This document shows positions 1-43,939 of a DNA stretch of 43,939 bases, one piece after another (the first letter of the stretch is position 1; each line of letters opens with the position of its first letter). Location: the NCBI GenBank assembly GCA_048941285.1, contig JBHLNS010000029.1, positions 1 through 43,939 of the forward strand, read 5' to 3'. The notes beneath the pieces are model-generated. The model had not been told where the DNA came from. It did no database searches and saw nothing but the letters and a program-made list of their open reading frames with translations. This DNA is from Promethearchaeota archaeon (GTDB lineage Archaea; Asgardarchaeota; Lokiarchaeia; Sigyniarchaeales; SOKP01). The position numbers and the translations under genes were made by a program.

Positions 1-1309
1 TTCCATAATTTCTAGCATTTTCAAGCCAAAAAATACCTGGTTCGCCATTAACTGCTATTTGATTCGCTATAAAGGAATAATCCAAGCCCTTAACTGCAAA
101 TACAGAATTATTACTAGCCCATCTATGAGAATATAATGCTTCGTCATCTTGCTTGCATGTTACAAAGTCCAAATCAGCGGGATCACCTAATGCAATTTCA
201 GCACTCCTGCGTACATTCCCAGCAACTACACATTTTCCGATGTGGTTCATGATATCTACAATGTCGACAGATGTTATTTTTTGACCTACTCTTAAGTGTA
301 AGATCTTCTGAATTTCTTCTAGCATTTCTTTTAAAGGTCTCGGACCGCTAGCAACCCCACCAAACCCTCTTATAGGTTCCCCAGCATGCCTAATGAGGTT
401 AAAGTTATATATTGGAACTTGCTTTCCTAAAAAATATGCTTCTAACATTAATTTAAGGGACTCTACCCAACCTTCTCTACTATCAGGGATTTGAAATTCA
501 AAACTTCCTTCTTGGGGAGTTTTAACTTTAATTTTACCTGCTCCTTTTGTATCAAAACCAACACCAACTCCGAGCATTAGAGCATCCATGACAAATTCAA
601 ATGCTTTAGAGTATTTTAAATTAATATCCTCAGTAGAAGCAAACCCACAATTATTAAGAGACATTGAACCATGACGTGCGATAAATTCTGTACCCATCAT
701 CCATAATCCTCGTCCCGGTGGAATGAATTTAAAATTCCATATCTTATTAAACATTTTTTGAGCAGACTTTTGAGCTTTCTCATCACTCCACGGCAAACTT
801 AATTTGATACAATGTTCTTTCTGGATGGAGTAACACCCTTCTACTACTCTTCGAATAGTCTCCCAGAATTCTTCTTTTCTACTTTCTTTTTCAATAATTC
901 TGGCATAAGTTCTTTTATAGGTTATATATCCAAGAGGTCCCCAATCAGGTTGCTTACTCTTGTAATTATTTAGGAATTCCTCATCAAGTTTAAAAGAAAT
1001 ATTTTCCAAATTAATAGCACGAGCAAAAAGGTTTCTATATTTGTTCAATCCTCTTTGAGTTAATTCAACACAGACCAATTCCCTTATATAATTTGTAGTT
1101 ATCTCATTTACATCGAGTCCAATTATCTTTCGTATAACATCTTCTGCTACTTTTTCTGCTATATGGATATCGAGCCCTGTTTCTTTATTTAATACTTTTG
1201 CGATGCTATTTTCATCGAATTTTTTCTTTTCTCCTTTTGAGTTAATAACGTATTTTGGATACAAATCTATTAACGAGAAGGAATTATTGGGCATTTTTTT
1301 CATCAACAT
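1..1309 (-). CDS. nrdJ: Adenosylcobalamin-dependent ribonucleotide reductase (class II, monomeric RTPR-like) with N-terminal ATP-cone; 3' end outside window
   Basis: Manual translation (absent from ORF track): YVINSKGEKKKFDENSI (ATP-cone), GYITYKRTYAR, PPGRGLW, SLNNCGF, LMLGVGVGFD, DSREGW, GFGGVASGP, VVAGNVRRSAEI, RWASNNS, NGEPG. In-frame ATGs at 1309/1303/1294. Confidence 0.92.
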   Translation of the reverse strand, partial: MLMKKMPNNSFSLIDLYPKYVINSKGEKKKFDENSIAKVLNKETGLDIHIAEKVAEDVIRKIIGLDVNEITTNYIRELVCVELTQRGLNKYRNLFARAINLENISFKLDEEFLNNYKSKQPDWGPLGYITYKRTYARIIEKESRKEEFWETIRRVVEGCYSIQKEHCIKLSLPWSDEKAQKSAQKMFNKIWNFKFIPPGRGLWMMGTEFIARHGSMSLNNCGFASTEDINLKYSKAFEFVMDALMLGVGVGFDTKGAGKIKVKTPQEGSFEFQIPDSREGWVESLKLMLEAYFLGKQVPIYNFNLIRHAGEPIRGFGGVASGPRPLKEMLEEIQKILHLRVGQKITSVDIVDIMNHIGKCVVAGNVRRSAEIALGDPADLDFVTCKQDDEALYSHRWASNNSVFAVKGLDYSFIANQIAVNGEPGIFWLENARNYG

Positions 1310-1746
1310 TCAGGTATATTATTATTCTTGTAATTTTATCGGCTAAATTAATTATTAACTAATTTTTTCTGCCTTAACCTACCTATAAACTTATGCTTTC
1401 TTTTAATTTAAAATTATTGTTTCATTTCTATTAAGCGATTGATTGATTTCTCTAATCTTTCATTATTTATGGAATAATAAATCTATGGAATATACACAAA
1501 TCTGTAAATATAATTTTATTTATTTTATTTTAAAAATCCCTTATAATTTTTCGTCGAAATAATGTCGGACATGTTATATTAAACTTATTAATTGCTTGCA
1601 TTTAAAGAAAAATTCAGAATTGAATAACTAATTTATCACCAATTTTAATTTCTATAAAATAAAATAATAAAAAGAGAATTCAATTATTTGTAAATAATAA
1701 TATAATATGATATATTTTAAAAAAAGTTAATAGATGAGTGTAAAAA

Positions 1747-2574
1747 ATGTCAGTTGTTGAAATTTTAATTATCATCGGATATTCTGCCCTATTCCTTTTG
1801 GGTTATCTTGTTATCGCGTTTATAATTGGAACGATAAAGAAAAATAATGGGTTGATGGATATATTTTATGGACCAGGATATTTCGTAGTAGCGTTAATTA
1901 GCTTAATTTTTTATTTTATTCTAAATAGTACCATAAATATTCGCCAGTTACTAATCACAACCTTAGTTTTTATATGGGCATTAAGGCTTGCAACTTATGT
2001 ATTCATACGAAATAGAGGGAAACCTGAAGATTATCGATATCAGGAAATGAGGGAAAGATGGAAAACAAATATTGTTCTTAAAAGTTTTATAAGAGTTTAT
2101 ATCTTTCAAGGTGTAGTTATTTTCATAGTTGCATTTCCTGTTTGGTTTGTCAATATTAGCAATAATCCTCCAATATTAAGTTTATTAGACTTTGCAGGGG
2201 TCACATTATGGCTAGGTGCAATATTTTGGTTGATTGGATTCTTATTCGAAACATTTGGAGATTATCAGCTATATAAATTTAAAAAAAACCCAGAGAATAA
2301 AGGAAAAGTTATGGATAAGGGATTATGGAAATACACCCAACATCCCAATTACTTTGGAGAAGTCACTCAATGGTGGGGGCTTTACGTTATTGCGATTGCA
2401 GCACCATTTGGGTTTATTACATTTATTGGCCCACTTTTTATCACATATATGATTATAAAAGTATCAGGAATAAAATTGCTAGATAAACACTATGAAGGAG
2501 ATGATAAATACGCAGACTATAAAAAAAGAACTAGCACCTTCTTTCCATGGTTTCCTAAAAAAAAGAGTTCATAG
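1747..2574 (+). CDS. DUF1295 family membrane protein (steroid 5-alpha-reductase-like)
   Basis: Multi-TM; WALRL, EDYRY, GDYQLYKFK, GLWKYTQHPNYFGE motifs. Confidence 0.88.
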   Translation: MSVVEILIIIGYSALFLLGYLVIAFIIGTIKKNNGLMDIFYGPGYFVVALISLIFYFILNSTINIRQLLITTLVFIWALRLATYVFIRNRGKPEDYRYQEMRERWKTNIVLKSFIRVYIFQGVVIFIVAFPVWFVNISNNPPILSLLDFAGVTLWLGAIFWLIGFLFETFGDYQLYKFKKNPENKGKVMDKGLWKYTQHPNYFGEVTQWWGLYVIAIAAPFGFITFIGPLFITYMIIKVSGIKLLDKHYEGDDKYADYKKRTSTFFPWFPKKKSS

Positions 2575-2751
2575 AACAATTTTTCAATTACTATCCACTT
2601 TTCCACTTACACCAATTTGTAAACAAATTCTTTTTGGTTTTATTTGAAAATAATATCTTATATTTTAGTCGAAATTTTATCGTTGTTTTTAAGTATCCTA
2701 GAAGATTCTGTCATATTTAAATAAAAAAGAGATAGAGCGTAATAAAATTCA

Positions 2752-3618
2752 TTATGTAATTCTAGTTAAAAAATCATGAATTTTATCTATAATTAACACT
2801 ATGATAGGTATAAAAAATCCTACTAAAAAAGCTATCGGAATTCCCCACCATCTCGATAGGATTTGACCATCTATTGAAGAAGTATAAAGAATCATTCCTG
2901 TTACTATTAAACCAAATATTAAAGAACATATTATAGAAGCAATAAAAAAAAATTTAACTTTTAAGCTCAAGCCCCCCTTTAATGTTCCTTTTCTCGGAAC
3001 AAATCCAAAATTTTCAAGAAGATATTTGTTCATTTCAAGACTAATTGCTTTTTTTATACTCTTTCTCAATCTATGATAAAGGTAATTCACAAAAAAAGTG
3101 CGATTTAACTCATAAACTTTACCCACAATGAAATAAAAATCAGAGTATGAGAGTTTATAATCATCAGAAAGTTTATATTTATCCTTAGGTCGTATAGTAT
3201 TAAAAAAAGACAAAAGTCGTGTTTTTAAAATTAAGTTTCGATTTGCTTCATGTGATGAATCAAATCTATCAAATTCTTTCTTAATTCTAATTAATGCATG
3301 ATCTCTCCCATATAATCCAAAGTTTTCAGATAGATGCTGCTCCATTTCCATTTCTATCTTGATTCCATAATTTTTCTTGACTAATTTTTTTAACTTTTTA
3401 TAAATTGGTTCAAAAAAAAGCTCTAGACTTAAATTGCAATTCAAAGTTAATTTATAAGTCTCTCCAATAATATTAAAAGATTCAGAGTCAGATAGGGATG
3501 GATATTTATCCCTATTAAGTAAATTGAGTAGGTAAGATAAGACTTTCCGTTTGGATGGTAATCCCTTTTGAAGTTCTTCATTAATATGATTCATTACTTG
3601 ATTTTTAGTAGAACTCAT
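2752..3618 (-). CDS. Hypothetical protein with internal duplication and two C-terminal TM helices
   Basis: 288-aa ORF; repeats LSDSESFNIIGETYKL..EMEQHLSENFG and LSYSDFYFIVGKVYEL..EMNKYLLENFG; hydrophobic C-terminus. Confidence 0.7.
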   Translation of the reverse strand: MSSTKNQVMNHINEELQKGLPSKRKVLSYLLNLLNRDKYPSLSDSESFNIIGETYKLTLNCNLSLELFFEPIYKKLKKLVKKNYGIKIEMEMEQHLSENFGLYGRDHALIRIKKEFDRFDSSHEANRNLILKTRLLSFFNTIRPKDKYKLSDDYKLSYSDFYFIVGKVYELNRTFFVNYLYHRLRKSIKKAISLEMNKYLLENFGFVPRKGTLKGGLSLKVKFFFIASIICSLIFGLIVTGMILYTSSIDGQILSRWWGIPIAFLVGFFIPIIVLIIDKIHDFLTRIT

Positions 3619-4019
3619 TTATTTTTCATCTCTATCTATTAAACTTTAGCTTAAAATTTAAAGAAAATTTATTGTTAATTTAATTTTTCGATAAAAGCTA
3701 TTAAATCATTTCTTCTTCCAATATGCTCTCCAAAATTGAATAATCAAAATTTAAATGCATTATTTAGAATATAAAGGTAATAATGACAAATAATAGTAAA
3801 ATCTAAAATTTACCAATAAATTTACCAAAAAGTGGGGTAAGAATAGATTTCCAAGATTTCATATTTAATTTGTCTTTTTTTGATTCAATAAAATAATGTA
3901 TATTATTTTCGACTTATCCTATGATTTTTAATCTGAAAATTTATAAATAGTAACAAAATATAATCAAGAAACATACAACACACTAGCTTTAGTGAAGAAT
4001 AGTATATTTGTGAGAAAAA

Positions 4020-4916
4020 GTGGATTCAAAAAATTCAGAAGATAACAAGAATACTGATAATGCTATTATTAAAGAAGAAATCAGTCTAAATTTGCGTGTA
4101 TGGCTGCCGTTATTCTATGTTATTTACTTTTTCTCCTATTTATTTCCAGGAATAGTTTTTATGATATATATCATGTTATTTTATTTCCCATATTTCTTAG
4201 CGGAACCGAATTTTATTTCCCTTTTTACTAAATTACCTTCCCTAATTGCTTCATTAACAATACCCCTTGTAATAATAATATGTTATTTAATTCATTTATT
4301 TATTGTAGCATTAATAACTCGTTGGTTCTGGAGATACTCAGAAAAAAAATCCCCATCAAAATCTGGTATCATTCCAAGGAACATCCCTAGTAAAACTTTG
4401 AATTTTTATCATTTTCGCAGTTTTATTATTAAATACCCAAAAAATGTATTTTCACGAGGTCCTTTTCCTTGGTTATTAAAATGGATGTATAATTTTGTTG
4501 GAACTAACAAAATAGGTAAAGGCTCGGTAGTAGAAGAACAAGTAGCGGGAGACAGATTTGTAGAAATAGGAGAAAATACATATATAGGCACAAATCCAGG
4601 TATTAGTTCTCATGCCGTAGACGGTATTTTTGGTAATATTGCATTTGCAAAAGTAAAAATTGGAGATAATGTTACTGCTGCTGGTTTTAATTGTTTTGCC
4701 CCTGGAATGAATACGGGTAATAATTCATGGTGGCTACCGATGACAGGAGCAACAAAATATAATATTCTCAAAGGTGATAACTTCTACTTCGGTACTCCAT
4801 TGAGGAAAATATTCAAAAAAAGGGTAATGGAATATCTACAAATTACAGAAGAGGATTTAAAAAGAGCAGAAGAATTTCAAAAAAAGAAAAAGGATAAGGT
4901 TCAAGTAAATGAATGA
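4020..4916 (+). CDS. Membrane acyltransferase-like protein (2 TM + left-handed beta-helix), module type A
   Basis: Two hydrophobic segments, SPSKSGIIPRN, hexapeptide repeats KIGKGSVV/EIGENTYIG/KIGDNVTA, YFGTP end motif. Confidence 0.8.
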   Translation: MDSKNSEDNKNTDNAIIKEEISLNLRVWLPLFYVIYFFSYLFPGIVFMIYIMLFYFPYFLAEPNFISLFTKLPSLIASLTIPLVIIICYLIHLFIVALITRWFWRYSEKKSPSKSGIIPRNIPSKTLNFYHFRSFIIKYPKNVFSRGPFPWLLKWMYNFVGTNKIGKGSVVEEQVAGDRFVEIGENTYIGTNPGISSHAVDGIFGNIAFAKVKIGDNVTAAGFNCFAPGMNTGNNSWWLPMTGATKYNILKGDNFYFGTPLRKIFKKRVMEYLQITEEDLKRAEEFQKKKKDKVQVNE

Positions 4917-5823
4917 GAAAAAAGAGAAATCAATTGATACAGATAAGGTTGATTATACTATTGATTTTGTAACAACTAGTGCAATTAGCAAAATTGGCTA
5001 TAAGTTTCTTGGTTTTTATATCCCGATTTTGTGGATATCGGGATATATGGCTATTGCAGTATTTTTTGATGTCTCCTGGTTAATTGCTGATCAAACTAGT
5101 ATGATCGCTGGTTGGATCATCACCATGTTTCTAATACCCGTTTGGTTGTTTGTTTTATACTTCATTTTTGTTTTTGGCATCGCAGTATTTACAAAAGCAT
5201 TCCTTCTAATAATAAATATGATTCACAAGCCTAAAGAGGGTATTTTTAAGGCGGAGGAAGGTGATCAAGATTATGAGTTTTGGAGATTACGTGTAGAGCT
5301 TAAGAAGTTAGTTTTTTGGTTTATGAACAATGGACCAATAACTTGGGTGGTTATGTGGGGTTTTAGGTGGATGAATATTAAGGTAGATTTCTCAAGTCAT
5401 ATGCAAGATGCTTGGGCAGATGGTGGATTTATAGAATTTGGAAGAAATGTTACTGTGGGGCAAGGAGCAGTTGTTATGAGTTCTATGGTTATAGGAAAAT
5501 ATTTGATAATAAAAAAAGTTACTCTTGATGATTATACTGTTGTAGGAGGGCTTTCACTAATCTCTCCTGGCACAAAATTAGGAAAAGAATCCATAATTGG
5601 TGCATTTTCTGGAACAATCCCTAACCAGTTTTTAGAACCTGGCTGGATCTATTTAGGACCTCATTTTGCGAGAAAATTAAAACCAAATAAGTATGCAGAA
5701 CAACGAAGAGATATTATCTATAAAAAGCACGTTGATGATGAAATAAAATATGAAGTTAAGCACGATGTTAATATAGATGAGGATAAGAAAGATCTCCTAA
5801 ATAACTATGAGGAGGAAGAATAA
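4909..5823 (+). CDS. Membrane acyltransferase-like protein (2 TM + LbH), module type B
   Basis: IDFVTTSAIS start, HKPKEGIF..DYEFWRLR, hexapeptides EFGRNVTVGQGAVV; overlaps upstream gene by 8 nt. Confidence 0.8.
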   Translation: MNEKKEKSIDTDKVDYTIDFVTTSAISKIGYKFLGFYIPILWISGYMAIAVFFDVSWLIADQTSMIAGWIITMFLIPVWLFVLYFIFVFGIAVFTKAFLLIINMIHKPKEGIFKAEEGDQDYEFWRLRVELKKLVFWFMNNGPITWVVMWGFRWMNIKVDFSSHMQDAWADGGFIEFGRNVTVGQGAVVMSSMVIGKYLIIKKVTLDDYTVVGGLSLISPGTKLGKESIIGAFSGTIPNQFLEPGWIYLGPHFARKLKPNKYAEQRRDIIYKKHVDDEIKYEVKHDVNIDEDKKDLLNNYEEEE

Positions 5824-5826
5824 ATT

Positions 5827-6678
5827 ATGTCTGTACCCTCAAGTTTAAAAGTTGGGCCAAATACTAGTTTAGTTTTAGTAAAAAAGAGGTATTTGATATT
5901 TTATATTTTCTTAATTTGGATTAGTATTTTTTCAATTCAGTTTGAATTTTGGTTATTATGGAAACTTTATGTTAATGAAAAATTTGTTCAATTCTATTTT
6001 TTTTTACCTTTACTAATTTTTGTAATGTACCTTACATCAATTTTGGTATCACTAATTTTTGCAAAAATTCTGCTTCTATGCGTTAATCTAATTCATAAAC
6101 CAAGTGAAGGTGTATTCATTAGAGACCGATTCGATAGAGACTATAGATACTGGAGTATAAGAAATACAATTAAAAAATGGCCAATTTGGATTTCTCACAA
6201 ATTTCCTTTCCCCTTTATGGATAATATATGCTTTAAAATGTTTGGAGTTAAAACTAGATATTCTAATTCTTTGTTTGAAGGCTGGGTTGATACAGAATTC
6301 ATTGAATTTGGTAAAAATGTGGTAGTAGGCCAGGGAGCTGTTGTTCAATCCGCAATTATAGTTGGTAATTTAATCATAATTAGAAAAACTATTATCGAGG
6401 ACAATGCTATGATTGGATCTCAAAGTGTAGTCATGCCCGGAACACACATGAAAAAGAATTCTATTTTAGGCGGACATTCTATGACCACAGTAGGTCAAGA
6501 ATTAGAAGAAGACTTCATCTATTTAGGAGCGCCAGCAAAAAAGTTTAAGAAAAATGTGTTCTTTGAAGATGATTTAGAAGAAATCATTAAAAATGAATTG
6601 GAAAAGAAAATAGAATCTCGAGAGGAATTCGAAGATTTATATACTATACGCAAGGATAAGGAAGCTAATATTGAATAA
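5827..6678 (+). CDS. Membrane acyltransferase-like protein (2 TM + LbH), module type C
   Basis: HKPSEGVF..DYRYWSIR, EFGKNVVVGQGAVV, IIEDNAMIGSQSVVMPG, YLGAPAK. Confidence 0.8.
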   Translation: MSVPSSLKVGPNTSLVLVKKRYLIFYIFLIWISIFSIQFEFWLLWKLYVNEKFVQFYFFLPLLIFVMYLTSILVSLIFAKILLLCVNLIHKPSEGVFIRDRFDRDYRYWSIRNTIKKWPIWISHKFPFPFMDNICFKMFGVKTRYSNSLFEGWVDTEFIEFGKNVVVGQGAVVQSAIIVGNLIIIRKTIIEDNAMIGSQSVVMPGTHMKKNSILGGHSMTTVGQELEEDFIYLGAPAKKFKKNVFFEDDLEEIIKNELEKKIESREEFEDLYTIRKDKEANIE

Positions 6679-6715
6679 TATATATCCATTTTAATGGTTT
6701 ATTAAAAATTTAAAG

Positions 6716-7513
6716 ATGATTGAAATGAAAGTAGGTTATATTCAAACTTCTCCACATTTTGGCAATAAAGAACGTAATTTTAAAGAAATTGAAAAGCTTA
6801 CACTAAATTTAAAAGCAGATTTAATTGTTTTACCAGAATTATTTGCCACAGGTTATACTTTTACCTCTAAAGAGGAAGCATTCTCATTAGCAGAGGATCG
6901 CAAAGGTGAAACTACTCAATTTTTAACTAAAATTGCTAAATTAACGAGATCAATAGTTGTTGGAGGATTTATCGAAAAAGAAGGAGATAATATTTACAAT
7001 GCTGCAATGATAGTCTCAAATGAAGGAATTATCGGTTCATATAGGAAAATTCATTTATATTATAAAGAAAAATTATGGTTTGCTCCAGGGAATAAACCTT
7101 TAAAGATATATGATATTGATGGAATTAAAATAGGTATTATGATTTGTTTTGATTGGATCTTCCCAGAAACTGCACGGACACTTGCTCTTTTAGGTGCGGA
7201 TATTATTGCCCATCCATCAAATTTAGTACTTCCATATTGTCAAAAAGCAATGATAACAAGATGCTTAGAAAATCGAGTATTTGCAATAACTTCGAATAGA
7301 ATAGGTGATGAAAAAAGAGGCATAGATCATTTTAGGTTTACAGGTGGGAGTCAAATAACCTCATATAATGGAGAAGTTTTGTCTTCCGCCCCAGAAGCTA
7401 AAGAATTCGTTGATATAGTTGATATTGATATTGAAAGGGCGAGAAATAAAAATCTTAACGATTTTAATAATTTAATCGAAGATAGACGAATAAATTTTTA
7501 TCAAAATATTTAA
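6716..7513 (+). CDS. Nitrilase / carbon-nitrogen hydrolase family protein
   Basis: E-K-C triad in VLPELF, YRKIHL, ICFDWIFPE. Confidence 0.92.
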   Translation: MIEMKVGYIQTSPHFGNKERNFKEIEKLTLNLKADLIVLPELFATGYTFTSKEEAFSLAEDRKGETTQFLTKIAKLTRSIVVGGFIEKEGDNIYNAAMIVSNEGIIGSYRKIHLYYKEKLWFAPGNKPLKIYDIDGIKIGIMICFDWIFPETARTLALLGADIIAHPSNLVLPYCQKAMITRCLENRVFAITSNRIGDEKRGIDHFRFTGGSQITSYNGEVLSSAPEAKEFVDIVDIDIERARNKNLNDFNNLIEDRRINFYQNI

Positions 7514-7536
7514 AAGCTATAATTGATGCTCTTTTT

Positions 7537-8436
7537 ATGAAAATAGGATATCCTTGTATAAATTTAACATTAAACTGCAGAAGTAGTAGAACATTTCGCT
7601 TAAGAAATTATTCAGAAGGAAGACTAATTGAAACCATCGGAAACAATTTAGATTGCTTGGCAGAAATATTGAAATTCAATTATAAAAATAAAATCTTTTT
7701 TTTCAGGGTTACGTCAGATTTAATACCTTTCGCTTCTCATCCAATCATGAAATTTGATTGGCAAGAATACTTTAAGTCAAAATTTGAAGAAATTGGCACT
7801 TACATAAAAAAAAACTCAATACGTATCACAATGCATCCTGGTCAATATACTGTTCTCAACTCTAACAGTGATAAAGTAGTCCAAAATAGTATAAAAGAAT
7901 TAATATATCATATAGAGGTCCTAAAGTTATTGGGATTAGATTCAGAAGCGAAAATAATTACTCACATTGGAGGTGTTTATGGCGATAAGAAGAATAGCAT
8001 CAAGCGATTTATAAAACGACATAAAGAACTCGATCAAAATATAAAAAAACACTATGTCATTGAAAATGATGATAAATATTATAACTTGAGGGATTGCCTA
8101 TTGATCAATGAATCTACAGAAATACCAATCGTTTTGGACTCATATCATCATTACTGTCACAATCAAGGGGAATCATTGGAAGAAGCTATAGGACTTATTA
8201 ATGAAACGTGGAAGAAAAACGATGGAATCCCTATTTTGCATTACAGTTCTGAGCACCCATTTAAAGGTAAATATAGACATGCTGATGAAATTGAAATAAG
8301 TCATTTCATAGAATTTATTGAAATAACAAAAAAGTATGATTTTGATTTAATGTTAGAGATTAAAAATAAAGAAAAAAGCGCAATATTGGCTGTGAATGCA
8401 CTAATTAATGACAAAAGATTTTATCAAAAAATATGA
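7537..8436 (+). CDS. uvsE: UV DNA damage endonuclease (UvsE/UVDE)
   Basis: MKIGYPCIN, FFRVTSDLIPFASHP, MHPGQYTVLNS, HIGGVYG, ENDD, HYS, HAD, MLEIKNKE. Confidence 0.93.
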   Translation: MKIGYPCINLTLNCRSSRTFRLRNYSEGRLIETIGNNLDCLAEILKFNYKNKIFFFRVTSDLIPFASHPIMKFDWQEYFKSKFEEIGTYIKKNSIRITMHPGQYTVLNSNSDKVVQNSIKELIYHIEVLKLLGLDSEAKIITHIGGVYGDKKNSIKRFIKRHKELDQNIKKHYVIENDDKYYNLRDCLLINESTEIPIVLDSYHHYCHNQGESLEEAIGLINETWKKNDGIPILHYSSEHPFKGKYRHADEIEISHFIEFIEITKKYDFDLMLEIKNKEKSAILAVNALINDKRFYQKI

Positions 8437-8483
8437 GAGTTGCATGTTTAGAATAGTTTTTTTAAAATTATTACTATTTACAA

Positions 8484-8966
8484 TTGGTGACAAGTATGAG
8501 TATAATTAAATTACCAAAAATGACTGAAAAAGAAATAGAAGAGGCAATCTATTCTCAAGATTTATGTAGAATTGCGTTTGTAGATAATAAATATCCTTAT
8601 ATCTCCCCTTTCCAATATGTATTATTTGAAGAAAATTTATATTTTCACTTTACTGATTATGGGAAAAAAAAGAAAATTCTCGAGAAGAATCCTAATGTAT
8701 GTGTTTCTATAGAAAAGTTTGAAGCAGATCTTAGTAGTTACTATTTTATTTCAATGCAGGGCAAATTAGAATTGGTCGAAGATAATAAATTAAAAAATAA
8801 AATAATTAATCAAATGGTCAAATCCGCGAGTAGTAAATATTCTAAGAATTTTTTATCCGTGCATGGTTTTGAAAAAAGTAAAGGGTGGGATGTATTTACA
8901 ACAAAGGATCAACTTATATATAAATTCAGACAAATTAGAAACCCAATTGGTTTAAAATCAATTTAA
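8484..8966 (+). CDS. Pyridoxamine 5'-phosphate oxidase-like FMN-binding protein (NimA-like)
   Basis: CRIAF..YPYISP..Y..LYFH..GKK..LEKNPNVCV pattern; start may be the ATG at 8496. Confidence 0.8.
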   Translation: MVTSMSIIKLPKMTEKEIEEAIYSQDLCRIAFVDNKYPYISPFQYVLFEENLYFHFTDYGKKKKILEKNPNVCVSIEKFEADLSSYYFISMQGKLELVEDNKLKNKIINQMVKSASSKYSKNFLSVHGFEKSKGWDVFTTKDQLIYKFRQIRNPIGLKSI

Positions 8967-9010
8967 TAGTATCTAAAAGTTCTTATCTTATAAATCAACA
9001 TTACTTTGTT

Positions 9011-9092
9011 AAAATAATAATTTGATTTGGAAGAGTTTGGCTAGCTCCAAAGAATAAAATCTCATTTTTATTATTTTATTCGTTCCAAATCA
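9011..9092 (-). ncRNA. Structured 3' UTR element of the selenoprotein gene (candidate SECIS or terminator)
   Basis: Perfect 10-bp inverted repeat TGATTTGGAA (9023-9032)/TTCCAAATCA (9083-9092) enclosing two hairpins; alternative 10-bp helix 9011-9020/9068-9077. Confidence 0.4.
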
Positions 9093-9563
9093 CTGATTAA
9101 TTTTTTCAAGAATTTGTAAAATTTCATTGTTTTCTGGTATATCATGCATGTTTTTTCCATAATACGCATATTGAATGATTCCTTTCTTGTCAATTACTAA
9201 TAGTCCTGGCATACGTCCAAGTTTAATCCACCTTTTTTCTTGTTTTAACATTGTAGCCACTTTTTCTGATTCATCATAAAAAACGGCATATTTTCGTGTA
9301 TATTTCTGGTCCATTTTCTTAGCATTTTTTTCATTATCTACTAAAATTGGATATAAATAACCGTCCAGTTCTTCAAACTTTTCAAGATCTCTTCTTAATC
9401 TAGCAGCATGCCAACGACAAAAAGGTCAATTTATATCTCTAAACAATATAAGTATTACATTTTTTTTATTTTCTAGGTCTCTGATATTGATTGTTTCACC
9501 TCTAGAGTTTGGTAATACAAATTCTTGTATTTTAGTTCCAACCAGATTAAATTTATCTTTCAT
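9090..9563 (-). CDS. Peroxiredoxin-like (AhpC/TSA, redoxin) selenoprotein; UGA at codon 46 read as Sec (UPFC)
   Basis: ATG 9563 gives MKDKFNLVGTKIQEFVLPNSRGETINIRDLENKKNVILILFRDIN-TGA(9428-9426)-PFCRWHAARL..., continuous in frame with the 74-aa ORF (..MPGLLVIDKKGIIQYAYYG). UGA occupies the first position of the CxxC site; 157 aa total. Confidence 0.85.
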
Positions 9564-9867
9564 ATTCAAACTATTATTTTTAGCTTATAATTTAATCAAA
9601 TTAGAAATATTAACGGTAAAAATTTAACTCTTCCTATTAAAATAACTAACATAAATTGTGAAATTCAATAGCTATAATAATACATTAAATAACTGTCATA
9701 GTTGTTGTGATAATTAATTTTACACAATATTTACAAGAATTTTGTTGAGATTGGTAAAGAGTTAAAAAAAATATATTAAGTCTAGCCAACTTTTTATGCT
9801 ACCGAGATAAATTTTAATTTATCAAGGAAATTAAGTCAAAAATTTTTCAAGAAAAGTTGATAATATT

Positions 9868-12087
9868 ATGAAAAAATTAGATTATTCTAAAAATACTCTC
9901 ACTATTTCGTTAGTTTTTTTATTTATCTTAAGTGCTTTGATAACTTCATTTAGCGTATTTTGTCTTGGTAACTCTTTGAGAAAGATAAATTTCGTAAATG
10001 AAATTGAAAATTTTCAGATGCCTAAAATAAGTGCTACACAAATTAACATTACAACTCCTAATAATATAACTTATACAGCCCCAGTGAATGGTTATTATCC
10101 TTCTACCTATGGGTTTGAAAATGAATATGATGGAACAAATGGGACATCTATTTGGTTTGTAGATACTAAAGATGCTAGTTGTACAGTTAATGTATTATCT
10201 GAGCTTGATCAACATCAAAAAGTCTTAAACTATAGTACTCCATTAAGTGATAGATGGGTTCGAAATAGGTTCGATTCCAGTAAAACTTCTGGTACTGTGG
10301 AATTTTGGGTAAGATTAGGAGAAATTGACATAAGACATACTATTTATCTTGCAGATGATTCAGGTGGTTCAATTTCATTAAACTGGTGGGAAGATGGATA
10401 TGTAAAGTATGATGATAGCGGCACACCAACAACCATTGAAGCTTATAGCGCTTTACAATGGTATCATGTAAGGATAGAATTTGATTTGACAACTGATTGG
10501 CATTTATGGATAAATGGAGTGTCAAAAGATGGGGGAGCAGGGTATGGCTACGATGCGGGTAATCCTACATCTTTTGAAGAATTTGTGTTTGGGGGGCAAG
10601 CAAATAGTAATTTCTGGTTGGATGCTGTTAGTTATTCATGGGATCAGGATTATAGCATAGGAAATAACTTCTATGAAGGATTATTCCTTAGTTTTGATCT
10701 CGGTTTCACTCCTGATTGGCTTGGGTATTCTATAGATGGGCTAGCTAATAAAACAATTATAGGAAATACTACAATTTGTTTTCCTATTAATGACGGATTG
10801 CATAAAATACAGATTTTTGGAAATGATTCTATAAGTACAATATACCAATCAGATAAAAGATTTTTTTCAACTCAATTAATTAATATCGTTACACCTAGAA
10901 GTCAATTTTATTCAGAACCTATGAGTAAATATTATCCAGCAACATATGGATTTGAAAGTGAAAATGTTGGTACCAGTGGAACTAATATTAGATTCGTAGA
11001 TTTAAAAGATACTGATTGCTCAGTAAATATAATATCTGAACTTGACCAACATAAAAAAGTTTTGCATTATAATACTCCATTAAGTGATAGATGGGTTCGA
11101 AATAGGTTCGATTCCAGTAAAACTTCTGGTACTGTGGAATTTTGGATTAGATTAGAAGGCATTAACTATAGGTATGTAATTTATCTTGCAGATGATTCAG
11201 GTGGTTCAATTTCATTAAGCTGGTGGGAAGATGGATATGTGAAGTATGATGATAGCGGCACACCAACAACCATTGAAGCTTATAGCGCTTTACAATGGTA
11301 TCATGTAAGGATAGAATTTGATTTGACAACTGATTGGCATTTATGGATAAATGGAGTGTCAAAAGATGGGGGAGCAGGGTATGGCTACGATGCGGGTAAT
11401 CCTACATCTTTTGAAGAATTTGTGTTTGGGGGGCAAGCAAATAGTGATTTCTGGTTAGATGCTGTTAGTTATTCATGGGATCAAGACTATAGTGTAGGAG
11501 ATAACTATAATGAAGGATTACTCCTTAGTTTTGATCTCGGTTTCACTCCTGATTGGCTTGGGTATTCACAAGACGGTCTAAATAATAAAACTATTGTTGG
11601 AAATAAAACGATTCCTTTTCCATTGAGTGAAGGATTGCACTCGATTCAAGTATTCGGAAACAATTCTGTCGATACAATGTTCCACTCTGAAGTTAAATAT
11701 TTCTCAATCGATACAAGTGCTCCAGTTTCATTAATTTCATTTACACCACACAGTACTCCTAATATTGTGCTTGAATCAACACTCTTTTCAATAATTTCAG
11801 ATGATGGTTTAGGTTCTGGAGTTTCACTAATACGCTACAAAATTAACGATTCAAGCTGGTTTGTTTATACAGGGCCATTTAATTTAATGGGTCATCCATA
11901 TGATACCTATGAGATCTCATATCATGCAATCGATAATGTTGTAAATGTTGAAAATGAGAATTCTATAATTGTCGTATTAGTTCCTGAACCTGTTGAACCA
12001 GGAATACCAGGATTCAATATTGTTATAATGATTGGGGTTCTAAGCATAGCTTCAATAATTTTACTTAAGAGAAAGTTAAAAAAATAA
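9868..12087 (+). CDS. Cell-surface protein: N-terminal signal/TM, two LamG/concanavalin-like repeats, OmpL47-like domain, Loki-CTERM/PGF-type anchor
   Basis: SGTVEFW..QWYHVRIEFD..WHLWING twice; DTSAPVS..GSGVSLIRYKIND..YHAIDN; C-terminal PGIPGFN + TM + KRKLKK. Confidence 0.85.
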   Translation: MKKLDYSKNTLTISLVFLFILSALITSFSVFCLGNSLRKINFVNEIENFQMPKISATQINITTPNNITYTAPVNGYYPSTYGFENEYDGTNGTSIWFVDTKDASCTVNVLSELDQHQKVLNYSTPLSDRWVRNRFDSSKTSGTVEFWVRLGEIDIRHTIYLADDSGGSISLNWWEDGYVKYDDSGTPTTIEAYSALQWYHVRIEFDLTTDWHLWINGVSKDGGAGYGYDAGNPTSFEEFVFGGQANSNFWLDAVSYSWDQDYSIGNNFYEGLFLSFDLGFTPDWLGYSIDGLANKTIIGNTTICFPINDGLHKIQIFGNDSISTIYQSDKRFFSTQLINIVTPRSQFYSEPMSKYYPATYGFESENVGTSGTNIRFVDLKDTDCSVNIISELDQHKKVLHYNTPLSDRWVRNRFDSSKTSGTVEFWIRLEGINYRYVIYLADDSGGSISLSWWEDGYVKYDDSGTPTTIEAYSALQWYHVRIEFDLTTDWHLWINGVSKDGGAGYGYDAGNPTSFEEFVFGGQANSDFWLDAVSYSWDQDYSVGDNYNEGLLLSFDLGFTPDWLGYSQDGLNNKTIVGNKTIPFPLSEGLHSIQVFGNNSVDTMFHSEVKYFSIDTSAPVSLISFTPHSTPNIVLESTLFSIISDDGLGSGVSLIRYKINDSSWFVYTGPFNLMGHPYDTYEISYHAIDNVVNVENENSIIVVLVPEPVEPGIPGFNIVIMIGVLSIASIILLKRKLKK
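10236..11567 (+). repeat. Near-identical intragenic direct repeat (10236-10730 vs 11073-11567, offset 837 nt)
   Basis: Long runs of identical DNA in the two copies; it also explains the twin antisense ORFs in the track. Confidence 0.95.
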
Positions 12088-12114
12088 TTTTAATTTTCAT
12101 AAATTTTTTTTTTG

Positions 12115-13746
12115 TTATAACTTTATTACATAAAGTGGCCACTTTTTTAGTATTCCTTTAGAAATTTGCCCTTCGCGAACCATTTTTAGTATTTCTGCTC
12201 TTGTAGCTAAAAAATCAACTGGTTGATCGTCAATAAAATTAATGCCAACAGAATTATTTGCAAATGCTTGATATAATTCTTTTTGATTTGGGCATTTAGA
12301 AATAATATCTAAAATTTGATTTTCATTAAAGCAGTTTGAATCTAAATCTGATGGTAAAAAGAATTCCCAAGATTTATTAGATTTTTGCATTAGTAATAAT
12401 GCGTCAGTTTTTAGTTTGCAGCTACTTTTCAAACAATTTAATAAATTTCCTGGTTGAATTACATTAAAGTTATTGAAAGAAAAAAAATCCCCAGCCAAGA
12501 CCTTATAATTATATGGTTTCTTGACTTTATCAGATAATTTGACCTTATATTTCAACTCAAAACTAGATCTTATGATATTTCCCTCTATTATAGGTAATCC
12601 ATCTGACTTTTTAACAGTAATAATATCTCCAATGTCAATATTTACTAAAGGCCCTGAATCTCCCAATTTTGAAACAAGTAGCTTTCCAGTTTGTTCCGAA
12701 ATTCGAGAGATTAAATTTCTTTTATTATTATATTCAAGAACTGGCAATGTTAAGGGAAAAACATACATTTTATTTAAACGAGATAAATTAAAATCTCCTT
12801 TTGATATACTAGCTGCAAAAGTTCCTATCTCAGATGCTACATAAAGATTTGTAAATCTTTCTTTCCCTTTTTCCCATCCCATAAATTTACGTATTAATAA
12901 CCAATTCTGTTCTGAAAGAGAGCTTGTACTAAAGATAAGTGTAGCTTTACAGAATTTTTCAGTTAGTTTTGCTTGTATAATTTGAGTTGCTTTTTCTATA
13001 CCAACCTTTCTTATAATTGCCAAAAGATCTTCTAAAATAGAATTTTTCTCTTTTGGCAAATTTTCCAGAGATCTTTTTATACCTCTTTGAAATTTTTCCA
13101 AATCTGCCCATCCTAAAATAATTAAGGCCGGAGCAGAAATAACTGAAATCTTATCTAAATGTAAAATTTTTGATATAATATCTAAATTGTTGTAATTTTT
13201 ATATTCATAAAAAGTGTAGGACTGTGGTTTTATTATTGAAAGCATTAACCTTTGAGAAAACTCAACTGAGTATAAGGAAATGTATGTTTGACCCTTATAT
13301 GATTGAAGCCCATCTATTTTAATTCGAGATGGAATAAATATTATTGCAGATGATCTTCTATCTAAACCACTTGATTCGGAAATAGCTTGTATTCCTGGAG
13401 CCCAATATTGTTGAATGATATTTTTCGACATAGGAAGCCATTTAAGGGCAGTTAAATCGCTATTAGTCGTACCTGAACTGTGACACACAATTAAAGGTTT
13501 AGATCCCTGATATTTCTCCAAATAACTATGCGGTTCAACAGATAAATATTTCGAATTTAGTTTATCCTTTATAATCCTCTCAAAAATATCATTAATTGAT
13601 GATAAACCAGAATTTCTTAGACAAAGATCCTCATACTCTTCTTTTGAAGATATATCGAGCCATTTTTTCCAATCAGTAGAAGGAATATTGGAAAATTGCT
13701 TATCGAATATGTTTTGAACTTTTAAATCAAAGTCGAAGGAATTCAA
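12115..13746 (-). CDS. GH3-like / adenylate-forming (ANL-superfamily) enzyme
   Basis: HSSGTT..KWLP (GH3 motif I-like), YVASE (GH3 motif II-like), IDIGDII (YxxGD-like). Confidence 0.65.
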   Translation of the reverse strand: MNSFDFDLKVQNIFDKQFSNIPSTDWKKWLDISSKEEYEDLCLRNSGLSSINDIFERIIKDKLNSKYLSVEPHSYLEKYQGSKPLIVCHSSGTTNSDLTALKWLPMSKNIIQQYWAPGIQAISESSGLDRRSSAIIFIPSRIKIDGLQSYKGQTYISLYSVEFSQRLMLSIIKPQSYTFYEYKNYNNLDIISKILHLDKISVISAPALIILGWADLEKFQRGIKRSLENLPKEKNSILEDLLAIIRKVGIEKATQIIQAKLTEKFCKATLIFSTSSLSEQNWLLIRKFMGWEKGKERFTNLYVASEIGTFAASISKGDFNLSRLNKMYVFPLTLPVLEYNNKRNLISRISEQTGKLLVSKLGDSGPLVNIDIGDIITVKKSDGLPIIEGNIIRSSFELKYKVKLSDKVKKPYNYKVLAGDFFSFNNFNVIQPGNLLNCLKSSCKLKTDALLLMQKSNKSWEFFLPSDLDSNCFNENQILDIISKCPNQKELYQAFANNSVGINFIDDQPVDFLATRAEILKMVREGQISKGILKKWPLYVIKL

Positions 13747-13802
13747 TTCAATAAAAATATTTTAATTATAATAAAAAAAGAGAAAAAAAATAAATAATTA
13801 TC

Positions 13803-14351
13803 CTAAAACTTTATAAAATGCATAATAATGCCATATAGACCAGTCTCAGAATCCTGAAATATTGGTAAATGTGGAGGAAAATATGTAAAAACTGCAAACA
13901 ATACGCCAAATCCAATGAAAATTATCCAAGAGGTAATACTATACCATTTAGATAATTCCTTTATAGTCAAGATTTTATAACTTACCAATTGTCCAATAAC
14001 GACCCCTAGTACAAAACTTAATATATCTACAATTAGTAATTCTGCTCCAAGTATGGCAGTATATACATAAAAGACAATTAAAATCGTACCAATACTTATT
14101 AGGAATGAAATTAGTTTACCTATAATTATATTATTCGCTTTATCTTTAATGATATTATATTCAATCAGTGAGTATATGATTAATGGCCAATATGGTAGCT
14201 TAAGATGCTCCCAAACACTTTCATTGACAGGAAAAATAACCCCTAGAGGACTCCAATAATTCAATAATGCAAACATAAAATGGAATAAAGCTCCAATTAA
14301 AACAACAAATATAATTCCCATTACTTCCCATTTTAAAATTGTATTCTTCAT
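13803..14351 (-). CDS. Membrane protein, DUF6512-like
   Basis: About 5 TM segments; LFHF and PVNESVWEHLKL motif; TYFPP..PIFQD tail. Confidence 0.7.
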   Translation of the reverse strand: MKNTILKWEVMGIIFVVLIGALFHFMFALLNYWSPLGVIFPVNESVWEHLKLPYWPLIIYSLIEYNIIKDKANNIIIGKLISFLISIGTILIVFYVYTAILGAELLIVDILSFVLGVVIGQLVSYKILTIKELSKWYSITSWIIFIGFGVLFAVFTYFPPHLPIFQDSETGLYGIIMHFIKF

Positions 14352-14564
14352 AATTTTAAATTTTTCATTATATAATTAAATTTGAAATAATTAAGGAACA
14401 ACGGTTAAAGCCGTATTGATAGATATTTATTTCGCAATGAAAAAAATGTTTTGTCTAGATTATATAAAATTTATAGGAAGAAAGGTTAATTATAATCTAA
14501 ATTTATGTGATATCAATTATATTTTCTAAATTGCATATAAAGTGTTTCATCTTAATAATAAATC

Positions 14565-15572
14565 ATGAAAGCAGCTGTATTTGATAATAAAGAAATTAAA
14601 ATTAAAATGATCGCTGAACCGATTATAAGCAATTCTCAAGTTCTAGTTCGTGTAAAGGCTGTAGGTTTATGTGGAACTGATTTAGCAATAATACAAGGAA
14701 ATTTAGAAACTCCTACCCCAATAATTCTTGGCCATGAACTTGTGGGGGATGTAGTCAAATTAGGTAAAGATGTTAAAAATTCATGGCTTAACAAACGAGT
14801 AACATCCGAAATAAATAGTAATATTGATTTTAATTGTTATTACTGTAAGCAAGGATTATATACTCAATGTGTATCTCGAAAAGCAATTGGTATTGATATA
14901 GACGGTGCTCTTGCAGAATATATTGCCTTAGAGTCTTACCTTTTACATGAAATACCTGATAAAATAACTTATGATGAAGCAACCTTCATCGAACCCCTTG
15001 CTGCTGCTTATCAGATTTTTGAACTGATGCCAATTGGGAAGAGGGATCATATATTAGCCATATTTGGTCTAGGGAAGTTAGGATTACTCGTTACTCAGGT
15101 AGCATTATCTAAAGGATTAGAGTTAATTGTGATCGATGGCTCAAATATTAAACTTGATTTAGCTAAGAAATATGGAGCTCAATACATTATAAATAGATTA
15201 GATTGTGAAAATGTTCCAAATAAAATTAAGAATTTTACTAATGGATTAGGTGCAGATATTGTTGTAGATACAACTGGAAATCCTAAGGCCTTAAAAGATG
15301 TTACAGAATCTTGCAGAACCAGAGGAAAAATTCATGTAAAAAGTACTCATGGAGTTCAAACTTCAATAAATCTTACCGATATTGTAGTTCGAGAGCTTAC
15401 GTTATACAGCAGTAGGTGTGGGCCATTTGAAAAAGCAATAGAAGGATTAATATCAGGAGAAATTCAAGTTAAAGACTTAATTTCAAAAAAATTCAATCTA
15501 GATAGCATTAATGAAGCTTTTGAATCTTATAAGTTAAGTAGAGATCATATTAAAACTATTATTTCTATTTAG
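14565..15572 (+). CDS. Zinc-dependent medium-chain alcohol dehydrogenase (MDR)
   Basis: GLCGTD, LGHELVG, CYYC..C, EPLAAA, GLGKLG, SRCGPF. Confidence 0.92.
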   Translation: MKAAVFDNKEIKIKMIAEPIISNSQVLVRVKAVGLCGTDLAIIQGNLETPTPIILGHELVGDVVKLGKDVKNSWLNKRVTSEINSNIDFNCYYCKQGLYTQCVSRKAIGIDIDGALAEYIALESYLLHEIPDKITYDEATFIEPLAAAYQIFELMPIGKRDHILAIFGLGKLGLLVTQVALSKGLELIVIDGSNIKLDLAKKYGAQYIINRLDCENVPNKIKNFTNGLGADIVVDTTGNPKALKDVTESCRTRGKIHVKSTHGVQTSINLTDIVVRELTLYSSRCGPFEKAIEGLISGEIQVKDLISKKFNLDSINEAFESYKLSRDHIKTIISI

Positions 15573-15649
15573 AATCCTTCTACATTTCAATATTTTCTAT
15601 TTAATTAAAACTTAAAAATTATGAATAATTCCGATTTGTAAGGATAAAC

Positions 15650-17407
15650 ATGGAAAATTCTGAAACAGAAATTATCGAAACCGATTCAGAAAAAAAAGTT
15701 ATTAAAGAAGATATTAAATTCCAATATTTTTGGTATCTTATCGTCTTATTTACAATTTATTTAATCTCATATTTAATTCCCGCTATTATATTCATGACTT
15801 ACTTTCTATTCTTTTTTATTCCCTCTTTTTTAGAAGTAACAAATTTCTTATCAATTTTTATTAATTTAGAACCTCTTTTAGCATTATTAACGATACCTTT
15901 AGTTATTATTGGATGTTATTTACTTCGCTTATACCTTATTGGTCTTGTTGCTCGCTTTTTTTGGGGCTTGTCTGAAAAAAAATCTCCTTCTCAAGAAGGT
16001 ATTATCCCCAGAAACTTCCCGAGTAAGACATTGAATTATTACCACATAAGATCTTTCATCTTAAAATATCCCAAAAATGCTTTCTCTAAAGGAATCTTTC
16101 CATGGTTGCAACCTTGGCTTTATAATTTTATGAAGGCTAGCCAAATAGGGAAAGGTACCACAATAGAAGAATCACCTGTGAACGATAAATTTTTAGAAGT
16201 TGGGAAAAATTGCTATCTTGGAGTTAATTCAGCATTTTCTAGTCATATGATTGATGGTATATTTGGAGATATTACATATTTTAAACTTAAAGTTGGTGAT
16301 AACGTTACTGCGGCAGGTAAAAATTTAATAGCACCTGGCACTGAAATAAAAGATAATTCTTATTTACTTCCTTTAGCTTCGACTCCAAAACACAGTATGT
16401 TGGAAGGCAATTCATATTACTTCTCAGGAGGTGCTAGACCACTCAGTAAATTATCAAAAAGAAAAGTAAAGAACTATTTAAAAATCGATCCAGATACATT
16501 AGAACAGATAAAGGAAAAGAAAGAAAAATATAATACAGTAAGAAATGGAAGAGAAGATTTAAAAGAAGAGACTGAGAAGAATTTATCGATTGATTTTATT
16601 ACTAGTAGTGCAATTAGCAGAGTTAATATAAAATTTCTAATTCTATATATCCCCATTTTCTGGTTGTCGGGAATGTTAGACTCAATAATATTTTATACTT
16701 ATTCATATTATGTCCAAAATGGGATCTTGTTGGTTTTTTTTCTCCCAGCAATTATCTTCTTCATGTGGTTTATATTTATAATTGGTTGTCTAATCTTTAG
16801 TAAATTATTCCTAATTCTGATAAATTTAATCCATATTCCAAAAGAAGGCGTCTTTAAGGCTGAAAAGGGTAATCATGATTTTGAATTTTGGTGCTTAAGG
16901 ACTGAATTAAAAAAAATTGTGTTATGGTTGGTAAGAAATTGGCCTCTTCCATGGATGGATATCTTAGTGTTTAAATGGTTTGATATCAAAATGAGTCTTT
17001 CAAGTGCCTTATATGATTCTTGGTGCGATACTGAGTTTATTCATTTCGGACGTAAAGTATTGATAGGGCAAGGAGCGACAATTATGTCGTCCATGGTGAT
17101 AGGAAAGTATTTAATTATCAAAAGAGTGATATTTGATGATTATGTTCTTATTGGAGGAGAAGCAACAATTGCACCTGGGACTATCGTAGGTAAAGAGACC
17201 TTAATTGGTGCTATATCTTATTCTGTTTATGATCAAATATTTGAACCAGGCTGGGTATATTTTGGAATGCCAGCAGTTAAGTTAAAGAAAAATAAATATG
17301 CTGAGCAACGAAGCGACAAAATTACAAAAAGAAATGTTGACGAAGAAAGGAAATTTGAAATTAACCATGACATCAATATTGAAGAAGATAAAAAAGATCT
17401 TATCTAA
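15650..17407 (+). CDS. Fused A+B membrane LbH acyltransferase-like protein
   Basis: N half aligns to the 4020 product (SPSQEGIIPRNFPSKTLNYYHIRSF); C half aligns to the 4909 product (IDFITSSAISR..HDINIEEDKKDL). Confidence 0.85.
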   Translation: MENSETEIIETDSEKKVIKEDIKFQYFWYLIVLFTIYLISYLIPAIIFMTYFLFFFIPSFLEVTNFLSIFINLEPLLALLTIPLVIIGCYLLRLYLIGLVARFFWGLSEKKSPSQEGIIPRNFPSKTLNYYHIRSFILKYPKNAFSKGIFPWLQPWLYNFMKASQIGKGTTIEESPVNDKFLEVGKNCYLGVNSAFSSHMIDGIFGDITYFKLKVGDNVTAAGKNLIAPGTEIKDNSYLLPLASTPKHSMLEGNSYYFSGGARPLSKLSKRKVKNYLKIDPDTLEQIKEKKEKYNTVRNGREDLKEETEKNLSIDFITSSAISRVNIKFLILYIPIFWLSGMLDSIIFYTYSYYVQNGILLVFFLPAIIFFMWFIFIIGCLIFSKLFLILINLIHIPKEGVFKAEKGNHDFEFWCLRTELKKIVLWLVRNWPLPWMDILVFKWFDIKMSLSSALYDSWCDTEFIHFGRKVLIGQGATIMSSMVIGKYLIIKRVIFDDYVLIGGEATIAPGTIVGKETLIGAISYSVYDQIFEPGWVYFGMPAVKLKKNKYAEQRSDKITKRNVDEERKFEINHDINIEEDKKDLI

Positions 17408-17799
17408 CCTAAATTAATTTTTAATTGGATCTTGAGAAAATTTCTTAGATTTTCACATGTTTTTGTTAAGATTGCTTTATCTTGATAAAATAAATGAATT
17501 CTAGGACAATCTTTATCATATACACAGTCTTTTTTTTGGGAATCATAAATAAGTGGATAATATCTACATCCTTGCGGACGGTAATTATAGATATTACATT
17601 TTTTGGTGGAAAAATCTAAAAATATACAATGATTATTTAAATTCTTGATTTGAAAATTCCCATTCTCATTTATAAAGGCAATATCTTGTTTCCTTATCTG
17701 TTTCGGATAAAATTTTATTATTAAGTCAATGTCTTGCTTAGAAAGCATCATTTCGGTTTGTAAACAACACTTTCCGCAATTTTCACATTTATTCTCCAT
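17404..17799 (-). CDS. YkgJ-like CxxCxxCC cysteine-cluster (Zn/Fe-S) protein
   Basis: CENCGKCC, CIFLD..KCNIYNYRPQGCRYYP. Confidence 0.88.
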   Translation of the reverse strand: MENKCENCGKCCLQTEMMLSKQDIDLIIKFYPKQIRKQDIAFINENGNFQIKNLNNHCIFLDFSTKKCNIYNYRPQGCRYYPLIYDSQKKDCVYDKDCPRIHLFYQDKAILTKTCENLRNFLKIQLKINLG

Positions 17800-17939
17800 A
17801 ATGATTTTTTATTTTTTCCTATGATTTATAAATTTAAAAGGAAGAAAAAATAACTATTAAAGTAAATAAGTATCAATTGCTTTTCAATAGAATAAAATTT
17901 TTTGTAAAATAAATTAAAAAATCATATATATGGGTAAAA

Positions 17940-18890
17940 ATGAGTGTTCCTAATACCATGCGTGTGGGGCCTTTCACCCCCACGGTGCTAGTTCGAAAAA
18001 GATATTTAATTTTCTATATATTTCTAATATGGGCAAGTATAATCCCCCTACTTCTAGAATTATGGCTTTATTGGAGATGGTTATGGAATCCAATTAGACC
18101 TGTCCATTTTTATACTTTCCTTCCACTTCTAGCGATTTTGATGTATATAACAATAGTATTTGCAGGAATAATATTTGCTAAAATCCTTTTAATTATTGTT
18201 AATGCCATCCATAAACCCCGAGAAGGAGTTTTTTTGAGAATTCCAGAAGATCGGGATTATAGGTACTGGAGTCTTAGGAATACCATTAAACGTTGGCCTG
18301 TTTGGCTTGCTCATAGATTTCCATTTCCTGGAGTTATGGATAATATTTGTTTTAAAATGTTTGGTGTAAAGACTAAGTTAAGTAATTCCTTATTTGAGGG
18401 CTGGGTAGATACAGAATTTATAGAATTTGGTAAAGATGTAGTGGTTGGACAGGGTGCAATTGTACAATCTGCAGTTATCATTGGTAATATGTTAATAATA
18501 CGTAAAACCGTAATAGAAGATAATGTTAGAATAGGATCACATGCTATAATTATGCCCGGTACTTCTATAGGACAGAATTGTATTCTCGCAGCAAATTCAG
18601 TAACAACAGTAGGACAAATTTTAGAAAAAGGTTGGATTTATGTAGGAATTCCCGCAAAGAAATTCAAACTGAATTATTTTTTTGAGGATGGATTAGAAGA
18701 TAAAATTGGCCATGTTGAAGATGTTGAAACCTTGCGAGAAAAGTATGAAGAAATATATCTTAAAAGATATGATGAAATGAAACTCAGAGAACGCCGTGAG
18801 CTAAAAAAAGAAAAAAAAGAAAAGGAGAAGAAGAGATTAGATTTTGCAGCAGAGGAATGGGAAGAATTTGATGATGGATTTAATATATAA
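17940..18890 (+). CDS. Membrane LbH acyltransferase-like protein, module type C (paralog of 5827)
   Basis: MSVPNTMRVGP vs MSVPSSLKVGP; identical SNSLFEGWVDTEFIEFGK. Confidence 0.85.
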   Translation: MSVPNTMRVGPFTPTVLVRKRYLIFYIFLIWASIIPLLLELWLYWRWLWNPIRPVHFYTFLPLLAILMYITIVFAGIIFAKILLIIVNAIHKPREGVFLRIPEDRDYRYWSLRNTIKRWPVWLAHRFPFPGVMDNICFKMFGVKTKLSNSLFEGWVDTEFIEFGKDVVVGQGAIVQSAVIIGNMLIIRKTVIEDNVRIGSHAIIMPGTSIGQNCILAANSVTTVGQILEKGWIYVGIPAKKFKLNYFFEDGLEDKIGHVEDVETLREKYEEIYLKRYDEMKLRERRELKKEKKEKEKKRLDFAAEEWEEFDDGFNI

Positions 18891-18927
18891 AAAGTAAATG
18901 TAACTATATGAGGATTTAATTACAAAA

Positions 18928-20769
18928 ATGAATGAAAAATCTGAAGATAACGATCTTATAGAACAAGATGAGATTTTAAAAGAGGAAGTTAACCTTCAAT
19001 ATCATTTATATATTTTAATATTCTTTTTAATATTTTATAGTTCCTGGATTATCCCTGGTATTTACTTTTTATGGTATTTCCTTCAATTATTCATACCACG
19101 TTTTTTAGATGTTTCTGATTTTATCCTATTATTCATTGAATTAGATTCCTTAATAGTGTTTCTCTTAATGCCTCTAATACTTATTAGTTGTTATCTACTT
19201 CATTTATTTTTATTAGGAGTCGCTACGGGGATTTTTTGGAAAATTACTGAGAAAATCTCACCATCAAAGGAAGGTGTAATTCCACGAAATATTCGTAGCA
19301 AAGTAGTAAATTACTATCATATCAGAAGTTTTATGATCAAATATGGAAAGAACGCTTTTATGAAGGGTGTTTTTCCATGGTTCAATAATTGGTATTTCAA
19401 TTTTATAGGAGCTAGTAAAATAGGGAAAGGTACAACATTAGAGGAATCAGTGGTTAATGATAAATTCATTGAAATAGGGGAAAATTGTTATCTAGGTGTC
19501 AATTCGGCTTTAGCAACACATGTAGTAGAAGGAATTTTTGGTAATATCTCATATTTTAAGATTAAAGTAGGTAATAACGTTACAGGGGCTACAACGAATC
19601 TTATTGGCGCGGGGACAGAAATAAGCGATGATTCTTTTATGCTTCCTTTAGCTTGTGCGACAAAACACAGTATCGTAGGGAAGCAGGAAACAATTAATTA
19701 TTATTGGGGTATGCCATTGAGAAGAATCTTTAGAAAAAAGTTAATGAAATATTTAGGTGTATCAGCAAAAGACTTAGATAGAAATGAAAATATTAAAGGT
19801 TATGCTGATAAAGAATTACTTAAACAATTAAAAGCTAAAGCTTCCATTGAAGCCACGCTAGGTACCCAAAGCTTAACTGAGAAATTACCTATGGATTCAG
19901 AAAGCAGTGACAATTTAACAGAAAATGATTTAAAAATTGATTTTTGTACGAGTTCAGCAATTAGTAGAGTAAATCTTAAATTTTTAGCTGTTTATATACC
20001 AATATTTTGGCTAGCAGGGTTAATTATTTCAATTTTGTGGTATTGGTTTCTTTCTGGAGGGAACTGGACAATGGTAATAACTTTCCTCCCACTTACAATA
20101 TTTGGTTCAATCTATTTTTTTATTTTTGCTTGTATGCTCTTTAGCAAATTATTCTTAATTCTTATAAATCTAATTCATGAACCTAGAGAGGGGGTTTTTA
20201 AAGCTGAAATTGGTGATAAGGATTATGAATTCTGGATGATGAGAACCGAAATAAAAAAGATTGTCTTGTGGTTCATGCGGTATTCTCCATTTCCATGGTT
20301 AGATGTACTTGCTTTTAAATTGTTTGGAATTAATATGGATACCTCTAGTCATCTTAATGATACTTGGTGTGATGGTGAATTCATTAAATTTGGTAGAAAA
20401 AACTTAATCGGCCAGGGAGCAGTGATTATGTCGAGCATGGTAGTAGGGAAATATTTGATTATTAAAAAAGTGATATTTGATGATTATGTAATGGTTGGGG
20501 GGCATACAACTGTGGTACCTGGAACTATTGCAGGGAAGGAAACAGTCATTGGTGCGATTTCTACCACTACGATTAACCAAGTTCTTGAACCTGGTTGGAT
20601 TTATACAGGAATTCCTGTTATGAAATTCAAACCGAATAAATATGCTGGGTCTCGTAGAGATATCCTAATGAGGAAAGATGTAGATGCAGCGAAAAAATAT
20701 GAAATCGAACATGAAGTTAATATAGATGAAGATAAAAAAAAATTACTCAAACCTAATGAGGAAATATAA
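18928..20769 (+). CDS. Fused A+B membrane LbH acyltransferase-like protein (paralog of 15650)
   Basis: SPSKEGVIPRN, EGIFGNISYFKIKVG, IDFCTSSAISRVN, HEVNIDEDKKK. Confidence 0.85.
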   Translation: MNEKSEDNDLIEQDEILKEEVNLQYHLYILIFFLIFYSSWIIPGIYFLWYFLQLFIPRFLDVSDFILLFIELDSLIVFLLMPLILISCYLLHLFLLGVATGIFWKITEKISPSKEGVIPRNIRSKVVNYYHIRSFMIKYGKNAFMKGVFPWFNNWYFNFIGASKIGKGTTLEESVVNDKFIEIGENCYLGVNSALATHVVEGIFGNISYFKIKVGNNVTGATTNLIGAGTEISDDSFMLPLACATKHSIVGKQETINYYWGMPLRRIFRKKLMKYLGVSAKDLDRNENIKGYADKELLKQLKAKASIEATLGTQSLTEKLPMDSESSDNLTENDLKIDFCTSSAISRVNLKFLAVYIPIFWLAGLIISILWYWFLSGGNWTMVITFLPLTIFGSIYFFIFACMLFSKLFLILINLIHEPREGVFKAEIGDKDYEFWMMRTEIKKIVLWFMRYSPFPWLDVLAFKLFGINMDTSSHLNDTWCDGEFIKFGRKNLIGQGAVIMSSMVVGKYLIIKKVIFDDYVMVGGHTTVVPGTIAGKETVIGAISTTTINQVLEPGWIYTGIPVMKFKPNKYAGSRRDILMRKDVDAAKKYEIEHEVNIDEDKKKLLKPNEEI

Positions 20770-20783
20770 TAGGAAAAAAAGAT

Positions 20784-20833
20784 ATATAGAATAGAGGAAT
20801 AATTGTTTAGAATTATGCCTCAAAATTCTATAT
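20784..20833. terminator. Conserved long hairpin, copy A (downstream of the 20883 gene, followed by a U-tract on the minus strand)
   Basis: ATATAGAAT-A-GAGG...CCTC-AAA-ATTCTATAT with inner ATAATT/AATTAT. Confidence 0.55.
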
Positions 20834-20882
20834 TTTATTTAAAATTCAACCCTTTCTGATTTCTCTCCCAATTTAACTTTTT

Positions 20883-21776
20883 TTAGTAATATTGAGTGTT
20901 GTACAGTTTTACATAGTTAACATTGAATCCAGAATGTCCAAATGGCCAATTAATCATTTCTCCTGGTTCAAATTTAGCATGAAAGCAAAAGAATATATCT
21001 GTAGTTCCCACTTCAATTGGAAATGGAGGATCGGGCCAAGGTTCACCTGGTTCTGGATAGAACCATCCAGGTTCATACACTACTCCACTTCCGAAAGCAA
21101 TCAATTTCAATGATTCAACTTGAATTCCTAATTCCTCAGGGAAATACAAAAATGCCATTGCAGATGGAAGTTCGCATCCTTGTTCCCTTGTTCCTCCCGG
21201 ATAATCAAAATCCATTGGCCAAAGTGCTGGATGAAATATGGTACCGGTAAATCCGTCATATTCAGCTGTAAGTGTAAACTTGAGTTCAAAATAATAATCT
21301 ACATATCCAGAAGCAATGAACTGCCCATTATCTCCGAAATAATCCATTGTCCAAATAGGATCCCCATTTTCGTCATACTTTGCATCCATGATTTCCATAT
21401 ACAAATCTTTAACCATTAATTTGATGGTGAATTCTAAAGATCCATCCTTAAGTAGTTTCTCCTTAATGTAGCCATCAAATTCATAGACATATTCAGTGAG
21501 TGGTTCAAATGTCTCCCAATTAAACAACCAGAAATGGCTCATTAAAGAATCTATCCACATCCAATAGTTATTACCTATGCAATCTCCACCTGTATATCCT
21601 ACCAACCATTCTGGCCCAATTGCAAATGGATTCACATCAGTCCAATCAGTGATTGGTCTAAATGTTACTCTTCTGCCACCTCTACTTAAACCTGCGGAAA
21701 TAAAGCCAAAAAGGCAAATTCCTACAAATGCTAAAACAATCAATTGGGTTCTTATTAATTTTTTCATTGGTTTCAC
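20883..21776 (-). CDS. Secreted/exported hypothetical protein
   Basis: Basic N-terminus plus hydrophobic signal; Trp/Pro/Gly-rich mature part; no family recognised. Confidence 0.75.
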   Translation of the reverse strand: MKPMKKLIRTQLIVLAFVGICLFGFISAGLSRGGRRVTFRPITDWTDVNPFAIGPEWLVGYTGGDCIGNNYWMWIDSLMSHFWLFNWETFEPLTEYVYEFDGYIKEKLLKDGSLEFTIKLMVKDLYMEIMDAKYDENGDPIWTMDYFGDNGQFIASGYVDYYFELKFTLTAEYDGFTGTIFHPALWPMDFDYPGGTREQGCELPSAMAFLYFPEELGIQVESLKLIAFGSGVVYEPGWFYPEPGEPWPDPPFPIEVGTTDIFFCFHAKFEPGEMINWPFGHSGFNVNYVKLYNTQYY

Positions 21777-21856
21777 TTTTTTTTCTAAATTTTAAAGATC
21801 ATCTGAATGATGATCAATATTTAATGACGTTTTGGTACCATATATAGTTTTTATTG

Positions 21857-21879
21857 TCGGACTACCACGATAATTCCGA
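21857..21879. promoter_or_regulatory. TCG-N17-CGA motif, copy 1 (divergent region before the wHTH-TPR regulator)
   Basis: TCGGACTACCACGATAATTCCGA followed by GCT; same spacing as three other copies. Confidence 0.55.
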
Positions 21880-21965
21880 GCTATCATGGGAGTGTTTGAA
21901 AATAAATATAAATAGTACTAATACTTAATATAATATAATATCAATTTAGCTGAGTTTGGGAAAAA

Positions 21966-23843
21966 TTGCCAACAATTAATTATCCTTCTGAAGAGATTAT
22001 AAAACATCCAATTGGAGAAAAGAAAGATTATGATCATATTATCCTTTGGATGTTATACAATAACGAAGAATGTGAGTGGTCAGATTTTATACAGAAACCA
22101 CTTGAAATACCATCATCTTCTTTATCGCGTCATCTTATTGAATTAAGAAATGAAGGATATATTACTAAAATATCCAAGGGGCATTATCAAATCACGTCAG
22201 AAGGAAGAAAACGATTCCATGATCTGTCTAAAGCGGATTTAATGACTCGTAAATTGAGTTATCCTCCGGCTATAATTTTAAAGAGTGGAAGAAATTATAG
22301 AGATTGGATCCTGTGGATGGTCTATAATAATGCATATTGTAAATGGTCTGACTTTCTCGAAGAACCTCTTTCTATTAATCAATCATCGCTATCCAAAGAA
22401 ATAAATTTAATGTTAAAAAATGGATTTATTACAAAAGATCAAGAAACTAAGCAATACAATATAACTCATTTAGGAAAAAGAGAATATTCAAGAATGCTCC
22501 AAAACTATGATTTGGATCGTCAAACTATTTTAAACGAAGAAAGCAAACGTATAGAAAGTATAGCTAATAAAACTATAAAATTCTTCAAGAAATTTAAAAT
22601 AACAGACACACGTACTCAATTTAGATTTCTTAACAATATCATAAAATTAGATTACGAAAGGGTTAAACCAATGCTTAAAAACGAGGAAAATTTTCATAAA
22701 ATTCTATATTTTCTTTCATTAAATCATCCAAATCAATATCCAGACTTTATTACTCCTGAACAGTTTTCTAATAAATATGGGATTAAAGAGAATATGTTAA
22801 CCTATTATGTTGATGAAATTGTGCTAAATAACATATATCCAATAAAATTTTTCAAATTAGAAACAGAATTAGATAAACATTACTATTTTCAGGAGAATGG
22901 AAAATTAGAGACCATTATAAGAGCAATCACAGAGGATTATATAACCGAATACACCTATTTAAACAAATTATTTTCTAGAAAACTGGATCTTAATCTCATT
23001 ATCGATTCAATCTCAGAGGAAGTATGTACTTTTTTACTTGATAAAGATCTGATTGATACGCTAAAGAGTTTTTTACCAGATTACATCAATCACTTAGCTT
23101 ATAAAACCGAGACAAAGAGAGAATTTAGAGAATCATACGATAAATTAGAAGGATTAATATGGCAAAATATCTCAAATATTGTTGAAACACAGAGATTAAT
23201 ACATAAAGAAGATCATTATAAACAATTATTTGATGAAATTAATAGCAAAATAGAATCAAATCCAGAAAAAATCGAACTACATTATTCAAAAGTTCAACTA
23301 ATGATCTCTAATGCTGAATTTGATAACGCATTTAATTATTTAGATGAAATGATAACAATTTTTCCAAAACAAGAAAAGGATATTAGAATAAAAAAAGCTT
23401 CCCTCCTAAAGAAAAACAATGAATTCGAAGCGGGGTTTGAAATAATAAGTGATTTACTAATCAAAAATCCAAATGACATTGATCTCCTTGTCTACAAAGC
23501 ATATTGGTTGCAATATTTAAACAGAAAAGAAGAATCTTATGAAACAGTTCTTGACATTATAAATAGAAATCCAAATAAAGCTATCTATCATGATACTTAT
23601 GGAGAAATCTTGATGTACTTTGAGGAATACCAAAATGCAGTTAACGAGTTCCAAAAAGCGCTAGAGCTTGGAATTGAGGACTGGTATGTTCACCAAACTT
23701 ATATAAAATTAGGAATTTGTTATAAGGAGATTGGAAATAAGCAACAAGCAATTGAATTCCTTAGAATGGGAAAGAAGGATAATGATAATCAAAAATGGAT
23801 TACTATCGCAGATCTTTTTCTCGAAGAGATGAAAAGTATATAA
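21966..23843 (+). CDS. Transcription regulator with tandem winged-HTH (MarR-like) domains and C-terminal TPR repeats
   Basis: Two repeats YDHIILWMLYNN..C.W.DF...PL.I..SSLS..L...G.I.K..Y.IT..G; TPR helices (YHDTYGEIL..A...FQKALELG, KLGICY). Confidence 0.82.
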   Translation: MPTINYPSEEIIKHPIGEKKDYDHIILWMLYNNEECEWSDFIQKPLEIPSSSLSRHLIELRNEGYITKISKGHYQITSEGRKRFHDLSKADLMTRKLSYPPAIILKSGRNYRDWILWMVYNNAYCKWSDFLEEPLSINQSSLSKEINLMLKNGFITKDQETKQYNITHLGKREYSRMLQNYDLDRQTILNEESKRIESIANKTIKFFKKFKITDTRTQFRFLNNIIKLDYERVKPMLKNEENFHKILYFLSLNHPNQYPDFITPEQFSNKYGIKENMLTYYVDEIVLNNIYPIKFFKLETELDKHYYFQENGKLETIIRAITEDYITEYTYLNKLFSRKLDLNLIIDSISEEVCTFLLDKDLIDTLKSFLPDYINHLAYKTETKREFRESYDKLEGLIWQNISNIVETQRLIHKEDHYKQLFDEINSKIESNPEKIELHYSKVQLMISNAEFDNAFNYLDEMITIFPKQEKDIRIKKASLLKKNNEFEAGFEIISDLLIKNPNDIDLLVYKAYWLQYLNRKEESYETVLDIINRNPNKAIYHDTYGEILMYFEEYQNAVNEFQKALELGIEDWYVHQTYIKLGICYKEIGNKQQAIEFLRMGKKDNDNQKWITIADLFLEEMKSI

Positions 23844-23867
23844 GTACATCTGAAAAATATATCTTAT

Positions 23868-24026
23868 TTATTTTTCCTCTAATTTTGAATCACTAGTGTT
23901 ATTAATAATTTTATAGTAAGCAATATTATCGACAGGGGGTTTTCTCTCCTCTATTTCTTGGTCTTTAATCTCAAGAATTCTAGGATGTAAATCTTGAAGT
24001 TGTGAATCATCATTTTGTTTTTTCAA
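23868..24026 (-). CDS. Possible small hypothetical protein (52 aa, TTG start)
   Basis: Open frame LKKQNDDSQLQDLHPRILEIKDQEIEERKPPVDNIAYYKIINNTSDSKLEEK fills the intergenic gap; below ORF-track cutoff. Confidence 0.35.
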   Translation of the reverse strand: MKKQNDDSQLQDLHPRILEIKDQEIEERKPPVDNIAYYKIINNTSDSKLEEK

Positions 24027-24151
24027 ATTAGAATCACAATTTTTTAGAGGTATAATTATGATTTCTTTTTCGAAGATATTTACAGTTATTTTAAATAATC
24101 ACTTACTTTATTAATAAATTAATTATTCATAGATTTAAATTCAGATATCCA

Positions 24152-25027
24152 ATGATTTCTAAAGTACTAATAATCATGTCAGGAGGGATTCTCTGCTATT
24201 CAAAGACATTTTTTGGACATATTGAAATTGAAGATGATTTTATAAGTGGATTTTTTACAGCTATCCATAATATCTCTGAGCAAATAGGTGGAGGAGAAAT
24301 AAAATCTTTGAATTTTAGAAACTTTAATATTATTTATTCCTACGATGATGATAAATTTTGTATTTTTATTTTACTTACGGATATCGATGATCCTGAGGAG
24401 GAAGTAAGAGAAAAATTACAATTAATGAAAAATGAATTCATAAAACGATATCGAAAAGATTTGATAAATTGGAATTCTGATATTGCCAAATTTGAGAAAT
24501 TTGATGAATTTGTAGAAGAAAATATATACATCCCTCCAAAAATATTGTTGGTTGGTGAAGTTGGAGTAGGGAAGACTTCAATATTGTATTTATTTCCAGG
24601 AGAGCTAATAATTGAATTGGATGATGATATGAATGAAATAATCCAAAAAACTATTGATATCTCTAAAATTACAAGATATAAAAAATGTTTATTGCGTGAA
24701 ATTGATTTAGAGGAACTTGTAAACAATTCAAAATTATATCAGCAACTATTAGATTCAGTAGATATAATTTGTTTAATTACTAGCTCAGGAGCAACAAATT
24801 TAGCAAACACTAAACAGTGGTTTTCATTATTAAAGCCAAAAGTGAAAAAGGGACAATTCTTTGTCATTGCGAATTTTCAAGATATGAAAAATATATCTTT
24901 TAAACCAAAGAAGATTGAAGAATTTTTTGGAGTGAAGACATTTGGGTTTTCAGCCATAGTTCCAGAAGCAAAAGAAAATATTTATTTAATTATGGATGAA
25001 ATGTTAAATAATATATTTCAAGAATAA
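24152..25027 (+). CDS. Longin/roadblock-like domain fused to an atypical small GTPase domain
   Basis: N-terminal ISGFFTAIHNISEQIGGGEIKSLNF; G1 GEVGVGKTS; G4-like ANFQD; G5-like FSAI; no DxxG. Confidence 0.8.
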   Translation: MISKVLIIMSGGILCYSKTFFGHIEIEDDFISGFFTAIHNISEQIGGGEIKSLNFRNFNIIYSYDDDKFCIFILLTDIDDPEEEVREKLQLMKNEFIKRYRKDLINWNSDIAKFEKFDEFVEENIYIPPKILLVGEVGVGKTSILYLFPGELIIELDDDMNEIIQKTIDISKITRYKKCLLREIDLEELVNNSKLYQQLLDSVDIICLITSSGATNLANTKQWFSLLKPKVKKGQFFVIANFQDMKNISFKPKKIEEFFGVKTFGFSAIVPEAKENIYLIMDEMLNNIFQE

Positions 25028-25043
25028 AATTTCAATACGTAAG

Positions 25044-25538
25044 ATGAAATTACAAGAAGATTTTGTGTTTCCAATTTATATTTATAAAGAAATACTTGAA
25101 GACATTAAATCATTATGCAGAAATTCAGAAGAAGAGATTTTCGGATATTTGATTGGTAATATTTTAAAATGGAATGAAAGAATATATACTGTGATCGAGG
25201 AATCATTATTTCTAATCGGAGCAGTATATAGTGATAAAACTTATACCTCTCAAATAGAGGGTACTGCGGGATTATATCAGAAAAAGTTTCAAAGAATTAA
25301 AAAAAAAAGAAACAATGATAATTTAAGAATTATTGGTTGGTGGCATTCTCATCCGAATTTAGGGTGTTTTTTATCTTCTACTGATTTATTAACTCAAAAA
25401 TATTTTTTTCCTGATGAATATCAAGTTGCTCTTGTTATTGACCCGGTTCGAAATGAATTTGAATTTTTTTGTATTGATAATAACACAAAAAAAGGCTACA
25501 AGCCATTAAGTTATGCTGTATTAAAAAACATTCATTAA
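25044..25538 (+). CDS. JAB/MPN+ (JAMM) metalloprotease, Rpn11-like deubiquitinase
   Basis: EIFGYLIG and GWWHSHPNLGCFLSSTD (E..HxHx7Sx2D), ALVIDP. Confidence 0.93.
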   Translation: MKLQEDFVFPIYIYKEILEDIKSLCRNSEEEIFGYLIGNILKWNERIYTVIEESLFLIGAVYSDKTYTSQIEGTAGLYQKKFQRIKKKRNNDNLRIIGWWHSHPNLGCFLSSTDLLTQKYFFPDEYQVALVIDPVRNEFEFFCIDNNTKKGYKPLSYAVLKNIH

Positions 25539-25546
25539 AAATAAAT

Positions 25547-26425
25547 ATGTCAAAAGAAAAAGACAACACTAAAGATTTCACTGTATATGGAATAGATTCT
25601 ATAGATTCAGATATATTTGATCGCCAAAAACGCATAAAAGGATGGAATCAAAGCAAAATTGCTGATTCAACAATAATGGTAATAGGAGCTGGAGCTATTG
25701 GTAATGAAGTTGTAAAAAATCTTGTATTAGTCGGGGTAGGCACAATTATTCTAATTGATTATGATTTTATTAATCCTTCAAACTTGAATCGCTGCCTTCT
25801 TTTCAATCTAGAAAATGCTGAAAAGAAAGAATACAAAGTGGATGCTGTAAAAAGTGCATGTCAAAAATTAAATCCAAAAGTAGAGATAAGAACTATTAAA
25901 GAAGATTTAAATGACATTGATAAAACACTTTATGAGAATTCTGATGTTATTTGTTCATGTGTAGATAATATTGAAGCGAGATTAGAAGCAAATAATTATG
26001 CATATTATTATGAAAAACCATTTGTAGATGCAGCAATTGATGAGTTCTTTGGTACAGTTCAATCAGTTTACTCGGAGGTGGAAGAAGCCCCGTGTCTTCA
26101 GTGTAATATTTCTGATATGGATTTAGAATTGATGTGGAAGAAATTCTCCTGTACCGGACAAGAAATTGACAATGAAAATGGTGAAACAATGGGAGTAATC
26201 CCTGCTATTATAACTACAACATCCATCATTGGGGGGTTACAAACACAACAAGTCTTGAAATTCATATTAGGACTTGAGTATTTCAAAGAAAAAAAGAATT
26301 GGGATCCAATTATTGGTCAACTCCTGATAGGAAAACAATTAAATTATAATGGACTTTTAAATAAATTTGAAGTTATAGAGAAATTAAAAAATCCAGAATG
26401 TTGGACATGTTCATTTAAAAAATAA
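25547..26425 (+). CDS. Ubiquitin-activating E1-like enzyme (ThiF/MoeB/E1 family)
   Basis: FDRQ, GAGAIG, DYDFINPSNLNR, CVDNIEAR, PCLQC, candidate catalytic FSCT, C-terminal CWTC. Confidence 0.93.
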   Translation: MSKEKDNTKDFTVYGIDSIDSDIFDRQKRIKGWNQSKIADSTIMVIGAGAIGNEVVKNLVLVGVGTIILIDYDFINPSNLNRCLLFNLENAEKKEYKVDAVKSACQKLNPKVEIRTIKEDLNDIDKTLYENSDVICSCVDNIEARLEANNYAYYYEKPFVDAAIDEFFGTVQSVYSEVEEAPCLQCNISDMDLELMWKKFSCTGQEIDNENGETMGVIPAIITTTSIIGGLQTQQVLKFILGLEYFKEKKNWDPIIGQLLIGKQLNYNGLLNKFEVIEKLKNPECWTCSFKK

Positions 26426-26454
26426 AAATAAGAAGAAAAAAGAGGTGAAAGAAT

Positions 26455-27021
26455 CTGCCGGAACTTCCTTATGAAATATGGAAAGATAGAATTGATAATG
26501 AACTAAATAATATAAAAAAGCTAGATGTTCTTGAAGAAAGTTCCATTAAAATGGATAATAATGGAGTAGATTTAATTTTAAATTTAACAGCTTTAGGTTT
26601 TGTTAAACAAGATAGTGATTTGACTCCAAAAAAATCTCATCGTGTATATCTAAAAATAAATCGTTCTTTTCCTTACCCTGGTGGAATAGATTTCTCATGG
26701 TTGTCGAGTATTTTTCATCCAAATATTCACCCAGTTGAATTATCCTTTTCAAGTGTAAAAGGAACTGGATATATTTGCCTGAACATTTTAAAGAAATGGT
26801 CACGTTTATCAGATTTGGTTACAACGATAAAAGCATTGAATATATTAATAGAGAATCCTAATCCTGAAGATCCTCTAGATTATCCTGAATGTATAGAAGC
26901 TGCAAACTACTTTAAAAAGCAAAGTATCGAGGAACTTAAGAAAAAGTATTCTATTGAAGAAGAAGATAAGGATGTAGAAAAAAGAGAAGATGATGACATT
27001 ATTATTATAGAGGATAAATAA
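26455..27021 (+). CDS. Ubiquitin-conjugating E2 (UBC) enzyme, probable CTG start
   Basis: FPYP, IFHPNI, GYICLNIL..WS, ENPNPEDPL. Frame stays open upstream of ATG 26551 to a TGA at 26446 and encodes the helix-1-like KDRIDNEL; CTG 26455 lies 6 nt after SD GAGGTGA. Confidence 0.9.
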   Translation: MPELPYEIWKDRIDNELNNIKKLDVLEESSIKMDNNGVDLILNLTALGFVKQDSDLTPKKSHRVYLKINRSFPYPGGIDFSWLSSIFHPNIHPVELSFSSVKGTGYICLNILKKWSRLSDLVTTIKALNILIENPNPEDPLDYPECIEAANYFKKQSIEELKKKYSIEEEDKDVEKREDDDIIIIEDK

Positions 27022-27026
27022 AAAGG

Positions 27027-27290
27027 CTAATCTTTTAAACCACCTATAACTCTCGTCCATAAAATCAATTTCTGGTCCTCTTTAAGACCATATTTATGGA
27101 TAACATCTGCTATTGTAATCTTATTTGGTAGTTCTTTATTATTGAGAACTAAAGTATAAGAACGTTGCTCCGTACTGATAATACCCATATGTTTCACAAT
27201 TATATCAATTATTCTTTCAATATAATGATGATTTTTAACATCTAATTTAATAATTCTTCCAGTTCTTGAGTCCTCAACGGAAATTCTCAT
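27027..27290 (-). CDS. Ubiquitin-like protein, pro-form (GG followed by LKD)
   Basis: Beta-grasp pattern MRISVED..G.II.LDV....I..I....L..N.EL....TI....GLKE...L.L; ends RVIGG-LKD. Confidence 0.85.
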   Translation of the reverse strand: MRISVEDSRTGRIIKLDVKNHHYIERIIDIIVKHMGIISTEQRSYTLVLNNKELPNKITIADVIHKYGLKEDQKLILWTRVIGGLKD

Positions 27291-27390
27291 ATTCTCTTTT
27301 ACCTAAGATTTCTTTTTTATGTGTTAATTATTGTTTAAAAGCATTTAAAAGTTAATATTTTTGTCAATAGAAATAATTTCTGGAATAAAT

Positions 27391-27624
27391 TCAACTAGAA
27401 TCAGTAGATCTACTCTCTTTTCTAGATATCAGATACCTAATAAATCCAATAAAAAAGGGAGTTATCCAAACAATTATAACCCAAACAGCTGCGTTAACTT
27501 TTCTTTTTTTAGCATCTCTATACACCCAAATTACTATAAAAATTAATATTGCATAAGGAATTATTAAAAAAATTAAAAGTAAAAATGGAATTAAGATTCC
27601 TATATCAATTTGTAGCATATACAT
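27391..27624 (-). CDS. Small membrane protein, PLDc_N-like (WVYxDAxxR)
   Basis: Two TM segments around IWVYRDAKKRKVNAAVW; ATG 27624 directly follows the upstream stop at 27626. Confidence 0.75.
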   Translation of the reverse strand: MYMLQIDIGILIPFLLLIFLIIPYAILIFIVIWVYRDAKKRKVNAAVWVIIVWITPFFIGFIRYLISRKESRSTDSS

Positions 27625-27625
27625 A

Positions 27626-28648
27626 TTATACGACTTGAATATCACTTTTATCTTCTTGTTTTTCTTTTAATTTCTTTTCATCAAAAGGGGTTTCGCAGAC
27701 CCAACAACTATTTTCTAAATTACTTAACGCATTCGAGCATCTCACACAATAAAGAACTTCGCATTCAGGACAAAGATAATTTAATCGTGAAACCTTACTT
27801 TTACACACAATACATCTTTTCTTTTCTATGGAAAAGGTAATATCTTCTTGCGCAATATTTATTGGTTTAGTAAATACAGTCATAAAATCCTGAAGCTCTC
27901 CACTTTCTGCATCTAAAGAAGGTCCAGAAGATCTAATCCTCTTAACCATTTGATATATAATATATATAATGACAAAGATAAGTACCACTACTGAAATTAA
28001 GATTATTATTAGACTTAAGATATTAAGAGGTAAATTCGTAAAAGTTGTTAAACTTAAAAAAGTAATAATGAGGGCAACTAAAGATATAATTATCCAGTTC
28101 GTAAATTTACTATAAAAAAACTCTATATTAATTAATAATGGCGAAGTTGCTATCAGAATACCAATAAAAACAAGAGAAGATGAAATTCCTGGTAAAAAAA
28201 CATTCAATGCTTTTAATACTGTTGCCTCAAAAGTCCATCCTATTAAAATCACGATAAGTCCTATTGCCATTATAGAAGAAATTGCTTTAAATTCAGCTTT
28301 TAATTTGATAGAAAACCAAACAAATATCAAACATAGAACTACTATATTGATAAATATATAAAAATAGGCAAACTCGTAGAAGTAATAAATAATAATATAA
28401 AATAAATTGTTTGTCAAAAATATACTTTCTATATCACCAGTATATGTCCCTTCTAACAGATAATCACTAAAGAATAAGAAAAATCTCACAATTCCAAGGC
28501 TAAACCATAAGCTTGCAAGACCATACAATAATAATTTTTCATGATCGATCTCTTTATTTTTTCCTTTACTCACGAAAAAGATCCCGCAGATAATTAATGT
28601 AAAAGCTGTTAAACTTGAGAGAAATCGTTCCAGAGGATTAAAAACAAT
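27626..28648 (-). CDS. Multi-pass membrane protein with C-terminal C4C4 RING-like zinc finger (candidate E3), probable ATT start
   Basis: About 7 TM, then C-x2-C-x10-C-x2-C-x4-C-x2-C-x10-C-x2-C. The frame upstream of GTG 28573 reads ATT-VFNPLERFLSSL, matching MVFDPIERFFSSM of paralog 38990. Confidence 0.82.
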   Translation of the reverse strand: MVFNPLERFLSSLTAFTLIICGIFFVSKGKNKEIDHEKLLLYGLASLWFSLGIVRFFLFFSDYLLEGTYTGDIESIFLTNNLFYIIIYYFYEFAYFYIFINIVVLCLIFVWFSIKLKAEFKAISSIMAIGLIVILIGWTFEATVLKALNVFLPGISSSLVFIGILIATSPLLINIEFFYSKFTNWIIISLVALIITFLSLTTFTNLPLNILSLIIILISVVVLIFVIIYIIYQMVKRIRSSGPSLDAESGELQDFMTVFTKPINIAQEDITFSIEKKRCIVCKSKVSRLNYLCPECEVLYCVRCSNALSNLENSCWVCETPFDEKKLKEKQEDKSDIQVV

Positions 28649-28733
28649 AAATAAAACGATCCAACTTCACCCTGTAAAATTAATTGATATTAGCGTGTAA
28701 ATTATTTTATCTTACTTTTATATTTAAATTATC

Positions 28734-29279
28734 TTAAATAAGTTGAGATTTGAGATACAGATTTTCAATAATATCTTCAAATGCTTTATGAACTCCTTGC
28801 CCAGTTTTAGCGGAAGTTATATAATAACCAATAAAATTGTATTTATTAACTCTCTCCTGAATTTTAGTATGGTCTAGATTATCTAGATCAATTAAATCCT
28901 CTTTATTAGCCCAAAGAACCGTAGGTATGTCTCCACAGAATCGTTTAATCTCATCATACCAATTTTTAATATGTTTAAAACTATTTCTTCCAAGATCATT
29001 CTCTTCTAGACTATAAACAATTATTGCAGCATCACTGTTTCTATAGAATGATGGTCGTAAAAAATCGAGATCACGTTGTCCTGCAATATCCCAAAATAAT
29101 AATCGAATATGATCTTTATCAATTTGCTTATCGAATTTTGAAAATTGAGCTCCAATTGTCTCGACATAATCAGTTTCAAAAGTACCTAACGTGAACTTTT
29201 GAATGAGGGATGTCTTCCCTACCCTTCCGTCTCCAATTAATGTAATTTTAAACCGTAATTTTTTTCCAGAATTGCCCAT
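28734..29279 (-). CDS. Rab-like small GTPase
   Basis: G1 GDGRVGKTS, switch I TIGAQF, G3 WDIAGQ, G4 NKED, G5 SAKTG; no C-terminal prenylation motif. Confidence 0.93.
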   Translation of the reverse strand: MGNSGKKLRFKITLIGDGRVGKTSLIQKFTLGTFETDYVETIGAQFSKFDKQIDKDHIRLLFWDIAGQRDLDFLRPSFYRNSDAAIIVYSLEENDLGRNSFKHIKNWYDEIKRFCGDIPTVLWANKEDLIDLDNLDHTKIQERVNKYNFIGYYITSAKTGQGVHKAFEDIIENLYLKSQLI

Positions 29280-29473
29280 AGAATAATATTTCTTCAGAAA
29301 CTCGTATTTAACTTAAATTTAGCTTTTTAATTATAAAAAACTTTGTTAAATATCATATTTGTTAGAAATTCTGATGAATCAAAACTGATAGATATTCCAA
29401 AAAAAGTTAAATAACATTCATGTACAAATTATAATTAACTTAAGAAATTTCAAATAATGAAGACTAAGCATTA

Positions 29474-30514
29474 GTGATGATAAGAAGAAACATTTTTGCA
29501 ATTATCATTATGATCCTTATCGGTTTTGGAATGATTATTTCTTTACCTATAGTAATTCTTTCAATTAGTGTCTTATCTTATCACAGTATTGAATATAATA
29601 ACTTTTTCTATTATTACAATAAATCCATGATTTCCCCGAAAATAAAATCATTAAATATTAATCTAGATGTAGGAGAGATCGAAGTTAATTATATTTATTC
29701 CCCTGTCAATTATGCTATTAAACTTGAACTAAATATCGAATTAATTAGTCAAAAAAATTTTGGTAGTTCATATTTAGATTATTTTGAACTTCCCACTTGG
29801 CATTATGAAAACAACGCAATTAAATTTATAATGAGCCTTAAACCAGATGTAATGGATATATGGTTTAATGCCTCTCTTTGGAAGAGCCAAGAAGTAAATT
29901 TAACTGCGACTATTAATGCGAACTTCTTATATAGTGTTAATACTACAATAAATTACATTGGTAATGTTGATATATTAGTACCAGCGGCTACAAGCATTCA
30001 TAACGTGGATGTAAAAATCAACCAAGGAAATATCTATTATGATTTTTTTTATTGTACTATTGAAGGCAATATTACTGGGGCTACTGTTTCTGGAGATATC
30101 ACATTAAAAGGAAATAATGTTAAATATACAAAAAATAACAAGATGTCTCTAACTAATGATGATGGCTTAATTATATTTAATATTTTTCAAGAAAGAGCTA
30201 TGAATGCAAATCTAACTGCCGTTGGAAAAACAAAAACAGGTGAAATCAAAATTCAATATCGTGATTTATCTGAGAATATCGGAGCTAAGTTTACTTTTTA
30301 TAATTATTCAGGTTCATGGCCAGATGAATATAATTCTTGGGTTGGTTTTGAAGATCCTGAATCTCTCTATGATCCCCCTCCCGTAAGACAAGTATTCACA
30401 TCTTTCGATTTCCAAACTGTGATAAACACCTATAACTTTTCGTTGTATAGAGATTTTTTAAACAAACCGTCGTTTCCATATACTGTTGACCTTTCCAGTA
30501 TTCCAAAAACTTGA
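29474..30514 (+). CDS. Membrane-anchored beta-strand-rich extracellular protein (DUF4097/adhesin-like)
   Basis: N-terminal TM; repeats LNINLDVGEIEV, VKINQGNI, TVSGDITL, TKTGEIKI; paralog of 40143. Confidence 0.65.
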   Translation: MMIRRNIFAIIIMILIGFGMIISLPIVILSISVLSYHSIEYNNFFYYYNKSMISPKIKSLNINLDVGEIEVNYIYSPVNYAIKLELNIELISQKNFGSSYLDYFELPTWHYENNAIKFIMSLKPDVMDIWFNASLWKSQEVNLTATINANFLYSVNTTINYIGNVDILVPAATSIHNVDVKINQGNIYYDFFYCTIEGNITGATVSGDITLKGNNVKYTKNNKMSLTNDDGLIIFNIFQERAMNANLTAVGKTKTGEIKIQYRDLSENIGAKFTFYNYSGSWPDEYNSWVGFEDPESLYDPPPVRQVFTSFDFQTVINTYNFSLYRDFLNKPSFPYTVDLSSIPKT

Positions 30515-30585
30515 ATCTGTTATAAAAATAATTTTATTTCGAAAAAAAAAAAAGACTAAAAAAAAAGGAGTTATAATTTGATTAT

Positions 30586-32289
30586 TTAGACAAAAAACAT
30601 ATTTTTAAAAGCCCCAGCGCCCCAATCCCCCCAACCTCGTAGGTTTGATCGATATACATCATACCATACACAAGAATATAGCAATGCAACAGGAAAAACT
30701 TCTTCAATTAAACGTTTTTGGATATTATAATAGAGATGGGCTCTCTGTACTAAATTAGTTTCTACTAGTCCCTCTTCCATCCATTCTTGAACAATACTAT
30801 CATTTGTTTGTTGATAATTAGATTCTCCATCAATTTTACTTGAAAATACAGCATTAATAGTGTTTGCAGGATCATTAAAATCAATAATCCATCCTACCCA
30901 GAATAAATCTATATTTGAAGTAAATATATTGTTAAAATTGTCTGGTGAAGTCAGACCAAGGACATCTACTTTTACACCAATTTGTTTGAGACATTCTAAT
31001 ACTATACCAGGAAGTTCCCCCCTAAATGTTTCTTCCTTTCCAAGAACATATGATATATTATATATTCCTAAAGGAGTTGGCCCATTTGCTAATGTTTCCC
31101 ATTCATTTCCAGTAGTAATATTATCATTTACTATTAAACTTTCAGTTCCAGGCCAATTTGCATCTTTTAAAACTTGGCGAGCAATTGAAATATTATAATA
31201 TGGAACATCAAAATCCCCCCAATTAGAATAGAGTGTTCCTAAGGGTAAGGGGGATTGACATCTTATTTGAGAGCCATGTGAGTGAAAATCATGAAGTTCA
31301 AGTATAGCGCTATAATTTAATGCATATGATATTGCCTTTCTCATGGTAGTATTAATCCTTTGGTTATTCATTCCTAAGTAATCAAATCCCTTTTCCACAA
31401 AATCATCCACTACAATTGTAGTATCATTCATGTAAGCTTCCCAGTAGCTGTCGTTTCCTACGGCATAATCTGTCTCTTCTGCAAAAAATATTTCATTACT
31501 TTCAATATAATTAACAGAAAGGAAAACTAATTTATCTATGACAGGTTTAGGTCTACCCCAATAATTTTCATTTTTTTCAAGAGTTGTATTAACATATACA
31601 ATATTTGATTTAAAAATATACGGGCCGGTACCAACTACTTTTTCAGTGGAAGCATTAAGATACCTATTTTTCGGAGTAGATGTAGGGGATATTATATATG
31701 CCTGAGGATGTGTGAGTAAAGATCGAAAGGGAACATAAGGTTTATTCAACACAAATCTTACTATATAGTCATCGATAACTTCAGTCCTATTTAGAATTAG
31801 TGTTCCATCAGGATGATACCACAAATAAGTTAAAAATGGATGTGAAAAATTTTGGAGCCTATCAAAGTTCCACTTAACTGCAGAGGCATTAAATTGTGTT
31901 CCATCATGAAATCTAATCCCTTCTCTAAGTGTACAAGTAAAATTTAATAGATCATCACTCCAAACTCCTTCTAGAGCTAGGTGAGGAACGTTTTCATGAT
32001 AATCCGTAGTTTGATTTACTTTTTCGTTGAATAATGGTTCAGCAATTTGCACAAAAGCGATGGGATCATAGAAGTATACAATAACAGGGTCTATAACCTC
32101 AAGTCCACCACCATATCCCATTATAAAAGTACCTCCTTTTCGTTTATCTAAATTAATTAGATAAATTCCTCCAATAATACCTGCGATTGCTATAGAAGCG
32201 ATTATACTTCCACTTATAAGTGGTTTTTTTAACTCATTTAATACTCTTTTTGGTCCTTTCTTCTTGGATTTCGGTTCTTTTTGGCTCAT
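30586..32289 (-). CDS. Family 5 (OppA/DppA-like) solute-binding protein with N-terminal membrane anchor
   Basis: FTCTLREGIRFHDGTQFNASAVKWNF, VGTGPYIF, MRKAISYALN, GWIIDFNDP, YNIQKRL. Confidence 0.9.
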   Translation of the reverse strand: MSQKEPKSKKKGPKRVLNELKKPLISGSIIASIAIAGIIGGIYLINLDKRKGGTFIMGYGGGLEVIDPVIVYFYDPIAFVQIAEPLFNEKVNQTTDYHENVPHLALEGVWSDDLLNFTCTLREGIRFHDGTQFNASAVKWNFDRLQNFSHPFLTYLWYHPDGTLILNRTEVIDDYIVRFVLNKPYVPFRSLLTHPQAYIISPTSTPKNRYLNASTEKVVGTGPYIFKSNIVYVNTTLEKNENYWGRPKPVIDKLVFLSVNYIESNEIFFAEETDYAVGNDSYWEAYMNDTTIVVDDFVEKGFDYLGMNNQRINTTMRKAISYALNYSAILELHDFHSHGSQIRCQSPLPLGTLYSNWGDFDVPYYNISIARQVLKDANWPGTESLIVNDNITTGNEWETLANGPTPLGIYNISYVLGKEETFRGELPGIVLECLKQIGVKVDVLGLTSPDNFNNIFTSNIDLFWVGWIIDFNDPANTINAVFSSKIDGESNYQQTNDSIVQEWMEEGLVETNLVQRAHLYYNIQKRLIEEVFPVALLYSCVWYDVYRSNLRGWGDWGAGAFKNMFFV

Positions 32290-32440
32290 ATCTTATACCT
32301 TAATAATTAATTGATATTGACAATTTGCATATTGCAAAGTGGATATTTTAATATAATTTAGTTATTCATCGCTTGTTTTTTTAAAGTTTTCGGTTATAAC
32401 CCACTAAAAAGAAGATTAGATTCAAAGTTTTAATCATTTT

Positions 32441-32986
32441 TTAGATTGATATAGACTTATGATATAAATTATTTATAATGGCATCAAAAGCCTCATGAAC
32501 TTCTTGTCTGGTTTTAGCTAAAATTATATAATAAACAATAAAATCGTATTTATTAACTTTTTTTTGAATTTTAGAATAGTTAAGATTGTTTATATTAATT
32601 AAATCTTCTTTATTAGCCCAAAGAACAGTGGGTATATTTTTACAGAACCTTTTAATCTCTTCATACCAATTTTTAATAAGATTAAAGTTATTTCTTCCAA
32701 GGTCATTCTCTTCAAGGTTATAAACTATTATCGCAGCATCACTATCTTTATAGAATGATGGTCATAAAAAATCGAGATCCCCATGCCCTGCGATATCCCA
32801 AAATATCAATCGAATATGATCTCTATCGATCTGCTTATCGAATTTCGAGAATTGAGTATCAATAATCTCAACGTAGTCAGTCTCAAAAGTACCAAATCTA
32901 AACTTTTGAATAAGGGAAGTTTTTTCTACTCGACCATCTCCAATCACAGTAATTTTATACCGTAATTTTTTTCCAGAATTACTCAT
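32441..32986 (-). pseudogene. Rab-like GTPase pseudogene (paralog of 28734)
   Basis: Same length (546 nt) as the intact copy; in-frame TGA at 32764-32762 where the paralog has CGA (Arg); G1 GK>EK, TIGAQ>IIDTQ, TSAKTGQG>ILAKTRQE. Confidence 0.85.
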
Positions 32987-33104
32987 AAAATGGAATAAAT
33001 TGAAGAAGATTATGTTTAACAATTGATCAGCTTTTCAATTATGAAAAATTTTGTTAAAATCGGTCGAATAATTATTAACAGAATCAAATTTTAAAAAAAA
33101 AGAA

Positions 33105-33172
33105 ATAGAATGGAGTTATAATAGATTAGTGATGGGTAATCTTATAGCCGATCATCTAATCTTTATTCTCCA
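33105..33172. terminator. Conserved long hairpin, copy D (downstream of the 33216 gene)
   Basis: ATAGAA-TGGAG..AGATTAG-TGAT..ATCA-T-CTAATCT..CTCCA, preceded by an A-tract. Confidence 0.5.
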
Positions 33173-33215
33173 AATTAGAATTTTTTAGTGATATGAAACT
33201 TTTTGATACTAATTT

Positions 33216-33914
33216 CTATTTTTTTCTCTTTCGAATAATTACAATCGCAATTATTATTGCAACTGCTCCTATTCCTGAGATTAATATTATCCATAGATAC
33301 AATGGCATCCCGGGAGCTACTGCAAGCGCGTTTGTTGATTCAAATTCATAATGATTCCAATCTGTTAGATGATTAATTGTTCCATTCACTAGGAAACCTT
33401 TAGTTTTTTCATACCAAAGTACACTTCCATAAGCATCCTCCAATTGCCAAACTCTCATAGTTTCATGCATCGCTTCACCAGTAACAGTGAATATAACGTC
33501 ACCATCAAAACCATGGACACACCTATATATATTACACATTTTCAATTGATCATTAATAGAAACATCAGTGTAAATCCAAAATACTGAATGATTACCTTCA
33601 AATGGGCCAAAATTTATTACATTTGATATAACTCTATTGGTAGTATTTATATCCCAATACCCAATATCATTAATAGGATATTTTAACCAATTCTCAATAT
33701 TAAACATATCATCTGATATCTTAGAAAACGTTAGGCTCATAGATATCTGTTGCCCTGGCATTGCTGAAAGAGTCAAAGTATGGTTAACAACCATGCCATC
33801 GAAGATCCCTACCTTATTAGAAATACCAATAGTAGAAAGGTGTGAAAAGAATATCGAAAATGTAATTAATATCAGAAAAAATTTCATTAAATTTGATTTT
33901 TTTATTTTTAACAC
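33216..33914 (-). CDS. Cell-surface hypothetical protein with signal peptide and C-terminal TM anchor
   Basis: Signal-like N-terminus, LWYEKTKGFLV motif, APGMP + TM + RKRKK tail. Start uncertain (the GTG is part of SD GGAGGTG). Confidence 0.75.
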   Translation of the reverse strand: MLKIKKSNLMKFFLILITFSIFFSHLSTIGISNKVGIFDGMVVNHTLTLSAMPGQQISMSLTFSKISDDMFNIENWLKYPINDIGYWDINTTNRVISNVINFGPFEGNHSVFWIYTDVSINDQLKMCNIYRCVHGFDGDVIFTVTGEAMHETMRVWQLEDAYGSVLWYEKTKGFLVNGTINHLTDWNHYEFESTNALAVAPGMPLYLWIILISGIGAVAIIIAIVIIRKRKK

Positions 33915-33959
33915 CTCCTAAGATTAAATTAGGGCTATAGATATTGATCCAATCTTTTT

Positions 33960-33999
33960 ATTTTTAGATTTAGCTTCGAAAGATTTACTAAAGTCCGAA
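33960..33999 (-). promoter_or_regulatory. TTCG-N17-CGAA motif / promoter, copy 2
   Basis: Minus strand TTCGGACTTTAGTAAATCTTTCGAAGCTAAATCTAAAAAT upstream of the 33216-33914 gene. Confidence 0.65.
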
Positions 34000-34137
34000 G
34001 TTTGTTGAATTTTGAATTTAACCAAGAAATCTAAAGTACTTTAATATTTAAGTATATGAAGTTTTTTTTCCCTAAATAACATCTTAAGTTATATATTTAC
34101 TATGAATAGAATAAAAACAAGATTGTAAAAAAAAAAT

Positions 34138-34215
34138 TATAGAATAGGAGGATTGATTGTGTTTATATGATCATCAGAGAAGCCATATAGATAAATTTAA
34201 CCCTCCAATTCTATA
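34138..34215. terminator. Conserved long hairpin, copy B (downstream of the 34294 gene)
   Basis: TATAGAAT-A-GGAGG..TTTATATG-loop-CATATAGA..CCTCC-A-ATTCTATA, preceded by an A-tract. Confidence 0.55.
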
Positions 34216-34293
34216 CTTTAATTAATAATTTCAACCCTCGTTTGTTAATTCTCCCTTCTTATATTTTATTGATTAATAAAATTGCTCAAGTTG

Positions 34294-35619
34294 TTAAAAT
34301 TTACGGAAAGATTTAAGAAATTCTCTCTTCTGTTCTAATGCTTCTTGTATTTCAGAACCAGGGGAGTTGCCTTGCATATTATTCATTCCGACTATGATAT
34401 TGTTGTCACCACCGATATCCAACACATTTGTTTTTGTAGAGCCTCCGACAATTACGCATTCACTCGCAAAAAGCAAGACAATTGGAGCCCAATAGGCATC
34501 AACATTTTGAACATTATTACCAAGCAGCAAATTGTTATAGGCATAATAACATGCAATAGCATAATCTGCAGTACCACGAATGATGTTGTTAATGATAAAA
34601 GCATCCTGCACCATTGTTGTCCAAATTCCACCCCAGAATGTATCACACAAAATTTTATTACTTGAGACGATTGACTCGAGTGATCCCGATCCTGAATAAT
34701 CCTCTAAGCAAATGCCATCTGCCATTATTGATGGGTTTAAAGTGTTATGAGATATAAGCCACTGACAAGGGGATGGAGCAAATTGCATTGCCCAAATACC
34801 AGCAAAAGCGTTTGCCTCAATATAATTATTAGAAATCTCAAATTTTGAATTGCTATTATCAGCATTAATTACTCCAATAGCACCTCCTACGATCGAGTTT
34901 GACTTAATTGTCAATTCACAATTCATTAATCCCCATGCTGTAATACCTAACCATAGTGAATTGAATTCACAATCAGTAATAATATGTCTTCCAGTTGTAG
35001 TTAGACCTCCTCCATATTCAACTCCTACTCTAACATTATAGCTTTTAACTGAATAAAGAGGATGCCAGGGATCATAAAGTGCTGTCCCTTCATGACCTGC
35101 AAATTCAACATTTTCAATTCGAGATTTTATATCTCCTGTTATTAAGATGGCTGATAATAAATCGTACCACCAACCGTCTGGTGGTGGGGGTCCCCATGGT
35201 TCAGCAGGCTCATAAGGTGTAATGTCAAAACTTAAATCAGAGATATCTACATCTCCTCCTAAAAATGTAAATATATGAGGGCTACCCATAGGACTAGAAA
35301 CCCCTGATGCGCCAGGGTCTAATCCTCTAAGGACATCAATTTTGGTAAGATCCTTACCTGTTCCCTTAAATGTACCATAGAAATTTACAACAAAAATTTC
35401 ATTAGTATAAAATTGTCCAGCGGTTAGCTGAACTGTGTCTCTTGGACCTGCTGCATCGAATGCTGCTTGTATGTTTGCAGTATCATCTCCACCTGATGGA
35501 GATACTATAAATGTCGTTGAATCAGCGTAGGCTGGCCCGATTATCAAAATATAAAAGCCAAAGAACATTGCTAATGTTAAAATTCCGAGGATCAGACTAG
35601 ATTTTGTTTTCATTTTCAT
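34294..35619 (-). CDS. Secreted right-handed parallel beta-helix (pectin lyase/NosD-like) protein
   Basis: Signal peptide (AYA-D), GGDDTANIQAAFDAAG..TVQLTAG, repeated I.NN.I motifs. Confidence 0.82.
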   Translation of the reverse strand: MKMKTKSSLILGILTLAMFFGFYILIIGPAYADSTTFIVSPSGGDDTANIQAAFDAAGPRDTVQLTAGQFYTNEIFVVNFYGTFKGTGKDLTKIDVLRGLDPGASGVSSPMGSPHIFTFLGGDVDISDLSFDITPYEPAEPWGPPPPDGWWYDLLSAILITGDIKSRIENVEFAGHEGTALYDPWHPLYSVKSYNVRVGVEYGGGLTTTGRHIITDCEFNSLWLGITAWGLMNCELTIKSNSIVGGAIGVINADNSNSKFEISNNYIEANAFAGIWAMQFAPSPCQWLISHNTLNPSIMADGICLEDYSGSGSLESIVSSNKILCDTFWGGIWTTMVQDAFIINNIIRGTADYAIACYYAYNNLLLGNNVQNVDAYWAPIVLLFASECVIVGGSTKTNVLDIGGDNNIIVGMNNMQGNSPGSEIQEALEQKREFLKSFRKF

Positions 35620-35725
35620 TTTTCTTACCTCTTATTTGTTTTATTTTTTTTAAATCAATAGTGAAATTTTATTTTCAACATCTTTATGTTAAATTATTGT
35701 TATTGAGAGTTATCCCCGCAATTTT

Positions 35726-35765
35726 ATTTTTAGATTTGGCTTCGGAATATTATATAAAGCTCGAA
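35726..35765 (-). promoter_or_regulatory. TTCG-N17-CGAA motif enclosing a TATA-like box, copy 3
   Basis: Minus strand TTCGAGCTTTATATAATATTCCGAAGCCAAATCTAAAAAT, between the 34294 gene and the divergent wHTH gene. Confidence 0.7.
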
Positions 35766-35938
35766 CTGTATCAAGTTTTAAATTTAAAGATAAAACAGAT
35801 TTAAGATGGGACTTATTATAAAAAAAGAATATAAGGACATCTAGCATATTTTTAAGTGAATATATTAGTAATAATATAAATAAGTGTCAAGACTTTTGTT
35901 TTATATTAAAAATACGAGATCCATGGTGTTTTAAAAAA

Positions 35939-37285
35939 ATTTGTGCTAAAAATCTAAACTATCCTCCATCTGAAATAATAACTCCCTCGGGGATTGAAAA
36001 GAAGGATTTTGAATATATTATTTTGTGGATGCTAAATAACAATGAAGAATGCAATTGGTCTGACTTTTTAGATGAACCTTTAGCATTTAGTTTAGCTACA
36101 TTATCAAAATATATGAATCTGTTGATGAGAAATGGATTTGTAGGAAAAAAAGAGAAAGGAATTTATAAAATTACACCAGAAGGTCGTAAAAGATATTTTG
36201 ATCTAAGATTTAAAGATTCATTTGATAAAAAATTGAGATATCCTCCTGAAATTATCCTAAATAAGCGAAATTATGATCATATAATTCTATGGATGCTATA
36301 TAATAATGAATATTGTAATTGGAAAGATTTTCTTGAGAAACCACTATTGATTAATCATAATTCCCTCTCAAAATATCTAAAATTTTTATTAGAAAAGGGA
36401 TATGTAAAAAATGAAAATAATGAATATAAAATTACTGAAACTGGTGAATCCCAGTATTCAAAAGTTCTAAAAAAATATGAATTGGATTACCAATCAATTT
36501 TAAAGGAAGAAATTAGAAGACTTGAAGAAATTAAAGAAAAGGCAACAGCTTTTCTTGAAAATCATGAAATTGATAATGATGAAGTTAAGATTATATTTTT
36601 AGATTTAATAAACCATTTAGATTATTCTAAATCTGAGAAATTATTATCTTCGCAAGATGATTATTATAAAATTATTTTATTTCTTAGTATTAATCATCCA
36701 ATTCTATATCCAGAATATATATCACCCAAAGATTTTTCTTTAAATTTTGCTATTAATATCAACACTCTGAATTTTTTCATTCAGAAAATTATAGATGAGA
36801 ATTTGTACGGAATAAAATTCTTTAATTTGAATTTTGGCAGAAATTGTAATTACTTTTTCAGAGTAGATGAAAAATTCGAGAAAATGTTAAATTTGATCAT
36901 AGATGAAAATATAGTAAAATTTAGTTTTCTTCATAAATTGCAACCAAATACACCTGATGACGAAAAAAATATACAAACCATAAGTTTGATCGTAAATATT
37001 GCAGAAGACCTTTATAATAAATTATTTAATCAAGAAGTAAAGTCCTATATAGTAGAATTTTTACCAAAATACATCAATTATTTATATGGGAATTTTAAAA
37101 GAAGAGATTATTCTAATAACGTGATAGAAACATTCAAGGGTATGGTTTATGAAAATATAATAAATTTAGACTGGGATAAATATTATCCAATAATATTAAA
37201 GAAAGGATTAGTATCATCTCTTTTGAATGAATATCCCAAATATACGATCTTGGATGAACTTAAGAAAATATTGAAAGATCAATAA
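35939..37285 (+). CDS. Tandem winged-HTH regulator (paralog of 21966, no TPR tail); true start upstream of 36023
   Basis: In-frame upstream sequence NLNYPPSEIITPSGIEKKDFEYIILWML matches TINYPSEEIIKHPIGEKKDYDHIILWML. No in-frame ATG/GTG/TTG; ATT at 35939 is the candidate start. Confidence 0.8.
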   Translation: MCAKNLNYPPSEIITPSGIEKKDFEYIILWMLNNNEECNWSDFLDEPLAFSLATLSKYMNLLMRNGFVGKKEKGIYKITPEGRKRYFDLRFKDSFDKKLRYPPEIILNKRNYDHIILWMLYNNEYCNWKDFLEKPLLINHNSLSKYLKFLLEKGYVKNENNEYKITETGESQYSKVLKKYELDYQSILKEEIRRLEEIKEKATAFLENHEIDNDEVKIIFLDLINHLDYSKSEKLLSSQDDYYKIILFLSINHPILYPEYISPKDFSLNFAININTLNFFIQKIIDENLYGIKFFNLNFGRNCNYFFRVDEKFEKMLNLIIDENIVKFSFLHKLQPNTPDDEKNIQTISLIVNIAEDLYNKLFNQEVKSYIVEFLPKYINYLYGNFKRRDYSNNVIETFKGMVYENIINLDWDKYYPIILKKGLVSSLLNEYPKYTILDELKKILKDQ

Positions 37286-37292
37286 AATTATA

Positions 37293-37332
37293 TTCGTACT
37301 TTTTAAAATATTCCGAAGCTTAATCTAAAAAT
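37293..37332 (+). promoter_or_regulatory. TTCG-N17-CGAA motif / promoter, copy 4 (upstream of the second Ubl)
   Basis: TTCGTACTTTTTAAAATATTCCGAAGCTTAATCTAAAAAT. Confidence 0.65.
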
Positions 37333-37425
37333 GATTAGCTGACTATGATTTATTTAATAATAATTATAATATGGGTTTTACTATTTTATTAATATCTTGA
37401 ATTATTTAAAAAAGACTTCCAAAAA

Positions 37426-37680
37426 ATGATATTATCAGTTGAAGATACACGAGGAGGCAAGATAATAAAACTAGATGTCAATGAGAGACATTTAATTGAA
37501 AGTATTATAACTATTGTGGTTAAGCATATGAATATCATAACTTCTGAGCAACGTTCTTTTGCTCTAATATATAAAGGAAAAGAATTACCCAATTCAATTA
37601 CAATTGGACAAGTAGTTCAAGATTACGGTTTAAAGGAAAATGATAAACTAGAATTATGGGCAAAAGTAATTGGAGGTTAA
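37426..37680 (+). CDS. Ubiquitin-like protein, mature form (ends in GG)
   Basis: Close paralog of 27027; ends WAKVIGG-stop. Confidence 0.87.
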   Translation: MILSVEDTRGGKIIKLDVNERHLIESIITIVVKHMNIITSEQRSFALIYKGKELPNSITIGQVVQDYGLKENDKLELWAKVIGG

Positions 37681-37681
37681 C

Positions 37682-38707
37682 TTAATCTTTAAATTTCTTA
37701 AAGTCTTCAATAAATTCATCAAAATTAGAAGTTTTTGTCAGAATCCAATTTAGCTCTTTTTCAAATTCTCCTTGTTTGTACAAGTTAGCCATTTTTTCAA
37801 AAGCGGCTTTTATTTCCAAGTAATCATCATTACTAATACTAATTTCATTTGAATGCTCGAATTCCATGCTGATTTTTAGGATTTTGCAAAATTCTGAATT
37901 GCTTAATGCTAATAACCTTAATTTTGGATCTTGAGTAATTTTACTTGCTTGAATAAAATGATTCATAGCTTCTGAAAATTTGTTTGATTCTTTATACTCT
38001 TCTGCGTATACCATACATTCCCAAGCATTGCATAAATATTGTAAAGTTTGAATTTCCTCTCTTTCTACTGTATTGAGTTTCTTGAATTGAGAGGATATAT
38101 TTGAAAAAATGCCTACTGCATCTGCTCTATCTCCTTCTGTATCTAATTTTCTTGCCTTTTTAAGTTCTGACCATATTTGCCTGAATTGAGTTGATAAAGA
38201 CGTTTTCCCTTCTCTTGTTTTAATTGGTAATCTTATTATATCGTCAATAATGGAAACTATCCTTTCTTCAGAACCTTTTTGAATAGCAGAGAATGCATAG
38301 GTTTTCTCATTTAATATTTTTTCAATGTTCTTAGCTTTTACAACATCTTTTCTATCTTGAAAATTTGCAATTATAGAATATTTAACATCTGATACCTTTT
38401 TCTTTAAATCTGACAATAATTTTTGGGTATTTTTTATGTTATCCATAATGGAATTTGAGACTATGCAAATAATATCAGTTGATTCTAATAAATCTTTAAA
38501 AAAGTCATATTTATCAATCAATTCTTCTAAATCTATAACCCTTAAAATACAATTGTCACCATTTTCTAAGTTAGACACATTAATAGACTTCTTCAGAATT
38601 TCATTTAAGTTTAGGTCAATTTCTAAAATAATTTCTCCTGGGAATAAATTCAATATTGTTTGCTTTCCCACACCTTTTTCTCCGGTTAAAACAATTTGAA
38701 CAGGAAT
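37682..38707 (-). CDS. Atypical small GTPase domain fused to a helical-repeat (TPR-like) C-terminus, probable ATT start
   Basis: The frame upstream of GTG 38671 encodes IPVQIVLTGEKGVGKQT (full P-loop), bounded by TAA; ATT 38707 is 6 nt after SD GGGGTG. Shares LFPGE, IDLEEL, ANFQD and FSAI with 24152. Confidence 0.8.
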   Translation of the reverse strand: MPVQIVLTGEKGVGKQTILNLFPGEIILEIDLNLNEILKKSINVSNLENGDNCILRVIDLEELIDKYDFFKDLLESTDIICIVSNSIMDNIKNTQKLLSDLKKKVSDVKYSIIANFQDRKDVVKAKNIEKILNEKTYAFSAIQKGSEERIVSIIDDIIRLPIKTREGKTSLSTQFRQIWSELKKARKLDTEGDRADAVGIFSNISSQFKKLNTVEREEIQTLQYLCNAWECMVYAEEYKESNKFSEAMNHFIQASKITQDPKLRLLALSNSEFCKILKISMEFEHSNEISISNDDYLEIKAAFEKMANLYKQGEFEKELNWILTKTSNFDEFIEDFKKFKD

Positions 38708-38787
38708 TAATTACACCCCAGAGATACTTTCTCTTTTTTATTTTTACTTAATTTATTTATAGATTTTAATGTTAATTAAGATATTAG

Positions 38788-38985
38788 TTATTTTCTTCCT
38801 TTTAGATATATAAGAATTCCCAATGAAAAAGGGATTAACCAAATTATTAATATCCATAAAAAAACATTTAATTTTCTTTTTTTCGCATCCATATATACCC
38901 ATATTGATAATGAGATTGAAACCACAAAGGTAATTACTAAAGAAATAATTAGAATTAAAAATATAAACTCAATCATTGAATTCAC
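38788..38985 (-). CDS. Small membrane protein, PLDc_N-like (paralog of 27391)
   Basis: IWVYMDAKKRKLNVFLW, two TM segments. Confidence 0.75.
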   Translation of the reverse strand: MNSMIEFIFLILIISLVITFVVSISLSIWVYMDAKKRKLNVFLWILIIWLIPFSLGILIYLKGRK

Positions 38986-38989
38986 TTAT

Positions 38990-39967
38990 TTAGCTTTTTT
39001 CAGTTTTTTTCTTTATAAATGGAGTATCACATCCCCAACAAGTATTTTTTAGATCAATTAAAGCATCATAACATTTTACACAATACCAAACTTCACAATT
39101 TGGGCAAATATAGCTCAAACCTGAGATTTTGTTTTTACAAACTATGCAAAATCCTTTTTCTCGGCTGTATTTAACATCTTCTACCCCGAATGTTAGAGGT
39201 TTTGTAAAGACTTTTATAGTATCTTGGAGTTCTTTCTTATTAATAACAGTTTCTCCCCTTCTTATATAAAAGTAAATTAAGTAACCGATGATTGAAATTA
39301 TTGTAAAAATTGCTATCCATATTATAACTAAAAGCAAATCTACTAATTGAAGATTAATGAACAAACTTGAAATTATAAATAACGCAAGTAAGCATATCAG
39401 AATCATAAAGATAGATTTGACAATTGGCTTTGAGAATAGCTCAAAATAAGTTAGTTGTGGAGAAGTAGCAATAAAAGCACCTATTACGATGAATATGGGA
39501 CTTATACTCGGAATAAAAAGATTTAAGTATTTAATAAATATCGCTTCTATACTCCATCCAACTAAAACTAGGACTAAACCGAAGCTTATGACTAAAGAAA
39601 TAACTTTAAACTCGGCATCCGATTTAATTGAGGATCTGATAAATAATAATATTATAATAATTATGCTAATAAAAATATAGAAGTATAGAAATAAGTAGAA
39701 ATATAAATAAATATAATTTTTAACGTCATATGTTAGAATAATTACATTTAAATCTCCGGTATAGGTTCCTATTAGGAAATAATCGATAATAAAAAAAAAA
39801 ATACGAGTCACAGCAATATTAAGCCAAAATCCTCCAAATCCAATCAATAATATTTTTTCATTTCTATCCTTTTCCTTTAATCCTTTAGAGAAGTACAGAA
39901 TACTGCAAACTGACAACACAAAAATTGCCATACTTGAAAAAAAACGTTCTATTGGATCAAAAACCAT
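38990..39967 (-). CDS. Multi-pass membrane protein with C-terminal C4C4 RING-like zinc finger (candidate E3)
   Basis: CIVC-x10-CPNC-x4-CVKC-x10-CWGC-DTPF; shared GTYTGD loop and FTKP with 27626. Confidence 0.82.
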   Translation of the reverse strand: MVFDPIERFFSSMAIFVLSVCSILYFSKGLKEKDRNEKILLIGFGGFWLNIAVTRIFFFIIDYFLIGTYTGDLNVIILTYDVKNYIYLYFYLFLYFYIFISIIIIILLFIRSSIKSDAEFKVISLVISFGLVLVLVGWSIEAIFIKYLNLFIPSISPIFIVIGAFIATSPQLTYFELFSKPIVKSIFMILICLLALFIISSLFINLQLVDLLLVIIWIAIFTIISIIGYLIYFYIRRGETVINKKELQDTIKVFTKPLTFGVEDVKYSREKGFCIVCKNKISGLSYICPNCEVWYCVKCYDALIDLKNTCWGCDTPFIKKKTEKS

Positions 39968-40142
39968 GATAATTGCTTAGTTGAGATATTTAATTTTTTA
40001 AGGAATTTCAATATTAATAAATTATGATTTTTCTAGTAATTATATCTAAATCTATTATAGGAAAATATTTAGTAAATAATTTAAATATTAATCTATCTTA
40101 TCTAATTACTTAAAGCATTTGAGTTTCTTTCAATAATTTAAG

Positions 40143-41129
40143 ATGGAGCGAAATTATAAAACAATATTTATAATAATAGACCTGATTTTCGTTTTTTCTA
40201 TATTAAGTATTCCCACTTTTATGATTTTTGCCAAATTTGGGGACTATGGTAAAATCCATCAGTCTCTCACATATAAATATACTTCAGATACTCCCCCACT
40301 TAAAAAAGAATTGAATCTAAATACTGATGTAGGTATAATCGATATACAATATGTGCCTTTATCAGTAGATTTTCTTGTCAGAATAGACATAGATATTGAA
40401 TTAGCAGGTCCTAACATAGGGAGTAATTCATACTTGGATTTCTTTAGTATAGGTTGGGAAAACTTAACATCTCCATTAAATTTCACATTTGTATTATTTT
40501 CTGACATGTTAGTAGATTTTTCAAAATTACACATAGCAAATATTAATATAAATATTCAGCTAAGAGAGGATATTATCTTTAGTTTAAATGGTTCTGTAAG
40601 CGAAGGAGCTATAAATGTCTCTGCATCGGGAATTACTTTTAATGATTTACTCTTAAATGTAATTGACGGTGATATAATTTATGATTTTACAAATTGTTAT
40701 ATTGAAGGTAATATATCTGGTATTGTTAATCATGGGAATATTACATTAAAAACTTATAATAACAAATATACTCACAAGAGTCATTTGACTCTAAATAATA
40801 GAATTGGCTATATTCTCTTTAAAATTATCCAAATTGAGGAAATGGAGGCTAATGTTACCGGGATTGGAATCACAAAAACTGGGATTATCTCAGTAATCTA
40901 TAAAGATTTTTCTCCCAATATTGGAGCTCGATTTGTATTTTTTAATGCAACAAGCCATGGTCATGAAACAGAAAATTCATGGGAGGGATTCGAAAGGTAT
41001 TATATACCACCAGATATCGGACAATACTATAATTCAACAGATTATCCTTCTCGAAATAATTATAATTTCTCTTTTTTTAAATGGGATGGGGGCAATTATC
41101 TGTGGGATCTCTATAGTATCCCAACTTAA
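40143..41129 (+). CDS. Membrane-anchored beta-strand-rich extracellular protein (paralog of 29474)
   Basis: LNLNTDVGII, SYLDFF, CYIEGNISG, TKTG, NIGARF, NSWEGFE, DLYSIP shared with 29474. Confidence 0.65.
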   Translation: MERNYKTIFIIIDLIFVFSILSIPTFMIFAKFGDYGKIHQSLTYKYTSDTPPLKKELNLNTDVGIIDIQYVPLSVDFLVRIDIDIELAGPNIGSNSYLDFFSIGWENLTSPLNFTFVLFSDMLVDFSKLHIANININIQLREDIIFSLNGSVSEGAINVSASGITFNDLLLNVIDGDIIYDFTNCYIEGNISGIVNHGNITLKTYNNKYTHKSHLTLNNRIGYILFKIIQIEEMEANVTGIGITKTGIISVIYKDFSPNIGARFVFFNATSHGHETENSWEGFERYYIPPDIGQYYNSTDYPSRNNYNFSFFKWDGGNYLWDLYSIPT

Positions 41130-41131
41130 AA

Positions 41132-42898
41132 TTAATCGTCTATATACACAAATTTTAGGATAAATCGCAATGGAGCACCATCCGTTGGAATCCCTTTTAC
41201 ATCTGAATCCCAGATATCATATCTTATAGGATTAGCTAAACAAACGACCGGAATGAGTTCTTCAACAAGACGTTGCTGAATATCAAAGTATAATTGCTCT
41301 CTAGTAAGTTCATTAAACTCTTGAAGAGCATCTTCCATCCATTGTTGTACCTGCGTATCATTGAAATTCCAAAAATTTCCGATCCCATCAAGTTTACTTG
41401 AATATAATGGGTTAATTACATCGACAGGGTCATTAGAAACGACCCCCCAACCTAGAGTCACTATGTCAAATTCCCCCTCATTCAATTTATACTCCCATAC
41501 TAAAGATCCCATTGAAGTTAGATTTACTTTTAATCCTATTTGTTTAAGATCTTCAATAGCTAGGTTAGCTGCTAATTCCATAAACAGGTTACAAACTGAA
41601 AAATTATATGTTTTCAGAGGTGAGGGGCTATTTGCCAATATTTCCCATTCATTTCCAGTGGATATATTATCATTTGCTGTTAAACCGTCTGTGCCAGGCC
41701 AATTAGCATTTAGTAGGATTTGTCTTGCTCTCGTTATATTATAATATGGTACATTAAAATCTTCCCAATTCGAATACTGCATCTGTTTTGCAAGAGGAGA
41801 TTTTGCTCTTTCTGCGTGCCCTCCCCACACTTCTTTAAGATAATGATTATAATTAAAAGCGTATGAGATCGCTTTTCTCATTGTAAGATTTATAATTTTG
41901 TTATTCATTCCAAAATACCATAAACTCATCATTTTTATCGGTACTACTGTAAATTCAGGATTTAATTTAAAATCATCAAGTGTGTTATTATCTCGATTCC
42001 CCCAAATATATGAAAGCTCTCCAGATAACATTCTTTCCATTCTTTCTGAAACTCCTAAATCTAGGAAAACTAATTTATTAATTGATGGTACTCCACCCCA
42101 ATAATCTGGATTAGCATGCATATGGGTTTCTGAGCTCTCGCCCCAATAATTTACATCACAACTGTCGAAAATGAAAGGCCCTGTTCCAACTAATCTTCCA
42201 GTTCTAATATCAATGAAATCATCTTCCGGAGTAGAAGTTGGTGAAAGTATATAAGAGTTCCAAAGGGCTAATAATTCCCTTATAGGAACATAAGGTTGGT
42301 TTAACACAAATTTTACGGTATAATCGTCAATTATTTCAGTACGGTTAATAATCGGTTCCCTTTCTGAATTTAGATAGGCAGATTCCCAAGCCCATATTTG
42401 ATCATAAGGCATAGTTTCAATAAATCTATAAATTCTCTCGAAAGTCCACTGAACCGCAGTAGCTTTAAAGGGTGTTCCATCATGGAAAGTAACATCCCTT
42501 CTTAGGTCACATGTGAAATTTAGGTTATCAGAACTCCAATTTCCATTTAATGCTAAATTTGGAACTATAGGTGTATCTGTATTGTTCTGATCATAAGCAA
42601 ATAAACCTTCTGCAATTTGATCTAATATTATCAGATTCTCATATGTTGGAACTGGATTTTTAAGTGGATCAATAGAATCGGGACCATCCGCTAAACCGCA
42701 CTTAAAAATAAACTCTGATTTTTCTTGTAATTCAAAAAAAAAGTAAACTCCACTAAAAACTGCGGCCAAGGCTATAATGCTTGTAATTCCTAAACCGATT
42801 TTTTGCTTTTTATTTAATGTTTGAAATATTTTTCTTTTTTTTTTAGGTTTAATTTCCCTTTCTGTCATTATTGATCCCTTTTTGGTCTTTATCTTCAA
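41132..42898 (-). CDS. Family 5 solute-binding protein with N-terminal membrane anchor (paralog of 30586)
   Basis: FTCDLRRDVTFHDGTPF, VGTGPF, MRKAISYAFN; start may be ATG 42868. Confidence 0.9.
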   Translation of the reverse strand: MKIKTKKGSIMTEREIKPKKKRKIFQTLNKKQKIGLGITSIIALAAVFSGVYFFFELQEKSEFIFKCGLADGPDSIDPLKNPVPTYENLIILDQIAEGLFAYDQNNTDTPIVPNLALNGNWSSDNLNFTCDLRRDVTFHDGTPFKATAVQWTFERIYRFIETMPYDQIWAWESAYLNSEREPIINRTEIIDDYTVKFVLNQPYVPIRELLALWNSYILSPTSTPEDDFIDIRTGRLVGTGPFIFDSCDVNYWGESSETHMHANPDYWGGVPSINKLVFLDLGVSERMERMLSGELSYIWGNRDNNTLDDFKLNPEFTVVPIKMMSLWYFGMNNKIINLTMRKAISYAFNYNHYLKEVWGGHAERAKSPLAKQMQYSNWEDFNVPYYNITRARQILLNANWPGTDGLTANDNISTGNEWEILANSPSPLKTYNFSVCNLFMELAANLAIEDLKQIGLKVNLTSMGSLVWEYKLNEGEFDIVTLGWGVVSNDPVDVINPLYSSKLDGIGNFWNFNDTQVQQWMEDALQEFNELTREQLYFDIQQRLVEELIPVVCLANPIRYDIWDSDVKGIPTDGAPLRFILKFVYIDD

Positions 42899-43062
42899 AA
42901 TACTCTTTAAATTTCAGATTTCGAGACAAAATAAAAATTAATTGTTGAATTTAGCTACTAGATAAAATAAAATTAGATTGACATGTTTATAATAGTTCCC
43001 ACTTTTTTGTATATTTTGTCAAGTTAAGATATATCTAAAGATTAAACTTTATGAAAAAAAAG

Positions 43063-43144
43063 ATATAGAAAGTGGAAGAAAATCACTCTGGGTGTGACCA
43101 TTCGAGAAGCGGTTTTTCTTAATTTTTTCCTCCATTTTCTATAT
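43063..43144. terminator. Conserved long hairpin, copy C (downstream of the 43188 gene)
   Basis: ATATAGAAAG-TGGA..TCCA-TTTTCTATAT, preceded by an A-tract; interior shares GAYCAT..GAGAAGC with copy B. Confidence 0.5.
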
Positions 43145-43187
43145 ATATAAATTGAAAGTAAATAATTTTAATTGTTCAAACTTCTGA

Positions 43188-43820
43188 TTAAACCACATCT
43201 AGCCAGTGGTATTGATCATTTACCACGCCTACTGGTCCATACCAATCTTCCCAGGTAAAATCGGCAGGAGGTATTCCTCCTCCTGACATGTAATTAACGT
43301 AAGGTCTCCAGCCTATACTCGGGCTACCGAAATATGGTTTTTGAACCAGAAATTGGAGTCGGATCTTATAACTTTTACCAGCTTCAAAATATCCGGGATC
43401 AAATCTAACAACCCACATCCACGCACGGATTTTAGTATCTCGCCACACACCGTCTGGGTACAAAACAGTATCTTTCGGAACGACCCACGTCCATCGCTGC
43501 ATAGGGATTTCTTCGCCGTCGATGAAAAGATGGTTTTGATAAGGTGGGCCAGGATCCAATCCGTTTTCTATTTCCCAATCTGAAACAAGCCATCCTGTTC
43601 TAAAAAAGCAATATTCTCCTGCTGGAACCTCCCAATGACCCCCAGGACCAATAAAGGGGTAATACCAAGCACCAATATGATAACCATCGACCCCGGTATA
43701 ACCTGGTTTCTTAAATATATATGCAGGCCATTTGCCTGGTTCTGCGCAAGCTATCGGAAAGAAGCCAAAAATTAAGATTCCTAACGTAGTTAATAGTATC
43801 AATTTTGAAGATTTTTTCAT
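43188..43820 (-). CDS. Secreted hypothetical protein (Trp/Gly/Pro-rich)
   Basis: SD GAGGT, MKK + hydrophobic signal (ACA-E); no family recognised. Confidence 0.75.
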   Translation of the reverse strand: MKKSSKLILLTTLGILIFGFFPIACAEPGKWPAYIFKKPGYTGVDGYHIGAWYYPFIGPGGHWEVPAGEYCFFRTGWLVSDWEIENGLDPGPPYQNHLFIDGEEIPMQRWTWVVPKDTVLYPDGVWRDTKIRAWMWVVRFDPGYFEAGKSYKIRLQFLVQKPYFGSPSIGWRPYVNYMSGGGIPPADFTWEDWYGPVGVVNDQYHWLDVV

Positions 43821-43939
43821 TCTAATACCTCATTCTTTTTTTGTCAATTTTTCTAAAATGATCACTTTTTTCCATCAATGACGGAAAATTGTTAAGATTA
43901 TATAATAGATCGTGAATTTCGATCGCCCTTCAATTATAT

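Follow-up and report, generated by a model that had tools for sequence, protein, structure and literature searches.

Several archaeal ubiquitylation systems provide a frame for the locus analysed here. Caldiarchaeum subterraneum is described as carrying a eukaryote-like operon of ubiquitin, E1, E2, a small RING finger protein and an Rpn11-like protein (PMC5654768), and an active E1/E2/RING cascade is reported for Helarchaeia (10.1101/2023.07.25.550441). The Lokiarchaeal ubiquitin and ESCRT genes are presented as two separate regions (PMC9192718), and most Asgard ESP genes are placed outside conserved neighbourhoods (10.1101/2020.10.19.343400). A locus of the present type is absent from the passages of the latter two accounts that deal with Asgard ubiquitin and ESP neighbourhoods.

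The window, a stretch of 43,939 nucleotides from a Promethearchaeota archaeon, resembles the operons of Caldiarchaeum and Asgard archaea in that it clusters a GG-ended tag, a ThiF-type E1, a UBC-fold E2 (HPN and Cys), a RING-type finger and a JAMM protease. However, its RING-like finger sits at the end of a polytopic membrane protein, and the locus has further components: a longin-GTPase, a regulator with two winged helices, a small membrane protein and a surface D-P cassette. Its non-catalytic part moreover occurs in two copies whose tags have diverged. In our reading, which has a probability of about 0.7 with its duplication history and shared core included, the region holds a membrane ubiquitylation locus of the Lokiarchaeia type (Promethearchaeota) in two paralogous copies of ancient origin.

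The eukaryotic ubiquitin hierarchy comprises one E1, few E2s and many E3s, including membrane-bound RING ligases such as Hrd1 or the MARCH type, and the E3s share one ubiquitin. Likewise, one E1 and one E2 of the Asgard locus apparently serve several membrane-embedded RING-type ligases. Unlike the eukaryotic E3s with their common ubiquitin, each ligase here has its own paralogous tag.

Two paralogous modules

Each module contains a regulator (A), a ubiquitin-like tag (U), a divergent GTPase (G) and the genes S, R, D and P (Table 1), while the JAB, E1 and E2 Pfam matches in the window are confined to module 1. The paralogy proposed in the first-pass annotation is established by blastp, which recovers all seven pairs at 35-62% amino-acid identity: A1/A2 (38.5%, 387 aa, E 2e-89), G1/G2 (43.5%, 147 aa, GTPase domain only), U1/U2 (61.9%, 84 aa), S1/S2 (48%, 50 aa), R1/R2 (44.6%, 303 aa), D1/D2 (35.2%, 347 aa) and P1/P2 (41.7%, 573 aa). 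U, S and R occur in exactly two copies each in the genome, both in the window and none elsewhere. A1, which falls in an A1-type clade of 12 rows, is nearer to four paralogs outside the locus (48-54%) than to A2 (39%). The gene layout agrees with the exchange of tag and GTPase in position and strand in module 2, and the four minus-strand genes proposed to bracket the modules all have a hydrophobic N-terminus that resembles a signal or an anchor. The order A2-U2, G2-S2-R2, D2, P2 is the same in G007 (the closest relative of the window genome, G000), G006 and G015, and is partly seen in G011.

Table 1. Features of the two modules and their surroundings in the window.
Feature	Coordinates	Strand	Evidence
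X297, secreted or anchored flank of module 1	20883..21776	-	N-terminal hydrophobic stretch
A1, two winged-helix domains, middle domain, C-terminal TPR	21966..23843	+	HTH_34 2e-9; TPR_14, TPR_19 over cut-off
G1, longin domain and divergent P-loop GTPase	24152..25027	+	longin models match residues 1-125
JAB/MPN+ isopeptidase	25044..25538	+	PF01398 1e-11; HSHP...SSTD motif
E1, minimal ThiF-type activating enzyme	25547..26425	+	PF00899 4e-48
E2	26455..27021	+	PF00179 1e-9; probable CTG start; listed ATG ORF from 26551
U1, ubiquitin-like tag, precursor form (GG then LKD)	27027..27290	-	GG invariant
S1, small two-helix membrane protein	27391..27645	-	48% identity to S2
R1, polytopic membrane protein, C-terminal RING-like zinc finger, probable E3	27626..28573	-	8 invariant Cys
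Rab-like small GTPase, functional copy	28734..29279	-	Ras 1e-38
D1, membrane-anchored beta-helix ('toastrack'/putative-adhesin-like) ectodomain	29474..30514	+	35% to D2; fold from D2 model
P1, membrane-anchored family-5 solute-binding protein, Lys-rich cytoplasmic tail	30586..32289	-	SBP_bac_5 3e-54
Rab pseudogene, ancestral Rab position	32453..33022	-	tblastn
X232, secreted protein, C-terminal anchor	33216..33914	-	family adjoins A2 in relatives
X441, secreted right-handed beta-helix protein	34294..35619	-	Beta_helix 6e-8, NosD
A2, two winged-helix domains, middle domain, no TPR	35939..37285	+	HTH_45 9e-11; probable ATT start
U2, ubiquitin-like tag ending exactly at GG	37426..37680	+	62% identity to U1
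G2, GTPase domain and helical tail, no longin domain	37682..38707	-	43.5% to G1 GTPase domain; probable ATT start
S2, small two-helix membrane protein	38788..38985	-	paralog of S1
R2, polytopic membrane RING-like protein, probable E3	38990..39967	-	44.6% identity to R1; 8 invariant Cys
D2, membrane-anchored beta-helix ectodomain	40143..41129	+	AF2 pLDDT 89.6
P2, membrane-anchored family-5 solute-binding protein	41132..42898	-	SBP_bac_5 3e-65
X210, secreted flank of module 2	43188..43820	-	signal-like N-terminus

In gene trees of R, U, G, A, D and P, the module 2 genes each form a separate clade together with their orthologs in 3-5 congeners. Support is 100/100 for R2 (6 rows), the G2-type clade and A2, 92/93 for U2, and 100 for D2 and for P2 (4 rows). 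Since these clades hold orthologs of other species, the split of the modules predates those species. The duplication is therefore old. Comparison of G000 with G007 (NG86) gives dN/dS values of 0.04-0.14 in module 1 (S1 0.27) and, in module 2, of 0.07 (U2), 0.18 (R2), 0.19 (P2), 0.24 (A2), 0.26 (G2), 0.27 (D2) and 0.28 (S2); the values of A, G, R and U are roughly 1.5-2 times higher in module 2. Both modules are thus under purifying selection, and module 2 is maintained under somewhat weaker constraint than module 1.

Enzymes, tags, ligases and switches

The E1 has exactly one ortholog in each of 5 relatives checked (65-86% identity). In the E2, HPN and the catalytic Cys are invariant (7 sequences), and its profile matches solved E2s at 1e-7. 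Its N-terminal 32 aa are conserved upstream of the listed ATG, behind GAGGTGA, and translation most likely starts at CTG behind this GGTG-type ribosome-binding motif. A similar situation holds for A2, whose homologous N-terminus lies upstream of the listed TTG (ORF from 36023), and for G2, whose P-loop lies upstream of the listed GTG (ORF from 38671). ATT or ATC is kept behind GGTG in 6 A2 orthologs, and likewise at the start of G2 orthologs; both genes most likely start at ATT behind such a motif. The retention of these starts and motifs across orthologs points to regulated weak initiation rather than decay. The description of the paralogs as diverged but intact thus needs qualifying: all seven module 2 genes have open frames, but E2, A2 and G2 have no ATG, GTG or TTG at the homologous position.

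The C-terminal GG of the tags is invariant and the residue four before the end is R or K in all 14 sequences, features that would make the tags compatible with one E1. The family profile aligns to ubiquitin 7-76, and the match of U2 to Pfam ubiquitin (2e-4) is below the cut-off. The tag ends at GG in all 4 U2 orthologs (G000, G007, G011, G006). Maturation of U1 would require JAB, and U2 would need no processing because it ends at GG.

For the R proteins, the earlier assignment as RING proteins has its basis in the eight invariant Cys and in fold-level matches, and in none of 15 sequences does a Pfam match exceed its cut-off; the sub-threshold matches are C1_2 (14/15), DZR (7/15) and zf-C3HC4_3 (6/15). 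The top fold matches (best E 0.06) come mostly from RING domains of E3 ligases, and the HRD1 zinc finger is among the matches. Six long helices precede the finger of R1 in a low-confidence model (mean pLDDT 59.6), and the membrane domain shows no sequence relationship that we could find to any eukaryotic ligase. We consider R a probable E3 ligase. The S proteins share a conserved loop, WVY(R/K)DAKK (14 sequences), and the start of S1 overlaps the stop of R1 by 20 nt; we take S to be translationally linked to R.

Residues 1-125 of G1 match the longin models Fuz_longin_1 and Clat_adaptor_s with TM values of 0.84-0.88, and its Roc match is below the Pfam cut-off. The P-loop and the NFQD/SAI-type motifs are invariant across 10 sequences. 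The G2 orthologs carry Q, L or V at the P-loop position where Ser/Thr is expected, and G2 may lack GTP hydrolysis. Its tail has no Pfam family and is not recognised by Pfam as TPR, which does not sustain the former label of GTPase-TPR. The tails of A1 and G2 have no detectable homology (hhalign probability 0.3%); hence no helical-repeat tail moved between regulator and GTPase.

History of the modules and their core

As a rule, genomes of the genus carry one cognate core. The tag is found in 42 of 54 genomes, with 2-4 matches in 13 of those, and the cognate E2 in 43 of 54, including every genome with the tag. There is one E2 match in 41 of these 43; the exceptions are G010, with two end-of-contig halves, and G057, with three matches. 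A single cognate E2 is present in 12 of the 13 genomes with 2-4 tag copies, and one E2 match accompanies one E1 ortholog in 5/5 relatives. G057, having three cores and three tags, is either an exception to the single-core rule or a mixed bin. In the single contig of G006, JAB-E1-E2, U and R lie at 2.666-2.670 Mb, and two modules without a core are located some 680 kb away, at 1.984-1.996 Mb. As the window genome is 94% complete, another core might have escaped assembly. Contig C41 bears a further, unrelated ubiquitin operon, which encodes a ubiquitin of 110 aa, an E1 of 419 aa, JAB, an E2 closer to the canonical type (UQ_con 2e-24) and a membrane protein whose tail is rich in Cys. Thus, the statement that the catalytic core was kept single is true of this family only.

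The claim that only the specificity components were duplicated is not upheld by the arrangement in G002, which has the module 2 order with the core inside (A-U, E2-E1-JAB-G-S-R, D, P) and a G2-type G, nor by the core tree, which splits into two lineages at odds with rpoB and conflicts with this single marker for G002 and G024. Both observations fit a duplication of whole operons with later loss of redundant cores, and the disagreement in G002 and G024 would also allow interspecies transfer. The whole operon was probably copied before the sampled congeners diverged; an inversion of the G...U segment would then have taken place in one of the two copies, and this inverted copy would subsequently have lost its redundant E2-E1-JAB.

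A partial segmental duplication, in which the non-catalytic genes alone were copied and module 2 was always coreless, would agree with the lack of internal E1, E2 and JAB in the module 2-clade (IIb) loci of the 5 genomes examined (G000, G007, G006, G015, G011). We regard it as unlikely, because the sister arrangement of G002 keeps E2-E1-JAB between U and G, one inversion and one deletion convert the module 1 order into that of module 2, and two core lineages not following rpoB would be predicted had there been more than one core in the past. Service of module 2 by the C41 operon instead of the module 1 core is very unlikely: although C41 encodes a complete Ub/E1/E2/JAB set, identity to the module 1 enzymes is only 26% for its E1 and 32% for its E2, its ubiquitin has no detectable similarity to U1 or U2, which are 62% identical to each other, and the copy number of U tracks the loci of this family, with the cognate E2 wherever U occurs. 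It is hardly credible that module 2 is a decaying, functionless leftover. Its higher dN/dS, the non-canonical starts of A2 and G2, the atypical G2 P-loop, a nearby Rab pseudogene and a G014 tag copy with four stops would suit such decay, but the seven open frames, dN/dS of 0.07-0.28, order and content kept in 4-5 species and conserved ATT/ATC starts with GGTG motifs argue for maintenance.

Surface cassette and working model

The D2 model resembles toastrack (DUF4097)/'putative adhesin' proteins, matching 4qrk ('putative cell adhesion protein', Foldseek E 4e-8), 3pet, 4opw and 3ljy and other 'putative adhesin' entries with E values of 4e-8 to 2e-3, although the TM-scores are low (0.28-0.49). 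The DUF4097-like label of D is supported by this fold and by sub-threshold Pfam matches in 5 of 19 members, the commonest weak match, but no member passes the cut-off. To our knowledge, the toastrack family has no known pairing with a solute-binding protein and a ubiquitin ligase. The nearest relatives of D1 (48%) and P1 (66-67%) are in G024, and for D1 this is not the syntenic gene of G007. Between G000 and G007, R1 is 92% identical, D 32% and P 43%, which indicates that the D1-P1 cassette was swapped.

The Rab is 88% identical to that of G007, which sits after P there. The pseudogene is 76-77% identical to the Rab (76% over 178 aa by tblastn), and its DNA is 75% identical to the P-Rab junction of G007. 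Its frame is interrupted by a stop, and it shows G->E in the P-loop and Q->H in switch II; this decayed second copy was missing from the first-pass annotation. Syntenic orthologs of X297, a protein with no Pfam family, adjoin A1 in G007 (88%) and G003 (49%). A gene of the X232 family adjoins A2 in G006, G007, G011 and G015, and in the window X441, which has orthologs in G007 and G011, stands between. X210 has an ortholog at the same place in G007 (81%).

We infer a receptor role for the surface genes. They might instead be mere neighbours, with the ubiquitin genes acting on cytoplasmic targets and no receptor involved, which is possible, if rather unlikely. The independent exchange of D-P relative to R would suit this view, but D-P stands beside R in 8 of 9 genomes mapped (G011 shows only a D fragment at a contig end), with three tandem pairs each in G008 and G024, D2 and P2 co-descend with R2, and the window was found to contain neither an ABC permease nor an ATPase gene with which the P proteins could form a transporter. 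A conflict or recognition system (defence, partner or kin recognition), with the fast-changing surface cassette as its specificity part, appears quite improbable. It would account for locus proteins 45-90% identical between species at an RpoB difference of at most about 0.02 changes per site, for cassette swapping, tandem arrays, copy-number variation and pseudogenes, and for domain-level matches of E1 and JAB to CBASS-type models. However, PADLOC models are matched by only 4 of 22 proteins, namely E1 and JAB through shared domains and A1 and A2 through CARF/Csa3/CasR-type and PDC-S02/LmuC-type winged-helix parts (best E 3e-5); U, S, R, G, D and P have no PADLOC match, and nuclease, TIR or other effector genes were not found in the window.

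In the membrane ubiquitylation locus that we favour, core sharing between the modules is inferred: one E1 and one E2 would charge both U1 and U2, and each membrane E3 would attach the tag of its own module to targets near the membrane, for which our leading candidates are the cytoplasmic tails, rich in Lys, of the P proteins. The D-P cassette would serve as input, and the GTPase and regulator as switch and output. If the core is shared, the Asgard locus follows the core-sharing logic of eukaryotic cells.

Composition and constraint of the two modules

The window, which is the entire contig C40 of a 3.55 Mb genome in 101 contigs (G000, 94% complete), has a GC content of about 24-34%, and its proteins are placed by the Atlas in the Promethearchaeota (Asgard archaea). 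According to the ORF listing and Pfam, module 1 reads A1(+) G1(+) JAB(+) E1(+) E2(+), U1(-) S1(-) R1(-) Rab(-), D1(+), P1(-), and module 2 reads A2(+) U2(+), G2(-) S2(-) R2(-), D2(+), P2(-), where A is a winged-helix regulator, U a ubiquitin-like tag, G a GTPase, S a small membrane protein, R a polytopic RING-like protein, D a membrane-anchored beta-helix protein and P a family-5 solute-binding protein. All seven paralogous pairs claimed in the first-pass annotation were recovered by all-against-all blastp. They are collinear, and module 2 forms clades in the gene trees of R, U, G, A, D and P, as is characteristic of the segmental duplication of a module.

Genome-wide tblastn finds two copies only of U, S and R in G000, both in the window modules. 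A third, distant copy of D is present (28%), and the next relatives of P and G reach at most 31% and 26%, respectively. A1 is closer to four paralogs encoded on other contigs (48-54%) than to A2 (39%). Three of these four, both C92 copies and the C4 copy, have a Rab-like GTPase gene beside or near them, within about 3 kb, which looks like a family of regulator-Rab gene pairs outside the ubiquitin locus. The module content drawn up in the first pass left out the X232 family of secreted proteins, whose members stand beside A2 in four relatives (G006, G007, G011 and G015); in the window, another secreted-protein gene, X441, intervenes. The first half of the window also carries hexapeptide-repeat (left-handed beta-helix) domains in four genes, two of them adjacent.

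Sequence identity between the modules (all-against-all blastp) and dN/dS of each gene (Nei-Gojobori, G000 vs its closest relative, G007)
Gene	Identity, module 1/2	Aligned length (aa)	dN/dS, module 1	dN/dS, module 2
A	38.5%	387	0.14	0.24
G	43.5%	147	0.13	0.26
U	61.9%	84	0.04	0.07
S	48%	50	0.27	0.28
R	44.6%	303	0.11	0.18
D	35.2%	347		0.27
P	41.7%	573		0.19
JAB			0.10	
E1			0.14	
E2			0.11	

Both modules are under purifying selection, and module 2 is somewhat less constrained. Of the relaxed selection on module 2 that would have told against the first-pass account, a mild rise in dN/dS is what appears; purifying selection persists. The same account called the paralogs intact, which requires qualification. 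E2, A2 and G2 have no ATG, GTG or TTG where their relatives begin, although their frames are open upstream and encode the conserved N-terminal residues, and one Rab copy has decayed. An ATT or ATC at the corresponding position is kept in six A2 orthologs and four G2 orthologs. We read the CTG and ATT codons as probable, real non-canonical starts and not as damage, and the conservation at A2 and G2 suggests deliberately weak or regulated initiation.

The decayed Rab copy has lost the P-loop glycine and the switch II glutamine. In G007 and G003 the sole Rab follows P, corresponding to the position of the pseudogene, and the functional Rab of the window, 85% identical to that of G007 by DNA comparison, now lies between R1 and D1. 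The functional copy has been relocated beside R1. Among the DNA contigs of four sequencing runs compared to the window, those of run X1 match it without differences, including the decayed Rab copy and the ATT at which G2 probably begins; the X1 pieces listed do not reach the corresponding codons of E2 and A2. Since X1 is possibly the source sample, the match shows no more than that the Rab stop was not introduced by a single assembler.

Locations of the features discussed
Feature	Location	Strand	Details
Hexapeptide-repeat genes	window 4909-6678, 15650-17407, 17940-18890		
E2, probable start	window 26455		CTG, six bases behind GAGGTGA
D1-P1 pair	window 29474-32289		
Rab-like pseudogene	window 32453-33022	-	in-frame stop; P-loop G to E; switch II Q to H
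A2, probable start	window 35939		ATT, behind GGTG-type motif
G2, probable start	window 38707	-	ATT, behind GGTG-type motif
A1-type winged-helix-TPR genes	G000 C92 4429-6330, C92 9320-11263, C4 23399-25330, C8 5855-8374		
Second ubiquitin operon (locus L028)	G000 C41:1-6100		Ub 110 aa, E1 419 aa, canonical E2, JAB 275 aa; winged-helix protein; membrane protein with C-terminal ubiquitin domain; membrane protein with Cys-rich RING-like tail
Tandem D-P pairs (three each)	G008:C32 58976-67867; G024:C41 89941-100106		
Tandem longin-GTPases (G1-type)	G008:C32 72054-75184; G024:C41 102767-105858		three, between A1 and JAB
JAB-E1-E2, U and R of G006	2.666-2.670 Mb		genome in a single contig

Enzymes, tags and membrane components

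Module 1 carries the features of an archaeal, eukaryote-like ubiquitylation system: a tag of ubiquitin fold with the C-terminal GG, a ThiF-family E1, an E2 that has both the HPN motif and the catalytic Cys, and a JAMM protease. Pfam scores exceed their cut-offs for E1 (PF00899, 4e-48, 164 bits vs a cut-off of 28), the UBC-fold E2 (PF00179, 38.3 bits vs 27) and the JAMM/MPN+ protease JAB (PF01398, 45 bits vs 22.5), in which the HxH...S..D motif can be read. The E2 profile matches solved E2s at 1e-7, and H88, P89, N90 and C108 are invariant across seven sequences. The C-terminal GG of the U family is invariant in 14/14 sequences, and a basic residue four positions from the end is kept in U2 and in all 14 family members. 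The family profile aligns with residues 7-76 of ubiquitin, to its last residue, scoring E 0.04 against single ubiquitin and down to 2e-20 against polyubiquitin chains; the Pfam ubiquitin model gives 2e-4 for U2, below cut-off, and no match for U1. U2 stops at GG in four orthologs, whereas U1-type tags bear 1-4 extra residues; therefore, only U1 would require the JAB protease for maturation.

R is probably a RING-like E3. Its eight invariant Cys residues follow a RING-like spacing (C-x2-C-x10-C-x2-C-x4-C-x2-C-x10-C-x2-C), its profile matches TRIM37 in the PDB (E 0.011), and most of the Foldseek matches listed are E3 RING domains (best E 0.06 for a model of pLDDT 59.6). No Pfam zinc-finger model exceeds its cut-off in the 15 members scanned; the matches below it are C1_2 (14/15), DZR (7/15) and zf-C3HC4_3 (6/15). 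The AF2 model of R1 contains several long membrane helices, with a mean pLDDT too weak to describe the membrane domain. PDB profile matches of the membrane part to Cys-loop channels (E about 0.005) were taken as hydrophobic noise.

The Atlas model of the N-terminal region of G1 (residues 1-125) has a longin fold, with TM 0.84-0.88 to the Fuz_longin_1 and Clat_adaptor_s clusters, both sides being predicted models. G1 has a P-loop, the Pfam Roc model reaches 21.4 bits under a cut-off of 27, and the GTPase profile matches Arf in the PDB at E 0.01; no DxxG motif was seen on motif inspection of the longin-GTPase. G2 is without the longin domain and has a helical tail of no recognisable family, for which an Atlas search returned leads below 0.85 only. 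In the G2 clade, the Ser/Thr after the P-loop Lys is replaced by Q, L or V, and in one ortholog (the Type IIa protein of G006) the lysine itself is lost, so these proteins may be pseudo-GTPases. It had been proposed that one helical-repeat tail is common to A1 and G2, but hhalign detects no relationship between the TPR of A1 and the tail of G2 (probability 0.3%), and the movement of a single tail between the genes was rejected. G1-type genes occur as three tandem paralogs in G008 and G024.

D2 is modelled with high confidence (pLDDT 89.6) as a beta-helix like 'putative adhesin' structures (Foldseek probability 0.97-1.00, E 4e-8 to 2e-3, TM 0.28-0.49). DUF4097 (Toastrack, PF13349) exceeds its Pfam cut-off in 0/19 D members, and is the commonest weak match of the family (5/19, best E 0.019). 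P1 and P2 contain the SBP_bac_5 domain (3e-54 and 3e-65) and are anchored in the membrane, with a tail rich in Lys on the cytoplasmic side; a Pfam scan of 40 window ORFs detected no ABC permease or ATPase family. D1-P1 is not orthologous to the syntenic pair of G007 (D 32%, P 43%, vs 92% for the adjacent R1), and its nearest relatives are in G024. This exchange, together with the tandem D-P arrays of G008 and G024, identifies the surface cassette as the fluid part of the locus.

Descent of the modules and of the enzyme core

In a search across 41 relatives, full-length R1 matches were confined to the same genus, several genomes having two or three nearby copies. The 15 locus regions compared from eight congeners fall into three lineages: Type I, with A1-type regulator and longin-G1 (G000, G007, G003, G008, G024, G015); Type IIa, with a G2-type GTPase and an R close to R1 (G002, G006, G011); and Type IIb, which is module 2 (G000, G007, G011, G006, and twice in G015). 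Type IIb forms a clade in the trees of R (100/100, 6 rows), A (100/100, 6 rows), U (92/93), and D and P (100, 4 rows each), and the G tree separates G2-type from G1-type (100/100). These multi-species clades imply that the genes of one module travelled together and that the modules split before these species diverged, in agreement with the old duplication of common-origin paralogs proposed in the first pass. Among ten congeners (L033-L042), RpoB diverges by no more than about 0.02 changes per site, compared with identities of only 45-90% for proteins encoded at the ubiquitin locus; the latter is evolving much faster than this housekeeping gene.

In each of five relatives, E2 gives a single match and E1 has a single ortholog (65-86% identity), other ThiF genes being at most 36% identical. 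Within the genus, U is found in 42/54 genomes, with 2-4 matches in 13, and the cognate E2 in 43/54: 41 genomes have a single match, G010 has two halves at contig ends, and G057 has three matches. From these counts, E2 is single in 12 of the 13 multi-U genomes. Class-wide, the module 1-type E2 occurs in 73/161 genomes and 9/30 genera, single except in G010 and G057. G006 encodes its core beside U and R, with two coreless modules about 680 kb off. In G057, the sole genome with three cognate E2 matches, each lies beside a Ubl (C22, C13 and C76) and one E2 has a stop; this represents either three full cores or a mixed bin (contamination 6%).

The genome also carries a second ubiquitin operon on contig C41, which encodes a complete set unrelated to the module 1 core. 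Its E2 (UQ_con 2e-24) was missed by tblastn with the module 1 E2 and found by Pfam, and therefore the single E2 is claimed for the module 1 family only; to that extent the proposal of a core kept single stands, whereas the genome as a whole has another set. U2 is without similarity to the C41 ubiquitin, shares 62% identity with U1 and retains the basic residue, so that the module 1 enzymes remain its likely partners.

How module 2 came to be without a core can be approached from gene order. The order in G002, U(+), E2 E1 JAB G2-type S R (-), D, P, equals that of module 1 with the G...U block inverted, and deletion of the three enzymes from it yields module 2. In the concatenated JAB+E1+E2 tree, G000, G007, G003 and G011 form a clade that matches the rpoB DNA tree, but G024 pairs with G008, and G002 with G006 and G015, while rpoB joins G002 and G024 (100/100); rpoB is a single marker, taken as DNA since the RpoB protein tree was unresolved. 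The conflict hints that more than one core lineage was once present and differentially lost. Transfer between species is an alternative explanation of it. Taken together, the G002 order and the conflict make duplication of a whole operon, followed by inversion and loss of the core, more likely than copying of non-catalytic genes only. Hence the first-pass idea that specificity parts were duplicated around one retained core keeps its single core, and the copying of the non-catalytic genes alone is disfavoured.

A possible membrane-based signalling network

The locus is not a known defence system. Only four of 22 proteins matched PADLOC models: E1 and JAB at the domain level (CBASS-type E1-E2 and JAB models), and A1 and A2 weakly (best E 3e-5) through the winged-helix parts of CARF/Csa3/CasR, PDC-S02 and LmuC. 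U, S, R, G, D, P and E2 matched no PADLOC model, and NCBIfam named nothing specific for the locus proteins. In systems of the CBASS Cap2/Cap3 type, E1 and E2 are fused and are accompanied by an effector or a cyclase, whereas here E2 is a separate gene.

Our best guess is a membrane-based ubiquitylation channel in which the ligase would act on membrane-proximal lysines, the P tails being candidate targets, and the D-P cassette would supply the input. More broadly, each module may be a self-contained channel, made of a surface sensor cassette, membrane RING ligase, orthogonal tag, GTPase switch and DNA-binding regulator, within a ubiquitin signalling network that is small, modular and based at the membrane, with one shared E1/E2/JAB writing and erasing all tags. 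We regard this network as a tentative proposal, with roughly one chance in four of being correct. The literature as far as accessible, including parts of 10.1101/2023.07.25.550441, PMC9192718 and 10.1101/2020.10.19.343400, yielded no account of this locus or of module multiplication, which is not proof of absence.

If true, the network would be a prokaryotic case of both eukaryotic hallmarks, i.e. many E3s per E1 and ubiquitin diversified into tags, with such signalling linked at the membrane to switches of the longin-GTPase kind. The ubiquitin genes of Asgard archaea are usually treated as a single Ub/E1/E2/RING/JAMM set tied to ESCRT. Beyond that set, the ligase-plus-tag part is multiplied here (genomes of the genus have between 1 and 4 tags) with a single core, and the multiplication sits at the membrane, beside longin-GTPases and surface proteins. 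With two tags and two ligases to a single E1 and a single E2, the locus offers a compact test system for the divergence of tag and ligase specificity after duplication. If the sharing is real, the hierarchy of one E1 with several E3s and tags originated in archaea, or emerged there in parallel.

Follow-up and report, generated by a model that had tools for sequence, protein, structure and literature searches.

A ubiquitin-like conjugation locus with a membrane RING protein and two linked surface proteins in a Promethearchaeota archaeon

The locus described here, from contig JBHLNS010000029.1 of a Promethearchaeota archaeon (assembly GCA_048941285.1), raises the question of what a ubiquitin-like protein (Ubl) conjugation system might act upon when its genes lie beside those of a multi-pass membrane RING protein and two surface proteins. 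Within the window, by which we mean the whole analyzed stretch of 43,939 nucleotides, two convergent gene sets meet in positions 24152–32289: a forward set of a longin-GTPase (A), a JAB protease, an E1, and an E2, and a facing reverse set of a Ubl, a small two-transmembrane (2-TM) protein (F), a TM-RING protein (G), and a Ras-family GTPase (H), with the E2 gene ending at 27021 and the Ubl stop at 27027. The earlier note on this DNA had placed eight open reading frames (ORFs) in these sets, all of which are present in the ORF listing, and had read them as a full set for activation, conjugation, ligation, and removal, a reading borne out by Pfam matches, PDB alignment, and conserved catalytic motifs. 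The flanking genes are also as it described them, namely an anchored protein (I), a solute-binding protein (SBP) with an N-terminal TM segment (J), and a wHTH-TPR protein (HTH_34 at 2e-9 plus TPR). Its inventory of parts was sound, and what it overlooked was a second paralogous module at 36023–42898 and, with it, the private Ubl of each module (Table 1). ORF calls and TM counts were made using simple custom scripts. The core of A-JAB-E1-E2 facing a Ubl was found in 30–31 of 31 related loci with full flanks (at least 5 kb on either side of the E2), and because it recurs so widely, the arrangement is more than a product of chance.

Table 1. Positions of the genes of both modules in the window and the basis of each assignment
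Feature	Coordinates	Strand	Basis
wHTH-TPR regulator, module 1	21966..23843	+	Pfam HTH_34 2.1e-9, MarR 1e-5, several TPR families
A, N-terminal longin-like domain and divergent small-GTPase domain	24152..25027	+	AF2, structure matches, profile
JAB/MPN metalloprotease	25044..25538	+	Pfam JAB 9.9e-12, above curated cut-off
E1-like adenylating enzyme, 292 aa	25547..26425	+	Pfam ThiF 4.2e-48, above curated cut-off
E2, UBC fold	26551..27021	+	Pfam UQ_con 1.2e-9, above curated cut-off
Ubl 1, ...RVIGG+LKD	27027..27290	-	phmmer against PDB: polyubiquitin, E 3e-4
F, small 2-TM protein	27391..27645	-	two hydrophobic segments; no Pfam match
G, multi-pass membrane protein with C-terminal C4C4 RING, candidate E3	27626..28573	-	six hydrophobic segments and RING pattern
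H, Ras-family small GTPase, Rab-like	28734..29279	-	Pfam Ras 1.1e-38 (above curated cut-off), Roc 1e-28
I, type-II anchored protein, Toastrack/DUF4097-like beta-helix ectodomain	29474..30514	+	N-terminal TM
J, membrane-anchored SBP_bac_5 protein	30586..32289	-	Pfam SBP_bac_5 2.8e-54 (above curated cut-off); N-terminal TM
H', decayed duplicate of H	32453..33022	-	tblastn 76% identity over 98% of H
wHTH' regulator, module 2	36023..37285	+	38% identical to the 21966–23843 protein; HTH_45 9e-11, HTH_34 1e-7
Ubl 2, module 2	37426..37680	+	61% identical to Ubl 1
A', longin-GTPase paralogue	37682..38671	-	43% identical to A over 147 aa; aligns within A family
F', small 2-TM paralogue	38788..38985	-	48–55% identical to F
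G', 7-TM RING paralogue	38990..39967	-	44% identical to G; seven hydrophobic segments; RING pattern
I', Toastrack-like paralogue	40143..41129	+	35% identical to I
J', anchored SBP_bac_5 paralogue	41132..42898	-	41% identical to J; PF00496 6.6e-66

Catalytic residues are kept in at least 95% of the homologues of each enzyme, including the E...HSH...S..D motif of JAB (55 sequences), the GxGxxG motif, CxxC pair, and Cys202 (in an FSCTG loop) of the E1 (61 sequences), and HPN and Cys76 of the E2 (60 sequences), and the same holds for the GG of the Ubl (catalytic-motif sets of 55–61 sequences). The best PDB matches of the E2 are the eukaryotic Rad6/Ubc2, Ubc13, and UbcH5. Ubl 1 has no Pfam match and aligns over its full length with ubiquitin in the PDB, GG over GG (E 3e-4), and Ubl 2 matches Pfam ubiquitin at 2e-4 (21.5 bits, under the cut-off of 25.4). 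In all 57 distinct Ubl homologues, V[IV]GG precedes a tail of 0–9 residues; in 46 of them the tail has 1–9 residues and thus needs removal, and JAB is predicted both to process Ubl tails and to deconjugate the Ubl. In Caldiarchaeum, cleavage of the post-GG tail by a JAMM protease and RING-dependent transfer were shown biochemically, according to the part of PMC5654768 available to us. Counting against a conjugation reading, the E1 is of ThiF/MoeB size, and profile searches reveal neither a separate ubiquitin-fold domain nor a separate Cys domain.

The candidate ligase is G, in which the earlier note had seen a 7TM-RING protein. The RING on a multi-pass membrane protein stands, while the count of seven fails for the annotated GTG start, which gives six TM segments. 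The reading frame is open upstream to 28666, and this in-frame stretch encodes a seventh helix that is conserved in the family; no ATG, GTG, or TTG start for it was found in that frame. All eight Cys of the RING are invariant across 32 family sequences (G' among them), and the RING matches Pfam zf-C3HC4_3 at E 0.007 (16.6 bits, under the cut-off of 27). The AF2 model of G has a pLDDT of 69.6, and every top Foldseek match is a RING or U-box domain; no match reaches E ≤ 0.001, and the TM bundle matches no solved fold. Because of the Lys-rich N-terminal loop and the TM count, the C-terminus is predicted to be cytoplasmic with six or seven TM segments alike. G would be an active E3, and F, the start of whose gene overlaps the end of the G gene by 20 nt, presumably binds it. 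In the MARCH family, Hrd1, and Doa10/MARCH6, a cytoplasmic RING is likewise borne by a multi-pass membrane protein and positioned to tag membrane proteins. G resembles these eukaryotic ligases in layout, although its RING is C4C4 and not RING-CH or RING-H2; no sequence relation of G to eukaryotic membrane RING ligases was detected, and membership among them is not supported.

That A is a longin-GTPase, as had been claimed, is upheld by its AF2 model (pLDDT 84.7, N-terminal topology bb-a-bbb-aa), by matches of the C-terminal domain to Rab/Arf/Ras structures (E about 1e-8), and by Fuz_longin_1, which matches 16 of 25 A N-terminal domains (best E 0.0012). The A family retains the P-loop, NFQD, and SA motifs and has no DxxG. 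Fusions of longin or Roadblock domains to GTPases are a known Asgard theme to which A conforms (bioRxiv 10.1101/2020.10.19.343400); the available part of that preprint states no tie of the longin-GTPase fusion to a ubiquitin operon, whereas A opens the operon here and lacks DxxG. In a sister clade, A bears a C-terminal CN_hydrolase domain. The second GTPase, H, had been called a Rab; it is indeed a small GTPase, better named Ras-family, and it ends in ...KSQLI with no C-terminal Cys. Orthologues of H (at least 55% identity) lie at varying positions in 21 of 58 loci, and the genome holds 59 small GTPases of this kind. The lesions of its duplicate H' comprise an in-frame TGA, a P-loop changed from GKT to EKT, and DIAGQ changed to DIAGH.

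In both I and J, a single TM segment comes after a short, basic N-terminus. I has no Pfam match, and its structural neighbours in the Atlas are DUF4097, Toast_rack_N, and LiaF-like_C clusters (TM 0.55–0.67). N-glycosylation sequons in I, I', J, and J' occur at 1.6–3.0 times expectation (observed/expected 1.57 in I, 2.34 in I', and 2.95 in J) versus 0.83 in nine pooled cytoplasmic proteins. The I ectodomain is predicted to lie outside the cell, contrary to bacterial Toastrack domains, which are predicted to be intracellular (PMC11237479, available part). As that part describes them, LiaF/Toastrack modules likewise link a membrane-anchored Toastrack-type beta-helix protein to a wHTH regulator, but with two-component kinases and PspC where a RING ligase and an SBP stand here. 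The cytoplasmic tail of I has a median of 2 aa (n=28) and that of J a median of 19 aa with six Lys and one Arg (24 homologues), and the Lys-rich J tails may reflect the positive-inside rule in a genome of 29% GC. J had been described as an SBP without a transporter, and the window lacks genes for an ABC permease or ATPase; this is not peculiar to the locus, because the 11 permease matches in the genome all lie on contigs other than those of its eight SBP_bac_5 genes.

The second module retains wHTH', Ubl 2, A', F', G', I', and J' and contains no E1, E2, or JAB gene. This genome encodes exactly two members each of the Ubl, F, and G families, all in the window, to which close I and J paralogues are also confined. 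The linkage of SBP, regulator, and GTPase to which the earlier note had pointed is conserved elsewhere: the 20 distinct close TM-RING genes include 18 with F next to them, 17 with both I (no farther than 1.5 kb) and J (no farther than 3 kb) nearby, and 17 with a wHTH paralogue at a distance of up to 6 kb, and the operon begins with A in 30 of the 31 full-flank loci. Modules occur in at least three kinds of gene order and in tandems of up to three, I and J are duplicated together, with as many as three pairs per RING gene, and the G-F-I-J block is intact when on the other side or strand of the core operon and when copied without E1, E2, and JAB. Neither I nor J was found in the full-flank Ub loci lacking this TM-RING (0/21), and no module part occurs in the regions surrounding a distant TM-RING subfamily of ~400 aa (0/10). 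Orthologous second modules, of type 2 across all seven parts, are present in loci L006, L102 (two), and L104, and type-1/type-2 calls of the parts disagree in 8/20 modules. Paralogue sets that are ~35–60% identical retain all seven parts, with I and J diverging faster than G, F, A, Ubl, and wHTH. Every linked case belongs to a single GTDB family (f1; mostly genera g1 and g12), so the cases are not independent, and synteny in the closest relatives extends to other neighbours as well, namely hexapeptide TM proteins and proteins of 232 aa and 441 aa. Sequence and comparison show which parts are present, which motifs they carry, that the RING protein is located in the membrane, and that the linkage is conserved.

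These parts probably form an active conjugation system whose membrane E3 is functionally tied to I and J. We favor a reading, to which we give slightly less than an even chance, in which G tags this linked surface pair. The system would be lineage-specific, modular, and Ubl-based and would act at the cell membrane, with a single enzyme set common to the modules: JAB would trim the post-GG tail and later remove the tag, the E1 would activate the Ubl, and the E2 would then carry it. Each module would supply a private Ubl, A, a membrane E3 (G with F), a wHTH protein, and the pair of I and J. The cytoplasmic RING of G would recruit E2~Ubl and tag the membrane-proximal cytoplasmic parts of I or J, most likely the Lys-rich tail of J, and tagging would set the surface amount of the receptor pair via extraction, degradation, or sorting. 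A may serve as a nucleotide-dependent adaptor or switch, and the wHTH protein as a regulator of module transcription. This client model does not account for the need for a separate Ubl, longin-GTPase, and regulator in every module.

A private regulator, GTPase, and Ubl per module is what parallel channels would have, were the modules to serve transmembrane signalling, the reading of the earlier note. J would then bind an external ligand with I co-sensing, the E3 activity of G and F would be altered, A or the wHTH-TPR protein would be tagged with the module's own Ubl, and transcription would be switched, each module being a separate sensory channel. The multiplication and faster divergence of I and J are frequent traits of sensor domains, sensors such as LuxP-LuxQ and TorT-TorS receive input from orphan SBPs, and, with no permease gene on the contig of any of the eight SBP_bac_5 genes, the SBPs here may have non-transport roles. 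Bacterial Toastrack domains of the LiaF type are, in addition, tied to membrane signalling and wHTH regulators (PMC11237479, available part). However, G and F carry no domain known to transmit conformational signals, the TM bundle of G is without a match among solved folds and its extracellular loops are short in the AF2 model, a local regulator would be equally normal in an ordinary operon, and the anatomy fits I and J as ligase clients at least equally well; signalling is rather unlikely. It is improbable, on the other hand, that the linkage is functionally meaningless, with I and J being ordinary surface or nutrient-binding proteins that are neighbours by shared ancestry and the TM-RING having unlinked substrates. 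The confinement of all linked cases to one family and mostly two genera, the synteny of further neighbours in the closest relatives, and the orphan state of SBPs as a rule of this genome would suit such an account, but the G-F-I-J block moves and is copied as a unit even without the enzymes, I and J are absent from all 21 Ub loci without the RING and all 10 distant-RING regions, and divergent paralogue sets keep their seven parts.

A kinship with bacterial E1/E2/JAB defence operons (Bil, CBASS Cap2/Cap3), and with it a role in anti-virus defence or surface-receptor turnover, seems very improbable. As in Bil and CBASS, an E1 adenylation domain and a JAB lie beside a Ubl, generic PADLOC E1-E2 and JAB models match the E1 and JAB (E 7e-19 and 3e-8; matches of the two to the NCBIfam 6A-MBL cap2_3 model are far below its cut-off), and the surface proteins are tandemly duplicated and quickly diverging. 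Unlike in those systems, E1 and E2 are separate proteins here, with an E2 of eukaryotic UBC type; moreover, E2, Ubl, RING, F, H, and I matched no PADLOC family, and the core operon is near-universal in relatives where defence islands are patchy. Sulfur transfer by the Ubl and E1 (MoaD/ThiS-MoeB type), with no protein tagging, is scarcely credible. Beta-grasp proteins with a terminal GG also act as sulfur carriers, and the 292-aa E1 scores with ThiF/MoeB models, every one far under its curated cut-off, but the conserved neighbours of the E1 include a UBC-type E2 (HPN, catalytic Cys), a RING protein, and a JAB protease, the tails of most Ubls must be removed, and the window is free of rhodanese and cofactor-synthesis genes.

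The system is a variant of known Asgard ubiquitin systems. The Ub/E1/E2/srfp/Rpn11 operon of Caldiarchaeum subterraneum encodes the same five activities, with a tailed pro-Ubl cut by a JAMM protease, a UBC-type E2, and a cross-brace RING (PMC5654768); in the available part of that source the RING is small and soluble, whereas here it is an all-Cys (C4C4) domain at the C-terminus of a 6/7-TM protein that has a 2-TM partner, and a longin-GTPase gene and a link to surface proteins further set the operon apart. Asgard ubiquitin-ESCRT clusters share the E1/E2/RING/Ubl set (PMC9192718; bioRxiv 10.1101/2023.07.25.550441), and the Vps23 steadiness box is ubiquitinated via an Asgard E1/E2/RING E3 cascade, as given in the accessible portion of the latter. 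Those clusters, as far as the accessible portions of the two sources describe them, have ESCRT-I/II/III neighbours and soluble RINGs, while no ESCRT gene lies in our window. Our literature search found no description of a membrane-RING Ub module linked to I and J, and a complete Asgard Ubl system with a candidate membrane ligase and two surface proteins suggests that membrane ubiquitin tagging predates eukaryotes. Elsewhere in the genome, two Snf7 matches lie on contigs C36 and C1, and contig C41 holds a second, more canonical Ub cluster.

Every open reading frame named in the earlier note was present at its coordinates, and the two convergent gene sets that it described do meet, 5 nt apart (E2 ending at 27021, the gene of the ubiquitin-like modifier, Ubl, at 27027). 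One set consists of A (a longin-GTPase), JAB, E1 and E2, separated by gaps of 16, 8 and 125 nt; the other consists of Ubl, the small two-TM protein F, the TM-RING protein G and the Ras-family GTPase H. Open reading frames were called and transmembrane (TM) segments counted using simple scripts, and the JAB, ThiF, UQ_con, Ras and SBP_bac_5 matches were above the Pfam curated cut-offs. Contigs from four DNA runs gave pieces identical to the window, free of insertions and deletions, although this agreement is not independent, as the best of the four runs probably represents the source sample itself. GC content was about 27–34%. Promethearchaeota is listed in the NCBI taxonomy as an archaeal phylum, which we take to be the Asgard phylum, and the relatives used for comparison are metagenome-assembled genomes labelled by their submitters as Promethearchaeota, Promethearchaeia or Lokiarchaeia, with some Hermod-, Hod- or Thorarchaeota.

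Features of the first module and its surroundings in the window
Feature	Coordinates	Strand	Remarks
wHTH-TPR regulator	21966-23843		winged-helix and TPR parts
A, longin-GTPase	24152-25027	+	
JAB	25044-25538	+	Pfam JAB 9.9e-12
E1	25547-26425	+	ThiF 4.2e-48
E2	26551-27021	+	UQ_con 1.2e-9
Ubl	27027-27290	-	
F, small 2-TM protein	27391-27645	-	
G, TM-RING protein	27626-28573	-	20-nt overlap with F
H, Ras-family GTPase	28734-29279	-	
Decayed copy of H	32453-33022	-	76% identity over 98% of H length

Judged by its sequence motifs, the enzyme set of E1, E2, JAB and Ubl looks active. Among homologues drawn from 58 related loci and 20 further regions, at least 95% of sequences kept HPN and Cys76 of E2 (60 sequences), the Glu, HxH, Ser and Asp of the JAMM motif of JAB (55 sequences), and GxGxxG, the CxxC pair and Cys202 of E1 (61 sequences), the last of which we infer to be catalytic; the GG of Ubl was likewise conserved in at least 95% of homologues (motif sets of 55–61 sequences). 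No ubiquitin-fold domain was visible in E1. The nearest solved relatives of E2 in the PDB were the eukaryotic Rad6/Ubc2, Ubc13 and UbcH5, and Ubl aligned with ubiquitin over its full length, GG on GG. All 57 distinct Ubl homologues contained V[IV]GG, with 11 ending there and 46 carrying 1–9 extra residues. JAMM-dependent maturation of a Ubl with such a tail has been demonstrated in Caldiarchaeum (PMC5654768), and the GG followed by a short tail seen here is the same arrangement.

The ligase of the system is probably G. Read from the annotated GTG, it has six hydrophobic segments and then, in a RING domain at about residues 235–315, a C-terminal, all-Cys pattern with the zinc-ligand spacing of a cross-brace (C-x2-C-x10-C-x2-C-x4-C-x2-C-x10-C-x2-C), and the eight Cys, Trp291 and Pro269 were invariant among 32 aligned family members. 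In its AlphaFold model (pLDDT 69.6) a bundle of helices precedes a small domain of zinc type, and the top Foldseek matches were all RING or U-box structures (3lrq, RING1B, Rad18 and EL5, the RING-H2 of EL5 superposing with an rmsd of 2.0 Å over 48 columns). Because the Pfam profile zf-C3HC4_3 matched below its cut-off (E 0.007, 16.6 bits versus 27) and no Foldseek match of the whole-protein query reached E ≤ 0.001, we term G a probable rather than a proven RING ligase. The TM bundle had no meaningful Foldseek match, with GPCR and transporter rows at a probability of about 0.1 or less. Immediately upstream of the GTG, 31 open codons (28574-28666, - strand) encode the conserved first TM helix of the family (FNPLERF...); none is an ATG, GTG or TTG, and the contigs from the DNA runs show no indel there. 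Either a non-canonical start is used or the first helix has been lost, hence the count of six versus seven TM segments, and at either count the RING would be cytoplasmic, given that the loop after the first helix is Lys-rich. F had no Pfam match; it may resemble small membrane proteins of the PLD-N-terminal type, a likeness on which we make no claim.

A second module, missed in the earlier note, was found at 36023-42898 by comparing the window's open reading frames with one another. It contains paralogues, marked here by primes, of the regulator (wHTH', 38% identity), Ubl (Ubl2, 61%), A (A', 43%), F (F', 48–55%), G (G', 44%) and two surface proteins described below (I', 35%; J', 41%), and has no E1, E2 or JAB. 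G' has seven TM segments, and Ubl2 matched Pfam ubiquitin at 2e-4, under the cut-off. Genome-wide, the only members of the Ubl, F and G families are the two copies of each in the window, to which the close paralogues of I and J are confined as well.

The surface pair consists of I, a predicted anchored ectoprotein of Toastrack-like appearance (ectodomain taken as residues 35–346), and J, an anchored SBP_bac_5 protein (2.8e-54; ectodomain taken as residues 48–567). I had no Pfam match at E ≤ 0.1, and its Atlas model had DUF4097, Toast_rack_N and LiaF-like_C beta-helix neighbours at TM-scores of 0.55–0.67, with feature hits at 0.89–0.91; J scored far under the cut-offs of the NCBIfam nickel, glutathione and opine SBP models. 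Both N-termini have a short basic stretch and then a single TM segment, and N-x-S/T sequons in I and J were 1.6–3.0 times expectation, versus 0.83 in nine pooled cytoplasmic proteins, which fits an outside location. The cytoplasmic tail of J had a median length of 19 residues and a median of 6 Lys (n = 24, module J homologues only), that of I a median length of 2 residues (n = 28). It is true, as the earlier note had it, that the window contains no permease or ATPase gene to accompany the SBP, but this is not special to J: all eight SBP_bac_5 genes of the genome (contigs C28, C32, C33, C40, which is the window, C65, C69 and C91) are orphans by contig, having no contig in common with the 11 BPD_transp_1 hits in this assembly of 3.55 Mb, 101 contigs and 94% completeness. 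We therefore dropped the orphan SBP as an argument for signalling; SBP_bac_5 proteins of this organism may have non-transport roles generally. Two of these genes lie within open frames of 819 and 1324 aa.

The designation of A as a longin-GTPase stands, with the proviso that its hydrolysis may, from its motifs, be non-canonical. In the AF2 model (pLDDT 84.7, pTM 0.79), DSSP gave the N-terminal domain the order b-b-a-b-b-b-a-a (E2-9, E13-19, H27-45, E52-54, E58-64, E70-77, H82-105, H111-124), which is that of the longin fold. Profile matches of this domain in 25 members were all weak (Fuz_longin_1 in 16, best E 0.0012; Longin in 9; Robl_LC7 in 5), its profile found nothing under E 0.9 among PDB sequences, and a Foldseek search with the whole of A returned chiefly GTPase-domain matches, which were uninformative on the N-terminal domain. 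The C-terminal domain resembled Rab, Arf, Ras and Rho structures in fold (about 1e-8), and the Atlas placed A among Promethearchaeota families with Arf, Ras and Roc domains, near a few clusters that bear the label Roadblock/LAMTOR2. The P-loop GxGVGKT[ST], an invariant NFQD (Phe replacing the Lys of NKxD) and FSA are kept; G3 DxxG and the catalytic Gln are absent, the aligned segment LREIDLEEL having neither Gly nor Gln, and A is thus GTPase-like rather than a canonical GTPase. In the ubiquitin operons of a sister clade, A is 791–880 aa long and bears a C-terminal carbon-nitrogen hydrolase (nitrilase-superfamily) domain, detected above cut-off in all three cases tested (E 5e-10 to 2e-8; L015:5702-8344, L021:5753-8359, L011:5935-8310), a domain fusion that hints at coupling of an amidase-type activity to the ubiquitin system. 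Three tandem A paralogues precede JAB-E1-E2 in L016, L031 and L038. H has a Ras-family G domain (Ras 1.1e-38, small_GTP 9e-23); the more specific name Rab does not carry over, since Rabs have a C-terminal prenylation Cys and H ends in ...LYLKSQLI. In the decayed copy of H an Arg codon is replaced by an in-frame TGA, GKT of the P-loop is changed to EKT, and DIAGQ to DIAGH.

Conservation of the neighbourhood was surveyed in 66 E2-anchored loci, 58 of them of Promethearchaeota type and 31 in which E2 is flanked by 5 kb or more of sequence on either side. Among these 31, E1 and Ubl were present in all, A and JAB in 30 each, some TM-RING protein in 20, wHTH in 11, a G-like protein in 10, and I and J in 7 each. 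Wherever a locus had both a G-like gene and F (11 loci), I was present too, whereas I and J were both missing from the 21 full-flank loci that lack a G-like gene. A search for G in 400 genomes of the phylum gave matches in 78, comprising 73 of the 134 genomes of family f1 and all four of family f4 (weak, RING only), with none in other families. Twenty G-anchored regions were then available, eleven of them around close G hits (four repeating E2-side contigs and two overlapping each other). The module was seen in 10 of these eleven, the remaining one (L110) having G and F only, and module parts were found in none of the 10 regions of a distant subfamily of RING proteins with about 400 aa and 8–9 TM segments. 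When the 20 distinct close G genes were pooled, F was adjacent in 18, 17 had I no farther than 1.5 kb and J no farther than 3 kb away, and a wHTH paralogue lay within 6 kb in 17. The linkage of SBP, regulator and GTPase, on whose recurrence elsewhere the earlier note had staked its proposal, is by these counts conserved. In three other Promethearchaeota ubiquitin operons (L022:10990-14400, L047, L058), two or three different multi-pass TM-RING genes stand in tandem beside Ubl and are alike in the RING domain only.

Gene order varies among these modules. In the arrangement of the window, A-JAB-E1-E2 faces Ubl-F-G, and I then faces J; in a second, J faces I and is followed by G-F-A-JAB-E1-E2 facing Ubl and wHTH; satellite modules without enzymes also occur, as do three tandem modules on one contig, and I and J are duplicated together, with as many as three pairs to one G. 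All seven parts were of type 2 in the orthologous satellite modules of L006, L102 (two) and L104, and the paralogue types assigned to G, F, A, Ubl and wHTH agreed in 12 of 20 modules, the other eight coming mostly from another genus with near-equal type scores. All linked cases belong to one GTDB family. That the genes merely lie in synteny strikes us as improbable, and we consider it quite likely that they constitute an active conjugation system whose membrane E3 is functionally tied to I and J. A role in defence is very improbable: in PADLOC, E2, Ubl, RING, F, H and I had no match and only the generic E1 and JAB domains were hit, and the defence-type E2 or fused E1-E2 with defence partners that mark bacterial Bil and CBASS Cap2-Cap3 are absent here. 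Sulfur transfer as the function of the set we find hardly credible. The genome has five UQ_con hits and a second, more canonical ubiquitin cluster (C41:1267-6311) of JAB, E2, E1 and three ubiquitin-family hits above the Pfam cut-off; no ESCRT-I/II/III family was found by Pfam in the window, and Snf7 occurs solely on C36 and C1, one gene each. The system of the window is thus separate and divergent, without ESCRT linkage.

As to the direction of the tie, our tentative reading, to which we give slightly less than an even chance, is that the surface pair is the client of the G/F ligase. One E1/E2/JAB set would serve two or more modules, and in each module the ligase would tag the cytoplasmic face of the linked I/J pair, most likely on the Lys-rich tail of J, and would thereby control the presence of the pair at the surface. 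The opposite direction was proposed in the earlier note, in which a ligand bound by the SBP is relayed through a 7TM-RING protein to ubiquitylation of the GTPase or the wHTH regulator. This signalling model, which we regard as possible though on the unlikely side, better accounts for the private regulator, GTPase and Ubl of each module, yet it requires a transmission step that is so far hypothetical. A rather unlikely elaboration is that the modules are receptor-coupled ubiquitin channels in which a sensor pair of SBP and Toastrack protein gates the 7-TM RING ligase, with a private Ubl and longin-GTPase/wHTH-TPR readers. Were it true, the shared E1/E2/JAB would serve several orthogonal 'ubiquitin codes', and membrane-E3 logic of the MARCH, ERAD or endocytic type, together with paralogue-specific Ubl signalling, would be Asgard inventions predating eukaryotes.

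To our knowledge, Asgard ubiquitin systems are known and their natural targets are not, and the archaeal ligases tested so far have been small soluble RING proteins only. A TM-RING gene tied to a surface pair, a longin-GTPase, a regulator and a Ubl of its own offers a concrete candidate, open to test, for what would be the first pathway outside eukaryotes in which membrane proteins are ubiquitylated. It bears on the age of ubiquitin-dependent control over such proteins, as in ERAD, endocytic down-regulation and receptor signalling; two or three parallel modules sharing E1/E2/JAB would also offer a natural experiment on the evolution of Ubl-E3 specificity. Soluble RING ligases are established for the Asgard and Caldiarchaeum systems (PMC5654768, PMC9192718, 10.1101/2023.07.25.550441), whereas G is an integral membrane protein; longin-GTPase fusions are established in Asgard archaea (10.1101/2020.10.19.343400), as are bacterial Toastrack signalling modules (PMC11237479). 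In the openly available main texts that were searched, no description was found of a multi-pass membrane RING in an archaeal ubiquitin operon, of a TM-RING gene linked with genes for an SBP and a Toastrack protein, or of a private Ubl per module; the gene neighbourhoods may be present in the supplements of 10.1101/2020.10.19.343400, PMC9192718 and PMC10936438.

Beyond the phylum, five Micrarchaeota (DPANN) contigs (L064-L068) encode a UBC-type E2 33–37% identical to that of the window, with E1 within about 4 kb in four of them; JAB is present on all five, at a distance of about 2 kb or less, and tblastn gave no Ubl, TM-RING or A homologue on them. Two genes lie between the modules of the window (33216-35619, - strand), one for a 232-aa protein whose two ends both carry TM segments, the other for an anchored, NosD-like right-handed beta-helix protein of 441 aa; both recur beside modules in L006, L007, L037, L044, L048 and L102-L109. 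The stretches 4020-6678 and 15650-20769 encode six paralogous multi-TM proteins that weakly match hexapeptide/left-handed beta-helix families, and paralogues of this type also adjoin the wHTH gene in L007, L008, L010, L103, L107 and L109.
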